Shown: in pieces, positions 1-45,884 of the stretch | Layout of the letters: every line of letters starts with the position of its first letter | Numbering within the stretch: the stretch's first letter is position 1 | From: a virus | Strand: one strand, 5' to 3' | IMG/VR virus record: IMGVR_UViG_3300045988_146045 | Location: 1-45,884 of that record | Length of the DNA: 45,884 nt | Notes under the pieces: generated by a model | What the model was told of the DNA's origin: nothing | Seen by the model: only the letters and a program-made list of their open reading frames with translations | The model's database searches: none | Position numbers and translations under genes: made by a program

Positions 1-119
1 ATTTTTTTTGATTTCAACAGTACCTAATTCGCCAGTTTTGATATTTACATCCTCGATAGTGATGCTATTTTTTTCTTTACTACATCCTACAAAACCAAAA
101 CACAATAATAAAACCAATA
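1..119. repeat. 119-bp terminal direct repeat; 1-119 is identical to 45766-45884 (assembly overlap, DTR or att duplication)
   Basis: Exact 119-nt identity between the window start and end, read directly; contains the 5' coding part of the lipoprotein gene. Confidence 0.9.
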
Positions 120-141
120 AACTTTTAAATATTTTTTTCAT
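1..141 (-). CDS. Lipoprotein N-terminal fragment (MKKIFKSLLVLLLCFGFVGCSKEKNS...), truncated at the window edge and continuous with 45199..45884 if the contig is circular
   Basis: Reverse-complement translation gives a signal peptide and lipobox LLLCFGFVGC. Start codon is complement 139-141 with RBS GGGAGAG upstream. Sequence is identical to the N-terminus of ORF 45199..45882. Confidence 0.75.
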   Translation of the reverse strand, partial: MKKIFKSLLVLLLCFGFVGCSKEKNSITIEDVNIKTGELGTVEIKKN

Positions 142-205
142 AAATATCTCTCCCTGATTATATATTTTTGTTTTAGGGTAAACTCCTAAAAAGGAGGTAC
201 CTGAT

Positions 206-406
206 ATGTTAAAAATAAAAATTTCGGAAGTAAGAAACAATAAAAGATTTTCAATCAGAAAACTTGCAATCCATAGCGGTATTTCAAAGTCAACTTTAAA
301 TGATTTTGAAAATGGTAAATCAATTCCTAGAATGGATTCTATGGAAAAAATTGCTATAGCACTTAATGTACGTATTTCAGATTTATATGATTCACCATAT
401 AAATAA
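206..406 (+). CDS. XRE-family helix-turn-helix transcriptional regulator (66 aa)
   Basis: RBS AAAGGAGGT upstream; HTH motif SIRKLAIHSGISKSTLNDFENGK typical of Cro/C1-type regulators. Confidence 0.75.
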   Translation: MLKIKISEVRNNKRFSIRKLAIHSGISKSTLNDFENGKSIPRMDSMEKIAIALNVRISDLYDSPYK

Positions 407-520
407 AATTCCGTCCGATAAATCGGACAAATGCCCTCGTTTTAACATTTTGGATTCAGATTGTTATATAATGTAATTACACTTCTCTATCCCAAAAATG
501 ACATAAGAGGGGGTGTTATT

Positions 521-646
521 ATGGACTTAAATTATGAAAAGTTACTTAAATCCCACATAACAGAGCTTTTAAAAGAAGTTCATAATACGCGAGTTTTGAA
601 ACTTATAATTAAATGTTTGGTGCAAGCTCGCCATGAAACCGATTAA
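521..646 (+). CDS. Hypothetical small protein (~41 aa, MDLNYEKLLKSHITELLKEV...)
   Basis: Internal ATG preceded by RBS AGAGGGGGTG; followed by an intrinsic terminator. Confidence 0.4.
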   Translation: MDLNYEKLLKSHITELLKEVHNTRVLKLIIKCLVQARHETD

Positions 647-668
647 TATTAATCGGTTTTTTTGTTCC
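636..668. terminator. Bidirectional rho-independent terminator (gaaaccgattaatattaatcggttttttt)
   Basis: Perfect 9-bp stem flanked by an A-run and a T-run, between convergent genes 521..646(+) and 649..1020(-). Confidence 0.7.
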
Positions 669-1020
669 CAAAACCTTTTATTATCTTATCAAGCAACAGT
701 ATATCTTCGTCCGAGAAGTCAACTATTGCTTTTACAAGATTTTTTCTTTCTTCACTCTCTCCTGACATAATTTTATCAATCTTTGAAATGATATCTAAAT
801 CAGGTTCTTCATCTTCTCCCATTATTAAATATTCTACTGTACAACAAAGAATATTAGCTATTTTTTTTAATATTTCGTAGTTTGGAGCTCTATAGCCACT
901 TTCGTATCCAGCTAAGGTACTCTTTGCCACACCAATTTGTTTAGCTAGGTCAACTTGAGAAATATTTTTATTATTTCTAACTTCTTTGATCCTTTTACCA
1001 ATTTCTTTGTTTGTGTCCAT
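649..1020 (-). CDS. CI-like phage repressor, XRE-family HTH without a peptidase S24 domain (123 aa)
   Basis: HTH motif ISQVDLAKQIGVAKSTLAGYESG; RBS GGAGGTGA; divergent from a cro-like gene with a palindromic operator in between. Confidence 0.75.
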   Translation of the reverse strand: MDTNKEIGKRIKEVRNNKNISQVDLAKQIGVAKSTLAGYESGYRAPNYEILKKIANILCCTVEYLIMGEDEEPDLDIISKIDKIMSGESEERKNLVKAIVDFSDEDILLLDKIIKGFGNKKTD

Positions 1021-1057
1021 CTATATCACCTCCTACAAATCTATTATAACTCAAAAT

Positions 1058-1084
1058 GCAAACTTTTAAAACAAAAAAGTTTGC
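1058..1084. promoter_or_regulatory. Operator palindrome gcaaacttttAAAACAAaaaagtttgc (10-bp arms, 7-bp spacer) in the cI/cro divergent region
   Basis: Perfect inverted repeat read directly, overlapping the -35 region of the leftward promoter and lying upstream of the rightward promoter. Confidence 0.6.
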
Positions 1085-1092
1085 GAATTGAA

Positions 1093-1121
1093 TTGACATC
1101 TAAATATATCAATGGTAATAT
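1093..1121 (+). promoter_or_regulatory. Sigma-A-type promoter for the cro-like gene: TTGACA-17-TAATAT
   Basis: Consensus -35 at 1093-1098, 17-bp spacer, -10 at 1116-1121; a second small inverted repeat (ttcgc-gatag-gcgaa) follows at 1129-1143. Confidence 0.6.
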
Positions 1122-1165
1122 GTATTTGTTCGCGATAGGCGAACTTGAATAAAGGAGGTGGTAAT

Positions 1166-1381
1166 ATGAATAAGGAAGCCAGCAACGAGAAAATTGCAGA
1201 AAGATTGGTTAAATTACGTAAAGATAATAATTTAACACAGGACGAGGTAGCTAATTCACTAGGTATTGCTAAATCATCACTCGCAAATTACGAAAATGGA
1301 TTCAGAAGACCAAAACCTGAAATAATGGTAAAAATAGCGAATTTTTATAACCAGTCTGTACAAGCAATTTTTTTTAATTAA
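1166..1381 (+). CDS. Cro-like XRE-family HTH regulator (71 aa from MNKEASNEK)
   Basis: RBS AAAGGAGGTGG with 7-nt spacer; HTH motif LTQDEVANSLGIAKSSLANYENG. Confidence 0.75.
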   Translation: MNKEASNEKIAERLVKLRKDNNLTQDEVANSLGIAKSSLANYENGFRRPKPEIMVKIANFYNQSVQAIFFN

Positions 1382-1427
1382 TAAGTTCGCTAAACGAGAA
1401 CTTAAATTTATTGGGAAGGAGAAGAGA

Positions 1428-2336
1428 ATGAGTCAAAATAAGAAAGCTATTGAAGTTGCGTTAAAGTATACTTTATCCAATGAGAACGAAAAAAGAAAAT
1501 ACGACAAGGCAATAGCAGAAGTCAAGAAAAAAACGGATGAACATAAAATAAACAAATTATTAAAAGCTAATTATGATAATGAACGCATTACATTATCAGC
1601 GAGAGAGTTACATAAGTTTTTAGAAATTGAAACACCATTTAAAAAATGGTTTGGAAGAATGGCTGAATACGGTTTTCAAGAAAATATTGATTTTAGAGAA
1701 GTTATGGACAAAATTGTCCAAAACCCTCAAGGTGGACGTCCTTCAACGGATTATGAAATCAGTATTGATATGGCTAAAGAAATCTCGATGCTTCAGCGAA
1801 GTGAGAAAGGTAAACAAGCTAGACAGTATTTTATTGAATTAGAAAAGAAATGGAACAGCCCAGAGCAAATCATGGCTAGAGCGGTTTTGTTATCGAATAG
1901 TAAAATTGAACATTTAACCTTAGAAAACGAACAATTAAAAGAAAAGGCATTGTTTGCAGAGGCAGTTAGCGCTAGTCCTGATTCAATTTATATTGGTGAT
2001 TTAGCTAAATTATTAAAACAAAATGGGATAAGTATTGGTCAAAATAGACTGTTTGAAGTATTAAGAAATGAAGGTTATTTAATCAAACGTGAATGTATGC
2101 GTAATGAACCTACCCAACGATCATTAGAATTAGGAATTATGGAATTAGTTGAAAGTACTTGGGAATATTCAGGCGGTTTGAAACGAATCAATAAAACTAC
2201 TTTTATTACTGGTAAAGGTCAAATATATTTTATCAATAAGTTTTTAAATAAGACAGATAACATTTCAGCAAAAATCGGTCACGTTGAGTTTATCGATGAA
2301 GAAGAAAAGCCCGACGAAGAATCGAGCTTTTGGTAA
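1428..2336 (+). CDS. Phage antirepressor (AntA/ORF6N N-domain plus KilA-C/AntB-type C-domain)
   Basis: Motif ISIDMAKEISMLQRSEKGKQARQYFIELEKKW is typical of the ORF6N/AntA family; sits immediately downstream of cro. Confidence 0.7.
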   Translation: MSQNKKAIEVALKYTLSNENEKRKYDKAIAEVKKKTDEHKINKLLKANYDNERITLSARELHKFLEIETPFKKWFGRMAEYGFQENIDFREVMDKIVQNPQGGRPSTDYEISIDMAKEISMLQRSEKGKQARQYFIELEKKWNSPEQIMARAVLLSNSKIEHLTLENEQLKEKALFAEAVSASPDSIYIGDLAKLLKQNGISIGQNRLFEVLRNEGYLIKRECMRNEPTQRSLELGIMELVESTWEYSGGLKRINKTTFITGKGQIYFINKFLNKTDNISAKIGHVEFIDEEEKPDEESSFW

Positions 2337-2348
2337 GGTGGGCGAATA

Positions 2349-2561
2349 ATGCTTGGTTATAACGAATTAAAAATGCTTTTTCCTAATCGTTCTAAGGATT
2401 ACATATACAAACTTATTAGAAAGTTAAAGGAAAAATATAACTGCAATTATACTCAGAGCGTAATATCAGCTGACATTGTATCTAAAGAATTCAATATTGA
2501 AATAGATACGATAATAAAAATAGTGTCACCGACTGCAATCGGTGACACACAACACACATAA
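2349..2561 (+). CDS. Small putative DNA-binding protein, possibly HTH_17/excisionase-like (70 aa)
   Basis: Segment NELKMLFPNRSKDYIYKLIRKL resembles MerR-type excisionase HTHs; location in the lysogeny module. Weak. Confidence 0.3.
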   Translation: MLGYNELKMLFPNRSKDYIYKLIRKLKEKYNCNYTQSVISADIVSKEFNIEIDTIIKIVSPTAIGDTQHT

Positions 2562-2591
2562 AAATTATAGCGCAAAAATGGAGAAAATACA

Positions 2592-3050
2592 ATGAGATTT
2601 AGAAGTCGTGGAATATTAACAGTACTTGCAGTGGTTCTTATTATAGCAAGTCTAGTAGTTAGCGTTATTGGAAACGTATGTACACGAGTAGATGCTGAAT
2701 TCAAAGAAGTATATCCCACTGAAGTACAAGAAGCTTCTGCTTATGGATTGCAAGAGATACCCGCTTGAAGATCACTAGGTATTTACAAAATTACTAACTA
2801 CTGTAGCTGTTATGAATGTAACGGACAGTGGACGGGATATTTAACCCGTTCAGGTACAAATTATGTAGAGGGTAGAACGGTAGGGGTAGATACAAATTAT
2901 ATTCCCCTAGGTTCAAAGATAATGATTGACGGTCACATTTACACTGCTGAAGATACCGGTTCGTTTAGAGGAAAGGTAATTGATGTATATGTAAGCGACC
3001 ATAGCAAATTTGATAGGAAATACGAAGAAGTTTATATACTGGAGGGATAA
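2592..3050 (+). pseudogene. Membrane-anchored 3D-domain (MltA/YocH-like) cell-wall protein interrupted by an in-frame TGA at 2766-2768
   Basis: N-terminal 58 codons encode a TM helix. The same frame continues after the TGA into a textbook 3D domain (NYCSCYECNGQW...GVDTNYIPLGSKIMIDGHIYTAEDTGSFRGKVIDVYV). RBS GGAGA before ATG 2592. Confidence 0.7.
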
Positions 3051-3054
3051 AAAA

Positions 3055-3537
3055 ATGAAAAAAGAAGATTTAAAACTATGTGATGTGGTTGAACTGAAAA
3101 ATGGTGAAGTCAAAATTATGTTACATGGAATTTTTGAAGATAATGTTGTCGCTTTCATGGATATAAAGAACGGAAGATATGTTTCTTTCGGGGAATACAA
3201 TGATGATTTATTTCATAAGGAACATCAAAATTTTGATATTATGAAAGTTAAACATTTTGAGTATTCAGGCGATGCGTTTAGAGCGTTAGGAATGATTAAA
3301 AATCGTTCTGCTTATCCTTTTGCTTGGGACTGGGAACGCGGTCTTGAATATTACAATGGGAAACTTGTTTGTGTAGAAAGTTCATCATCAGTTTATATGA
3401 CGAAAGGAAAAATCTATAAGTCAAAAAACGGGAGAATTTACGATGATGAAGGTGATTTATGGAGAATGGGAATTAAAAATTTAGAACATCTTCATAATAC
3501 CACTTCTTGTAAGTTCATCGAACTTGTGGAGGATTAA
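3055..3537 (+). CDS. Hypothetical protein (160 aa from MKKEDLKL)
   Basis: RBS GGAGGG 6 nt upstream of ATG 3055; the track ORF 3010..3537 has the same frame. Confidence 0.5.
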   Translation: MKKEDLKLCDVVELKNGEVKIMLHGIFEDNVVAFMDIKNGRYVSFGEYNDDLFHKEHQNFDIMKVKHFEYSGDAFRALGMIKNRSAYPFAWDWERGLEYYNGKLVCVESSSSVYMTKGKIYKSKNGRIYDDEGDLWRMGIKNLEHLHNTTSCKFIELVED

Positions 3538-3538
3538 T

Positions 3539-3688
3539 ATGACTGAATCGAAGGAAAAGTTGTTCAATCTTGAACGTCAGCTTTTTGAGTTAGAAATGAA
3601 AGATCATTGGGATAATGCGGATTTTGATTTATCAAGAGAGTTAAGAGAAGAAATAAAAAATGTTAAGGAGGAAATGAAAAAATGCTAA
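3539..3688 (+). CDS. Hypothetical small protein (49 aa)
   Basis: RBS GGAGG 6 nt upstream of ATG 3539; overlaps the start of the downstream gene (ATGCTAA). Confidence 0.4.
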   Translation: MTESKEKLFNLERQLFELEMKDHWDNADFDLSRELREEIKNVKEEMKKC

Positions 3689-4590
3689 GTAATGATAATT
3701 ATTATAAATCGACAGGCTATATGTCAGCATCTTTATTAAAACAATTCATTAAGTGTGAACATACAGCATTGGCTATGTATAAAGGTGACTACTCTTTAAC
3801 AAAAAATACAGCAATGTTAGTCGGTGGATTTGTAGATGCTTGGTGTGAAGGCACATTAAGTGAATACCAAAATAATAATCCTGAATTGTTTAATAAAAAG
3901 ATAATTGAATTACCTGATACAGCTGAACGTGTTTCAAACATTAGACCTGAATTTGTTACAAAAAACGGAAAACTAAAAAGAGATAAAATTTCTCAAATAA
4001 AAAAAGAATTGCCTGAATTATTTGGTTGTGAACTTACTTTAAAAAGTGATTTTGTAAATGCTCAAGAAATCATAAATACAATTAGTAATAATGAACTGTT
4101 TATGGATTTCTTAACTGGCGAAAAACAAAAAATCGTAACTGGTGAAATTGAAGGAGTTCCTTTTAAGGGGAAACTTGATATTTACAATGGTGAAAGAATT
4201 GTAGATTTAAAAATAATGAGATCGTGTGAACGAGTTATGGGTAAGTCGTTAGTTGAACACTGGGGTTACGATATTCAGTTGGCAATTTATCAGGAACTTG
4301 TTTATCAGGAACTTGGCAAAAAATTGCCTTGCTATTTAGCAATTGCAACAAAAGAAGAACCAGCGGATTTAGCTATCGTTGAGGTTAACCAAATGAATTT
4401 AGATACTGCTATGGATCACATTAAGAATATATTACCTAGAATTAAACAAATTATTAACGGTGATGTAAAAGCAAGACATTGTAACCATTGCGAATACTGT
4501 CGAGAGACTAAAGAGTTGAAAATAATCGATAGCGATTTATTAGGTATGAGTGATGAAGATATATTTTATGTGACGGGAAAGGAAGTTTAG
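3682..4590 (+). CDS. PD-(D/E)XK nuclease, Cas4/RecB-like, with a C-terminal Cys cluster (CNHCEYC)
   Basis: Motifs ...IVDLKIM... and ...YDIQLAIYQEL... plus a C-terminal Cx2Cx2C, typical of Cas4/AddB-type Fe-S nucleases; first gene of the recombination module. Confidence 0.55.
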   Translation: MLSNDNYYKSTGYMSASLLKQFIKCEHTALAMYKGDYSLTKNTAMLVGGFVDAWCEGTLSEYQNNNPELFNKKIIELPDTAERVSNIRPEFVTKNGKLKRDKISQIKKELPELFGCELTLKSDFVNAQEIINTISNNELFMDFLTGEKQKIVTGEIEGVPFKGKLDIYNGERIVDLKIMRSCERVMGKSLVEHWGYDIQLAIYQELVYQELGKKLPCYLAIATKEEPADLAIVEVNQMNLDTAMDHIKNILPRIKQIINGDVKARHCNHCEYCRETKELKIIDSDLLGMSDEDIFYVTGKEV

Positions 4591-4591
4591 T

Positions 4592-5248
4592 ATGGCAAAC
4601 GCTTTGATTTACTGCCAATCAGGTGGCGGAAAGACTGTCAACGCTACTAGAGTTGATGGAAAAATGAATTTATTGATGTGCAGTGACAATAGTCAGGTGG
4701 TTTTAAATAATCCTGAATTCAAAAGGGATAACTTAGATATAAAAATTATTGCAACTTATGAAAATTTTATAACTGATTTTGAAACTGCTGTTAAAAGTGG
4801 AAAATACGAAAACATCATCTTAGATAATTTGAGTGATATTTTTGATTTAGGAATTTTGGAAATGGAAGCAAGTGGAAAATATAAGGATATTAGAAAGGCG
4901 TATTTGATTATCTACCATGCGCTTAAAAGACTTGCTCGAGCAAGTGGTCAAGTAGGATGTAATGTTATCTTCACTTGTTGGGAAACATTTGATGATGATG
5001 TTGTAATGCCTGATGGAACGATTGGGAAAAGAATCAAACCTAGATTACCTGAAAAAATTATCGATAGTGTTTTAGGTTTATGTAATGTAGTAGGCAGAGT
5101 AGAGAACAAAATTGGACAAGACGGTAAAGTTCATTATTACTACAACTATGTAGGTAGTGCAAAAATGTACGGGAAAGACCAGCTATTTAATAGAAAATAT
5201 GGCAAACCCGAAAATATATTTAATGGAAAAGATAAAGGAGATATGTAA
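4592..5248 (+). CDS. RecA-like P-loop ATPase, Sak4-type core-only recombinase
   Basis: Walker A motif YCQSGGGKT near the N-terminus; about 218 aa; sits next to the nuclease and the DUF669/SSB-like gene. Confidence 0.55.
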   Translation: MANALIYCQSGGGKTVNATRVDGKMNLLMCSDNSQVVLNNPEFKRDNLDIKIIATYENFITDFETAVKSGKYENIILDNLSDIFDLGILEMEASGKYKDIRKAYLIIYHALKRLARASGQVGCNVIFTCWETFDDDVVMPDGTIGKRIKPRLPEKIIDSVLGLCNVVGRVENKIGQDGKVHYYYNYVGSAKMYGKDQLFNRKYGKPENIFNGKDKGDM

Positions 5249-5250
5249 TT

Positions 5251-5721
5251 ATGGTAAATTGGAATTTTAACCCTAACGATGTAAAAGAAGTGAGTTTTGA
5301 ACCAGCACCAGCTGGTGATACAAGAGTAAAAATTGTTTCTATGGAAGAAAAAAAATCATCATCAGGTAATGATATGTGGGAATTTATTTTCAAACCAAGC
5401 GGTGGATATTCAAATATTTATTGGTATTTAGTATTCGATCCAAAAAATTCTACAATGACAAATACTAATTTAAGTAGATTATGGGATAGTTTTGGTATGG
5501 CTGGTGTTCCTACAATCAATGTAACACCGCAATTCTTTGTTAATGCAATTGGTGCAGTTCGCATTAAACATGAAGTTTATAACAATGAAACAAGAGCAAA
5601 AGTTCATTACTTGATTGAACGAGAAAAACAAATCAATATACCTCAATGGCAAGAATCAAAGGCGGTTCAAAGTGTTACTAGTGGACCTGATATTTTTCAG
5701 GATGATGGTCCTCAATTTTAA
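5251..5721 (+). CDS. DUF669-like phage protein, possible SSB-like partner of Sak4 with an acidic C-terminal tail (DIFQDDGPQF)
   Basis: Gene context (next to Sak4 and a helicase) and an acidic, aromatic-ended C-terminus reminiscent of SSB tails. Confidence 0.4.
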   Translation: MVNWNFNPNDVKEVSFEPAPAGDTRVKIVSMEEKKSSSGNDMWEFIFKPSGGYSNIYWYLVFDPKNSTMTNTNLSRLWDSFGMAGVPTINVTPQFFVNAIGAVRIKHEVYNNETRAKVHYLIEREKQINIPQWQESKAVQSVTSGPDIFQDDGPQF

Positions 5722-5723
5722 CA

Positions 5724-7064
5724 ATGATTCAGCTTAGAGATTATCAAGAAACTGTTTATCAGGATACTATAAAAGCCATAAATAAAGGTTCTAAAGGTAT
5801 CCTGATACAGTTACCTTGCCGTAGTGGTAAAAGTTATGTAATGGCTAAGTTCGTTGAAACTTGCAAAGGCAATAGTTTAATCCTAGCGCATAGAAACGAG
5901 CTCCTTAGTCAGCACAAAGAACTGATAGATAGTCTAGGGTTGTTAAATAAATGTAGATTAGCAAGTGTATTTACAGAAGTAAACCATCTAGGGGAACATG
6001 AAAAACCTATGGTTATTTTGATAGACGAATGTCACTTGAGTGAAGCAAGCAGTTATAAAAAAATAGCCGATTTTTATGGTTGTATAATAATTGGCTTTAG
6101 CGCAACACCTACTAGATTAAATGGAGATAAATTAACATTGTACGATACATTGATTAATGGTGTATCAGTTAAATATTTAATAAAACAAGGTGCTATAGCA
6201 GATTTTGAGTATTACGCTCCTGACATAGCATTGGATTTAACTGATATCGATACATTAGGTGGTGACTATAACGGTAAGCAGCTTAATGATCTTATGTTTA
6301 ACAGTGCCATTTATGGTGATGTGATAGACAGTTATAAAAAATTAGGCGATGGCAGACAAGCGATTGCTTACTGTGCCGGTGTTAATCATTCTAAAAAAGT
6401 ATGTGAGGAGTTTAACTCAGCTGGTATAAAAGCTGTACATATTGATGGTTCGATGAATAAAACTGAACGTAAAAAAATAATGGATTTATATCGTTCAGGT
6501 TATTATACAGTTCTATGCAATGCAAATATTATAAGTGAGGGTATTACACTGCCTAATGCATCTATAGGACTGCTACTAAGACCTACACAGAGTTTAGCAT
6601 TATATATTCAGCAGAGTATGAGAGTTTTAACCCCTGATGGTAATGGAAAAAAAGCAGTTATTATTGACTGTGTTGGTAATTATCAAAGACATGGTCTTCC
6701 CGATGAGAATAGAGAATGGACTTTGGAGGGTGTTAAACGTAAACATAAAACAAATAATGATGATGGTAGTTTTACAATCAGAAACTGTCCTAACTGTTTC
6801 AGGATTTTTAAAACTGCAAATAAATGTCCTTACTGTGGACACGAGTTTGAGGTTAAGGGTCGTGAATTGCAGTGTATGGAAGAAGTTCGTTTACGAAAAA
6901 TTAGCGAACAAGAAAAAATAGCTATAGCTGAACATAAGAGAAAACAAAGAATGGAAGTCGGAATGGCTAAAACAAAAGAAGATTTAATAAAAATAGCAAG
7001 AGAACGAGGGTATAAGCCCGGATGGATATTCGTTACTGCTAAAAGAAAAGGAATAAAATTATGA
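5724..7064 (+). CDS. Superfamily-2 DEAD/DEAH-box DNA helicase with a C-terminal zinc ribbon
   Basis: Motif I PCRSGKS, motif II DECH, motif III SAT, and CPNC...CPYC at the C-terminus. Confidence 0.8.
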   Translation: MIQLRDYQETVYQDTIKAINKGSKGILIQLPCRSGKSYVMAKFVETCKGNSLILAHRNELLSQHKELIDSLGLLNKCRLASVFTEVNHLGEHEKPMVILIDECHLSEASSYKKIADFYGCIIIGFSATPTRLNGDKLTLYDTLINGVSVKYLIKQGAIADFEYYAPDIALDLTDIDTLGGDYNGKQLNDLMFNSAIYGDVIDSYKKLGDGRQAIAYCAGVNHSKKVCEEFNSAGIKAVHIDGSMNKTERKKIMDLYRSGYYTVLCNANIISEGITLPNASIGLLLRPTQSLALYIQQSMRVLTPDGNGKKAVIIDCVGNYQRHGLPDENREWTLEGVKRKHKTNNDDGSFTIRNCPNCFRIFKTANKCPYCGHEFEVKGRELQCMEEVRLRKISEQEKIAIAEHKRKQRMEVGMAKTKEDLIKIARERGYKPGWIFVTAKRKGIKL

Positions 7065-7606
7065 AAGATAAATTAAACATTTTAAAAACGGATGGTCGTT
7101 TATATGAAGTAGTGGAATTAATGAGCAAATTAGCAAAACAAAACGGGGACTATTATCGATTATATAAGAAAAACAATACATTGTTTTTTTATAACTTTAA
7201 TGTAGGTATCTTGTATGAAGCTGACAACGATATTTTAGACAGTACCGTTATTGATTGTGTAGATGGTGAATACAAGATTTACAAGGGCATTAAAACTGGA
7301 TATCTGCTTACGAAAGAAAGTGATTGCATCGGTAATTTAAACAGTCGAATTTTAAGCAAGGCAGTAAACGCGAAAGAATTATGTTACATAAATAAAAAAG
7401 ACAGTTACATGATCCATGAGATTATGAATTCAGCTTTAATCACTGATGACGATTTAGATTTAATAACTCTATTTGATAACTCTATACTTAAACTAAGTGA
7501 TGATGGTAATAACTTTTTGATTAAAAACTATTATGAACAGCAGTATCCATTTCTTAAAACTACGACTTATATTGTTCTGGGATTGGAGTGGAGTCCTGAT
7601 GAATAA
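7061..7606 (+). CDS. Hypothetical protein (181 aa)
   Basis: ORF overlaps its neighbours by 4 nt in a plus-strand early operon. Confidence 0.45.
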   Translation: MKDKLNILKTDGRLYEVVELMSKLAKQNGDYYRLYKKNNTLFFYNFNVGILYEADNDILDSTVIDCVDGEYKIYKGIKTGYLLTKESDCIGNLNSRILSKAVNAKELCYINKKDSYMIHEIMNSALITDDDLDLITLFDNSILKLSDDGNNFLIKNYYEQQYPFLKTTTYIVLGLEWSPDE

Positions 7607-7772
7607 AATATGCAAGTGCTGTAAACACAATATAAAAAATAAGTGTACGATTAGTGGGTTGGAAATTCAACCTACTAAAAAGCGCTGCAATAAATTTAGT
7701 AAGAGATATGAGCAGGAAAGTTTATTTGATGCAATTGGAAATAGAGGTGATCCATACAATGAAAGATATTAA
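7599..7772 (+). CDS. Hypothetical Cys-rich small protein (MNKICKCCKHN...)
   Basis: ATG at 7599 overlaps the upstream stop; the track ORF 7533..7772 has the same frame. Confidence 0.4.
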   Translation: MNKICKCCKHNIKNKCTISGLEIQPTKKRCNKFSKRYEQESLFDAIGNRGDPYNERY

Positions 7773-8091
7773 TATTGTTGATGAGTTTTTAAACAGTTAT
7801 TACCGTTCGCCTACAAAGAAAGAGTTTATTCTGTTGGGCGGAGATATAAAAACTGTTGAAAAAAAGTTCAAAAGCTATCGTAAATTTTTGGACTATTATG
7901 GTTATGATGCTCCAACAAGAACAAAGACACTACAAGTGTTAGACGATAGAAATAATATTGTTTATGAAGGAACAACTAGAGATATTGCGGAAAAGTACGG
8001 CGTATATTATACGACTGTGTTAAAAGCAGTCAATCACGGGTTACGGCTAAAATGCTGTTATTCGGTACGAAACAAGGAGTTAAAATTATGA
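7759..8091 (+). CDS. Hypothetical protein with a C-terminal HTH-like segment (TTRDIAEKYGVYYTTVLKAVNHG)
   Basis: RBS GAGGTGA 8 nt before ATG 7759; same frame as the track ORF 7654..8091. Confidence 0.45.
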   Translation: MKDINIVDEFLNSYYRSPTKKEFILLGGDIKTVEKKFKSYRKFLDYYGYDAPTRTKTLQVLDDRNNIVYEGTTRDIAEKYGVYYTTVLKAVNHGLRLKCCYSVRNKELKL

Positions 8092-8351
8092 AGTTAAAAA
8101 TAAATGATAATTACATAATCACTTCAGACACACACTGCTATATATTAAATAAAATATTATTTAATAAAAAAACAAATGAAGAATATTTACAACCAATTGG
8201 TTTTTATAAATCACTTGATGATTTAATCCTAGGACTTATAAACCGAGAAATAAGAACGCACGATTTAGAGTGTGTTAATAAAATAATAAGCCATATATCC
8301 GCTATAAAGGATGAAATTCTATCAGAGGTAAGAAAGCATGAAAATCAATAG
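8088..8351 (+). CDS. Hypothetical protein
   Basis: RBS CAAGGAGT before ATG 8088 (ATGA overlap with the upstream stop). Confidence 0.45.
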   Translation: MKLKINDNYIITSDTHCYILNKILFNKKTNEEYLQPIGFYKSLDDLILGLINREIRTHDLECVNKIISHISAIKDEILSEVRKHENQ

Positions 8352-8586
8352 ACGTATTTATGAAAATATGGTTGATGAAATTTATGATTCATTGCTTGGT
8401 AAGGAGGGTGAATATATTATCTATGTTTCACGTGCTATGTATTCATATATTAAAATGATTCAATCTTACAAAATGATAGCAAATAACTATGTGCCTAGAA
8501 TTCTGGGATTCCCACTATTACTTAAAGAAGAATTGAATGGCAATGAATATGAGGCGGTTAAATTGGAGGTAACTGATGAATCCTGA
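8338..8586 (+). CDS. Hypothetical protein (82 aa)
   Basis: Tightly packed ORF in the same operon. Confidence 0.4.
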   Translation: MKINRRIYENMVDEIYDSLLGKEGEYIIYVSRAMYSYIKMIQSYKMIANNYVPRILGFPLLLKEELNGNEYEAVKLEVTDES

Positions 8587-8899
8587 AACAGTTATACAAA
8601 ATAAGATTGAAGTTTCTATGTCTCGATTAGGTGCTATTCCTTACAGAATGCAAGTAGGAAATTTTTACACAAACAATATGACACCTATAAAAATAGGCAT
8701 AGTAGGAACTCCTGATTTAATGATTATATGCCCCAATGGGATGACATTATGGTATGAAATTAAAACTAAGACTGGTAAAACTCGAAATGCTCAGGATAAA
8801 TTCCACGAGGAGTTACGCAAGTTAGGACATCTTGTGTTTGTAGTTAGATCAGTCGAGCAAGCTGTACAAATTTATAATACATATGTCGGGAAAAATTAA
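8576..8899 (+). CDS. VRR-NUC domain nuclease (PD-(D/E)XK fold)
   Basis: Motif GTPDLMIICPNG...WYEIKTKTGKTRNAQDKFHEELRKLGHLVFVVRS matches the VRR-NUC signature (G.PDL...E.K...Q..W). Confidence 0.65.
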   Translation: MNPETVIQNKIEVSMSRLGAIPYRMQVGNFYTNNMTPIKIGIVGTPDLMIICPNGMTLWYEIKTKTGKTRNAQDKFHEELRKLGHLVFVVRSVEQAVQIYNTYVGKN

Positions 8900-9092
8900 T
8901 CGTATTGAAGAAAGAAAATGTCCTATATGCGGTAAGACATACGTAAGCATCTACATGAAAGAATGGGCTTATAGAAGGGGCAATTATACATTCTGTAGCT
9001 ACAGCTGTATGTCTAACTATCTTAATAATAAAAGGCATTGGAACAATAAATTTAAAGAAGGTAAAAATAATGCTAAAGATAGAAAAGATTAA
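8883..9092 (+). CDS. Small zinc-ribbon protein (CPICGKTY...CSYSC)
   Basis: Two Cys pairs; 69 aa. Confidence 0.4.
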   Translation: MSGKINRIEERKCPICGKTYVSIYMKEWAYRRGNYTFCSYSCMSNYLNNKRHWNNKFKEGKNNAKDRKD

Positions 9093-9522
9093 AGAAGAAA
9101 TTAAAAATTTTGATACAGATGTTACTGCTGATGAGATTCTCTCTTGCTGGTTACATCGAATTACGACAAATTCCAGTGTTAACAAACACAATTGCAGTGG
9201 ATTAGTATGTTCAGAATGTTTAAGGCTATCATTGTTAAACTTATTAGAAGAATATAAAAAACCGATTAAACTTACTCGATTTGAGTATAAATATTTAAAA
9301 GTTGCTAAAGAGAATGGATACAATTTTATTGCAAAAGATGGAGATGGCAGATTGTTTTTGTATAAAAATAAACCTTTCAAGTCGTTGGATGAATGGATTG
9401 TTGCTAGCAAAGATTGTTGTAGGATTTTAGATAGTTTATTTAAATTTGTTAAATGGGAAGATGAAGATCCATGGAATATTGATAATATTCTAGCTAATTG
9501 TGAGGTGATTGAAAATGAATAG
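9070..9522 (+). CDS. Hypothetical protein (150 aa)
   Basis: ORF in the operon. Confidence 0.4.
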   Translation: MLKIEKIKEEIKNFDTDVTADEILSCWLHRITTNSSVNKHNCSGLVCSECLRLSLLNLLEEYKKPIKLTRFEYKYLKVAKENGYNFIAKDGDGRLFLYKNKPFKSLDEWIVASKDCCRILDSLFKFVKWEDEDPWNIDNILANCEVIENE

Positions 9523-9982
9523 AAAAGAATACAAAGAAAGAATAGCAAGACTAGAAAAAGAATTAGATGAATTAAAGGAAGTGGAAATTGAAGACGATGA
9601 GTTTCCAAGACTTGGAGAGCAATATTGTTTTGTTGATACAGATGGGTATGTTGTTTATGCTCATTGGGACGATAACACAATTGATAATTACCGCAAAGAT
9701 TTTTTAAGAATTTTTAAAACCAAAAAAGAATGTAAACGTTATTTAGAAATTCAAAAAGCATTTAAAGATGAATCTAAAAACTTTGAACCAAATTGGAAAG
9801 ATGGCAATCAAACTAAATATTGCCTTTATTACGACTATGACGAAAATAGTTTGAAGATTAGTGGTTGGAGTACACGTAGGCAAGCGATTTTATATTTCGA
9901 AAGTAGAGAAGTATTAGAAGAATTAATATCACGTTTTGGAAAAGAAGATATTAAAAAATATTATTTTGGAATAGAGGAATAA
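9515..9982 (+). CDS. Hypothetical protein with an N-terminal coiled coil
   Basis: RBS GAGGTGA 6 nt before ATG 9515. Confidence 0.45.
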   Translation: MNRKEYKERIARLEKELDELKEVEIEDDEFPRLGEQYCFVDTDGYVVYAHWDDNTIDNYRKDFLRIFKTKKECKRYLEIQKAFKDESKNFEPNWKDGNQTKYCLYYDYDENSLKISGWSTRRQAILYFESREVLEELISRFGKEDIKKYYFGIEE

Positions 9983-9985
9983 AAG

Positions 9986-10264
9986 ATGACAAATAAGAAA
10001 GTTAATCCAGTGGACATATTAATTAGTCCGCTTGGAATGGAAAATTTATTAGTTATTGATCAATTTAATGATGAGGTAATTAAAAATAATGAATTACTTT
10101 TGGATAAACCGTATTTTTCTTTAGAAGAGGTGTTAGACGGTTTAAATAAAGACAGACATTATTTAATTATTGTCGAGGGTCCGTTACACGGTGAAATTTA
10201 TCGATATAACAATTATGGTGGACAAGAAGTGTATTTGATTGGAAAAACGTGCGGGTACGCATGA
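9986..10264 (+). CDS. Hypothetical protein (92 aa)
   Basis: ORF in the operon. Confidence 0.4.
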   Translation: MTNKKVNPVDILISPLGMENLLVIDQFNDEVIKNNELLLDKPYFSLEEVLDGLNKDRHYLIIVEGPLHGEIYRYNNYGGQEVYLIGKTCGYA

Positions 10265-10279
10265 AAGGAGGATTAAATA

Positions 10280-11029
10280 ATGCCTAAATATAGAAAGAAA
10301 CCCGTAGTTGTAGAAGCAGTTCGGTGGACGGGAAGTAATTTAGAAGAAATACGTAATTTTGTTGGTGGTGATTTAATCGAAGAATGTGTGGAACTTTTTG
10401 ATATAAAGAGGACGTTAAAGGAAATGCTAGTTGATATTGCAATCGACACGCTAGAAGGAACAATGAGAGTTGATTATGGCGATTATATCATCAAAGGTGT
10501 ACAAGGAGAATTTTACCCTTGTAAGCCCGATATTTTCCATGAAACGTATGAGAACTTGATAGACAAAAATGGAGAATATGAGGTAAAAGATGAAGAAATT
10601 AGCAAATTGCTAACTCCACAAAAACCAAAAACTGTCTGGGATTTAAAAGATGGTGATAAATGTTTTAAAGTACACTGTAATGGCGCAATAGAAGCGCGTA
10701 ATTGGAATAAAAACGATGACAACTTAAACAAATGTAGAGAATTAGGTTTTATTTTCTTAACCAAAGAAGAAGCCGAATTTGAAGTTGAGCGAAGAAAGTG
10801 CGAAGTAATTATGCTTAAACATGGAACTCGTGATACCGTACCAGAGAATCTTGAACACGTATATAAGTGGACCATCGGTATCGATAACAAAAACAAGGCA
10901 ACACACAGTAATTTTATATGGAGAGTCGTTTCTAGTGGGACAATCTGGTTTGCCACAAAAGAACTTGTACACAAGACAATAGAAGAAATAGGCGAAGATA
11001 GATTAAAAAAATATGTCCTCAAGGTTTAG
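10280..11029 (+). CDS. Hypothetical protein (249 aa)
   Basis: RBS AAAGGAGG upstream. Confidence 0.5.
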   Translation: MPKYRKKPVVVEAVRWTGSNLEEIRNFVGGDLIEECVELFDIKRTLKEMLVDIAIDTLEGTMRVDYGDYIIKGVQGEFYPCKPDIFHETYENLIDKNGEYEVKDEEISKLLTPQKPKTVWDLKDGDKCFKVHCNGAIEARNWNKNDDNLNKCRELGFIFLTKEEAEFEVERRKCEVIMLKHGTRDTVPENLEHVYKWTIGIDNKNKATHSNFIWRVVSSGTIWFATKELVHKTIEEIGEDRLKKYVLKV

Positions 11030-11042
11030 GAGGTAATGGAAG

Positions 11043-11354
11043 ATGGGAATTTGGATTAGAAGTCAAGATCAATGTCAATTGGCTATATTTATGGATATTT
11101 ATATAGAAGATAGTTACAATGGTGACTTTGAAATATATGGGTGTACTTGTAGCGATGAGTCAAATATGTTAGGTAAATATGATAATAAAGAAAAAGCAGT
11201 CAAAGTATTGGATATGATACAAGAACATATTGAAAGTAACAAAAGTGAATTTTGGAATCGCAACTATGGCGAAGAATGGGGAGGAAGCATTGTGACACAT
11301 AGCAATGATGTATTTCAAATGCCACGAGATATTATAATCGACGACGAGGTTTAA
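11043..11354 (+). CDS. Hypothetical protein (103 aa)
   Basis: RBS AGGAGG upstream. Confidence 0.45.
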   Translation: MGIWIRSQDQCQLAIFMDIYIEDSYNGDFEIYGCTCSDESNMLGKYDNKEKAVKVLDMIQEHIESNKSEFWNRNYGEEWGGSIVTHSNDVFQMPRDIIIDDEV

Positions 11355-11357
11355 ATA

Positions 11358-11645
11358 ATGAGATTTTTAACAATGTTAGCAACAAAATGTAAAGTGTGTA
11401 AAAAACGAAGCATTTGTAATTATAAAAGAATGGTAGCTTGTGCATTAGCTGAATTACCACTACAACATCATGCGGATTATGCTATGGGTATGAAAGCTGA
11501 TTGTGTTGCTCCAATGATTAGAAAAAGAGATTTAAGAGATATTTATATCAGTGAAAATGTAAAAGTAACTATTGATCTTGAAGATGTTAAAAAGGAAATT
11601 GCAAACCAATTTTATAACCCGTTAAGAGTTGGAAATATAAAATAA
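11358..11645 (+). CDS. Hypothetical Cys-containing protein (95 aa)
   Basis: ORF in the operon. Confidence 0.4.
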   Translation: MRFLTMLATKCKVCKKRSICNYKRMVACALAELPLQHHADYAMGMKADCVAPMIRKRDLRDIYISENVKVTIDLEDVKKEIANQFYNPLRVGNIK

Positions 11646-11657
11646 TGAGGTGGAAGT

Positions 11658-12035
11658 ATGAGTAAATATCAAGAAGCAAAAGACAATATAGTTAATACAC
11701 TTGCTAGACAAATTGATTATAAAACATATAAAAATTTATATAGTGAAGATTTTGATACTCTACAAGAATTAGTTGATAAAGCAACGCCTAAAAATCCAAT
11801 TTTAAGTAAAGCATGGAAGGTGAAAATGACCGCTAAAGAAATGTTCGAGGAATTAGGGTTTTATATAACAATATACAACGATGGTGAAATAATAATATGG
11901 ACGAACAGAGATATTGATTGCAAGATTTCGTTTTATGAACACGATAAAGAATACGGTGTCTTTGGATGTTGTTATATTAATTTAGAAATACATAATGCAA
12001 TAACAACGCAATTAAAAGAACTGGGGTGGATTTGA
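11658..12035 (+). CDS. Hypothetical protein (125 aa)
   Basis: RBS GAGGTGGAAG upstream. Confidence 0.45.
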   Translation: MSKYQEAKDNIVNTLARQIDYKTYKNLYSEDFDTLQELVDKATPKNPILSKAWKVKMTAKEMFEELGFYITIYNDGEIIIWTNRDIDCKISFYEHDKEYGVFGCCYINLEIHNAITTQLKELGWI

Positions 12036-12199
12036 TGGAAAATGAACAAGATTGGAAGTTCGATAAAAAGAAAGCTAGTACAGCGTTGCAAGAATTGTCT
12101 TGTCATGTCAATCCCTTTAGAGATGAAAATGTAGCAGAGTTAGTTAGAGTTATTACTTATTGTATGGATTTAGAAAAAGCGCTGGAAAGAGTGGTGTAA
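12035..12199 (+). CDS. Hypothetical small protein (54 aa), approximate coordinates
   Basis: ATG overlaps the upstream TGA; not in the ORF track because it is under 60 aa. Confidence 0.3.
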   Translation: MENEQDWKFDKKKASTALQELSCHVNPFRDENVAELVRVITYCMDLEKALERVV

Positions 12200-12204
12200 G
12201 GAAA

Positions 12205-12471
12205 ATGCTTAGTAAAGAAGAGCAATTAAAATTAGAAACAGAGTTAATTCTTTTATTAGATGAATTATGTTCTGATTGTATGTTGTATAGAGGTGTTAAG
12301 GAAAAATATGTAATAGCAAGTACGCTATTTAGAGGTAAGTTTGCGTTAGGACGTATCGTTGATTGCAACCATATTCATAAAGCAATTGAGGAGAGCGGAA
12401 AGCAATGTTTATCACCTGGAGAAGTATTTAAAATATTTGTAAATAAGGAATGGATTGATAATGATGAGTAA
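12205..12471 (+). CDS. Hypothetical protein (from MLSKEEQ)
   Basis: RBS AAGGAAA before ATG 12205; same frame as the track ORF 12160..12471. Confidence 0.4.
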   Translation: MLSKEEQLKLETELILLLDELCSDCMLYRGVKEKYVIASTLFRGKFALGRIVDCNHIHKAIEESGKQCLSPGEVFKIFVNKEWIDNDE

Positions 12472-12949
12472 AGAAGAGTGTTTAAAAGCATTATGTAGAA
12501 TACAATGTGGGGCGAAATCTAACGAAGATTGTGAAGCGTGTGAATGTTTTGATGATAAAATCGATTCTTGGAAATGTGTAGAGAACACCAAGGAAAGCAT
12601 TTTAATAAGAGAAGTTATCGAAGAACATTTTGAACTTTTAAATGGGATAGAAAGAATTATTAACAAAGCGAAAGAATTAAGTGATTCAAATGATGAACTA
12701 AGAGGACAATTATATTTTCCTGAGCCTTACAAATTTGAAGAGTTAAAGCCTAATATGTGGGTTTGGGATAATGTAGCAAAAGAATGTTTATACGTTGTTA
12801 GACCTTTTGTAGGTTCGTTCACTGGGGTTAAGTATTTTAGTTATTTAAGAATTTATAAGAATTTAGAAGAAATAAAAAAATTAGATATTAAATTTGAAGA
12901 AAACCGTTTCTTTCCAGTGCAATGTGCTAATTATTTAGGAGGAATATAA
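12461..12949 (+). CDS. Hypothetical Cys-rich protein
   Basis: RBS AAGGAA before ATG 12461. Confidence 0.4.
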   Translation: MMSKEECLKALCRIQCGAKSNEDCEACECFDDKIDSWKCVENTKESILIREVIEEHFELLNGIERIINKAKELSDSNDELRGQLYFPEPYKFEELKPNMWVWDNVAKECLYVVRPFVGSFTGVKYFSYLRIYKNLEEIKKLDIKFEENRFFPVQCANYLGGI

Positions 12950-13431
12950 TGAATAAATTTAAAGAACAATTTGAGTATATAAGAAAACAACAAACTATTT
13001 TAGATACACGTATTTTAAATGGTAATGAATATCCTGAAAATAAAATGAGTATAGCTCTATTCGTTGAGCTAGGCGAGCTGATGAATGAACTTCCAACATA
13101 TTTTAAACACTGGAAGAAATCGGCTGTAGACAATAAAGAAAAGGCTTTAGAGGAATATGTTGACTGTCTGCACTTTGCAGTAAGCTTACTTAATTATAAC
13201 GAAATTGATATTAATTTCACGTATAATGATTGTTTTCCTGATAGTAATCCATACAGTCGTGACAATATATTCACAGAGTTAATAACGATTGCATCAATGT
13301 CGGGGTTTGATTATTCGATTAAAAAATTGTTTGCTTTAGGACATCGTTTTGGTTTTACATGGGATGAGATTTACGAAATGTATTTAAAGAAAAATAAAAT
13401 AAATCATGAAAGACAAAATGGAGGATATTAG
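12949..13431 (+). CDS. Dimeric dUTPase / all-alpha NTP pyrophosphatase (dUTPase_2, MazG-like)
   Basis: Pattern ...ELGELMNELPTYFKHWKK...EEYVDCLHFAVSLL matches the dimeric dUTPase family common in Firmicutes phages. Confidence 0.5.
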   Translation: MNKFKEQFEYIRKQQTILDTRILNGNEYPENKMSIALFVELGELMNELPTYFKHWKKSAVDNKEKALEEYVDCLHFAVSLLNYNEIDINFTYNDCFPDSNPYSRDNIFTELITIASMSGFDYSIKKLFALGHRFGFTWDEIYEMYLKKNKINHERQNGGY

Positions 13432-13432
13432 A

Positions 13433-13606
13433 ATGGTTACATTTATCACAACTGTTTTAGCAGTTATCATTACTTTATTGATTAAGTTTGGTCTACTGGC
13501 ACTGATTGTATGGGGGATATGTATGTGTTTTGGATTATCATTTAATATATTATGGGTTTTAGGCATCTTTTTAGTGATTTGCGCTATTAAAATATTATTT
13601 TCTTAG
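13433..13606 (+). CDS. Small membrane protein (two TM helices)
   Basis: RBS GGAGG before ATG 13433; hydrophobic sequence. Confidence 0.4.
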   Translation: MVTFITTVLAVIITLLIKFGLLALIVWGICMCFGLSFNILWVLGIFLVICAIKILFS

Positions 13607-13620
13607 GAGGAAAGATAAAA

Positions 13621-13761
13621 ATGTATATATTTGTTTTACTAACAATAATTCTTTTAACGATAATCATTTGTGAGACAGTTGAAAAAATTTATATTTACAG
13701 AATGTATAAAAATTTATCCCCTGAGCAGATAGAGGCTTTTGTACGTAATGCCAAACGATAA
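13621..13761 (+). CDS. Small membrane protein (46 aa), approximate coordinates
   Basis: RBS TAGGAGGAAAG 7 nt before ATG; N-terminal TM helix. Confidence 0.35.
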   Translation: MYIFVLLTIILLTIIICETVEKIYIYRMYKNLSPEQIEAFVRNAKR

Positions 13762-16174
13762 CAATGAATTTAAAGTGACCCTTGAGGCTATCAAAAACGC
13801 TACGTCATGCGTTGCGATAGCTTCTTCTGTTTGTGGACTTCCTATTAAAAATTCGGGGGATAGGTGTCCTAGTTTCTTACACAGCGGGTCGAACCCTAAT
13901 TCAGTCGTCATCAACAATGATTACTGGTATTCATTTTCAGATGCTCAGGGCGGTGATGTCATTGACCTGTTGGCGCTGCACACATATGATGCTGATAGAG
14001 GTCAGGCGATAAAATTTCTTAGTGAATATACCGGCATACCATTACCTAATAGCGAGTATTCCGAAAAATGGAAAGATTACACACAAAATCTATGTAATAA
14101 AGTCGAAGCATGGCATAAAAATTTAACCGATGAACACCGTAAATATTTACATAATCGCAAAATCAACGATGAAACCATAAATAAATTAAAAATCGGATTT
14201 AATTTCGATGAAAATCGATTAATAATTCCTATGTGGAAGAACGGATATATATGTTATTACTGCGGTAGAACGATGGGTGAGGTAACAAAAACCAATCCCA
14301 AGTATAAAAAACCGTATTTAGACGGATTCAATGAAAATGATATTTTTGGATTAGATACACTAAACCGTGATAAATCGGTACTCGTTTTAGCCGAGGGAGC
14401 GTTTGATTATTTATCGTTCTATCAGGAAAACTACGCTGTATTAAGTATGGCGGGGGGAACTTTTTCAAAAAAACAAACAAAACATATATTACAGATAGCT
14501 AAAAATTTTGACAAAGTCCTATTGACGTTCGACAACGATAAATCAGGCGGACAGTTTACAGTTTCAATGGCTAAAAAATTATTCAGCTATCACATACCGT
14601 TCATTGTATCAACACCCCCATCTAAATATAAGGATATTTCAGACTACTATCAGGATGGTGGGAATTTAGCTGCTTTAATCAACGATGCAGAGCAAGGTAT
14701 TAAATCGCTTGCTAAAATGTTTAAAAATAAGGAAGATTTTGAAAACTTTATAATTAATAATCGGCGTTATATAAAACGTACAGATATTATTGATATTTTT
14801 GATGTTATAATCAGGGATCAAATTTTCCCTGATGCGTCAAAAGAGTGGATCAAGGAGGTAAAATCTATGTCATTAAAACCATCAACAGACGATGAAATAG
14901 CAAAGGTCGTCATGAAAAAACATAAATTTATACATAATCCATCATTGGGGATAATGGAATACAACGGGCGATACTGGCAGTCAATAACTGATGAACAGTG
15001 TCGTAAATATATCGGTCAGGAATACAGTTCAGTACGTACATTATCTAAATTAAACTCAGTTTTAGGGTTAATCAAGGCAGATACAGTTACGGATAAAATT
15101 CCTAACGAGAAACCGCTTATCAATTTCGTTAATGGTACATTTGAAATCGAAACTGGAAATTTACGTGAGCATAACGAAAATGATTTTTTATCATATGAAC
15201 TGCCTTATCCGTACAATCCAAATGCTCATTCAAGTGACTGGGATAAATTCATCAATTCAATTTTCGATGATCCTAAGAAGATTCAACTGCTTCAGGAATA
15301 TTCGGGGTACGCTTTATATTCAACAAACATATTACAGTCAGCACTTTACTTAGTAGGGAATGGAGCTAATGGTAAATCAGTATATCTAAACACAATACAG
15401 CGTGTATTTGGCGGTGCTTCGAATGTATCTAATGTAGAGCTTACAGCGTTCAATGATAAATTTCAGCTCATCTACCTGATGGGTAAGTTGATAAATGTTT
15501 CTAACGAAACTAAGACAGATTCCAAGGGGGCGGAAACCAATTTCAAATCGGTTGTTGCCGGAGATCCGATTCAGGCTTGCTACAAAGGCAAGGACTTTAT
15601 CCAGTTCAAGCCTCGGTGCAAATTATTCTTTGGATGTAACGAACTGCCAAAATCCCGCGATCTAACTGATGGATTTACGCGAAGAATGCTTATTTTAAAG
15701 TTTCCATTTAAATTTACAGACAACCCGGTAAATGAAAATGAACGTAGCGCAGATAGAAACATCGAAGCTAAATTACAAACACCTGAAAATCTGTCAGGTA
15801 TATTCAACTGGGTATATGAGGGATATAAAAAACTAAAACATAATGGTAAGTTTACGATTCCCAATGATCAGAAGGAACAGATGGAAGAATACAAGGAGAC
15901 AGCAAATCCGATTGTACTGTTTGTTAAGGAATTTGACTGGACCATATTAAAACACTACAGTGACAAACCACCGGTATTTGAAACAGTAAATGAAATGACT
16001 AATCAGGAATTATATGATTTATATAGCGCATGGTCAGTTAGAAACGGCTATGTTTACAAAAATAATTTACAGTCGTTTAAAAGAGAGTTTTCAAAGTGCG
16101 CTAAGGATTATAGAAATGATATAGAAAACTATTGCAGAAATGGAGTACGCGGGATTAAAAAACTAGCGTACTAA
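13739..16174 (+). CDS. DNA primase / SF3 helicase (DnaG-like CHC2 zinc finger plus TOPRIM plus D5_N / P4-type primase C-terminal NTPase)
   Basis: Zn-finger segment CPSFLHSGSNPNS, TOPRIM-like middle region, Walker A VGNGANGKS in the C-terminal third; 811 aa. Confidence 0.8.
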   Translation: MYVMPNDNNEFKVTLEAIKNATSCVAIASSVCGLPIKNSGDRCPSFLHSGSNPNSVVINNDYWYSFSDAQGGDVIDLLALHTYDADRGQAIKFLSEYTGIPLPNSEYSEKWKDYTQNLCNKVEAWHKNLTDEHRKYLHNRKINDETINKLKIGFNFDENRLIIPMWKNGYICYYCGRTMGEVTKTNPKYKKPYLDGFNENDIFGLDTLNRDKSVLVLAEGAFDYLSFYQENYAVLSMAGGTFSKKQTKHILQIAKNFDKVLLTFDNDKSGGQFTVSMAKKLFSYHIPFIVSTPPSKYKDISDYYQDGGNLAALINDAEQGIKSLAKMFKNKEDFENFIINNRRYIKRTDIIDIFDVIIRDQIFPDASKEWIKEVKSMSLKPSTDDEIAKVVMKKHKFIHNPSLGIMEYNGRYWQSITDEQCRKYIGQEYSSVRTLSKLNSVLGLIKADTVTDKIPNEKPLINFVNGTFEIETGNLREHNENDFLSYELPYPYNPNAHSSDWDKFINSIFDDPKKIQLLQEYSGYALYSTNILQSALYLVGNGANGKSVYLNTIQRVFGGASNVSNVELTAFNDKFQLIYLMGKLINVSNETKTDSKGAETNFKSVVAGDPIQACYKGKDFIQFKPRCKLFFGCNELPKSRDLTDGFTRRMLILKFPFKFTDNPVNENERSADRNIEAKLQTPENLSGIFNWVYEGYKKLKHNGKFTIPNDQKEQMEEYKETANPIVLFVKEFDWTILKHYSDKPPVFETVNEMTNQELYDLYSAWSVRNGYVYKNNLQSFKREFSKCAKDYRNDIENYCRNGVRGIKKLAY

Positions 16175-16460
16175 ATACACTTTAACCGTACTATCTAGCG
16201 TACTAAAAAAATATTTTCATAAATTTTAGTACACTAGAATATAAAAAAGTACGCTTAAAGTACACTTGGAAAAATATTAGCGTACTGAGTGAAACTATTG
16301 GTATATATAGACTTTTTATATATTAGTACACTTAGTACACTAATATATACTGTTATTAAAAAATATATATAAAACATTAAAAATACATATAATTACATAT
16401 ATATAACAACGACCCCACCCCCTAGCGTACTAAGCGTACTTTACTAATTTTAAGGAGGAA
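16160..16460. repeat. Putative replication origin: TAGCGTACTAA iterons (at least 4 copies) and AGTACAC(T) repeats, followed by an AT-rich unwinding stretch
   Basis: Direct repeats at 16166, 16196, 16281 and 16424 (plus a partial copy at 16435). AGTACAC at 16232, 16257-16275 and 16328-16340. A-T-only run around 16340-16415. Lies immediately after the primase-helicase gene. Confidence 0.55.
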
Positions 16461-16515
16461 AATATGTTTATAAGAATCGATGAAAATAATGCTAAACTAT
16501 TAAATTTATTAGGAT

Positions 16516-17178
16516 GTGATAATAATGACTAGAAAACATAAACCAAGAACTAAAGAAGCATTATTAGACAAAGCTGAATCTTTAAATATCGATGTAGACC
16601 CTGATAAACTCTATACATTAAATGATATTGCTAGAACTAAGGCAAAAATAAACGGTACTACGTCACCGATTAATCAAAATGAAACCCGTGGCGGCGAACG
16701 TTCTAATACGCCATCACTTTCCAGTATCAGTGATCCGATAAATGCTAAACTTTTAGAACACGCATTCAAATACTGGAATGTACCAATGGCTAAGAATGAT
16801 GAAGAAATAGCACAACGTATTGAATTTTATTTTAACGACTGCTACAAAAATCAATTAAAACCAACTCTGGAAGGGTGTGCACTTGCAATCGGTACAACTA
16901 CTCAAACATTGTATAATTGGAGTGAAAAAGATAGTAAATCGGAGTTTGATAGGTTTGACTTAGCAAAAAGAATTCGTCAATTATTATCTGATTTTGACGC
17001 CAATTTATTAATAAACGGTAAGATGAACCCAGTAGCGTATATTTTCAGAGCAAAAAACTACTACGGCATGAAAGATCAGACCGAAAGTATCGTTAAACAT
17101 GAAAATAACCTAGGTGAAACTAAAACAGCCGATGAACTTTTAGAGATAATTGAAGCTGATGTAATAGAAACGGATTAA
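16516..17178 (+). CDS. terS: Terminase small subunit (Terminase_2-like) with an N-terminal extension
   Basis: C-terminal half LEGCALAIGTTTQTLYNWSEKDS...NGKMNPVAYIFRAKNYYGMKDQ matches the TerS HTH-plus-oligomerisation signature. Confidence 0.6.
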   Translation: MIIMTRKHKPRTKEALLDKAESLNIDVDPDKLYTLNDIARTKAKINGTTSPINQNETRGGERSNTPSLSSISDPINAKLLEHAFKYWNVPMAKNDEEIAQRIEFYFNDCYKNQLKPTLEGCALAIGTTTQTLYNWSEKDSKSEFDRFDLAKRIRQLLSDFDANLLINGKMNPVAYIFRAKNYYGMKDQTESIVKHENNLGETKTADELLEIIEADVIETD

Positions 17179-17200
17179 TTTCCGTTTTTTTGTACCCAAA
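17171..17200 (+). terminator. Rho-independent terminator after terS (gaaacggattaatttccgttttttt)
   Basis: 7-8 bp stem followed by T7. Confidence 0.6.
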
Positions 17201-17523
17201 ATTTGACAGAAACGCATTAATAGGGAATTTCAGCTTGGTATTTATTTAGTGTGTGACTAAAACGGTTGCTAAATTCGCGTTTTTATTATTTTTTTGTTAC
17301 TGTAGGGGCTGTTTTATGCACAAAGGCATAAAATATAGTAAGAATATTAAACAACTCATATAGTGGCTAGGAATGATTTATATAAGTATATAAAGGTGTG
17401 TGTATTTGGCTGAATAACTATAATTTAGCGTATAAGCGTTGTTTGTGATAAATGGTTATATTTGTAGGGTAAATAAAAAACGCCGCTTATACGACGTATT
17501 TTTTAGTTGTTTTATTTAGCTAA

Positions 17524-17548
17524 TAAAAAAAGGCACTGTTTAGTGCCT
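17524..17548 (-). terminator. Rho-independent terminator for the minus-strand acidic-protein cassette (aggcact-gttt-agtgcct preceded by A7 on the plus strand)
   Basis: Hairpin followed by a U-run when read on the minus strand; a second candidate lies at 17475-17504. Confidence 0.55.
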
Positions 17549-17646
17549 TCTATTAGAACATAATGCAAATACTTTTATAAATGTTATAGGCGCTAGAAAT
17601 ACTATATTGAATATGATATTAAACATCACTTTAATTAACCAAAGCA

Positions 17647-17937
17647 TTAAGCCACCTCCTTGCATAGATCAACGAATTGTCTAAGACGGTCGATATCCAA
17701 TTGTTCTGTTAATTCTTCAATGATAGATTGTTTTAAATCGTTATCTATAAACATTATTTCGTCGCATTCTAATTCAAATAAATCATCTATAAGAGATTGT
17801 AGCGGGTTTAAATCATCATGGTATCTGGATGAATAATCTTCGTCCAATCCTACTAAAACCGCTAAATCTCTATCAGGTATATCAATTACTATATAATCAC
17901 TGTTATTCATACCACTAAATCTTAATAGTTCAGTCAT
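17647..17937 (-). CDS. Small highly acidic protein (96 aa; 29 D/E against 9 K/R)
   Basis: RBS GGAGGTAA; second gene of a two-gene minus-strand cassette with its own terminators; its composition resembles DNA-mimic and anti-defense proteins. Confidence 0.5.
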   Translation of the reverse strand: MTELLRFSGMNNSDYIVIDIPDRDLAVLVGLDEDYSSRYHDDLNPLQSLIDDLFELECDEIMFIDNDLKQSIIEELTEQLDIDRLRQFVDLCKEVA

Positions 17938-18159
17938 TTAAATTACCTCCGTGTCTAAACATGCAAATGTAATGGCATCATATATAAATTCCCATTCGTC
18001 AAATGTTATTAACTCCATATCTAGCAGCAAATTACTTTGACTGTTTAACGCGATTGCAACACGTTTAACCATTTTGTGGTCACGATCACCTTTGAATTTT
18101 AACAAGACCCTAAAACCTAAGTCTATATTATCAAATGCTTTTCTTTTTAATTCTTCCAT
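17938..18159 (-). CDS. Small acidic protein (73 aa)
   Basis: First gene of the minus-strand cassette; its stop abuts the downstream gene's start. Confidence 0.45.
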   Translation of the reverse strand: MEELKRKAFDNIDLGFRVLLKFKGDRDHKMVKRVAIALNSQSNLLLDMELITFDEWEFIYDAITFACLDTEVI

Positions 18160-18567
18160 CTTAATTTACCTTATACGCTATATTTAGCGCCCTTTCTAAA
18201 TTTATTATATGTAATCTATAAGCAATTCTAATTATGTATAGTTTCATATATACGCTCCTTTATATATTTAATTGTTTATGGTATACTATGTATGTAAGGG
18301 CTATATAAGCCCCTACATATTAGCGTTTGAAGTAAGCTATCAGGTTTCTACCTTCGTAAGGTTTAAGCCCTTGAGTGTTGCACCACTCTTTATATAGCTC
18401 TACTTCTTTTTTTATTGTCATTGTTTATCACCTCCTTGCTTTTTAAAATACTTACGGGTAAGTAATTAACTTACCACACTATTATTATACGTACAAACGA
18501 GTATTTTATCAACGATTAAAACGTATGTATAAGTACAATTAAAATGTGCAATAAAAACCACTTTTAT

Positions 18568-18596
18568 GCACCCCTAGGGGTGTTTTTTAGTGTATA
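18568..18596. terminator. Palindromic hairpin cacccctaggggtg plus T6 (bidirectional terminator-like)
   Basis: Perfect 14-bp palindrome followed by tttttt and preceded by an A-run. Confidence 0.5.
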
Positions 18597-18700
18597 TATA
18601 GTATATCTGATGTCCTTTTCCACCCGAAAAATAAAAAAGACTTATAAATAAGTATTGAAAATGAACGCATAAATAAGTATAATGTATTTGAGGTGATAAA

Positions 18701-18943
18701 ATGAAAACAAAACAAGCAATAAAAAAGATTCTTAAACAAGAACATATGACACAAAAAGTATTGAGTGAAAAGGTGGGTTATGCTAGACCAAGTAGTTTGA
18801 ATACTGTATTGATTTCAAATAACCCCCAAATAGAAACGTTAGTTAAAATTATGGATACGTTGGGATATGAAATTATTTTAAGACCTAAAAATGGAAGTGA
18901 TAAAGTAGCAAGATCAGTAATATTAAACAATGAGGAGGAATAG
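18701..18943 (+). CDS. Small XRE-type HTH protein (80 aa) immediately upstream of the serine recombinase
   Basis: HTH motif MTQKVLSEKVGYARPSSLNTV; RBS TGAGGTGA. Confidence 0.6.
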   Translation: MKTKQAIKKILKQEHMTQKVLSEKVGYARPSSLNTVLISNNPQIETLVKIMDTLGYEIILRPKNGSDKVARSVILNNEEE

Positions 18944-18945
18944 AT

Positions 18946-19515
18946 ATGATTTACGGTTATGCTCGTGTATCAACTAAAGAGCAAAAATTGGATAGACAAA
19001 TTGATAGTCTAACCAAGTATGTTGATGTTAAAAATATCTATAGTGATAAACTAAGCGGAAAAAATACCAATAGAGAAAATTATCAAAAACTAAAAGAAGT
19101 AGTAGCAGCTGGTGATGTAATCTATATTCATGCACTGGATAGACTTTCTAGAAATAAGAGAGATACAATAAGAGAATTCAATTATTTCAAAGAAAAAGGT
19201 GTCATTTTAAGAATTTTAAATATGCCTACGACACTAATTGAACTAGACGGGCAACAATGGGTTATTGAAATGATTAATAATATAATACTGGAGGTTTTGA
19301 GTTCTGTAGCTGAACAGGAAAGAATCACAACATTAGAGAGACAAAGAGAGGGGATTGAATCGGCTAAAAAGCGTGGTGTTAAGTTTGGTAGACCTGATGT
19401 AAAGATGAAAGTTGACGAAGTAATTAAAATGGTTAATAATGGTAGTAAGGTAACCGAAGCATGTAGAGAAGTCGGTATTGGTAAGCGTACGTATTATAAT
19501 TATGTCAGGGGTTGA
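18946..19515 (+). CDS. Small serine recombinase (resolvase/invertase family, 189 aa)
   Basis: Catalytic motif GYARVSTKEQ, SGKNTNRENYQKL, DRLSRN, a C-terminal HTH (GIGKRTYYNYV). RBS GAGGAGG. Confidence 0.85.
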   Translation: MIYGYARVSTKEQKLDRQIDSLTKYVDVKNIYSDKLSGKNTNRENYQKLKEVVAAGDVIYIHALDRLSRNKRDTIREFNYFKEKGVILRILNMPTTLIELDGQQWVIEMINNIILEVLSSVAEQERITTLERQREGIESAKKRGVKFGRPDVKMKVDEVIKMVNNGSKVTEACREVGIGKRTYYNYVRG

Positions 19516-19546
19516 TAATATTAAGAAATTAATCTCATATTATAAA

Positions 19547-19575
19547 TTGAAAAACACCAATCAATATTTTATAAT
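19547..19575 (+). promoter_or_regulatory. Consensus sigma-A promoter TTGAAA-17-TATAAT driving the lipoprotein gene
   Basis: -35 at 19547-19552 and -10 at 19570-19575 with exact 17-bp spacing. Confidence 0.65.
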
Positions 19576-19604
19576 TAGAGTAGAATAATTAGGGGAGAGA
19601 TAAA

Positions 19605-20120
19605 ATGAAAAGAATAATTAAAGGTATATTGATATTGCTATTGTGCTTTGGTTTTGTAGGATGTAGTGGTAGTGAGAAGAAAAACGAAGAAGATATTTTA
19701 TATAATAAAGTGATTAAAAAAATTGATGAAATGGATTATAGTATTGATTTTATTGATGATTCTACTTTAATTATTTGTGACAGTTCCAGTGAGTCAACGT
19801 TTTATTGGAAAAATGGGATAAAAGTAATTTATTTGAATGAACCAGCTACATATCTTGAGGATTCGTATGTAGCAAATATCAGATTTTATGATGATAGTTA
19901 TTATGATGATTTAAGCATAGAAGATTATGATCTGGATAACGAAAACATGTTGACAATATACAATCCAGTTGAAGATTATAGCAAAGGTGAAAAAAATCCT
20001 AAATTTTACAAAGATATTCCAATGTATGATTCGTTTACTGATTTTATAAAAAAAATAGGTATAAAAAACGAACAAGAATTAATTAATTTTTTGGATATGT
20101 TCTATTTAAAAAAAACATAA
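19605..20120 (+). CDS. Lipoprotein (171 aa), paralog of the int-proximal lipoprotein with an identical lipobox LLLCFGFVGCS; candidate superinfection-exclusion or lysogenic-conversion moron
   Basis: Signal peptide MKRIIKGILILLLCFGFVGCSGS; own promoter, RBS AGGGGAGAG and own terminator. Confidence 0.7.
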   Translation: MKRIIKGILILLLCFGFVGCSGSEKKNEEDILYNKVIKKIDEMDYSIDFIDDSTLIICDSSSESTFYWKNGIKVIYLNEPATYLEDSYVANIRFYDDSYYDDLSIEDYDLDNENMLTIYNPVEDYSKGEKNPKFYKDIPMYDSFTDFIKKIGIKNEQELINFLDMFYLKKT

Positions 20121-20126
20121 CTCAAT

Positions 20127-20161
20127 AAAAAGCCCCTTACTCATTAGAGTTTGGGGCTTTT
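20127..20161. terminator. Bidirectional rho-independent terminator (aaaagcccc...ggggctttt)
   Basis: 7-bp G/C stem with flanking A-run and T-run, between convergent genes. Confidence 0.65.
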
Positions 20162-20854
20162 ATTAAGAACTTTGCCATCTATTCGCAATTCCGAAGCTTT
20201 TTCATTATATAATTCCAAAGAAACCGCAATCTCTTTGTTTAATATTTTAGTATCAACAATGTCTCCTGCCTCGTGTAAATAACTACGAATTCTATTACCG
20301 TCTTCATCCACAACGCCATTTTTATAATTTGAAAATGGAATGAGAAGTTTTTTTGTAATTATCAACATTAATTTTTGAAAATCTAAGTCAGTAATTTTGC
20401 CTTTGTCATGCATCAGACGGATTTCGTCAATTCTTAATTTATTCCATTCCTCATATAACGTTTCGTATGTTTCGGTCTCCTTACTTTTATACTTGTTCTT
20501 AATGCTTTTTACGTATTCTAAACATTTTAATCGTCCTTCAGTTGTTAATCCTGTGCATATATGAACTATTTCACTCAATAATCCATCAGCTGTATCAACA
20601 AGACCAAGGTCAGAGTATTCCTCAAGTTCACCATCTGTCCATTGTGGAGCAGTGCCATTTAATCCTAATAAATATTGTGGTGGTATTCCTAAAGACTCTG
20701 CTATTGGATAAAGTATATCCATTTTTATTGTTTCGTTGTCTCTTTTGGTTATTCCATATAAGGTATTTATAGATACCCCTGACATTAAAGAAAGTTCTTT
20801 TATGGTAACTTCTTTTTCATCAAGTATCTTTTTTAAACGTGTTCCGACACCCAT
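20144..20854 (-). CDS. XRE-family HTH regulator with a ~170-aa C-terminal domain of unknown function (not peptidase S24)
   Basis: N-terminal HTH GTRLKKILDEKEVTIKELSLMSGVSINTLYGITKRD; start taken at MGVGTRL (RBS AAAGGA); divergent from the Rha gene with palindromic operators between them. Confidence 0.65.
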   Translation of the reverse strand: MGVGTRLKKILDEKEVTIKELSLMSGVSINTLYGITKRDNETIKMDILYPIAESLGIPPQYLLGLNGTAPQWTDGELEEYSDLGLVDTADGLLSEIVHICTGLTTEGRLKCLEYVKSIKNKYKSKETETYETLYEEWNKLRIDEIRLMHDKGKITDLDFQKLMLIITKKLLIPFSNYKNGVVDEDGNRIRSYLHEAGDIVDTKILNKEIAVSLELYNEKASELRIDGKVLNKSPKL

Positions 20855-20904
20855 TATTATCATCCTTTCATAATATAATTTAACCACATTATTAACGAAA
20901 AGTA

Positions 20905-20990
20905 CATATGTACTAAAAAAAATATTGACATTAGTACGTATGTACTATAAAATTAAAAATATAAATTAATACAAATGTACTAAAATGTGG
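20905..20990. promoter_or_regulatory. Operator/promoter region with two 14-bp palindromes, AGTACATATGTACT and AGTACGTATGTACT, and a TTGACA -35 box between them
   Basis: Palindromes at about 20911-20924 and 20934-20947 (coordinates as read from the sequence lines); a third half-site sits near 20976; TTGACA lies between them. Confidence 0.55.
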
Positions 20991-20992
20991 AG

Positions 20993-21127
20993 GTGAGAAA
21001 TATAACTAAAAGAACAACTACTGTAAAATCAGATGAAGATTTAGTTTTAAAAGCTAAGATATTTTGCTTAAAAACGAAGACTAATTTTAGCAGATACGTA
21101 GAGGATTTAATTAAAAAAAAGATTTAG
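20993..21127 (+). CDS. Possible ribbon-helix-helix (CopG/Arc-like) small protein with no canonical start codon; approximate coordinates
   Basis: Translation RNITKRTTTVKSDEDLVLKAKIF...NFSRYVEDLIKKKI has a beta-strand and two helices in an RHH pattern; the only in-frame start-like codon is a GTG inside the GGAGGTGA RBS. Confidence 0.3.
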   Translation: MRNITKRTTTVKSDEDLVLKAKIFCLKTKTNFSRYVEDLIKKKI

Positions 21128-21147
21128 AAAAGAAAGGAAAATAGAAA

Positions 21148-21885
21148 ATGAATAGTTTAAAGATTATCGAATTAAATGGTCAACGGACAGTTGACAGCAG
21201 AGAAGTAGCAGAAATGATTGAAGTTACACATGCTAATTTATTGAAAAAGATTAGAGTTTATGAAGATATTTTACTCAAGTCAAAATTGACTTCAGTGGAT
21301 TTCTTTATACCAAGTGAGTATCAGGACACTACTGGACGTACTTTAAAATGTTACCTATTAACTAAAATGGGATGTGAAATGGTAGCAAATAAGCTAACTG
21401 GTGAAAAGGGAGTTGTATTTACTGCTAAATATGTTGAAGCATTTAATACTATGGAATCAAATCAGTTGCAGTTACAGAATTTATCACCTGAGCTTCAATT
21501 CATGATTCAGTCTGAAATCAAATTGAAAGAGCATGACAGAAGATTAGATCAGCTTGAAGGTGATTTACCAATAACACCATCTGAGTGCAATTTAATTAGC
21601 AGAGAAGTGAAGTCGAGAATTAAGAAAGTTATTAGCGAAAACAATTTAATTGTAAACAATAAGCAAAGAAGAAAATTATTTAATGAAATCAAACATGATG
21701 CAACTATCATCGCTGGAGTAACACAATATAATTATATTTTAAAGAAAGATCTTGATAAGGTTATAGCTTATATTAATAACTGGTATCCTAGTGGAGCTAC
21801 TTTAGCTGTCATCATGGGATATGAGCAACAATCATTATTTAAAAATGAACATAAAAAAAGACATTCAACAACCAACCAAGATTAG
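21148..21885 (+). CDS. Rha-family phage regulatory protein (Phage_pRha N-domain)
   Basis: N-terminus LNGQRTVDSREVAEMIEVTHANLLKKI...KMGCEMVANKLTGEKGVVFTAKYVEAFNTME matches the Rha/pRha signature; RBS AAAGGAAA. Confidence 0.7.
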   Translation: MNSLKIIELNGQRTVDSREVAEMIEVTHANLLKKIRVYEDILLKSKLTSVDFFIPSEYQDTTGRTLKCYLLTKMGCEMVANKLTGEKGVVFTAKYVEAFNTMESNQLQLQNLSPELQFMIQSEIKLKEHDRRLDQLEGDLPITPSECNLISREVKSRIKKVISENNLIVNNKQRRKLFNEIKHDATIIAGVTQYNYILKKDLDKVIAYINNWYPSGATLAVIMGYEQQSLFKNEHKKRHSTTNQD

Positions 21886-21983
21886 TTTGAATGTCACCAT
21901 CAGGCACTTATATTATAATACATAAAAGGTAAATTGTCTACCTTTTAACAAGTGCCTCTAAGATTAAATGGAGGAACAAGAAA

Positions 21984-22166
21984 ATGGAATCAAAATTAAT
22001 TGATATTATTAAAAAAGCTAAGAAAGTATTTAAAACAGATAGTAGTCTTATGGTGGATGAAATACTAATTTTAAATAGGAAATCGAAAAGTAATACAGAG
22101 TTGGTGTCTAGTGCTTATGCACTAGGATACATACGAGGTGTTGAAAGTAATAAAAAAAAGGTATAA
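21984..22166 (+). CDS. Hypothetical small protein (60 aa)
   Basis: RBS TGGAGGAACAAG. Confidence 0.4.
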   Translation: MESKLIDIIKKAKKVFKTDSSLMVDEILILNRKSKSNTELVSSAYALGYIRGVESNKKKV

Positions 22167-22331
22167 AATTAAAGTATCCTAAAGATATCGAAAAAACTCC
22201 CAAACAAAAAAACAGACTGCAAGGGAGAGTGGTTTGGTTTGCATAGCGAATTAATGCAGTCACATATTAGAGCCATGAGCCGATGTATATTTTATACGTC
22301 GGTTTTTTATATATAAACTGGAGGAAATGTT

Positions 22332-22619
22332 ATGAAACTAAATATATTGGGAACAAAGTATGATTTAAAATATATCGATAACCCTGATGAAGACATGCAA
22401 AATAACGATGCGGATGGGTATACAGATAGCATAAATAAAAAAATAGTTATTCTTAGTAAAACACCTAACGATATAGAAAGCATACTTAGGCATGAAATTA
22501 TTCATGCATATTTAATCGAAAGTGGTATTGGATATGGCTATGCATTTCATAATGAGGACATGGTAGAATGGCTAGCGATGCAATTTCCTAAAATAGAAAA
22601 AACGATTAATAATATATAA
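22332..22619 (+). CDS. Small HExxH-motif protein (putative mini-zincin metallopeptidase, 95 aa)
   Basis: Motif LRHEIIHAYLIESG (HExxH plus downstream E/G); RBS TGGAGGAAATG. Confidence 0.35.
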   Translation: MKLNILGTKYDLKYIDNPDEDMQNNDADGYTDSINKKIVILSKTPNDIESILRHEIIHAYLIESGIGYGYAFHNEDMVEWLAMQFPKIEKTINNI

Positions 22620-22662
22620 TAAAATTAAGAGCCCTGAGCCGTAATGGAAAGGGGTTTTTATA

Positions 22663-24303
22663 TTGTATGTAGATAAAATATCAAATGCATTAAAGAAAAA
22701 AGGAAGTTCTTTTGAAATAGTAAACAGCTGTTTCGAGTTATGCAGATTAGAGACAAGTGAACTAAGCATAAGAAAAGGAAGTGAACTGGTTAAGAGAGCA
22801 GTAATTAAAAATGTTAAACAAGGTGAAGAATGGTATGATCTGTATCGAAAAGTTTTATTGTTTCGTGCACCTTACTGTTTTGAAGATTATTTAATTTATC
22901 TAGAAATTGATAGACCACCAGAGGAACGATTCTATCAACCGCGGAGGAAAGTATTAAAAGTTGTAGTTGAAGAACTTCAGGCGTTAGCTGATGATGAGCT
23001 GGATGAATTATTTGTAAGTATGCCACCACGTGTTGGGAAAACAACTATATTAATGTTGTTTATTACGTGGATCATGGGGCGAGATGGTGAGGCAAGCAAT
23101 TTATATAGTGCGTTCTCAGCTATAATTACAAGTGCTATGTATACTGGTGTGTTGGAGGTAGTGACAGACAGCTATACATATAACTGGAAAAAAGTATTTA
23201 ATAATTCAGGTATTGCTAATACTGATGCTAAAAAGGAAACCATAGATATTGATAGAAAGAAACGTTATCCAACATTAACGTGTCGTTCGTTGTATGGAAC
23301 ATTGAACGGAGCATGTGACTGTTCTGGGTATTTAATTAGTGATGACTTAATCGGTGGTATTGAAGAAGCGTTAAACAAAGACCGTTTAATGAATGCATGG
23401 TCAAAGGTAACGAACAATTTAATACCTCGTACAAAACAGTCTGCAAAGAAAATATGGATTGGTACACGCTGGAGTTTAATTGATCCGGCTGGTTTAAGGA
23501 TGGACTTCTTGCAGAATAATGAAGAAGGTAAAAAGGTAAGGTTTAAAATAATTAATCTACCAGCGCTTAATGAAAACGACGAATCTAATTTTGATTATGA
23601 TTATAATGTTGGATTTAATACAGACTACTACAAACAGTTAAGAGCACAGTTTGAAAGAAATAATGATATGGCATCATGGCAAGCTCAATACATGGGAGAG
23701 CCTATTGAGCGTGATGGAGCACTATTTACACCTGATACAATGAATTTCTATAACGGGGTAATAGCTGATGAACCAGTAAGAAATTATATGACGGTCGATG
23801 TTGCGTGGGGTGGTGGTGATTATGTTTCAGCACCAGTATGCGTAGAAACTGAAAACGGAGATTTCATACCTGATGTAGTATTTAATAATGGTGATAAAAC
23901 TATAACAAGACCATTAATTGTAGACTGTATTATCAAAAATAATGTTAAGTATGTTCAGTTTGAAGCTAATAATGGCGGAAGCGAATATGCCGAATGGATA
24001 GAAAGAGAATTAAAACAGAGAGACTATAAATGTACGATAACAAGTAAATCAGCACCAACTAATAAGCGAAAAGAAGCGCGTATATTTGAACGTGCACCTG
24101 AAATTAGAGAGTTTTACTATTTAGATAACGGGCGCAGACATAAAGAATATCAATTGTTTATGAATAATCTATATGCTTTTAAAATTGTAGGAAAAAATAA
24201 AAATGATGATGCACCAGACAGTATGGCGATGCTTTCAGAAGTAAGAGGAAGAGGAAAATACACTTCTGTAACAACCTTCAGTAGAAAAGATTTAGGAATA
24301 TAA
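22663..24303 (+). CDS. terL: Terminase large subunit (TTG start predicted)
   Basis: Walker A PPRVGKTT, an ATPase core, and a C-terminal nuclease region with conserved acidic residues; 546 aa. Confidence 0.85.
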   Translation: MYVDKISNALKKKGSSFEIVNSCFELCRLETSELSIRKGSELVKRAVIKNVKQGEEWYDLYRKVLLFRAPYCFEDYLIYLEIDRPPEERFYQPRRKVLKVVVEELQALADDELDELFVSMPPRVGKTTILMLFITWIMGRDGEASNLYSAFSAIITSAMYTGVLEVVTDSYTYNWKKVFNNSGIANTDAKKETIDIDRKKRYPTLTCRSLYGTLNGACDCSGYLISDDLIGGIEEALNKDRLMNAWSKVTNNLIPRTKQSAKKIWIGTRWSLIDPAGLRMDFLQNNEEGKKVRFKIINLPALNENDESNFDYDYNVGFNTDYYKQLRAQFERNNDMASWQAQYMGEPIERDGALFTPDTMNFYNGVIADEPVRNYMTVDVAWGGGDYVSAPVCVETENGDFIPDVVFNNGDKTITRPLIVDCIIKNNVKYVQFEANNGGSEYAEWIERELKQRDYKCTITSKSAPTNKRKEARIFERAPEIREFYYLDNGRRHKEYQLFMNNLYAFKIVGKNKNDDAPDSMAMLSEVRGRGKYTSVTTFSRKDLGI

Positions 24304-24367
24304 TTTTTTTTCTTGACAAGGTTAAAATCTGTACGTAGCCTTAAAGTAGGAAGTGGGGTAATTAAAA

Positions 24368-24517
24368 TTGAAAAAAGAAATATATTGCCCCGTTTGTGCA
24401 AAAAGGGGTAAAAAGAAACTTCTAGGAGCTGTAGAAGAAGGTTCAAAAGGAACAGTGTATCTATGGTGTAAGGAAGATAAAAAACCAATAAAGATTGAAT
24501 TAAGTAAAATTAAATAA
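24368..24517 (+). CDS. Small zinc-ribbon protein (49 aa, TTG start); approximate coordinates
   Basis: CPVC...WC pattern; RBS GGAAGTGGGG; not in the ORF track. Confidence 0.3.
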   Translation: MKKEIYCPVCAKRGKKKLLGAVEEGSKGTVYLWCKEDKKPIKIELSKIK

Positions 24518-24521
24518 AAAT

Positions 24522-24575
24522 AGAGCCATGAGCCGATGTATTACGTAAAAAACGTAATAGTCGGCTCTTTTTATT
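24522..24575 (+). terminator. Strong rho-independent terminator (gagccgatgtattacg-aaaaaa-cgtaatagtcggctc plus T-run)
   Basis: 15-16 bp stem followed by ctttttattt. Confidence 0.65.
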
Positions 24576-24594
24576 TACAGTTAGGGGGTGTGTT

Positions 24595-26070
24595 ATGAGT
24601 AGTACGACAGGTGAATTAGCAATAGAACAGTTTAAAGGCAGAAAAATGATTACTACGGATGTTGTGGAAATCACCAAAGACAACATACATGATGTGTTGG
24701 GTAAGGCAATGTCTATTCATATAAGAAACCGTAGTCAAATAAGACGGCTGTTTGAGTATGAAAAGGGAAATCAAAATATTCTTTATCGTCAAAAGGATGT
24801 AAGACCTGAAATAAATAATAAAATTGTTGAAAATCATGCGCACGAGATCGTCAACTTTAAAGTCGGATATGTTTTCGGACAACCGATAAGCTATGTTCAG
24901 CGTGCTAATAAAGATTTATCTAATACCGAATCAAGTGGAGACAATGTAGTAGATGCATTAAATGAAATGATGTTCGAGGAAGGTAAATATTACAAAGATC
25001 AGGAGCTGGCAAGAACGTTTTCAATTTGTGGTGTTGGTTATCGAATGGTTACACCATACAAAGTAAAAAAAGGAGTTAGTGATTTTCGGATTACTAATCT
25101 GGATCCGCGTTTTACATTCGTTGTTTATAGTGCTGATGTTTTTCATGAACCAATGATGGGTGTTACATACTGGATTGATGAAGATAATATGATTCACTGC
25201 ACAATTTACACTGAAAATTTTGTTTATAAAACAACGGGGAAATATGGAAATGTGTTCACCCCTGATGGAAAACTTGAAGAATCGATAAATGGAATAGGAG
25301 CAATTCCAATTATCGAATACAAAAACGATGATTCAAGGATGGGATGTTTTGAAAGAGTTCTTGGACTGCTTGAAGCAATAAACTTATGTACTTCTGATCG
25401 TCTTAACGGATTAGCACAGTTTGTACAGTCATTGCTATGGTTTAACGATATCGGTATTGATAATGAACAGTTTAAGTTACTTAGAGAAGAAGGTGGTATT
25501 TCTACGAAATCACTAAGCGATGGAAAAACACCAATATTGCAGTATATAAAAACAGAGCTGAATCAAACAGAGGTCCAGACACTAGCTGACTATTTATATA
25601 TGCAAGTGTTACAGATTACCGGTACACCGGCTAGAGGGCAGTCAAGTGGCGGTAACACTGGTGTTGCTTTAATGTTAGGCGAATCAGGGTGGCAGTTAGC
25701 TGAAGAAAACGCGCAAAGTGCAGAAACGTTATTTGGCAACAGTGAACGTCAAATGATGCTAGTAATCAAAAATATTATTGAACGCTCTAAAGATAATGAT
25801 ATCAGCGAGTTATGTATCGCTGATATAGATATTAAGTTTAATCGGAATAAGATTAGTAATTTATTAAACAAGACGCAAGCACTTATGAATTTACAGACTG
25901 CTGGAATAAATATGCGCCACGCAATTAAAACTGTTGATTTATTTCCTGATCCGCAGCAGGTATACAAAGACAGTGAAAAACAGTTGGAGAAGAACGTTAA
26001 GGAGCAAACGACGGAGAAGGTCGAAAACGAGCAAAGGTTAGAGAAAAACGTTAAAGAGCAAGGAGATTAA
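24595..26070 (+). CDS. Portal protein (SPP1 gp6-like)
   Basis: 491 aa directly after terL; sequence typical of the Gp6 portal family. Confidence 0.75.
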   Translation: MSSTTGELAIEQFKGRKMITTDVVEITKDNIHDVLGKAMSIHIRNRSQIRRLFEYEKGNQNILYRQKDVRPEINNKIVENHAHEIVNFKVGYVFGQPISYVQRANKDLSNTESSGDNVVDALNEMMFEEGKYYKDQELARTFSICGVGYRMVTPYKVKKGVSDFRITNLDPRFTFVVYSADVFHEPMMGVTYWIDEDNMIHCTIYTENFVYKTTGKYGNVFTPDGKLEESINGIGAIPIIEYKNDDSRMGCFERVLGLLEAINLCTSDRLNGLAQFVQSLLWFNDIGIDNEQFKLLREEGGISTKSLSDGKTPILQYIKTELNQTEVQTLADYLYMQVLQITGTPARGQSSGGNTGVALMLGESGWQLAEENAQSAETLFGNSERQMMLVIKNIIERSKDNDISELCIADIDIKFNRNKISNLLNKTQALMNLQTAGINMRHAIKTVDLFPDPQQVYKDSEKQLEKNVKEQTTEKVENEQRLEKNVKEQGD

Positions 26071-26073
26071 ATT

Positions 26074-26655
26074 ATGGATTTAAAAAAGCATTTAGGCAAA
26101 AAATACAAAGATAACATGACTTTTGAAGAAATTCAGGAAGCATTAGCGGATTTACCTGAACCTGATTCAGTTGTAGATAAAGAAGAATACGACAAAATGA
26201 AAAAGCTGAAGGATGAAGCAAGCAAAGAAGCGAGTTCTTGGAAGAAGAAATATAATTCTACGCTAAGTGAAAAAGAGCAGTTAGAGATTGCTCAAAATGA
26301 GGCGAATGAAGAATTACAGAATAACTATGATGCATTGTTAAGAAAAACAACTATTGCCGAAAGGAAAGCTGAATTAGTTGAATTAGGTTACGATACTAAG
26401 CTGGCTCAGGAAACAGCTGAAGCAATGGTTGATGGAGATTTCACAAAAGTTATTGCTAATCAAAGTAAATTTGCCGAATCAGTTAAAAAGAACACAACTG
26501 ATGAATTATTAAAGAACACAAAAACACCTGAAGGTGGAGGCAGTGAGGAAGGTATGACAAAAGAGCAGTTTAATAAGTTATCGATTTCAGAAAAACAAAA
26601 CCTATTCAACACTGATCCTGACACCTTCAAACAATTTGCAAATGGAGGAGAATAA
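26074..26655 (+). CDS. Scaffolding protein (acidic, coiled-coil rich)
   Basis: Position between portal and capsid genes; charged helical composition. Confidence 0.55.
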   Translation: MDLKKHLGKKYKDNMTFEEIQEALADLPEPDSVVDKEEYDKMKKLKDEASKEASSWKKKYNSTLSEKEQLEIAQNEANEELQNNYDALLRKTTIAERKAELVELGYDTKLAQETAEAMVDGDFTKVIANQSKFAESVKKNTTDELLKNTKTPEGGGSEEGMTKEQFNKLSISEKQNLFNTDPDTFKQFANGGE

Positions 26656-26658
26656 AAT

Positions 26659-27477
26659 ATGTCAGAATTAAATCACACACATCAAAAATACGATAATTTC
26701 GTATTAGCGGTTGAATTTGAAAATCAGTATCAATCGAAATTAGACTTAATGAGATTTTGTACTGTTGATGATTCTTTGGTAGGTACACCTGGAATGAAGA
26801 AGAAAATCAATCGCTATTCAGCTACAGACGGTACTGAAGTGTTAACAATTGGGAAAGGTAATACCAAAAATATTGAAACAAAATTAACACAAGAAGAATA
26901 TGAAATTGAGTTACTACAAAATCGTTTTCCATACTATGATGAAGATGCTATGCAAGATCCTAATGTAATTACTACTGGGTTAAATCACATGGCTGTAGAT
27001 ATGTTTAATACAGCGAATAAAAAAGCGATGGCAGAATTCCAAAAAGCAACAGCAAAGGTTGAGGTTGAAAAATTTGATTTTGATGCATTCGTTGATGGTT
27101 CCGCATTGTTCCCTGAAAACGAACAAGAAGATATGGCGATTTTTGGATTAGTACATCCAAAAGATAAAGCAGAAATCAGAAAAAATCTTAAAGACGATTT
27201 AAAATACGTCGAAGATTATGCACGTGCTGGATATATTGGACATGTTGCTGGAGTTCCTTTATATAACTCTAATCATGCAACACAAGGTACAGTTATTTTA
27301 GCAACAAAAGAAGCTGTTAAATATTTCGTGAAAAAAGGAACTGAAATCGAACAAGAACGTTCTAGCGCTAACGAGCGTTTAACAACTGTATATTCTCGTA
27401 AGTACGGTATCTTTGCATTCGTAGACGATACTAAAGCAGTTAAATTAGAGAAAAAATCTACATCAGTATCAGGATAA
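26659..27477 (+). CDS. Major capsid protein
   Basis: Position after the scaffold gene; 272 aa; strong RBS GGAGGAGAATAAAAT. Confidence 0.6.
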   Translation: MSELNHTHQKYDNFVLAVEFENQYQSKLDLMRFCTVDDSLVGTPGMKKKINRYSATDGTEVLTIGKGNTKNIETKLTQEEYEIELLQNRFPYYDEDAMQDPNVITTGLNHMAVDMFNTANKKAMAEFQKATAKVEVEKFDFDAFVDGSALFPENEQEDMAIFGLVHPKDKAEIRKNLKDDLKYVEDYARAGYIGHVAGVPLYNSNHATQGTVILATKEAVKYFVKKGTEIEQERSSANERLTTVYSRKYGIFAFVDDTKAVKLEKKSTSVSG

Positions 27478-27490
27478 GAGGTGATTAAGA

Positions 27491-27811
27491 ATGACACAAA
27501 AAGAAATGCTTAAGAAGCTGGTGCCTGAGATTACTGATGATGATATCGAAGTGCTTTTGGAACTAAGCAAGGGTGTTATTCTTAATGCACGTTTCCCTAA
27601 TGGTGAGATTCCATTAAACAAGTTAGGAGAGACATATGTAGAAAATAGATACTTGCATTTACAAGTACAAATGTGTATTGAAATGTTCAACCGTAGGGGC
27701 AGTGAGGGTGAGACACAGCGTACTGAAAATGGAATTTCACGTACATATGATACTGCTGATATTTCGAAATCTTTAGTTGGGAAGATACTTCCTAAGTGTG
27801 AAATATTATGA
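27491..27811 (+). CDS. Head-tail connector / DNA-packaging adaptor (gp6/gp15-like)
   Basis: Size and position after the capsid gene. Confidence 0.45.
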   Translation: MTQKEMLKKLVPEITDDDIEVLLELSKGVILNARFPNGEIPLNKLGETYVENRYLHLQVQMCIEMFNRRGSEGETQRTENGISRTYDTADISKSLVGKILPKCEIL

Positions 27812-28170
27812 GAGATTTAGCAATCAATCAACAGATTATTTTCTACCAAAACTACGGTGTGGGTGAAACGGTTGATAAATACGGTAATCCGGTTAAAGGA
27901 TATGGAGATATTGAATCAATGCGTTTGTGTGTAAGTTCCAACAAAGGAGAACCTAACGAGGATATCTTTGGTAACGATCTAAAGTACGACAAGACAATGT
28001 CTACCCACAATTTGTCATGTACTATAGATGAATTTACACGGTTATGGATTGGAATTCCCAAAACCCAACCATACAATTACAAAGTTAAAGCAGTTGCTCC
28101 AAGCTACAGTTGTATAAAATACGCTATCGAAAAAGTCAACAAAAATGAAGATAAAAGTAAAACTGAGTGA
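27808..28170 (+). CDS. Head-tail joining / head closure protein
   Basis: Gene order. Confidence 0.4.
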   Translation: MRDLAINQQIIFYQNYGVGETVDKYGNPVKGYGDIESMRLCVSSNKGEPNEDIFGNDLKYDKTMSTHNLSCTIDEFTRLWIGIPKTQPYNYKVKAVAPSYSCIKYAIEKVNKNEDKSKTE

Positions 28171-28648
28171 TAAGGGTATTGATAAAGCATTGAAGCAGTT
28201 GGAGCAGTACAAACAAGATTTAAATAAAAAAGCTAACCATTTGGTACAACGATTAGCTGATGAAGGATATACAACAATTATTAATAAGATATTCGAATTT
28301 GATGCCATAGAAACTGGCGATATGTTAAGTTCTGTATCAAAAAAATCAAATAATTGTTATGCGATGTTATCTGTAGGGGATTGTGCTATGTTTGTAGAAT
28401 TTGGTACAGGTCCAAAAGGTGAGGAAAATCCATACATAGGTTATAGCATGGGGTGGAAATATAACACTGGAGATAACATTAAAGAATATGCAATAAATGG
28501 GGTAACAGTAACTGGGTGGTTTTATCCTGATGGAAGCGGTGGATATCGTTTTACAAGCGGTATGCCCTCACGTCCATTTATGTATGAAACTGCTATGGAA
28601 CTCCGTTATAACAAAATGGAAAAGATTATTAGGGAGGTGTTTAGATAA
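28145..28648 (+). CDS. HK97 gp10-like tail-attachment protein
   Basis: Motif FVEFGTGPKG typical of the HK97_gp10 family. Confidence 0.5.
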   Translation: MKIKVKLSDKGIDKALKQLEQYKQDLNKKANHLVQRLADEGYTTIINKIFEFDAIETGDMLSSVSKKSNNCYAMLSVGDCAMFVEFGTGPKGEENPYIGYSMGWKYNTGDNIKEYAINGVTVTGWFYPDGSGGYRFTSGMPSRPFMYETAMELRYNKMEKIIREVFR

Positions 28649-29037
28649 TGATAGATCACGAAAGTTATGTATTTGAAGTAGTCGCTTCAAAATTACGTGA
28701 AGAATATGGCATTGATAATATTTACATAACTGGTGAGGAAATATCTAATACACCTCCTAAGTTTCCAGCTGTCTGTATAATGCAGAGTGACAATATTATT
28801 AATACTGATTATTCAACTTTTAATGAAAATGAAAATGTCGCAATCGAAACTTACAAAATTGAAGTTGTAAGTATTGATAGTAAAGATGAATGCATGAAAA
28901 TAGTAGCTGTTATCAACGATGTATTGGTAAAGCATGGATATTTAAGAACATTCAATCAGCCGATAAAAAGTGCAGATAGTGATATATACAGAAGAATTGC
29001 AAGATTTAAAAAAGTAAATTCAATAGGAGGAAATTAA
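28648..29037 (+). CDS. Tail completion / tail terminator protein
   Basis: Gene order immediately before the major tail protein. Confidence 0.4.
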   Translation: MIDHESYVFEVVASKLREEYGIDNIYITGEEISNTPPKFPAVCIMQSDNIINTDYSTFNENENVAIETYKIEVVSIDSKDECMKIVAVINDVLVKHGYLRTFNQPIKSADSDIYRRIARFKKVNSIGGN

Positions 29038-29039
29038 AT

Positions 29040-29516
29040 ATGGGAGTTGCGTTAAATACTGCTGGTGTAACAGTTGGATATGCTGTAGAAGCTAGCGCTG
29101 GAGCTAGACCAACAACAAATTACATTGAAATTCCTGATATTAAGGAAGTACCTGAAATGAATCCTGAACCTGAAACATTGGAAACTACAGTTTTAAAGGA
29201 AACAGAGTACAAAACTTATATCGAAGGCTTAAAGGATTTAGGTGGTGCATTATCATTTTTGGCTAACTACACCGAAGAATTAAGTACTGCATGGGATACA
29301 CTGGTAAAAGCATATAAAACAGCCAGTGAATCAAACAAAGCAGTATGGTTTGAAATCAAACATCCAAGACTTGAAAAATCTGTTTACTTCACTGGACAAC
29401 CAAGTGCTATGGGGTTACCAGCAATGGCAGTTAACAGTGTATTGGAAACAAATTTATATATTACACCAACAAATGCGCCAGCATGGGAAACAAAATCAAC
29501 AACTGCGGAAGGTTAA
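29040..29516 (+). CDS. Major tail protein
   Basis: Position before the G/GT chaperone pair and the tape measure gene; 158 aa. Confidence 0.6.
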   Translation: MGVALNTAGVTVGYAVEASAGARPTTNYIEIPDIKEVPEMNPEPETLETTVLKETEYKTYIEGLKDLGGALSFLANYTEELSTAWDTLVKAYKTASESNKAVWFEIKHPRLEKSVYFTGQPSAMGLPAMAVNSVLETNLYITPTNAPAWETKSTTAEG

Positions 29517-29534
29517 TCCTTTCGTAGTTTAAAT

Positions 29535-29876
29535 ATGGAGGAAAATAATATGGCTAAAGTTATTAATTTTACTTATAAAGATAAGGATTACACATTGGAG
29601 TACACAAGAAAAACATTAGAAAAAATGGAAGCAGATGGAATTAATTTAACTGACTTGGATAAAAAACCAGTTACAATCTTACCTAAATTATTTGAATATG
29701 CTTTCTTTGCAAATCATAAACGCACATCAAAAGAATTGATTGAAGAAATGTTTGAATTGTTTACTGATAAAAATGAAATGTACAACAAATTAAGTGAGAT
29801 GGCAATGGAAACATTAAATACTTTATTTGAGGATAGTACAGAAAAAAACGCGATCAAGTGGACGGCGACATTTTAG
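29535..29876 (+). CDS. Tail assembly chaperone G
   Basis: Upstream of the tape measure gene; ends just after a slippery heptamer. Confidence 0.6.
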   Translation: MEENNMAKVINFTYKDKDYTLEYTRKTLEKMEADGINLTDLDKKPVTILPKLFEYAFFANHKRTSKELIEEMFELFTDKNEMYNKLSEMAMETLNTLFEDSTEKNAIKWTATF

Positions 29877-30241
29877 AAGAACCGTCCTCAAAAACATTTA
29901 CAGAAACGTTTTACGAAGTTTTTCCATTCTATTTAAGTATTGGAATGACATATGAGCAGTTTTGGGAAAACGACCCTTCACTTGCTAAATACTATCGAGA
30001 AGCTGATAAACTGCGCAATGAACGAAATAACACAGATGCATGGATTCAAGGAATGTACATATACGATGCTGTAAGTACAGTTGTATATAATGTGTGGTGC
30101 AGAGATAAAGGAAAATCACCAGCAAAATATACAGAGAAACCGTATCAGTTCAATGCAGTAAAAGCTAAAGAAGATTTAGTAGAAGAAGAATCGGCGAGAG
30201 CTGAAGTATGGATGAAAAATTTTGTAAATCGATTTAAATAA
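29535..30241 (+). CDS. Tail assembly chaperone G-T fusion, made by a programmed -1 ribosomal frameshift at A_AAA_AAC (29843-29849)
   Basis: The zero-frame codons gaa-aaa-aac form an X_XXY_YYZ heptamer. The -1 frame runs without a stop into the track ORF 29858..30241. Confidence 0.6.
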
Positions 30242-30289
30242 TGAGCCGACCGAGAGCCTTAAATTTTTTAAGGAAGGAGGTTATCTAAA

Positions 30290-33200
30290 ATGTCAATGGA
30301 AATAGACAAACTGAGCATTGAAATAGAGAGTAATGCCAGTAATGCTAGTGGAGAAATAGACAAATTAGCTGGTTCATTAGGAAATTTAAAAAATAATCTT
30401 AATGGTATAAGCAGTCTAAAAAGTCTGTCTACCACATTAAAAAATCTTAGTGCTGTAGCAAAGAGTATAAATACAGCACAGTTTGTACAGCTGGCTAACG
30501 GTATGGATAGGTTAGCTAGCAGTTTTACGGGCTTAAATGGATTTAAAACTGGTGCAACTGGCTTATTGAAACAGATTGCTGATATAAAAGTCATTGCTTC
30601 AGATTTAGGCGATACTAAGTTTGATAAGTTTACAGAAGATATTAACAAACTAAAAACCGCAATACAGCCGTTACAAGACTTAGGTAAGACGAATTTAGGA
30701 AGTTTCTTTAATCAGTTAAAAAAACTGCCTGAAATTTCAAAACAGCTGGATACAGTTGACTTTAACAAATTCTCTTCACAAATGAAACAGCTTGCAAATG
30801 CAATCAAACCGCTTAATGGTGTTTCTATTAAACTGGGAAGAGCATTTAGTAATTTACCATGGCACATAAAAAAAGCAACCACACAAATGGAAAGCTATTC
30901 AAGAAGTGCATCTAAAGCAAGCAAAACAAGCGGCAGCTTAATGAGTCGATTAGGTAAATCAGTAGCCAGTTTTAGAACTATGACATTCGTAATCCAAGGT
31001 GTCGTTGGTGCCTTAACGAGTGTTTTTGAAGAATCATCACAATATGTAGAAAACTTAAACCTATTCAATGTTGCAATGGGTGAAACAACTCAAAGCGCTT
31101 TAGACTTTGCAAACAAGGTTCAAGGAGCTATGGGGATTGATACCAGTGAATGGATGAGTTTTCAAGGTAGGTTAAATAACCTTATTACTGGTTTTGATGT
31201 AGCCAGTGACAAGGCACAGATCATGTCGCAAAACCTAACACAGTTAGCATACGATTATTCATCGTTAATGAATGTTGATCCTAGTGAATCGTTCGATAAG
31301 ATTAATTCGGCGATGAGTGGACAAATCAAAGGTCTTAAGGATTATGGTAACAACGTAAGTGTTGCAATGGTTAAACAGACTGGTTTGAAGTATGGACTTG
31401 AAGGCGCAGTATCTGAATGGGATCAAAACACTCAAGCAATCATGCGTTACATAACCATAATGAATAACGCGAGCAAAGTTGATGTATTCAATGATATGGC
31501 TCGTACAATCGCAACACCAGCAAATGCAGTTCGTATCTTAACACAACAGTTTACAATGCTAAAACGTGCAGTGGGGAATATTGCTAGTGTGTTCATAAGC
31601 AAACTTATTCCATATGTACAGATAGCAGTACAGTGGCTTACTGCTCTAGCGAATACGATAGCTAATTTCTTTGGGTTCGAATTGCCTAAAATCGATTACA
31701 GCGGTATTGCTGGCGGTGGAGGGGCTTTAGACGATGTAGAAGATAGCGCTAACGGTGCAAGCGATGCAGTAGGTGGAACAGCCGATAAAGTAAAAGAATT
31801 AAAGAAACAGTTAATGGGCTTTGATGAACTTAACATTATAAACAAACCTGATGACAGCAGTGATTCGGGAAGCGGAGGTTCAGGAGGAGCTGGTGGCGGA
31901 GGTTCAATAGGTGATATAGAACTGCCACAGTATGATTTTCTAAAAGGACTGGAAAATCAAACAAATGAAATGATGGAACGTTTGGCTAAAAAAATGGCTG
32001 AAATGTTCAAACCAGTTACTGACAGCTGGAACAAATACGGTAAGGGTGTACTTGATTCAATCGAGTATCAATGGACCGAAATCGGAAAACTGGTAGATAG
32101 TATTGGTGTAAGTTTCGGCACTGTTTGGCAAAATGGAACTGGTGAGGAAACTATGGATCATATTTTCAGCATCATAACCAACATTAATATTACAGTCGGT
32201 AATTTGGCTAAACAGTTCAGAACAGCATGGGATGAAGCTGGAAACGGTACACAAATAGTTCAAAACCTATGGGATTCATTTAATGTTTTCTTGGGATTGA
32301 TTGACGATATATCAAGAGATCTTGTTAAACTATCTGATACTTTGGATTTTAAACCAGCGGTAAAAAGTGTGGTAAACTTCACAGATGCGTTTAAAGATTT
32401 GAGCACCACTATTAGTAAACTGCTATATGGCGGATATAAAAATGTATTAGAGCCATTAGCTAAATGGAGTATTGAAAAAGCAGTGCCAAGTTTGGTCGAT
32501 AGTCTTTCTAAGGCTGTTAAAGGGCTGAGCAAGGTATTAGATGCATTAAGACCTACAATAAACATAATCGAAAAAGTAGCTACAGCCTTATTAAAAATGG
32601 CTGGAAACACTGTATTGAAAGCTATTGATTTATTGGCGAGCGCAGTAGACGGAATAGGTAGTATGTTTAAGAAATTTCCGGGATTGATGACTGGTGTAAC
32701 TACTGCTGTAGGCGCATTTATAACAGCGTGGAAGGTAGACCAGTTAGTTAGCACAAATACAAAAATAAATACAATAATCGCATCATTAAAACTAATTCCT
32801 AGCGCTGTAACTTCTGTTAAATCGGTTGGATTTACTCAAGCAATGAGCGACTGGGCTAGTGCAAGTTTTGGGGCGAGTAATGCTATATCATCATTAATTA
32901 GTTTTGGAAGTAAGTTAAATTCAATAGATGGTCCTCTTAAAGCGGTATCTTTAGGTTTTGGTTCTTTAGCAACAAAAGCAGAAAGTGCGTTTGGAGCATC
33001 AAATTTATTGAGCACTGGACTAACGTTTTTAGCTAGCAACCCATTAGTTGCGGTTGTTGGTGGTTTAACCGCAATATCAATTGCGTGTGTTGCTTTGATT
33101 GGTGATAGTAATAATTTGACACGTGAACAAGAGAAGCTGGTTGAAGAATCCAAAGAACTTGCTACTGAAAGTAAAAAATTAGCTAAAGCACAACAAGAGT

Positions 33201-34822
33201 TAAATAAAGCTGGTGAAGAAAACGCGAAAAGAGCTAATGAAAATGCTGAAAAAGCAATGATTTGGAAAAATGAATTATCTAAGTTAGTTGATGAAAATGG
33301 TCGCGTTAATGGAAGTATGGAATTGGCTAAGTATTATGTAGGTCAGTTAAATACAGAATTAGGTACAAACATTACAATTACCGATGGAGTTATTCAAAAT
33401 TATAAAGAAGAAATGAATGCGATTAATCAAACAGTAGAAGCACTCAAAAGAAAAGCGCTTATGCAAGCCTACGAAGAAGAATATATAAATGCAGTTAAAG
33501 AAGAAGCAACAGTTAAGCAAAACTTAGCAACAGCTCAAAACAATTATAACAATGCATATAGCGCGTGGGTAAGCAAAATGATAGAATATGGTGCCACTGC
33601 GGATGATATAAACAATAAAACACAAGCCTATTACAATGCTTTAAATCAAGTTAATTTAAAAAATAATGATTTAAATATAACGTTAGCTAGTACTAATGAT
33701 GCTTTAACTCAGGCTGAAAATGCATTTGTTGCAAATGTGGAAGCTCAAAACAATTATACTGCATCTGCACAAGCAACGAGTGGAACTATATCAAGTGTAA
33801 CAGCAAGTATTTGTGAACAGTACGGAAAAATGTCAACAGATGGATATTACACATACACTTCATTAGCTCAAGGATTGAATGATTTAGGTGACAAGTGTAA
33901 CGAAAATGGTGAGCGTTGGAAAATGTTGAGTGCTACTGAGCAACAAGCGAGTAAAGAAGCTAGAATTCAACTGCTTAATGATTTAGTGTTAAAAGCTACT
34001 GCTAGTGGTAAAACGTACGATGAAATGATAAGTACTGCTGAAAAGAAAGGCGCTAAATTAACCCAGACTGATAAAAATCACCTTAGAGAACAGTATGATG
34101 CATTGAAAAAAGCAAATGATGAAAGACTTGCAGAGTTAGATAGAACATATAATTTAACTGAATCTAAAAAAGTTATTTCAAACAGTAAATTAAAAAAGAA
34201 TGACAAAGAAACCTTGGCGGAGCTTACTGAACAATGGAGAAAATCAGGTAATGAACAAGGTTTAGGATTAATTAAAAATTTATCCGATCAACTAAGCAAG
34301 GACAAAGGTAAAGTAACGGATAAATCAAAAGAAATAATGAAAGATATAGAAAAACAAGCTAAAGATTCTAAACCTGAAGTCAAGGTCGATGTTAAGTCAC
34401 CCGCACAATCAAAATTGGATGAAATTAAATCAAGAATTGAAGGAGTAAAACCTAGTGTTACTATTAACCTAAAAGCTAATAAAAAAGGTATTAATATTAA
34501 CGGTCAAACATTTAAAATAGATATGTACGCCAACGGTGGTTTCCCTGATATGGGGCAAATGTTCGTCGCTAGGGAAGCTGGTCCAGAGTTAGTAGGACGC
34601 ATTGGTAAGAAAACAGCAGTTGCTAATAACGATCAAATTGTAAGTGCAGTAAGTGGTGGTGTTTACAACGCTATGCGTAGTGCTATGGCTGGTATGAGTG
34701 GTGGCGGTAAATTTGAGATTCATACAACTGTTGAAATAGATAAAAAAGCAGTTGGAAAATCAGTAGTGGACTATAACAATGGAATAGTTAAACAAACGGG
34801 TAAAAGTCCGTTGCTAATTTAA
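30290..34822 (+). CDS. Tail tape measure protein (1510 aa)
   Basis: Very long helical protein with a Gly-rich low-complexity segment, after G/GT; RBS AAGGAAGGAGG. Confidence 0.85.
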   Translation: MSMEIDKLSIEIESNASNASGEIDKLAGSLGNLKNNLNGISSLKSLSTTLKNLSAVAKSINTAQFVQLANGMDRLASSFTGLNGFKTGATGLLKQIADIKVIASDLGDTKFDKFTEDINKLKTAIQPLQDLGKTNLGSFFNQLKKLPEISKQLDTVDFNKFSSQMKQLANAIKPLNGVSIKLGRAFSNLPWHIKKATTQMESYSRSASKASKTSGSLMSRLGKSVASFRTMTFVIQGVVGALTSVFEESSQYVENLNLFNVAMGETTQSALDFANKVQGAMGIDTSEWMSFQGRLNNLITGFDVASDKAQIMSQNLTQLAYDYSSLMNVDPSESFDKINSAMSGQIKGLKDYGNNVSVAMVKQTGLKYGLEGAVSEWDQNTQAIMRYITIMNNASKVDVFNDMARTIATPANAVRILTQQFTMLKRAVGNIASVFISKLIPYVQIAVQWLTALANTIANFFGFELPKIDYSGIAGGGGALDDVEDSANGASDAVGGTADKVKELKKQLMGFDELNIINKPDDSSDSGSGGSGGAGGGGSIGDIELPQYDFLKGLENQTNEMMERLAKKMAEMFKPVTDSWNKYGKGVLDSIEYQWTEIGKLVDSIGVSFGTVWQNGTGEETMDHIFSIITNINITVGNLAKQFRTAWDEAGNGTQIVQNLWDSFNVFLGLIDDISRDLVKLSDTLDFKPAVKSVVNFTDAFKDLSTTISKLLYGGYKNVLEPLAKWSIEKAVPSLVDSLSKAVKGLSKVLDALRPTINIIEKVATALLKMAGNTVLKAIDLLASAVDGIGSMFKKFPGLMTGVTTAVGAFITAWKVDQLVSTNTKINTIIASLKLIPSAVTSVKSVGFTQAMSDWASASFGASNAISSLISFGSKLNSIDGPLKAVSLGFGSLATKAESAFGASNLLSTGLTFLASNPLVAVVGGLTAISIACVALIGDSNNLTREQEKLVEESKELATESKKLAKAQQELNKAGEENAKRANENAEKAMIWKNELSKLVDENGRVNGSMELAKYYVGQLNTELGTNITITDGVIQNYKEEMNAINQTVEALKRKALMQAYEEEYINAVKEEATVKQNLATAQNNYNNAYSAWVSKMIEYGATADDINNKTQAYYNALNQVNLKNNDLNITLASTNDALTQAENAFVANVEAQNNYTASAQATSGTISSVTASICEQYGKMSTDGYYTYTSLAQGLNDLGDKCNENGERWKMLSATEQQASKEARIQLLNDLVLKATASGKTYDEMISTAEKKGAKLTQTDKNHLREQYDALKKANDERLAELDRTYNLTESKKVISNSKLKKNDKETLAELTEQWRKSGNEQGLGLIKNLSDQLSKDKGKVTDKSKEIMKDIEKQAKDSKPEVKVDVKSPAQSKLDEIKSRIEGVKPSVTINLKANKKGININGQTFKIDMYANGGFPDMGQMFVAREAGPELVGRIGKKTAVANNDQIVSAVSGGVYNAMRSAMAGMSGGGKFEIHTTVEIDKKAVGKSVVDYNNGIVKQTGKSPLLI

Positions 34823-34835
34823 AGGAGGGATTGAA

Positions 34836-35201
34836 ATGGACGATGTTATTAAAATTAATGGAGTAGGTTTCAACCCTTCTTCATTAGAATTTCAAGTTTA
34901 TGATTTAGACGGTGAAGAAGGCTCAGGACGTAATCAAAACGGAGAAATGTTTAGAGATAGAAAAGCAGTTAAGCGAAAGGTTGTTTGTACATTTAACGGT
35001 CTTACAGATGCTATGGCTAGCAAATTACTTAAAGCAGTTGAACCAGTATTCTTTTCTTTAGAATATCCTGATCCAGTTGAAAACAAGCGTAAAACAATAA
35101 CGGCTTATGTTGGTGACAGAACTATGCCGATATTTAAATATGATGCGGTTAAAAAATGCTGGATATGGGAAACGATTAATTTAAATTTTATTGAAAGGTA
35201 G
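34836..35201 (+). CDS. Small tail protein after the tape measure gene (distal-tail position, 121 aa)
   Basis: Position only; too short for a canonical distal tail protein (Dit). Confidence 0.35.
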   Translation: MDDVIKINGVGFNPSSLEFQVYDLDGEEGSGRNQNGEMFRDRKAVKRKVVCTFNGLTDAMASKLLKAVEPVFFSLEYPDPVENKRKTITAYVGDRTMPIFKYDAVKKCWIWETINLNFIER

Positions 35202-35208
35202 AGATAGC

Positions 35209-37605
35209 ATGATTAATACAAACGAAGAATTTAATTCATCGGTCATAGCACAAGACCGTGTTATCAATGCCAAAGTTATTTTTAATGGCACAACAGAATT
35301 AATCAATGAAGTCATATCTGTTGTTTTAGACGAAATTTCTTGTAGCGAATCAACTTTAAAAATTGGTGAAATAAACACTAATAAAGCAACTGTAAAATTC
35401 AAAATGCCTGATAACAAGATTCCATTAAAAAATAGTACAGTAAAAATTTATAGTGGTGTAAATGGTGTTTATGTATGTAAGGGTACATATTACACAGCTG
35501 AGATTGATAAATCAGACAACAGCGACTTTATAACAGTTGTAGCTTATGACAGCACATATCGTTTAAATAAAACATATATACCTGATATTGAATACCCTAA
35601 TAGTTTATCGAATGTAATAAATGATATTTGTAGCCAGTGTAATATCTTGCACGATATAAAAAATATACCGGACATTATAATTGATGGATATATTGATAAT
35701 ATGACGTGTAAACAATTCCTAGGCTATATGATGGGCTTAATGGGGTGTAATGGAACAATAAATCCAGACGATAAATTAATCGCATATTGGTACAAGGATT
35801 GTGGTATTGAGATAACTTATGATTTGCAGTTTATGAACGGTTTCAACAGAACTACTGACGAGGACATAGTAATCAACTCGTTAACAAGCGGTGATAGTGA
35901 AAATGTACTGGTAGCTGGAAATGGATTCGGTATAACTTTCGAAAATCCGTATATGAAACAAGAAATATTAGACAGTATATTTGAGCGGATTAAAGGTTTT
36001 ACATACACACCATGTACTGTAGAGTGGCGAGGTAACCCAGCTTTAGAAATAACTGATATTGTTAAAGTTGAAGATAAAAATGGTGTTTTACATAATGTAC
36101 TGCTAAGTGAACATACAATAGTGCTTACGGGCATGAAATCGAACATAACTTGTAAAGGTGAAACTGAAATAGATACAGTTATGAATCAGTCACCTACAGA
36201 CATTAAACTAAATAAGCTGTATGCCACATTAACAAATGCTTTTAAAAATACTACTGATAAAATTTTAGGCAATCAGGGCGGTTATTACAGAATTGATATG
36301 AACGACGAAGGTTTTCCTTCAGGATGGACTATCATGAATACTCCTGAATTAAGGGATGATACACATTTGTGGAGATTTACAGCCGGTGGTCTAGGCTATT
36401 CTGAAGATGGTGGGAAGACATTTAAAAATTTAGCCTTTGACCTTGATGGTAATTTCAATGCAAATGTTATTACAACTGGTATATTGCAAGGTGAAATGTT
36501 TGAACTTGATTTACAGACGGGTGTTATTAAGATTGGGAAACGTGATTCAGAGGGTGAAATAAGCAATCCTAGCTTTTATCTAAACGAAAAAGGCGAGTTA
36601 ACAATAAAAGCCTTTGAAGAAATAAAAGAGGAGCTACAAGCTAAAAAATACCTCGTGAGTATTGAAAATACCGGTACTACATTAAATGAACCTAGTGATT
36701 TAATAACTTTAGACGCTAAGGTATATGATGGCAATAATGATGAAACAAACAACATAAGCAGTATTAGTTTTAACTGGTACAGAGTATCGAGTGATAGCGA
36801 AAGCGATAAAACTTGGAATAACAGTCACAAAGGGAAACGTTCGATAATATTAACACCTGACGATGTAAATGTTAACGGCAGTTTCTATTGTGAAATAACA
36901 TTACCGATTGGTACTAGAAAAACACTGTCTATAAGCATAACTGATAATAATGACATTGCTAATCTAGAAGGCAGTTTCTTGGATGTCACTGGTGTCAATA
37001 CAGTTCAATCATATGATGAAGGTTATGTACCAAACTGGGAAGAAACCCCAGCAGTTATTACCCCAGCGGTTTTAGATGGATTATTAAATGTAGATTTAAA
37101 TAACTGCACACTGGTTTGGAAACGTAATAATAATGGAACGGAGACAGATTTAATAGAGGGTGAGAGTGTCTTAAACGGTATCCTAACAGTAAATAAAAAT
37201 GTTATGTCTAAAGGACGTCCATATATAACATATATTTGCTATGTAACTTATAAAAATGCAACAAAAAAACTTAGTGTAACGTTTATGCTTAATATCGATG
37301 GCAAGGATGCATTAGTTCTTAAAATAGACAGTTCAAATGGCTATATATTTAAAAATACTGGTGTGTCTACTACGATGACAGTTCAAATATTTGTGGCTGG
37401 TGAAATAATAGATACATCTCAAAAAATGTATAATTATTTTGGCGATAAAGCGAAGATACTTTGGGAAGTAAAACATATTAAGGAAACAGACTTTACAGCG
37501 TTAGATCCAGCTGATTCTAGATTAACGGACAATGGATTTATATTAACGCTAACATCAAATGATATAAATGAAAAAGCAACATTTAGATGTTTTTTAGATT
37601 TTTAG
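35209..37605 (+). CDS. Tail-associated structural protein (Tal-like / prophage tail endopeptidase-type N-domain) with a C-terminal domain shared with the next gene
   Basis: About 800 aa after the tape measure gene; the C-terminal ~80 aa (SSNGYIFKNTGVSTTMTVQIF...ATFRCFL) is homologous to the C-terminus of ORF 37620..38633. Confidence 0.5.
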   Translation: MINTNEEFNSSVIAQDRVINAKVIFNGTTELINEVISVVLDEISCSESTLKIGEINTNKATVKFKMPDNKIPLKNSTVKIYSGVNGVYVCKGTYYTAEIDKSDNSDFITVVAYDSTYRLNKTYIPDIEYPNSLSNVINDICSQCNILHDIKNIPDIIIDGYIDNMTCKQFLGYMMGLMGCNGTINPDDKLIAYWYKDCGIEITYDLQFMNGFNRTTDEDIVINSLTSGDSENVLVAGNGFGITFENPYMKQEILDSIFERIKGFTYTPCTVEWRGNPALEITDIVKVEDKNGVLHNVLLSEHTIVLTGMKSNITCKGETEIDTVMNQSPTDIKLNKLYATLTNAFKNTTDKILGNQGGYYRIDMNDEGFPSGWTIMNTPELRDDTHLWRFTAGGLGYSEDGGKTFKNLAFDLDGNFNANVITTGILQGEMFELDLQTGVIKIGKRDSEGEISNPSFYLNEKGELTIKAFEEIKEELQAKKYLVSIENTGTTLNEPSDLITLDAKVYDGNNDETNNISSISFNWYRVSSDSESDKTWNNSHKGKRSIILTPDDVNVNGSFYCEITLPIGTRKTLSISITDNNDIANLEGSFLDVTGVNTVQSYDEGYVPNWEETPAVITPAVLDGLLNVDLNNCTLVWKRNNNGTETDLIEGESVLNGILTVNKNVMSKGRPYITYICYVTYKNATKKLSVTFMLNIDGKDALVLKIDSSNGYIFKNTGVSTTMTVQIFVAGEIIDTSQKMYNYFGDKAKILWEVKHIKETDFTALDPADSRLTDNGFILTLTSNDINEKATFRCFLDF

Positions 37606-37619
37606 GAGGAAATAAGTAA

Positions 37620-38633
37620 ATGGCAATAAAAGCAACAGCAGAGCAAGATGTGCTTGATATAACAGACGGCTATTCAATACATTTAAGTAATGATAATTAT
37701 ACGTTTCAGGGAACTACAACATCAGTAGAAGGAACTCAGTCATTAACTTGCAAAATAACTGCTATAAGAGGTTCGGATAAAATGGTGTGTTCAGTTGGGG
37801 ATATTACAGCTCCAACGGGATTAAGTATAGTTTCAGATGGGAAAACACCAGAACCAACATTAACGATAACTGCAACAAGCGCATTAACTAAGAGCGGAAG
37901 TGTTATTATTCCGGTAAAAACAGAAGATGTTACAATTGAAAAAGTATTCAGTTGGTCGATAGCATTTAAAGGAAATAATGGTACAAGTGTTACAGTATCG
38001 AATACAAGCATAACATATCAAGTTGGTACTTCGGGAACGACTGCGCCAAACGGTTCATGGACAACCGCAATTCCTTCTGTTCCTTCAGGACAGTATTTAT
38101 GGACAAAAACAGTAGTAACCTATAGTGATGGTAAATCTACTACAGCATACAGTGTGTCAAGAAATCCTACAAACGGTACAAATGGTACGAGTGTTACAGT
38201 TAAATCAACGGTTACAGAATATCAGGCAAGTAATTCCGGAACTACTGTACCAACTGGTTCATGGTCTAGTACACCAGTTGCTGGGAACCCCGGTCAATAC
38301 GTATGGACTAGAACAACCGTAACCTATTCAGACAATAAAACAGCAGTATCGTATTCTATCTCAAGAAATGGCACTAATGGTGCAGATTCGATCACTATGG
38401 CAATCAAATCTTCAAATGGAGTTATCTTTAAAAATACCGCTATCGCAACAACTTTAACAGCTCGCGTATTTAAGGGTGGGGTAGAAGTTACTGGCAGTGC
38501 ATTAACTGCACTAGGAACGATTAAGTGGTACAAAGATGGTGGTTCAACAGCTGTAGCAACTGGTTCTAGTTTAACGATTAACGCTGGTGACGTTAATAAT
38601 AAAGCAACTTATACAGCGCAGTTAGAGGGATAG
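37620..38633 (+). CDS. Tail fibre / receptor-binding protein with three ~47-aa internal tandem repeats (GTNGTSVTV...GQYLWT.T.VTYSD..)
   Basis: Internal repeats are visible in the translation; shares its C-terminal domain with the upstream Tal-like protein. Confidence 0.5.
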   Translation: MAIKATAEQDVLDITDGYSIHLSNDNYTFQGTTTSVEGTQSLTCKITAIRGSDKMVCSVGDITAPTGLSIVSDGKTPEPTLTITATSALTKSGSVIIPVKTEDVTIEKVFSWSIAFKGNNGTSVTVSNTSITYQVGTSGTTAPNGSWTTAIPSVPSGQYLWTKTVVTYSDGKSTTAYSVSRNPTNGTNGTSVTVKSTVTEYQASNSGTTVPTGSWSSTPVAGNPGQYVWTRTTVTYSDNKTAVSYSISRNGTNGADSITMAIKSSNGVIFKNTAIATTLTARVFKGGVEVTGSALTALGTIKWYKDGGSTAVATGSSLTINAGDVNNKATYTAQLEG

Positions 38634-38637
38634 TTTT

Positions 38638-39279
38638 ATGGCTGTTAAAGCATATGCGCTTATAACATTAACAGACTGTTATGACGGTACAGACGGTACG
38701 GTTCATAGTGCTACTGCACCTAGTGATAAAACTAAGTTATGGTTTGATACAACTGATAATCTTCTAAAATACTGGAACGGTACTACATGGGAAGTGACTA
38801 ATGATTTTGCTGGTGATATCAATGATATGAAGCAGAATATTACCACTGAATATACTTCTGCGATCAACCAGCTTAAAGAATCGCTGACTACACTGGTTGA
38901 AAAACTACAGACTACCACTACTGACAATTCAACTTTGATAGAGCAGTTATCATCACAGATTGTTCAAAATTCTAGTTCTATATCACTGGTTACAAACAGT
39001 ATTAAAAGTATTACCGACAATATAAGTGGTCTGGCTACGAAAGAAGAAATTTCACAGTGGGCACGTTTTGAAAATGGAGTATTGGAGTTGGGTGCAAGCA
39101 ACAGTCCCTTTGCTGTTAAATTATCTAATACGGAATTAGGGTTCTATCAAAATGGAAGCAGAATAGCATATCTGTCAAACCAACAGCTTAACATTGAATA
39201 TGCCATTGTAATGACAAAATTGAATATCGGAACATTCAGCTGGAATTATGATGCTACTGATGGTCTGACATTAACTTAG
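38638..39279 (+). CDS. Tail fibre protein (N-terminal KLWFDTTDNLLKYWNGTTW motif plus coiled coil)
   Basis: Motif resembles tail-fibre N-terminal domains of Firmicutes prophages. Confidence 0.45.
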   Translation: MAVKAYALITLTDCYDGTDGTVHSATAPSDKTKLWFDTTDNLLKYWNGTTWEVTNDFAGDINDMKQNITTEYTSAINQLKESLTTLVEKLQTTTTDNSTLIEQLSSQIVQNSSSISLVTNSIKSITDNISGLATKEEISQWARFENGVLELGASNSPFAVKLSNTELGFYQNGSRIAYLSNQQLNIEYAIVMTKLNIGTFSWNYDATDGLTLT

Positions 39280-39290
39280 GAGGTGTGTGA

Positions 39291-41066
39291 ATGGCAACTT
39301 TTGGAACAAGTAATAAATATATAAACTACAGTGTTAACAGTCAGGAATTATCGTATGACATAAATTCAAACACCTCTGTTGTACGAGTTTGGATAGACGT
39401 ATGGCGGACAAACACTGGTTATACTACATATGGAACAGGAACAGTGTATGCTCGCATAAACGGCGGAGTATACAGTGCTGGTATAAGTACTGGACAGAAA
39501 ATAACATCAACACCGATTCGCTTAGGTACATGGGATGTTACTGTCGGTCATAATGCTGACGGTTCAAAAGCTATAAGCGTTACTGGTTGGATAAGTCACA
39601 GCCAGTTCAGTTCTTCGGAACAGGGCTATACCCATACGTTAACTACAATCCCAAGGCAGGCTAACATTACAGAAAGTAGCAATTTCACAGATGTTCAAAA
39701 TCCAACTATTAAATTCAGTAATCCAGGTGGCTTTAATATGAGCGTCTGGTTAGAGCCTAACCCAAACGGACCACATCTTGCAGTTAGGGATAATATTCCC
39801 AACACGGGGAGTTATACATGGAAATTAACTGATGAAGAACGAAACCAGTTAAGAGAAGCGTGTAAAGGGAAAACTTGTACTATTCGTATAGGGTTATATT
39901 CTAACAATAAGCAGTGGGCAAGCTATCACGATAGAACATATACTATAACCAACGCTAATCCCAGCTTTACAAGTATTACTGCAACACCGGTAAATCCATT
40001 TGGTTCGTTGTATTTGCAAGGTAAATCAAGTATTAAATTAACAATAAATGGTGCTAAGGGGATATATGGAAGTACTATAACCACTTACAGTATAAAAGGT
40101 GGAGATTACAGTTATAGTGGTGAATCGAACACCTATACTACCGATGTTTTAAGTAAATCAGGTGATATAACATTCACCGCAACAATTACAGACAGCAGAG
40201 GATTTACAGCAAGTAAAACGGTTAAAGTCACGGTTACTGCGTATACACTGCCGACATTAACTTTTGAAACATACAGATGCGACAGTTCGGGAACTAAAGA
40301 TATAATCAAGGGTACTTATATTTATGTTAAGCCTACATTTACTTATTGTGTTATAACTGGGAATGCAATAAAAACTAAAAGTATAAAAATCAACAATACA
40401 GGTAAATCAACTGCGTTTAACAGTGGACAAGGATATGTATTTAGTGGTTATGCGTTAAATACTACCCATGAGGTAGAAGTTTCCATTACTGATAATGTTG
40501 GAAATACAGTAACCGTAATTCACGATATAGATATTGGTAAAGTTATACTTAATATTCCCCCTCACAAAAACGGTGTCGGCTGGGGACGTTATTGCAATAA
40601 AGAAGGAGAATTTCAAATTGAGTATGACTTGAATGTATTTGGAAAAATATTAAAAAATAATGAAGAAGTTCCATTGTTTAAGAAAAACAGTAATTATATA
40701 GTACCTCCTAGTCCTATTGAAAAAAATAATATTTATTTTAAATACTCTGAAAATGAACAATGGACTGGTGAATATAACTACGATGGTAAGAAAATTTATA
40801 TTAAAACAGCATCGTTTATAACAAGTTCATCTAATGTAGGTGCTTGGGCTTCTACTGGAATAATCTTAGCAAATATGTATAGGGTACTAGATATTAGAGG
40901 GTATTCTGATGATGGCGCTCAGTTTAATACTTATCCAAGATACGAAAGTAGTTCATATTTTCTAAATTTATGTTCTGGCGTACAAAAAGATATTTTATAT
41001 ATGTGCGCTGGTTATCCTAGTAAAAAAATAACTCTAAATATTCTTTATACTAAAACAACAGATTAG
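39291..41066 (+). CDS. Phage minor structural / putative receptor-binding protein (591 aa)
   Basis: Position between the fibres and the lysis cassette; beta-rich sequence. Confidence 0.45.
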   Translation: MATFGTSNKYINYSVNSQELSYDINSNTSVVRVWIDVWRTNTGYTTYGTGTVYARINGGVYSAGISTGQKITSTPIRLGTWDVTVGHNADGSKAISVTGWISHSQFSSSEQGYTHTLTTIPRQANITESSNFTDVQNPTIKFSNPGGFNMSVWLEPNPNGPHLAVRDNIPNTGSYTWKLTDEERNQLREACKGKTCTIRIGLYSNNKQWASYHDRTYTITNANPSFTSITATPVNPFGSLYLQGKSSIKLTINGAKGIYGSTITTYSIKGGDYSYSGESNTYTTDVLSKSGDITFTATITDSRGFTASKTVKVTVTAYTLPTLTFETYRCDSSGTKDIIKGTYIYVKPTFTYCVITGNAIKTKSIKINNTGKSTAFNSGQGYVFSGYALNTTHEVEVSITDNVGNTVTVIHDIDIGKVILNIPPHKNGVGWGRYCNKEGEFQIEYDLNVFGKILKNNEEVPLFKKNSNYIVPPSPIEKNNIYFKYSENEQWTGEYNYDGKKIYIKTASFITSSSNVGAWASTGIILANMYRVLDIRGYSDDGAQFNTYPRYESSSYFLNLCSGVQKDILYMCAGYPSKKITLNILYTKTTD

Positions 41067-41164
41067 GAGCTGAGATTATGGTAATTAGAAAAAGAGTAAT
41101 AGATAGAAGAACATATTTTAAGGGCTATTGGAGATAGATATTGATAAGAAAGTTGAGGAAAATT

Positions 41165-41407
41165 ATGATTAAAACACATGAATTAGACGTTACAGCAAGT
41201 AAATTTGCTGAACTTTTAGAATCGAACTACAAGATTCTAAAACAAAATGATTACGAGCAGAACGATTATATTTTATTTAGAGAAATCGAAACTGTCGAAG
41301 AAGAAGTCAATTATACTTCGAAATCACAGCTAACGCAGATTAAACAGATTATTAATGATGAAGGTATCAAGGAAGGCTATGTATTAGCTGTACTTAATAA
41401 AATTTAA
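41165..41407 (+). CDS. Hypothetical protein (from MIKTHELDV)
   Basis: RBS GAGGAAA before ATG 41165. Confidence 0.4.
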   Translation: MIKTHELDVTASKFAELLESNYKILKQNDYEQNDYILFREIETVEEEVNYTSKSQLTQIKQIINDEGIKEGYVLAVLNKI

Positions 41408-41420
41408 GGAGGAAACTGTT

Positions 41421-41678
41421 ATGAAGATTAATTGGAAAGTAAGAATTGCTAACAAACAATTTTGGCTGAGTGTTATTCCAGCGGTATTGTTAGTTATTCA
41501 GGTAGTGGGGGCGGTGTTTGGCTATACACTAGATTTTGGCGATTTAGGTAATAAGTTATTAGCTGTAGTAAATGCCGTATTTGCATTACTTGTTATTTTG
41601 GGAGTTGTTGTTGATCCTACAACTCAAGGGGTTAGTGATTCCGAACGTGCTCAACAATATGACAAACCAGTTAAGTAG
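41421..41678 (+). CDS. Holin (Phage_holin_1 family)
   Basis: N-terminus MKINWKVRIANKQFW, two TM helices, and the conserved DPTTQGVSDSERAQQY tail. Confidence 0.75.
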   Translation: MKINWKVRIANKQFWLSVIPAVLLVIQVVGAVFGYTLDFGDLGNKLLAVVNAVFALLVILGVVVDPTTQGVSDSERAQQYDKPVK

Positions 41679-41686
41679 GTGATTGT

Positions 41687-41911
41687 ATGAGCGATGTAGT
41701 AGTTACCGCTATTATAAGTGGTTTGTGCGTTGCTATCCCATCAGTAATAGCAACGATGAGCAGTAATAACAAATCAAATGCGTTGATGAATTATAGAATT
41801 GATGAATTGACTAAGGAGGTCGAAAAACATAATTCTGTAGTCGAACGTATGGCTGTTGTAGAAAACAGCCTAAAATCAGCACATCATCGTATTGATGAAT
41901 TAAAAAAGTAA
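41687..41911 (+). CDS. Holin-associated small membrane protein (N-terminal TM plus C-terminal coiled coil; XhlA-like role possible)
   Basis: TM helix followed by a coiled coil; sits between the holin and the endolysin. Confidence 0.4.
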   Translation: MSDVVVTAIISGLCVAIPSVIATMSSNNKSNALMNYRIDELTKEVEKHNSVVERMAVVENSLKSAHHRIDELKK

Positions 41912-41951
41912 TGAGCCTTGAGCCTACTTTTAAATAAGGAGGTTTTTATTT

Positions 41952-42845
41952 ATGTCAAAAACAGCAAATGAATTAGTAAATTTCGCAAAATCTAAATTAG
42001 GTACTAACTATGTATACGGGATGAAAGGAGCTGTATTAACAGATTCTAAATTAAGATCGTTAGCTAACAGCTATCCAAAATATCTTACATATAATAAGGA
42101 AAAAGGAAAAATCGGAACAGTGTGTACTGACTGTAGCGGACTTATTAGCTGGTGCACTAGTAAAGTAAGAGGATCTAGTCAATATAAAGAAACTGCTACA
42201 CGCATTGAACCTATAAGTAATATAAGCGGTGCAGTAGCTGGTTGTGCTTTATGGCAGCAAGGACATATTGGTATTTATATCGGAAATGGAGAATGTATCG
42301 AAGCTCGTGGAAGTGCATATGGTACAGTTAAAACAAAAGTAGCAAACAGAAAATTCACACATATATTATGGTTATGTGATATTGATTATGATAATTCTGT
42401 TCAGGTTCCACAAGAGCCTAGTGGGGTTAGTTATAAAGTTAAAGTCGATACGCCAAGCGGTGTAAACTGTCGTAATGCTCCAAACGGTGCAAAGGTTAAG
42501 GCTTATGCCAACGGTACAGAATTGACTATTACACAAGAATCAAATGGTTGGGGATTTACTGGCGAAGGCTGGGTATCTCTACAATATTGCAAAGTTCAAG
42601 ATAGTGTAGCACAAAATTTAGGGACTTATGAAGTAACCGCCAGTGATTTAAGTGTTCGTACTGGTCCGGGAGAAAACTTTAGAAGAAAAACATATAATGA
42701 ATTAACTGAAGATGCAAAAAAACATGATTATGATAAAGACGGATGTATCAGCGAAGGTACAAGAGTAACTGTTAAAGAATGGTCGAACGGATGGGCCAGA
42801 ATTCCTAGTGGTTGGGTGTCTGGAAAATACTTAAGAAAGGTGTAA
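41952..42845 (+). CDS. Endolysin: NlpC/P60 (Cys-His) peptidase plus two SH3b (SH3_3) cell-wall-binding domains
   Basis: Catalytic Cys in CTDCSGLISW and His in HIGIYIG; two C-terminal repeats of the GW/SH3_3 type. Confidence 0.8.
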   Translation: MSKTANELVNFAKSKLGTNYVYGMKGAVLTDSKLRSLANSYPKYLTYNKEKGKIGTVCTDCSGLISWCTSKVRGSSQYKETATRIEPISNISGAVAGCALWQQGHIGIYIGNGECIEARGSAYGTVKTKVANRKFTHILWLCDIDYDNSVQVPQEPSGVSYKVKVDTPSGVNCRNAPNGAKVKAYANGTELTITQESNGWGFTGEGWVSLQYCKVQDSVAQNLGTYEVTASDLSVRTGPGENFRRKTYNELTEDAKKHDYDKDGCISEGTRVTVKEWSNGWARIPSGWVSGKYLRKV

Positions 42846-42852
42846 AGTAGTA

Positions 42853-43029
42853 ATGGTTAAGGTTAAAGTAGTGAGAGGTGCTGTAGATATGGACGGGGAT
42901 AAACTCCCGTTCTATTTATGGGATTCGTATTTTACGGTTGTTGAAGAAATGCCAACATATAGCATCATAATGACTGGTAATAGAACATTCAAATTTAAAA
43001 ATGAATTTATTATAAAGGAAGGTAAATAG
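42853..43029 (+). CDS. Hypothetical small protein (58 aa); approximate coordinates
   Basis: ATG 8 nt after the endolysin stop; ends 1 nt before the next ORF; not in the track. Confidence 0.3.
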   Translation: MVKVKVVRGAVDMDGDKLPFYLWDSYFTVVEEMPTYSIIMTGNRTFKFKNEFIIKEGK

Positions 43030-43030
43030 C

Positions 43031-43216
43031 ATGGTAAAAGTAATAGCGGATGCATTAAATGTTAGAAGTGAAAATCGAGTTAATGAAAGAAATGTAATTG
43101 GTATTGTCTATAAAGGTGATGAATTAGAAGTAATTAAACAAGGACCGAAGTGGACAGAGATAAAATACAAAGATAAAAAGGCATATGTAATGAATGAATT
43201 TATTGAAAAAATCTAG
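43031..43216 (+). CDS. Stand-alone SH3b (SH3_3) domain protein (61 aa)
   Basis: Sequence VIADALNVRSENRVNERNVIGIVYKGDELEV...WTEIKY is typical of bacterial SH3_3. Confidence 0.55.
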   Translation: MVKVIADALNVRSENRVNERNVIGIVYKGDELEVIKQGPKWTEIKYKDKKAYVMNEFIEKI

Positions 43217-43245
43217 AGCATTAGATCTAGATTTTTTTAGTAGCT
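43211..43245. terminator. Bidirectional terminator (tctaga-n8-tctaga plus T7) between convergent genes
   Basis: Hairpin with a T-run on the plus strand and an A-run on the other side. Confidence 0.5.
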
Positions 43246-43410
43246 TGATGTGTGTTGGATTATACGCTTTTGTTTTTCTATATCGTGTTTGCAGTCTATA
43301 ATCTGTTGTTCTTTATCAGGGTTGTTTGAAAATTCTAAAAAATTTAATTTTTCTTCAAGTACAGAAAGTCTGCGTTTTGCTTCTTGCATTTTCTTATCTT
43401 TTAAGTTCAT
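43237..43410 (-). CDS. Small coiled-coil protein (57 aa, MNLKDKKMQEAKRRLSVLEEKL...); approximate coordinates
   Basis: Strong RBS GAGGTG 8 nt upstream on the minus strand. Preferred over the overlapping plus-strand track ORF 43250..43435, which has no RBS. Confidence 0.4.
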   Translation of the reverse strand: MNLKDKKMQEAKRRLSVLEEKLNFLEFSNNPDKEQQIIDCKHDIEKQKRIIQHTSSY

Positions 43411-43699
43411 AAATTACACCTCATTCTTATTATAAATATTTTGTGTATTAAAGTCACTTATGATGTAATCCAAAACCTAATTATTGATTAAATGTTTAAT
43501 TTTTATTTTTTTGTGCTATTATCGATATTAGGGGATGGATTTATTATAAAAATATACATAAACACAAACCGTTAATACTAAACTTTTTTTAATCCTCCCT
43601 CATGTCTGGAACTCTCTAAACTCCAGACGTTTTTATTATATGATAGAGAGGTATTTGGAGGATAATTTTTAGCCTTAAGAAACAATATAAAATATACTA

Positions 43700-43890
43700 A
43701 ATTAGTAACAAATTAGTAACAAACAGCTTGAAACCCTTATTATAGCGTGATATTTTTTTCAAGAGTTGAAAGAAAAAATATAAAATACGTACGAAATTTG
43801 ACATTTTTCGTACGTATTTATACTATAAATAATATATATTAGTAACAAACTAGTAACAGTAAAAAATTATTTTTTCATATTTGTTACTAA
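43700..43890. repeat. Putative attP arm region: five copies of (AT)TAGTAACA(A), four direct and one inverted, ending at the int stop codon
   Basis: Tandem ATTAGTAACAA x2 at 43701-43722; TTAGTAACAAA at 43839; TAGTAACAG at 43851; inverted TTGTTACTAA at 43881-43890. Confidence 0.5.
43797..43826 (+). promoter_or_regulatory. Promoter-like TTGACA-17-TACTAT flanked by the inverted repeat acgtacgaaa / tttcgtacgt
   Basis: Read directly; orientation is antisense to int. Confidence 0.35.
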
Positions 43891-45078
43891 TTATTTTTCT
43901 AACTTAATTTTTTGCATTTCATCAAACAGTTTATTTAAAATTGTGTGAGTATATACATCATCGGTAATATCCTTGGATTTATGACCTACGATTCGTTTTC
44001 TTGAAAAATCATTTACATTATATAATTTAGCAAGGGTATTAAATGTATGACGAGTATCGTATGGAGTATGTGTGAAGTTTAATTGTTCCATTAAGTTATT
44101 AAAAATATTTTTTCTGAATTCAATATACTGATTGTTACTATCATTCATAAACAGATACATATTGTTTTCATTAATTAATTCCAATATGAATGGTTTTATC
44201 AAATCATGAATAGGAATGTTCCTATTTCTTCCAGCTTCAGTTTTACTACCAGTATTTATGTATGAAATTATCTTTTCATTTCCGTCATCATTACATTTTA
44301 CATCTATATAAATATTTTCCCTTGTTAATTTAAATAATTCGATAGGACGTGTTCCGGTGAAAATGTAGATTAATACAATTTTAGATTCTCTAGTATTGTG
44401 TTTGAATAGTTTTCTTATTTCTTCAATAGTAAATGGATGATGTTTACTATCCGTTTCGTTATCTGTTTTGATTTTAAGATAGCTTGAAAAATCTTCATTA
44501 GGTTTAACGTATTTACGTATTACTGCATATTCAAAAATCTGTTTGCATATTACTTTCATGTGAGCTAAGGTACCGCTTTTTCTTCCTCGTTCTTTTAATT
44601 CATCAAGAACGAATTGCATATCATCAAATTCTATATCACATATAGGTAGTTCATGAATAGAATCAAAGTTATTAAACCAGCTACGCTTTTGACCTCTAGA
44701 TTTCAGTTTAGAAAATTCTTCTTCGTCTAAAATATCATAGATTTCCTTGAATGTTGGAATTGATTTAGAAATAGATATTGTAGTTTTTGGTTTGACAGTA
44801 TTTATGGGATTGCTTTGGAAAATATATAGTTCTAATTTATTTGATATCTGTTTATAAATATCCCCGTAACGTCTTTCCGCTTCTTTTGCGCTTAGTTTAT
44901 CATCATACCTGAGTTTAGCTATCTCAAGAGCTGTAAAAGCATCATCAGGATCGCTAAAAGCATTTAGTGGTTTTTGCTCACCGTTAAAAGACACACAAGG
45001 AAGATAAGGACAGCTACGTCTGCCTGATAAGGTTTTGACAGTACCGTAGCCATTTGGTCTACGTTTTAATCTTACCAT
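43891..45078 (-). CDS. int: Tyrosine integrase (phage integrase family)
   Basis: 395 aa; C-terminal catalytic region containing ...RHTFNT... and ...GHKS...Y. motifs; RBS GGAG; adjacent to the arm-type repeats. Confidence 0.8.
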   Translation of the reverse strand: MVRLKRRPNGYGTVKTLSGRRSCPYLPCVSFNGEQKPLNAFSDPDDAFTALEIAKLRYDDKLSAKEAERRYGDIYKQISNKLELYIFQSNPINTVKPKTTISISKSIPTFKEIYDILDEEEFSKLKSRGQKRSWFNNFDSIHELPICDIEFDDMQFVLDELKERGRKSGTLAHMKVICKQIFEYAVIRKYVKPNEDFSSYLKIKTDNETDSKHHPFTIEEIRKLFKHNTRESKIVLIYIFTGTRPIELFKLTRENIYIDVKCNDDGNEKIISYINTGSKTEAGRNRNIPIHDLIKPFILELINENNMYLFMNDSNNQYIEFRKNIFNNLMEQLNFTHTPYDTRHTFNTLAKLYNVNDFSRKRIVGHKSKDITDDVYTHTILNKLFDEMQKIKLEK

Positions 45079-45108
45079 TTCATTTTACTCCTTTATTTGT
45101 TATAATAG

Positions 45109-45195
45109 GAGCATAATAAAGTTGTGGAATTTTATTATGCTCAGAGGTATTGCAGTACCTCGTGAACCATCCCATTGCAGTGGGGTGGTTTTTTT
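45109..45195 (+). promoter_or_regulatory. Structured intergenic element: a 12-bp-stem hairpin, then ggta-TTGCAG-tacc, then ccatccca-TTGCAG-tggggtgg plus T7 (plus-strand intrinsic terminator)
   Basis: Three consecutive hairpins between int and the lipoprotein gene; the last two have identical TTGCAG loops. Confidence 0.5.
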
Positions 45196-45198
45196 GTA

Positions 45199-45882
45199 TT
45201 AATTTATTAAATATCCATAACTATAATAATATGTGAGAACACTAATTATTTCTGTAGCACCTAGATTATAAGTTGAAAGCCATTTTCCAAAATCAGCTTT
45301 TTGTTTTAAAACATCATCACTAGAAAAATCATCTTTAACAGTTGTATCGGGGAACGGATTTATTATATGGTATTGAGAATTATTGATACCGCTATTTTTA
45401 TAAACGCAGTTAATGCTAGTACCACCGATTGCATCATCGCTTTTAGAAATTAATAAGAGTATAGCTATATCATCTTTCGAAACACCTACTTTTACTAAGT
45501 AGCTGGGATCGTTTAGTCTTTCAAATTTATAACCATTATTAACTAATTTTTTGTATGTTTCATCATTTGATACAAATGTAGTTTCTTTTTCTGTTACAGT
45601 TAATTTTGCGGTATTACTCTTAATTGTTTCGCCATCTGAAGTTTCGATTTCTAAGTAGAAGTTTGTTTCTCCTGCTTTTAAAGCAGTAATAAAATCACTA
45701 CTTGCTTCTGCTATCGAATCGTCATCAAAAATAATTTTTTTACTTTTAATTCCAAAATTACTATTATTTTTTTTGATTTCAACAGTACCTAATTCGCCAG
45801 TTTTGATATTTACATCCTCGATAGTGATGCTATTTTTTTCTTTACTACATCCTACAAAACCAAAACACAATAATAAAACCAA
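45199..45882 (-). CDS. Lipoprotein (C-terminal 227 aa in the window; the start codon lies beyond the window end, or at complement 139-141 if circular)
   Basis: Lipobox LLLCFGFVGCS; same protein as the fragment at 1-141; adjacent to int. Confidence 0.75.
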   Translation of the reverse strand: MVLLLCFGFVGCSKEKNSITIEDVNIKTGELGTVEIKKNNSNFGIKSKKIIFDDDSIAEASSDFITALKAGETNFYLEIETSDGETIKSNTAKLTVTEKETTFVSNDETYKKLVNNGYKFERLNDPSYLVKVGVSKDDIAILLLISKSDDAIGGTSINCVYKNSGINNSQYHIINPFPDTTVKDDFSSDDVLKQKADFGKWLSTYNLGATEIISVLTYYYSYGYLIN

Positions 45883-45884
45883 TA

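What the first reader, a model, noticed from the sequence alone, without database searches (positions are those of the whole stretch)
16516..22662. TerS-like gene separated from TerL by a ~5.5 kb accessory island with its own regulators
Small and large terminase genes are normally adjacent. Here the TerS-like gene (16516..17178, with its own terminator) is followed by 460 bp of non-coding DNA. Then come an oppositely oriented acidic two-gene cassette, an HTH plus serine recombinase pair, a promoter- and terminator-insulated lipoprotein gene, an XRE regulator divergent from an RHH/Rha pair, a 60-aa protein and an HExxH protein. Only after all that does terL start, at 22663. The island looks like a cluster of morons or an integrated mini-element in the packaging region. 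Alternatively, 16516..17178 may be a remnant TerS, with the real small-subunit function supplied by the unusually long N-terminus of TerL (about 110 aa before the Walker A motif).
Basis: partly seen in the sequence, partly recalled or inferred. Interest (0 to 1): 0.6.

Follow-up and report, generated by a model that had tools for sequence, protein, structure and literature searches.

The report
Accessory-gene hotspot between terS and terL
In this temperate gut phage the two terminase genes really are 5.5 kb apart, but all 28 relatives where both genes were found share that layout, so it is an inherited swap zone for accessory genes, a kind of feature already known in phages.

Summary
An intact TerS gene (16516-17178; Pfam GP3_package above cut-off) lies 5.5 kb upstream of terL (22663), with the listed genes in between.

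- In all 28 related loci where both genes were detected, terS and terL are 2.6-8.1 kb apart. The split is ancestral to the clade (TerL identity down to 42%).
- The interval has a conserved core: a leftward small-gene cassette, an HTH protein plus a resolvase-like serine recombinase, and an HExxH protein just before terL. Two slots with variable content flank the recombinase pair.
- Only 19521-22174 is strain-specific. It holds a lipoprotein, an XRE repressor divergent from an RHH/Rha antirepressor pair, and a 60-aa protein. Two near-identical phages have an empty site there and others carry different cargo.
- This block resembles the P22 immI/sieA region in layout.
- Composition and codon usage are uniform, and the junctions have no flanking repeats.
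- TerS is under purifying selection (dN/dS about 0.1). The long TerL N-terminus is conserved in relatives that keep TerS, so the "remnant TerS" idea is rejected.

Morons between terS and terL are documented (JBD26 tab/atab). The role of the conserved recombinase is unresolved. By-product: a probable replication origin just upstream of terS.

The parts
16464..16532 (+). 22-aa leader ORF with a strong Shine-Dalgarno sequence (AAGGAGG), overlapping the terS start. It is conserved as an ORF, in a longer variant, in L008, L011 and L015.
   Evidence: Sequence read; comparison across relatives.
16516..17178 (+). terS, the terminase small subunit (P22 gp3-type). The probable true start is ATG 16525.
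   Evidence: Pfam GP3_package 3.4e-11, above the cut-off. PHROG 606. dN/dS 0.09-0.11 against L003 and L012. 33% identical to the annotated TerS of Clostridium phage Maintenon.
17166..17190 (+). Intrinsic terminator after terS.
   Evidence: Hairpin of -9.8 kcal/mol followed by T7.
17179..17532 (.). Conserved non-coding spacer: 94-98% identical in close relatives and 67-68% in L003 and L012. It contains the two terminators of the leftward operon (17480-17497 and 17528-17551, minus strand). Its function is unknown. A pac or protein-binding role is possible but untested.
   Evidence: There is no convincing RNA covariation (covariation term -1.19; 3 of 83 pairs compensatory).
17540..18247 (-). Variable slot 1: a leftward-transcribed cassette of small proteins. 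It comprises a 41-aa ORF (17540-17665), acid96 (17647-17937, pI 4.05), acid73 (17938-18159, pI 4.81) and a 28-aa ORF (18161-18247).
   Evidence: Content differs between relatives, with breakpoints at 17532, 17667 or 17948 on one side and 18142 or 18258 on the other. No Pfam, PHROG or PADLOC match.
18258..18700 (.). Conserved control region. It holds the leader for the leftward cassette, a 33-aa minus-strand ORF (18313-18414), a leftward promoter-like site (18512-18484), a hairpin (18568-18583), the rightward promoter-like site for HTH80-SerRec (18655-18683), and recurring TAAGTA motifs.
18701..18943 (+). HTH80, an XRE-type HTH protein co-transcribed with the recombinase. Part of the conserved core.
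   Evidence: HTH_3 2.6e-5; PHROG 8522 8.6e-10. 71-100% identical in 9 relatives. dN/dS 0.04-0.13.
18946..19515 (+). SerRec, a small serine recombinase of the resolvase type (YARVS and DRLSR motifs). Part of the conserved core.
   Evidence: Resolvase 1.5e-30 plus HTH_7. Closest solved structures: Sin 6e-27, Tn3 6e-26, γδ 4e-23, Gin only 3e-13. dN/dS 0.07. Homologues at 31-36% identity occupy the same position in the lineage with TerL at 56%.
19521..22174 (.). Variable slot 2: a strain-specific 2.65-kb moron block, absent from L010 and L016.
   Evidence: blastn breakpoints at 19520 and 22175. Junction sequences show no flanking repeats. Relatives carry alternative cargo.
19605..20120 (+). Lipo171, a lipoprotein and candidate superinfection-exclusion or surface moron. 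It has its own promoter-like site at 19547-19575.
   Evidence: Signal peptide and lipobox are read directly from the sequence. The promoter-like site scores 11 of 12. The signal-peptide-coding 63 nt are shared with a second lipoprotein gene next to int.
20144..20887 (-). XRE247, an XRE-family repressor-like protein transcribed divergently from RHH46-Rha245.
   Evidence: HTH_26 5.3e-8; HTH_19 2.2e-7; PHROG 8.
20901..20946 (.). Two 14-bp palindromes in the divergent promoter region: AGTACATATGTACT (20901-20914) and AGTACGTATGTACT (20933-20946). They are candidate operators, and the second lies within the TTGACA-17-TAAAAT promoter-like site at 20925-20953.
20987..21127 (+). RHH46, a probable ribbon-helix-helix protein in the position that Arc occupies in P22.
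   Evidence: The evidence is weak: DUF6364 0.023 and PDB 2kel E 0.16. The allele at the same position in L007 matches Omega_Repress 2.7e-5 and RHH_10.
21148..21885 (+). Rha245, a Rha/ORF6C antirepressor-type protein.
   Evidence: Phage_pRha 2.5e-23; ORF6C 3.7e-14; PHROG 373 2.6e-58.
21984..22166 (+). p60, a basic 60-aa protein of unknown function. It travels with the antirepressor module.
   Evidence: 88-100% identical in L007, L008, L013 and L014; absent from L010 and L016.
22175..22331 (+). Conserved leader before HExxH95-terL, with a strong hairpin followed by a T-run (22277-22305, -15.3 kcal/mol).
   Evidence: Conserved in L010, L016, L009 and L011.
22332..22619 (+). HExxH95, a minimal zincin-like protein immediately upstream of terL. 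Part of the core in many relatives, including the 56% lineage, but missing in L003, L007, L012 and L015.
   Evidence: PHROG 1233 9.8e-18. Invariant H54, E55, H58, E63 and E75. AlphaFold2 pLDDT 91.6. Only weak fold matches, to IrrE/PprI, selecase, Wss1 and CapP, with best E 0.09.
22663..24303 (+). terL, the terminase large subunit.
   Evidence: PHROG 38 8e-51; T7-type RNaseH-like nuclease domain 2.3e-7. 42% identical to Maintenon TerL.

Best explanation
The window is a complete, circularly assembled temperate siphovirus-type genome of about 45.8 kb. It has a tyrosine integrase and a CI/Cro/Ant switch.

In its whole clade, terS sits at the end of the replication module and has its own terminator. 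terL heads the structural operon. The 2.6-8 kb between them is an inherited plasticity zone. It is not a recent insertion.

The zone has a conserved backbone:
- a leftward promoter and leader that drive a swappable cassette of small proteins;
- an HTH protein plus a resolvase-type serine recombinase operon;
- often a small HExxH zincin-like gene abutting terL.

Two slots on either side of the HTH-recombinase pair take different cargo in different phages. In this phage the second slot holds a 2.65-kb moron block. Its parts are a lipoprotein with its own promoter (inferred: superinfection exclusion or surface modification) and a secondary-immunity-like switch. In that switch an XRE repressor is transcribed divergently from an RHH protein plus a Rha/ORF6C antirepressor, with two 14-bp palindromic operators in the shared promoter region. 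In layout and logic this matches the P22 immI/sieA region.

Shown: the gene identities, the conservation of the split, the variable content, the empty site in close relatives, the uniform composition, and purifying selection on TerS, HTH80 and SerRec.

Inferred: expression from the prophage, the exclusion role of the lipoprotein, the repressor/antirepressor logic, and exchange of cargo by ordinary recombination at gene boundaries.
For: - Split conserved: 28 of 28 loci with both genes have gaps of 2.6-8.1 kb. Clostridium phage Maintenon has an annotated terS 2.65 kb from terL.
- Backbone conserved: HTH80 and SerRec are 71-100% identical in 9 close relatives. SerRec at 31-36% and HExxH at 34-35% identity occupy the same positions in the 56% TerL lineage.
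- Variable cargo with an empty site. Cargo types are allelic lipoprotein-XRE-RHH-antirepressor modules (L007, L008, L003), a dCTP-deaminase-like protein (L009, L011), a SocA/PemK-like pair (L003), and nothing (L010, L016, L015).
- Uniform composition.
- Purifying selection.
- Temperate context, with its own integrase and primary immunity region. Circular assembly.
- Precedents: morons, including a minus-strand self-promoted defence gene, lie between terS and terL in JBD26 (PMC10884400). The P22 immI plus sieA region sits in a variable region inside the late operon and is absent from phage L (PMC8022706).
Against: - No function was tested.
- The lipoprotein, both acidic proteins and p60 match no family.
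- The RHH assignment for RHH46 rests on weak scores.
- Promoter-like sites are not enriched over shuffled sequence as a class.
- The strictly conserved serine recombinase in the middle of the zone is not explained by a simple 'moron hotspot' picture.
- Relatives were found through TerL similarity, so phages with a related TerS adjacent to an unrelated TerL would have been missed.
- In 12 loci TerS was not detected. In most of them too little upstream DNA is held. In L006 and L002, 9-10 kb upstream held no hit.
Confidence: 0.75

Rival explanations
1. Integrated mini-element. The island is a small mobile element, mobilised by its own serine recombinase, that inserted into a formerly contiguous terS-terL operon.
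For: A recombinase gene with an adjacent HTH gene lies inside the interval. Several variable-region breakpoints fall within a few bp of the recombinase stop codon, at 19519-19521.
Against: - The recombinase lies in the conserved backbone and not in the variable block. The cargo changes while the recombinase stays.
- There are no direct or inverted repeats at the junctions of the 2.65-kb block.
- Composition is uniform.
- The split exists in all relatives down to 42% TerL identity.
- A 189-aa resolvase-type enzyme is not an integrase-type large serine recombinase.
- Breakpoints at gene ends are what selection on viable recombinants would produce anyway.
Confidence: 0.07
2. Remnant TerS. 16516-17178 is a decaying gene, and small-subunit function is supplied by the long N-terminus of TerL.
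For: The Walker A motif is at residue 125, so the TerL N-terminus is long. terS is physically and transcriptionally separate from terL.
Against: - TerS dN/dS is 0.09-0.11 at dS of about 1.3.
- There is a full-length GP3_package match above the cut-off, both here and in L017.
- TerS is 99-100% identical in close relatives.
- The TerL N-terminus is conserved across the clade in phages that all retain TerS.
- The PHROG 38 profile itself has about 275 positions before the region that aligns.
Confidence: 0.03
3. Invertase switch. The serine recombinase inverts the adjacent oppositely oriented acidic cassette, or another segment such as the tail-fibre genes, as an on/off or host-range switch in the manner of Gin, Cin or Hin.
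For: PHROG 125 is labelled 'DNA invertase'. The minus-strand cassette lies directly upstream of the recombinase operon. A 26-nt inverted repeat, 81% complementary, brackets it at 17383-17408 and 18245-18270.
Against: - The right arm is simply the leader and Shine-Dalgarno sequence of the first cargo gene, and the break in homology falls at that boundary.
- Substitutions in the left arm in relatives do not preserve complementarity.
- The cassette has the same orientation in all 7 relatives that carry it.
- The inverted strand holds no alternative genes.
- There are no long inverted repeats in the tail region.
- The protein is closer to the Sin, Tn3 and γδ resolvases than to Gin.
Confidence: 0.05
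4. Resolution or cyclisation module (compatible with the best explanation). The conserved HTH-resolvase pair, kept next to terS and hence near the likely pac site, acts on a site that falls within the terminal redundancy of headful-packaged DNA. It would circularise injected genomes or resolve multimers, as Cre/lox does for P1.
For: - SerRec is under strong purifying selection, and its position between terS and terL is conserved in two lineages about 56% apart in TerL.
- It is a resolvase type, not an invertase type.
- The phage already has a tyrosine integrase, so the enzyme has some other job.
- The TerS and TerL types suggest headful packaging. This is an inference from the families, not a test.
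- The P1 Cre/lox cyclisation role is taken from my own knowledge and was not checked here.
Against: - No res-like site was identified. Only TAAGTA motifs recur upstream, and the clearest palindrome is missing in L003 and L012.
- Classical resolvases need supercoiled substrates (own knowledge).
- Several clade members (Maintenon, L005, L033, L034) lack the recombinase.
- The pac site and the packaging direction are unknown.
Confidence: 0.12

Closest known systems
[quoted passage not shown]
   Same: Non-essential accessory genes lie between terS and terL. One is on the minus strand with its own promoter, placed right after terS so that it can be expressed from the prophage. The locus is present or absent among related phages.
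   Different: The interval here is much larger (5.5 kb, about 10-13 genes). It has a conserved backbone that includes a serine recombinase, and two separate variable slots. No homology to Tab or anti-Tab was found, and no defence function has been shown.
P22 immI secondary immunity region with sieA (mnt divergent from arc-ant; PMC8022706)
   Same: A repressor gene is transcribed divergently from a small RHH gene followed by an antirepressor gene, with operators in the shared promoter region. A candidate exclusion or surface protein gene sits next to it. The region lies inside the late or morphogenesis part of the genome, is highly variable among relatives, and is absent from a close relative (phage L there; L010 and L016 here).
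   Different: The divergent repressor is XRE-type, not RHH-type like Mnt. The antirepressor belongs to the Rha/ORF6C family, not the P22 Ant family. The neighbouring gene encodes a lipoprotein, whereas SieA is an inner-membrane protein. The location is between terS and terL, not between genes 16 and 9. No sequence homology to the P22 proteins was shown.
Small serine recombinases of the Sin / Tn3 / γδ resolvase group
   Same: A full-length catalytic domain with the Ser nucleophile and DRLSR motifs, plus a C-terminal HTH. The best solved matches are Sin (6e-27), Tn3 (6e-26) and γδ (4e-23).
   Different: It is encoded in a phage packaging region and co-transcribed with a small XRE-type HTH gene. 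No res site, transposon or plasmid context was found, and its substrate is unknown.
Clostridium phage Maintenon (ON453900), the closest cultured relative
   Same: TerL is 42% and TerS 33% identical. terS lies 2.65 kb upstream of terL, with small ORFs in between, some of them leftward. The portal and head gene order is the same.
   Different: Its interval holds two tRNA genes and small hypothetical genes. It has no serine recombinase, no HExxH homologue and no immI-like module.

Membership tests
Terminase small subunit (P22 gp3-type, Pfam PF16677 / PHROG 606) | Profile match above the curated threshold over the whole domain | tested here: met
   43.7 bits against a cut-off of 29.4, covering profile positions 8-104 of 105. 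PHROG 606 at 1.5e-8. The L017 orthologue scores 56.6 bits.
Terminase small subunit (P22 gp3-type, Pfam PF16677 / PHROG 606) | Gene maintained by selection, i.e. not a pseudogene | tested here: met
   Intact ORF. dN/dS 0.09-0.11 against L003 and L012. 99-100% identical in 7 close relatives.
Terminase small subunit (P22 gp3-type, Pfam PF16677 / PHROG 606) | Adjacency to terL (typical of the family but not defining) | tested here: not met
   A 5.5-kb gap here and 2.6-8.1 kb in 28 relatives. More distant TerL relatives such as phiCD119 have ter1 and ter2 under one match, i.e. adjacent.
Terminase small subunit (P22 gp3-type, Pfam PF16677 / PHROG 606) | Binds pac DNA and stimulates TerL | not testable with these tools
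   No close solved structure by sequence. The pac site was not identified.
Moron / accessory hotspot in a phage genome | Present in one genome and cleanly absent between the same flanks in a close relative | tested here: met
   19521-22174 is absent from L010 and L016, which are 96-98% identical in the flanking DNA. Other cargo sits at the same site in L009, L011, L007, L008 and L003.
Moron / accessory hotspot in a phage genome | Own promoter and terminator, allowing expression independent of the surrounding operon | tested here: inconclusive
   Promoter-like sites scoring 11 of 12 lie before Lipo171, HTH80, RHH46 and the leftward cassette, and terminators are enriched (9 against 2.2). Promoter-like sites as a class are not above shuffled sequence. 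There are no expression data.
Moron / accessory hotspot in a phage genome | Deviant nucleotide composition (frequent but not obligatory) | tested here: not met
   GC3 is 0.231-0.240 against 0.252-0.256. Codon distance is 0.140 against a null of 0.124±0.021.
P22 immI-like secondary immunity module | Antirepressor-family gene | tested here: met
   Phage_pRha 2.5e-23 plus ORF6C 3.7e-14; PHROG 373 'anti-repressor' 2.6e-58. This is a family assignment only. Antirepressor activity was not tested.
P22 immI-like secondary immunity module | Small RHH regulator immediately upstream in the same operon | tested here: inconclusive
   RHH46 gives DUF6364 at 0.023 and PDB 2kel at 0.16. The L007 allele gives Omega_Repress 2.7e-5 and RHH_10 0.007, both below the Pfam cut-offs.
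P22 immI-like secondary immunity module | Divergently transcribed repressor with operators in the shared promoter region | tested here: met
   The XRE247 gene (minus strand) ends 100 bp from RHH46. Two 14-bp palindromes lie at 20901-20914 and 20933-20946, overlapping a TTGACA-17-TAAAAT site. The repressor family (XRE) differs from Mnt (RHH).
P22 immI-like secondary immunity module | Antirepressor inactivates the primary (CI-type) repressor | not testable with these tools
   Needs genetics or biochemistry.
Small serine recombinase (resolvase/invertase) | Catalytic domain with the Ser nucleophile, plus a C-terminal HTH | tested here: met
   PF00239 at 1.5e-30 over positions 1-144 of 145. YARVS(9) and DRLSR motifs are visible in the sequence. 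HTH_7 scores 23.3 bits against a cut-off of 23.8, which is borderline. Sin, Tn3 and γδ are the best PDB matches.
Small serine recombinase (resolvase/invertase) | Cognate recombination sites (res, or inverted crossover sites) nearby | tested here: inconclusive
   Only short TAAGTA motifs and one palindrome that is not conserved lie upstream. Inverted repeat I2 is explained as leader and Shine-Dalgarno sequence.
Small serine recombinase (resolvase/invertase) | An invertible segment seen in both orientations among relatives (invertase subclass) | tested here: not met
   The cassette has the same orientation in all relatives. There are no long inverted repeats elsewhere.
ImmA/IrrE-type (COG2856) metallopeptidase, considered for HExxH95 | Profile or fold match to the family | tested here: not met
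   No Pfam Peptidase_M78 hit; SprT-like scores 0.0096, below the cut-off. The best Foldseek match to PprI/IrrE has E 0.09 and TM 0.46. I therefore call it only a 'minimal zincin-like' protein.

The most novel reading that the evidence does not exclude
The HTH plus resolvase-type serine recombinase pair, conserved beside terS in two deep branches of this clade, may be a functional part of genome processing. One option is a Cre/lox-like module whose site lies in the terminal redundancy next to pac and circularises or resolves headful-packaged genomes. Another is a cassette-capture recombinase that creates the two variable slots flanking it. Either would be a new role for a small serine recombinase in a tailed phage.
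Probability: 0.12. Interest if true: 0.65.

Novelty: new member of a known kind. Interest (0 to 1): 0.3.

Why it matters
The result corrects a plausible misreading. In this gut-phage clade a split terS/terL pair is the normal, inherited layout and does not mark a recent insertion or a dead gene. Annotation pipelines that expect adjacency would miss TerS here.

It also defines a compact, well-bounded hotspot in phages that probably infect Erysipelotrichales-type gut Firmicutes. This host call is inferred from the Maintenon host and the label on the L003 MAG. Different relatives carry exclusion-type lipoproteins, secondary-immunity switches, a toxin-antitoxin-like pair and a dCTP-deaminase-like gene at this site. 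That makes it a practical place to mine accessory, defence and counter-defence genes.

The conserved recombinase is a small open question. Nothing else here departs from known phage biology.

Tried and rejected
1. Invertible segment bounded by inverted repeat I2 (17383-17408 / 18245-18270). Rejected: the arm is leader and Shine-Dalgarno sequence, the cassette has one orientation in every relative, and substitutions do not preserve complementarity.

2. The AGTAC[AG]C array upstream of terS as a pac or TerS-binding site. Rejected: phages with TerS 99-100% identical carry completely different repeats at the same positions.

3. A link between that array and the AGTACA palindromes of the XRE/RHH promoter, i.e. 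island regulators controlling terS. Rejected: L016 and L009 have the same array but lack the XRE/RHH module.

4. Foreign composition of the island. Not found.

5. att-like or direct repeats at the junctions of the 2.65-kb block. None.

6. A structured RNA, tRNA or Rfam family in the non-coding stretches. Zero Rfam hits at gathering threshold, zero tRNAs, and no covariation in 17179-17532.

7. Known defence systems. PADLOC gave only weak HTH-level hits.

8. Near-identical DNA in the GenBank phage collection. None.

9. Sequence matches of TerS and TerL to solved structures. None.

10. HExxH95 as an ImmA/IrrE or SprT family member. Only sub-threshold resemblance.

11. Literature searches for explicit statements on non-adjacent terS and terL mostly returned irrelevant hits. 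The one useful result was the JBD26 paper.

Full report
**1. What is there**

The window is a complete, circularly assembled phage genome. Bases 1-119 repeat at 45766-45884.

It is a temperate phage. It has a tyrosine integrase (43891-45078, minus strand; PHROG 1, 2.4e-36). At the left end are a CI-like repressor (649-1020, minus strand), a Cro-like protein (1145-1381) and an Ant-type antirepressor (1428-2336). A recombination and replication module follows and ends in a D5/Toprim primase-helicase (13739-16174). After the interval studied here come an SPP1-type portal, head and tail genes, and a lysin.

**2. Gene identities**

- 16516-17178 is a bona fide TerS. It matches Pfam GP3_package with 43.7 bits against a cut-off of 29.4, and PHROG 606.
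- 18946-19515 is a small serine recombinase (Resolvase 1.5e-30 plus HTH_7). It is co-transcribed with an 80-aa XRE-type HTH protein. Among solved structures it is closest to Sin, Tn3 and γδ resolvases (6e-27 to 4e-23) and well behind that to Gin (3e-13).
- 20144-20887 (minus strand) is an XRE-family protein.
- 21148-21885 is a Rha/ORF6C antirepressor-type protein (PHROG 373, 2.6e-58).
- 20987-21127 looks like a ribbon-helix-helix protein, on weak scores only. The allele at the same position in L007 gives Omega_Repress at 2.7e-5.
- The two minus-strand proteins are acidic, with pI 4.05 and 4.81. They match nothing.
- Lipo171 has a signal peptide and a lipobox.
- HExxH95 belongs to PHROG 1233. 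It has invariant H54, E55, H58, E63 and E75 and folds confidently (pLDDT 91.6). It gives only weak fold matches to small zincins such as IrrE/PprI, selecase, Wss1 and CapP, with best E 0.09.
- terL (22663-24303) is clear (PHROG 38, 8e-51). Its Walker A motif is at residue 125.

**3. Is the split unusual for this phage?**

No. I collected 40 loci through TerL similarity: 4 from GTDB genomes, 34 from IMG/VR, plus Clostridium phage Maintenon and Eggerthella phage EL753P1.

In every one of the 28 loci where both genes were detectable, terS and terL are 2.6-8.1 kb apart. This includes the cultured phage Maintenon, where an annotated terS lies 2.65 kb upstream of terL.

The more distant TerL relative phiCD119 (about 30% identity) has adjacent ter1 and ter2. 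The split is therefore a derived feature of this clade, but an old one.

**4. Anatomy of the interval**

Comparison with close relatives (TerL 88-100%) gives sharp mosaic boundaries.

Conserved in essentially all of them:
- terS;
- a 350-bp non-coding spacer (17179-17532);
- a control region (18258-18700);
- HTH80 and SerRec;
- a 155-nt leader (22175-22331);
- HExxH95, which is missing in L003, L007, L012 and L015;
- terL.

Variable:
- Slot 1 is the leftward small-gene cassette (about 17540-18257). Its right-hand breakpoint falls exactly at the Shine-Dalgarno sequence of the first cargo gene, so a conserved leader precedes variable genes.
- Slot 2 begins at the SerRec stop codon. The window has 2,654 bp there (19521-22174). 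L010 and L016 have 26 bp. L015 has SerRec almost abutting terL. L009 and L011 carry a dCTP-deaminase-like gene plus two small genes. L003 carries a SocA_Panacea/PemK-like pair, a larger lipoprotein and a Rha protein. L007 and L008 carry allelic versions of the same module as the window: a lipoprotein with the same signal peptide, a minus-strand XRE gene, an RHH gene, an AntA or Bro-N antirepressor, and p60.

The lineage with TerL at 56% identity (for example L017) keeps the same order. That order is primase-helicase, TerS, four leftward small genes, an HTH protein, a Bro-N protein, a resolvase, a membrane protein, an HExxH protein, then TerL.

**5.

- Composition: GC is 0.295 for the interval against 0.327 for the genome. 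GC3 is 0.235 against about 0.254. The codon-usage distance of the insert to the rest is 0.140, within the null of 0.124±0.021 for random gene sets of the same size.
- No direct or inverted repeats flank the 2.65-kb block.
- TerS has dN/dS of 0.107 and 0.092 against L003 and L012, with dS about 1.3. SerRec gives 0.07, HTH80 0.04-0.13, and TerL and portal 0.058.
- TerL residues 1-110 are 35-85% identical across the clade and carry a conserved motif (…YLLYLEINRxPEERFYQPRRKVLK…). All of these phages retain TerS.

The 'integrated mini-element' and 'remnant TerS' readings therefore fail. 'Cluster of morons' holds only for slot 2, and probably for slot 1.

**6. How it most likely works**

terS ends the early and replication module and has its own terminator (-9.8 kcal/mol plus a T-run). 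The structural operon starts at HExxH95 and terL, after a conserved leader with a strong hairpin (22277-22305, -15.3 kcal/mol). The space between them is tolerated as a landing zone for self-contained transcription units.

In this phage the units are as follows.
- The first is a leftward operon of small acidic proteins, running from a promoter-like site at 18512-18484 to two terminators. It occupies the same position and orientation, relative to terS, as the prophage-expressed defence gene tab of JBD26 (PMC10884400). Its function here is unknown.
- The second is the HTH80-SerRec operon.
- The third is a lipoprotein gene with its own promoter-like site. I infer an exclusion or surface function.
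- The fourth is the switch in which XRE247 is divergent from RHH46-Rha245. Two 14-bp palindromes (AGTACATATGTACT and AGTACGTATGTACT) lie in the shared promoter region.

The last two units together mirror the P22 immI plus sieA region. [quoted passage not shown]

The gene identities and the comparative pattern are shown. Expression timing and protein functions are inferred.

**7. The unresolved part**

The role of the conserved resolvase-type recombinase is open.
- It is not the integrase.
- I found no invertible segment. Inverted repeat I2 is explained away, orientation is constant across relatives, and there are no long inverted repeats in the tail genes.
- I found no clear res site.

A Cre/lox-like cyclisation or resolution role near pac, or a role in cassette turnover, remains possible but unsupported.

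**8. By-product: a probable replication origin upstream of terS**

Eleven of the window's 20 AGTAC[AG]C heptamers lie in 16144-16440. Their spacing follows roughly helical-turn multiples, and they flank an AT-rich stretch.

In relatives the same positions carry different repeats: TTATGAC/CGTCATA in L007 and L010, and a third set in L008 and L011. TerS stays 99-100% identical in all of them.

The primase-helicase is identical over its first ~700 residues in all these phages. It differs only in its last ~85 residues, in three types that track the repeat type.

This is the signature of an origin-specificity module: a C-terminal DNA-binding domain plus cognate iterons, as in P4 α (P4 comparison from my own knowledge). 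Physical linkage within one mosaic block cannot be separated from functional co-variation with these data.

**9. Verdict**

The feature is a lineage-conserved accessory-gene hotspot between terS and terL, carrying an immI-like moron block. It is a new member of a known kind. The conserved small serine recombinase is a modest open question.

Noticed in passing
window 15920-16440 (the 3' end of the primase-helicase gene plus the intergenic array): A probable replication origin. Eleven of the window's 20 AGTAC[AG]C repeats cluster here around an AT-rich stretch. Relatives have different repeats at the same positions. The repeat type tracks three variants of the last ~85 residues of an otherwise identical primase-helicase, and does not track TerS. 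This looks like an origin-specificity swap module.
   Followed up: yes
window 1-119 and 45766-45884: An exact 119-bp terminal direct repeat. The window is a circularly closed assembly of a phage genome of about 45,765 bp.
   Followed up: partly
window 45199-45884 joined to 120-141 (minus strand), compared with 19605-19667: A second lipoprotein gene (235 aa) lies next to the integrase. It shares only the 21-aa signal peptide and lipobox with Lipo171 (63 nt, 86% identical, in inverted orientation). The mature parts are unrelated. L007 and L008 also keep this signal peptide on different mature domains, which suggests recombination within the signal-peptide-coding region.
   Followed up: partly
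window 16464-16532: A 22-aa ORF with a strong Shine-Dalgarno sequence overlaps the terS start. It is conserved as an ORF, in a longer variant, in L008, L011 and L015. It may act as a translationally coupled leader for terS, whose real start is probably ATG 16525.
   Followed up: partly
window 17179-17532: The non-coding spacer after terS is conserved about as well as the neighbouring genes (67-68% identity to L003 and L012). It shows no RNA covariation and no credible ORF. Its function is unknown. A pac site or a recombinase or regulator binding region is possible.
   Followed up: partly
window 20901-20946 compared with 16144-16440: The XRE/RHH operator palindromes use the same AGTAC[AG] half-site as the origin-like array. 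L016 and L009 have the array without the XRE/RHH module, so the resemblance appears coincidental.
   Followed up: yes
window 24368-24517: A 49-aa ORF with a CxxC motif lies between terL and the portal gene. It is 85-98% identical in all close relatives and has no family match.
   Followed up: no
L009 8065-8673; L003 5908-6767: Alternative cargo at the same slot in relatives: a dCTP-deaminase-like protein (DCD, 3.8e-30) in L009, and a SocA_Panacea (2.4e-15) plus PemK-like (3.9e-4, below the cut-off) pair in L003. These fit a defence or toxin-antitoxin hotspot.
   Followed up: partly
L008 9669-9954: The HExxH95 homologue in L008 is split over two reading frames (100% identical in both pieces). 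This is either a frameshift or a sequencing error.
   Followed up: no
window 18430-18690: A recurring TAAGTA / TACTTA motif (about 6 copies, several conserved in L003 and L012) lies across the divergent promoter region between the leftward cassette and HTH80-SerRec. These are candidate binding sites for HTH80 or the recombinase.
   Followed up: partly

What the first reader, a model, noticed from the sequence alone, without database searches (positions are those of the whole stretch)
22266..41925. Recurrent GAGCC-N-TGAGCC / TAATGAGCC motif 20-60 nt upstream of five late-gene start codons
The motif occurs on the plus strand at five places, each in a short intergenic spacer of the late region: 22270-22281 (gagccATGAGCC, before the HExxH gene), 22629-22640 (gagccCTGAGCC, before terL), 24522-24533 (before portal), 30241-30258 (taATGAGCCgaccgagagcc, before the tape measure gene) and 41909-41924 (taATGAGCCttgagcc, before the endolysin). 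At the tape-measure and endolysin copies, the motif overlaps the upstream gene's stop codon. Only about three TGAGCC hexamers per strand are expected by chance in this AT-rich genome, and intergenic DNA is only about 10% of it, so the clustering is striking. Two of the copies (22266-22286 and 24521-24541) are identical over 21 bp, TAGAGCCATGAGCCGATGTAT. In both, the second GAGCC enters the stem of an intrinsic terminator. The motif could be a late-promoter element, a binding site for a phage late activator, or an RNA-level signal such as a processing site, an antitermination site or a translational coupling signal.
Basis: seen in the sequence. Interest (0 to 1): 0.6.

Follow-up and report, generated by a model that had tools for sequence, protein, structure and literature searches.

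The report
Com-like protein's RNA sites gating late genes
The repeated GAGCC-NN-GAGCC motif is real and conserved in many gut Firmicutes phages; it most likely is the RNA docking site of a tiny zinc-ribbon protein, related to phage Mu Com and encoded beside the portal gene, that opens terminator and ribosome-site hairpins so the structural and lysis genes can be expressed.

Summary
GAGCC-N(1-8)-GAGCC occurs 5 times in the window, all on the + strand and all intergenic in the late region, against 0.04 expected.

At each site one GAGCC copy forms the 5' base of a hairpin. Sites 1 and 3 are clear intrinsic terminators. At sites 2 and 5 the 3' arm holds the Shine-Dalgarno sequence and is followed by a U-run. 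Site 4 is weak.

The motif with its hairpin recurs in every portal-related locus examined (portal identity 40-99%, several host orders). It is always on the sense strand, and the stem interiors covary.

It sits directly upstream of site 3 and is found in 77 of 81 motif-bearing loci. It aligns to phage Mu Com (hhalign 93%, E 3e-7).

Published SELEX and EMSA work defines the Com RNA site as 5'-CC(N)2-3GAG-3', next to an inhibitory stem. That sequence is exactly the junction of the tandem GAGCC copies.

Best reading: a Com-like RNA-binding protein relieves terminators and RBS-sequestering hairpins across the late operon. This would be a new variant of the Com/mom system. Binding and its direction of effect are inferred, not shown. 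The promoter reading is not supported.

The parts
22141..22169 (+). Candidate sigma-A type promoter (TTGAAA-17-TAAAAT), about 100 nt upstream of site 1. It would make site 1 a leader terminator.
   Evidence: Consensus scan, 10 of 12 matches. Inference only; the scan found fewer promoter-like sites overall than in shuffles.
22270..22281 (+). Site 1 motif GAGCC-AT-GAGCC (contains CC-AU-GAG), upstream of the HExxH gene.
22277..22311 (+). Intrinsic terminator 1. A 13-bp stem starts with the second GAGCC and is followed by a T-run.
   Evidence: Top + strand terminator in the scan. Fold -16.8 kcal/mol, z -2.0.
22629..22640 (+). Site 2 motif GAGCC-CT-GAGCC, upstream of terL.
   Evidence: Conserved in L001-L010 and L069.
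22626..22660 (+). Hairpin 2. UAAGAGCCCU pairs with GGGGUUUUUA. The 3' arm contains the terL SD (GGAAAGGGG, 22646-22654) and a U-run. The TTG start is at 22663.
   Evidence: Fold -16.6 kcal/mol, z -3.4, 1 of 200 shuffles as good.
24313..24341 (+). Candidate promoter of the com-like gene (TTGACA-17-TAGCCT).
   Evidence: The TTGACA and the TA..CT are kept in L069 although the spacer has diverged. Distant relatives have consensus TTGACA/TTGACT-17-TATAAT/TATAGT in the same place. Inference.
24368..24517 (+). com-like gene: a 49-aa zinc ribbon (CPVC...WCKED), the proposed motif-binding protein.
   Evidence: ORF list. Present in 77 of 81 motif-bearing loci. hhalign to Mu Com 93%, E 3e-7. AF2 pLDDT 91. 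100% identical protein in Thomasclavelia.
24523..24534 (+). Site 3 motif GAGCC-AT-GAGCC, 5 nt after the com-like stop codon and upstream of portal.
   Evidence: The equivalent site is found within -45 to +60 nt of the stop of 147 of 148 Com-like ORFs.
24530..24572 (+). Intrinsic terminator 3. GAGCCGAU...UCGGCUC stem followed by UUUUU.
   Evidence: Fold -24.7 kcal/mol, z -3.4.
30243..30258 (+). Site 4 motif GAGCC-GACCGA-GAGCC. The inner CC-GA-GAG at 30250-30256 keeps the CC(N)2GAG core. Upstream of the tape-measure gene.
   Evidence: Conserved in L001-L008 and L069.
30257..30273 (+). Weak hairpin 4. CCUUAAA pairs with UUUAAGG and overlaps the 5' part of the SD AAGGAAGGAGG.
   Evidence: Fold -11.4 kcal/mol, z -0.5, not better than shuffles. 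Relatives instead have 4 tandem GAGCC pairing with AUGGCUC at the start codon.
41913..41924 (+). Site 5 motif GAGCC-TT-GAGCC, upstream of the endolysin gene.
   Evidence: Kept in the 10 near-identical relatives only.
41920..41945 (+). Hairpin 5. GAGCCU.CUUU pairs with AAGG.AGGUUU. The 3' arm is the endolysin SD (AAGGAGG, 41936-41942) plus a U-run.
   Evidence: Fold -9.1 kcal/mol, z -0.65, not significant on its own.

Best explanation
The tandem motif (consensus W-GAGCC-NN(U)-GAGCC-R) is proposed to be an RNA element read on the late transcripts by the phage's own 49-aa Com-like zinc-ribbon protein (24368-24517).

Each site lies on the 5' flank and 5' arm of a hairpin. The hairpin is either an intrinsic terminator (before the HExxH gene and before portal) or a structure whose 3' arm holds the Shine-Dalgarno sequence and a U-run (before terL and endolysin). 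In relatives the hairpin before the tape-measure gene holds the start codon.

Without the protein these hairpins stop transcription or hide the ribosome-binding site. When the protein binds CC-N2-3-GAG, it holds the GAG(CC) that forms the stem base next to the U-tract. The hairpin then cannot form, RNA polymerase reads through, and the ribosome-binding sites are exposed.

The gene sits directly upstream of its strongest site and appears to have its own promoter. This suggests a short com transcript is made first, and that portal and downstream genes follow once the protein accumulates.

Shown here: the motif, its strand and placement, the hairpins, their covariation, the conservation, the gene linkage, the remote homology to Com, and the identity with the published Com RNA motif.

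Inferred: that this protein binds these sites, and that binding activates rather than represses.
For: 1. Non-random placement. 5 sites against 0.04 expected, all + strand and intergenic.

2. A hairpin at every site with a GAGCC copy in the 5' arm. Site 1 is the best terminator in the scan.

3. Conservation. All 76 portal-related loci (portal identity 40-99%, GC 32-45%; Thomasclavelia/'Tenericutes', Acutalibacteraceae, Diplocloster) carry the tandem motif on the sense strand only, before portal and at 1-4 other genes.

4. Structure. In 94 unique hairpins the 7 pairs inside the conserved GAGCC/GGCUC base are paired in 82% of cells. With shuffled partners the mean is 48% and the maximum 53.5%. 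There are several pair types (usually 5 or more) at each position.

5. Gene linkage. The zinc-ribbon ORF is the only gene besides portal shared by all loci compared. 147 of 148 such ORFs have the motif within -45 to +60 nt of their stop. In a motif-first scan of viral contigs, 28 of 90 unique sites directly follow a small CxxC...CxxC ORF, against 1.7% of background windows.

6. Homology. The family profile aligns to the Mu Com zinc ribbon at 93% probability, E 3e-7, with the four ligand positions aligned. PHROG 6417 'translational regulator' hits Mu Com and several motif-adjacent proteins. JGI names one homolog 'phage FluMu protein Com'.

7. Independent biochemistry. Nowacka et al. 2019 (PMC6483171) found by SELEX, EMSA and SHAPE that Com recognises 5'-CC(N)2-3GAG-3', often in a bipartite form, proximal to and overlapping the translation-inhibition stem of mom. 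GAGCC-N2-3-GAGCC contains exactly that sequence. So does the odd site 4 (CC-GA-GAG). A random tandem 5-mer would match with a probability of about 1 in 1000.

8. Translation-inhibition-type sites in relatives. In L012 and L070-L072 four tandem GAGCC copies pair with AUGGCUC at the tape-measure start codon. In Ruminococcus phage RG-TP1 a UGAGCC...GGCUCA stem encloses the SD and AUG.

9. Negative control. 67 endolysin-related loci of other phages (about 300 kb) have no tandem motif on either strand.
Against: No binding or expression data exist for this protein or any close relative.

The window's protein has Asp in place of the fourth zinc-ligand Cys (WCKED). It hits neither Pfam Zn_ribbon_Com nor Cys_rich_KTR, so homology rests on profile-profile comparison of a very short domain.

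[quoted passage not shown] The Firmicutes proteins lack the tail, and the motif here does not form such a loop.

Hairpins at sites 4 and 5 are no more stable than shuffled sequence.

Sites 1 and 2 lie upstream of the com-like gene. Their relief therefore needs protein made from the candidate internal promoter or from leaky readthrough.

The sampling of relatives is biased, because loci were found through portal, through Com-like proteins, or through the motif itself.
Confidence: 0.6

Rival explanations
1. The Com-like protein binds the motif but acts negatively or only on itself. For example, it could stabilise the hairpins, limit readthrough to set the terL:portal ratio, or autoregulate its own mRNA 3' end.
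For: The strongest and most conserved site directly follows the com-like stop codon, and many homologs read into the motif (C-terminal EPLS). The gene linkage and the motif match do not give the sign of the effect.
Against: The terminators are already strong without help (-17 to -37 kcal/mol). Portal, capsid and tail genes downstream need high expression, and no promoter is seen after the sites. The Mu precedent is activation by melting an inhibitory stem (PMC6483171). Binding to GAG in the stem base is sterically incompatible with the stem.
Confidence: 0.12
2. It is a family of cis-acting intrinsic terminators with a conserved GC-rich base that spread by recombination. The upstream GAGCC copy is either a relic, or a signal for a host factor or a separate processive antiterminator. 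The zinc-ribbon gene is merely a neighbour.
For: Sites 1 and 3 share 21 identical bp. The HExxH cassette 22283-22623 is precisely absent in L002, with the junction inside the motif. Mosaic breakpoints fall at 22264 and 22608. This shows that the elements do recombine.
Against: The upstream copy, its 2-3 nt spacing and the U before the second copy are conserved across phages with 40% portal identity, while the stem interiors diverge completely. Sites without a U-run that enclose start codons are not terminators. The coincidence with the Com SELEX motif and the 18-fold enrichment of zinc-ribbon ORFs at the motif are left unexplained.
Confidence: 0.13
3. It is an RNA processing or stability signal. 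An endoribonuclease would cut at or near GAGCC, producing stable mRNA segments that begin or end at the hairpins.
For: The sites sit between functional gene blocks and next to stable hairpins that could protect 3' ends.
Against: No nuclease gene travels with the motif. The tandem arrangement with fixed spacing is typical of a binding site rather than a cleavage site. This reading does not explain the Com-family linkage.
Confidence: 0.07
4. It is a DNA-level late-promoter element or an activator-binding site.
For: The motif recurs upstream of late genes. Small zinc-finger late activators exist in other phages (P2 Ogr; from general knowledge).
Against: The motif lies 22-31 nt from the start codons at sites 2, 4 and 5, with the SD in between, so there is no room for a -10 element and a leader. 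At sites 1 and 3 a terminator follows at once. No promoter-like hexamers are flagged there. The sequence downstream of the motif is not conserved except through pairing. The motif is strictly co-oriented with transcription in more than 200 loci.
Confidence: 0.04

Closest known systems
Phage Mu Com / mom translational activation (Com, 62-aa CCCC zinc finger; Pfam PF10122)
   Same: - A small zinc-ribbon protein, aligned to Com at 93% hhalign probability.
- The RNA site contains 5'-CC(N)2-3GAG-3', often in two copies, immediately 5' of and overlapping an inhibitory stem (PMC6483171).
- The regulator gene lies directly upstream of the site on the same transcript.
- Some sites, in relatives, sequester the SD and start codon just as the mom translation-inhibition structure does.
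   Different: - There are several sites per genome (five here) rather than one.
- The targets are morphogenesis and lysis genes (terL, portal, tape measure, endolysin), not a DNA-modification gene.
- Most hairpins are intrinsic terminators with U-tracts, which implies antitermination as well as translational control.
- The protein is shorter and lacks Com's disordered tail. The window's copy has Cys3-Asp.
- It does not reach the Pfam Com threshold.
- The hosts are Firmicutes, and the phages are siphovirus-like with an SPP1-type portal.
Cys_rich_KTR family (Pfam PF14205), including Tn916 orf6
   Same: Many motif sites found by pattern scan directly follow PF14205 proteins (26-58 bits against a cut-off of 25.5). 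Tn916 orf6 and phi-m46.1 ORF60 are followed by two GAGCC copies, the second forming the base of a terminator.
   Different: The window's protein and its close family score below the PF14205 cut-off. In Tn916 the two GAGCC copies are 15 nt apart. No function is published for this family in the papers searched.
Protein-dependent RNA-binding antiterminators (BglG/LicT-RAT, HutP, ANTAR)
   Same: The proposed logic is the same: a protein binds RNA that overlaps the 5' arm of a terminator and prevents termination, locally at each terminator.
   Different: No CAT/PRD, HutP or ANTAR domain is present. The binder is a 49-aa zinc ribbon. No alternative antiterminator stem is evident.
Lambda Q / PR'-tR' late-gene gating
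   Same: Late structural genes lie behind a promoter-proximal terminator that a phage protein must overcome.
   Different: Q and N load once and make RNA polymerase processively terminator-resistant. Here a recognition site accompanies every hairpin, which argues for local, non-processive action.

Membership tests
Mu Com/mom system (Pfam PF10122 Zn_ribbon_Com) | Small CCCC zinc-ribbon protein homologous to Com | tested here: inconclusive
   hhalign of the family alignments against Mu Com gives 93.2% (E 2.9e-7) and 93.0% (E 3.5e-7), with the ligand positions aligned. The window protein and five relatives have no PF10122 hit, whereas Mu Com hits it at 2.7e-9. The window protein has Asp at the fourth ligand position.
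Mu Com/mom system (Pfam PF10122 Zn_ribbon_Com) | RNA target containing 5'-CC(N)2-3GAG-3', commonly bipartite | tested here: met
   All five window sites contain CC-N2-GAG. Relatives have N2 or N3. The motif definition comes from PMC6483171.
Mu Com/mom system (Pfam PF10122 Zn_ribbon_Com) | Target lies next to or overlapping a stem-loop that blocks expression of the downstream gene | tested here: met
   There is a hairpin at each site. The SD lies in the 3' arm at sites 2 and 5. The start codon lies in the 3' arm at the tape-measure sites of L012, L070-L072 and RG-TP1. Sites 1 and 3 are terminators. The site 4 and 5 hairpins are weak.
Mu Com/mom system (Pfam PF10122 Zn_ribbon_Com) | Regulator gene immediately upstream of its target on one transcript | tested here: met
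   The gene ends at 24517 and the motif starts at 24523. This holds for 147 of 148 homologs.
Mu Com/mom system (Pfam PF10122 Zn_ribbon_Com) | Regulated gene is a mom-type DNA modification gene | tested here: not met
   The downstream genes are the HExxH gene, terL, portal, tape measure and endolysin.
Mu Com/mom system (Pfam PF10122 Zn_ribbon_Com) | Demonstrated zinc-dependent RNA binding and activation | not testable with these tools
   This needs EMSA, reporter or Term-seq experiments.
Cys_rich_KTR (Pfam PF14205) | Score at or above the Pfam gathering cut-off (25.5 bits) | tested here: not met
   The window protein has no hit. Close-family members score 10-15 bits. Other motif-adjacent proteins from the pattern scan do pass, at 26-58.5 bits.
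RNA-binding antiterminators (BglG/LicT, HutP, ANTAR) | CAT/PRD, HutP or ANTAR RNA-binding domain | tested here: not met
   No such domain was found in the proteins flanking the sites or in the com-like protein.
RNA-binding antiterminators (BglG/LicT, HutP, ANTAR) | Binding site overlaps the 5' arm of an intrinsic terminator | tested here: met
   The second GAGCC is the stem base at sites 1 and 3 and in most of the 94 unique relatives.
Processive antitermination (lambda N/Q type) | A single loading site near the promoter, with distant terminators then ignored | tested here: not met
   A motif copy accompanies each hairpin.
Sigma-70-type late promoter | -35/-10 hexamers with room for a transcribed leader that includes the SD | tested here: not met
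   There are 22-31 nt from the motif to the start codon at sites 2, 4 and 5. No promoter-like hit was found at any site.
Rfam RNA families | Match to a curated covariance model | tested here: not met
   There was no hit at gathering score in the window or in five relatives. Only noise appeared at E up to 10 around sites 1-3.

The most novel reading that the evidence does not exclude
Com/KTR-type mini zinc ribbons, together with tandem GAGCC sites, may form a widespread and so far undescribed class of local RNA-binding antiterminators and translational activators. They would gate the whole morphogenesis and lysis programme of gut Firmicutes phages. At least 402 protein clusters at 50% identity match the profile. 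The same module may also act downstream of tet(M)/tet(O) in Tn916-family elements through orf6.
Probability: 0.45. Interest if true: 0.8.

Novelty: new variant of a known kind. Interest (0 to 1): 0.7.

Why it matters
Late-gene control is poorly understood in temperate phages of gut Clostridia and Erysipelotrichales. This result gives a concrete and cheaply testable model: one 49-aa protein, a 12-nt RNA site and five hairpins.

It would extend Com from a curiosity of the Mu mom operon to a general phage regulator. Com would then control transcription termination as well as translation.

It would assign a function to the uncharacterised PF14205 family and possibly to Tn916 orf6.

It would also offer a very small, portable protein-RNA switch for synthetic biology in Firmicutes.

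Finally, the motif marks module boundaries where cassettes such as the HExxH gene are gained and lost.

Tried and rejected
- **DNA similarity to deposited phages.** No match for 21900-26100 in blastn distant mode.
- **Rfam.** Nothing at gathering score in the window or in five relatives; only noise at E up to 10.
- **Pfam, NCBIfam and PHROGs on the 49-aa protein.** No significant hit.
- **PDB sequence search with the family profile.** Only spurious repeat-protein ('Pizza') and generic zinc-ribbon hits.
- **Foldseek of the AF2 model against PDB.** Nothing with E below 2.7. The protein is too small for fold search to discriminate.
ORF 21984-22166 and the HExxH protein 22332-22619 were rejected because they occur in only 4 and 7 of 81 motif-bearing loci. 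The HExxH cassette is an indel bounded by the motif.
- **Promoter reading.** Rejected on geometry.
- **Endolysin-based search for site 5 in other phages.** The motif was found only in the 10 near-identical relatives. This result served as a negative control.
- **Literature searches.** Searches for GAGCC plus phage plus terminator, cysteine-rich KTR, PF14205, Com-like, and Tn916 orf6 found no description of this system.
- **Wider Com-like locus search in viral contigs.** It mostly returned the same phage groups.
- **First representative-library search.** It was rerun with admissible sequences.

Full report

Yes. GAGCC-N(1-8)-GAGCC occurs five times in the 45.9-kb window: at 22270, 22629, 24523, 30243 and 41913. 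All five are on the + strand. Dinucleotide-preserving shuffles give a mean of 0.04 and a maximum of 1.

The single words are not enriched: TGAGCC occurs 9 times against 7.3 expected, and GAGCC 19 times against 21.2. What is unusual is the tandem arrangement, the strand and the placement. The five sites fill five of the seven + strand intergenic gaps longer than 40 nt in the late region.

Two coordinates needed correction. The portal site is 24523-24534. The 21-bp identical stretch is 22268-22288 and 24521-24541.

The window is a temperate siphovirus-like genome. It encodes a Rha-type regulator, terL, an SPP1-type portal, a tape measure and an NlpC/P60-SH3 endolysin. It has no DNA match among deposited phages. 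A protein 100% identical to one of its products is recorded in Thomasclavelia.

**2. Anatomy of the sites**

Folding each site as RNA shows that one GAGCC copy forms the 5' arm of a hairpin.

- **Site 1.** GAGCCGAUGUAUA/UAUACGUCGGUUU followed by a U-run. This is the best + strand terminator in the consensus scan.
- **Site 3.** GAGCCGAU...UCGGCUC followed by UUUUU (-24.7 kcal/mol, z -3.4).
- **Site 2.** AAGAGCCCU pairs with GGGGUUUUU. The terL Shine-Dalgarno sequence lies in the 3' arm and a U-run follows (-16.6 kcal/mol, z -3.4).
- **Site 5.** GAGCCU pairs with AGGUUU, so the endolysin SD AAGGAGG lies in the 3' arm.
- **Site 4.** There is only a short CCUUAAA/UUUAAGG stem.

The structures at sites 4 and 5 are no more stable than shuffled sequence (z -0.5 and -0.65). 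They count as weak evidence on their own.

The motif ends 22-31 nt before the start codons at sites 2, 4 and 5, with the SD in between. At sites 1 and 3 it is followed at once by a terminator. No promoter-like hexamers are found at any site. This geometry rules out a -35-type promoter element.

**3. Conservation**

Portal-based searches returned 76 loci from viral contigs and genomes. Portal identity ranged from 40 to 99% and GC from 32 to 45%. Hosts included a 'Tenericutes' (Thomasclavelia-like) MAG, Acutalibacteraceae and Diplocloster hominis.

Every locus carries GAGCC-N2-3-GAGCC on the sense strand and none carries it on the antisense strand. The motif lies just upstream of portal and usually at one to four more places: before terL, after the MuF-like or scaffold gene, and before the tape measure.

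The common architecture is GAGCC-NN(U)-GAGCC, then a variable stem-loop, then GGCUC(A) and a U-run. The consensus is W-GAGCC-NNU-GAGCC-R.

In 94 unique hairpins the seven pairs just inside the conserved base are paired in 82% of cells. With shuffled 3' partners the mean is 48% and the maximum 53.5%. There are several pair types (usually 5 or more) at each position. So the structure is maintained while the sequence drifts, yet the GAGCC copies do not drift.

In L012 and L070-L072 the tape-measure site has four tandem GAGCC copies, an SD, and then AUGGCUCU. The start codon is therefore inside the 3' arm, and there is no U-run. In Ruminococcus phage RG-TP1 a UGAGCC...GGCUCA stem encloses both the SD and the AUG of the tape-measure gene. 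These are translation-inhibition structures, not terminators.

As a negative control, 67 loci of other phages retrieved through the endolysin (about 300 kb) contain no tandem motif on either strand.

**4. The partner gene**

Site 3 begins 5 nt after its stop codon.

Besides portal, it is the only gene shared by all loci compared. This includes the Diplocloster-type phages, where no homolog of the window's terL was found within the fetched flank.

- tblastn with the window protein finds it in 77 of 81 motif-bearing loci.
- Of 148 such ORFs, 147 have the tandem motif within -45 to +60 nt of the stop.
- Many read into the motif, which explains a recurrent C-terminal EPLS (GAG CCx xUG AGC).
- The link also holds in more distant contigs found through protein homologs.

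I also ran the test in reverse. 28 of 90 unique sites directly follow a small CxxC...CxxC ORF, against 1.7% of random windows in the same loci. With three to five sites per phage, this is about what one such gene per phage would give.

Several of those ORFs belong to Pfam Cys_rich_KTR (26-58 bits). The Com-like profile matches 402 representatives of 50%-identity clusters at E of 1e-3 or better.

**5. What the protein is**

The window protein has no significant Pfam, NCBIfam or PHROG hit.

Profile-profile comparison of the family with phage Mu Com gives 93% probability and E about 3e-7 over the zinc ribbon. The Com sequence was read from AF083977. The two CxxC knuckles align.

- PHROG 6417 ('translational regulator') is hit by Mu Com (2.8e-10) and by several motif-adjacent proteins (1.4e-5 to 0.03).
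- JGI annotates one homolog as 'phage FluMu protein Com'.
- Flavonifractor phage Cormatin's KTR-type copy is annotated 'translational regulator'.
- AlphaFold gives a confident four-stranded mini-fold (pLDDT 91).
- Foldseek against PDB is uninformative for so small a protein.

The window lineage has Asp at the fourth ligand position. This Asp is kept in relatives of 56-88% identity, while a 63%-identical homolog has Cys. The protein looks selected, but its metal site is atypical.

**6. The link to known biochemistry**

Nowacka et al. 2019 (PMC6483171) selected RNAs with the Com zinc finger. They concluded from SELEX, EMSA and SHAPE that Com recognises 5'-CC(N)2-3GAG-3' and that the GA is crucial. 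Most selected RNAs carried two motif copies.

In Mu the motifs lie proximal to, and partly overlap, the translation-inhibition stem of mom (GAAUGCCUGCGAGCAUCCCACGGAG). Binding is thought to melt that stem.

The junction of the tandem repeat found here, GAGCC-N2-3-GAGCC, is exactly CC(N)2-3GAG. The aberrant site 4, GAGCCGACCGAGAGCC, still contains CC-GA-GAG. A random tandem pentamer would match this with a probability of about 4^-5.

This match is independent of the homology argument and of the gene-linkage argument. All three point to the same protein.

**7. Proposed mechanism**

Shown: the motif, hairpins, covariation, conservation, gene linkage, remote homology and motif identity.

Inferred: the Com-like protein binds CC-N2-3-GAG on the nascent late RNA. 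The bound GAG(CC) is the stem base next to the U-tract. Established work on intrinsic terminators shows that the hairpin must reach close to the U-tract to terminate. Holding the base single-stranded should therefore abolish termination. At sites 2 and 5, and at the tape-measure sites of relatives, the same event would free the SD or start codon, as in Mu.

The com-like gene seems to have its own promoter:

- TTGACA-17-TAGCCT in the window, with the TTGACA kept in L069 despite spacer divergence.
- Consensus TTGACA/TTGACT-17-TATAAT/TATAGT in L012, L062 and L070-L072.
- tRNA genes directly upstream in the Diplocloster type.

This suggests a short com transcript that ends at terminator 3 until enough protein accumulates. 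A candidate promoter at 22141-22169 would make site 1 a leader terminator. I put 0.6 on this model as a whole. The sign of the effect is its least certain part.

**8. Rivals**

- The protein binds but represses or only autoregulates (0.12).
- It is a recombining family of cis-acting terminators, and the neighbour gene is irrelevant (0.13). This is supported by the 21-bp identity and by the precise absence of the HExxH cassette 22283-22623 in L002, with the junction inside the motif. It does not explain the conserved upstream copy, the non-terminator sites or the SELEX match.
- It is an RNA processing signal (0.07).
- It is a DNA-level promoter or activator site (0.04).

**9. Comparison with known systems and novelty**

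It works like Mu Com/mom and is probably a remote member of the same protein superfamily. It is not a Pfam Com or KTR member by score, and its targets and scale differ.

- There are several sites per genome.
- Most are genuine terminators.
- They control terL, portal, tape measure and endolysin rather than a DNA-modification gene.

Functionally it also resembles local RNA-binding antiterminators (LicT, HutP, ANTAR) without sharing their domains. It differs from lambda N and Q in having a site at each terminator.

No Rfam family and no paper in the searched library describes it. I classify it as a new variant of a known kind, with interest 0.7.

Noticed in passing
L275 about 2990-3215 (Streptococcus phage IPP61, Tn916 cargo); L274 2998-3225 (phage phi-m46.1, downstream of tet(O)): Tn916 orf6 and phi-m46.1 ORF60 are Cys_rich_KTR zinc ribbons. 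The 3' end of each gene is followed by GAGCC-N15-GAGCC. The second copy forms the base of a terminator that ends GGCUC plus a U-run. The same module may therefore control readthrough downstream of tet(M)/tet(O).
   Followed up: partly
window 22283-22623, with breakpoints at 22264 and 22608: The HExxH gene with terminator 1 is a cassette bounded by two motif copies. It is precisely absent in L002, with the junction inside the motif. Homology to L004 and L008 starts at 22264, and to L009 and L069 at 22608. The motif sites therefore coincide with mosaic boundaries.
   Followed up: partly
L012 9712-9803, L062 9735-9830, L070 9725-9817, L071 3790-3883, L072 4990-5082: About 100 nt upstream of the com-like gene there is a consensus sigma-A promoter. 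It is followed by a conserved leader with a 7-bp hairpin (3 covarying pairs) and a CUCCUUU stretch that pairs with the com SD. It may be a separate control on Com-like synthesis. There is no Rfam hit.
   Followed up: partly
L075 9526-9726, L076 9515-9724, L150 9845-10057, L153 8255-8328: tRNA-Thr, plus tRNA-Lys, Ile or Met in three of the four loci, lies directly upstream of the com-like gene in the Diplocloster-type phages. Gene callers fused the tRNA sequence into the ORF, giving N-terminal '...GSNP...' extensions.
   Followed up: partly
window 24368-24517: The window's Com-like protein has Asp where all other subfamilies have the fourth zinc-ligand Cys (WCKED against WCRxC). The change is shared by relatives of 56-88% identity.
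   Followed up: partly
L273 11968-12114 (Ruminococcus phage RG-TP1, PQ571303): There is an unannotated 48-aa Com-like ORF between gp33 and the tape-measure gene. It is followed by GAGCC-TAT-GAGCC and a stem that encloses the tape-measure SD and AUG. A further motif copy (GAGCCGATGAGCC) overlaps the start codon of gp32 at L273 11041-11053.
   Followed up: partly
L272 12001-12260 (Flavonifractor phage Cormatin, ON453905): A KTR-type 'translational regulator' lies just before HNH-terS-terL. It is followed by two copies of GCGCCUGAGCCA 19 nt apart, the second forming a terminator arm. This is a variant spacing of the motif.
   Followed up: no
window 16516-22663: A terS-like ORF (16516-17178, PHROG 606) is separated from terL by about 5.5 kb. 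The interval holds two minus-strand ORFs, an HTH gene, a resolvase/invertase-like gene (18946-19515), a minus-strand repressor-like gene and a Rha-type regulator. This is an unusual split of the packaging module.
   Followed up: no
window 43206-43236: The convergent junction at the end of the late/lysis block has only an A/U-rich hairpin (AAAAAAUCUAG...CUAGAUUUUUUU) without the tandem GAGCC motif.
   Followed up: no
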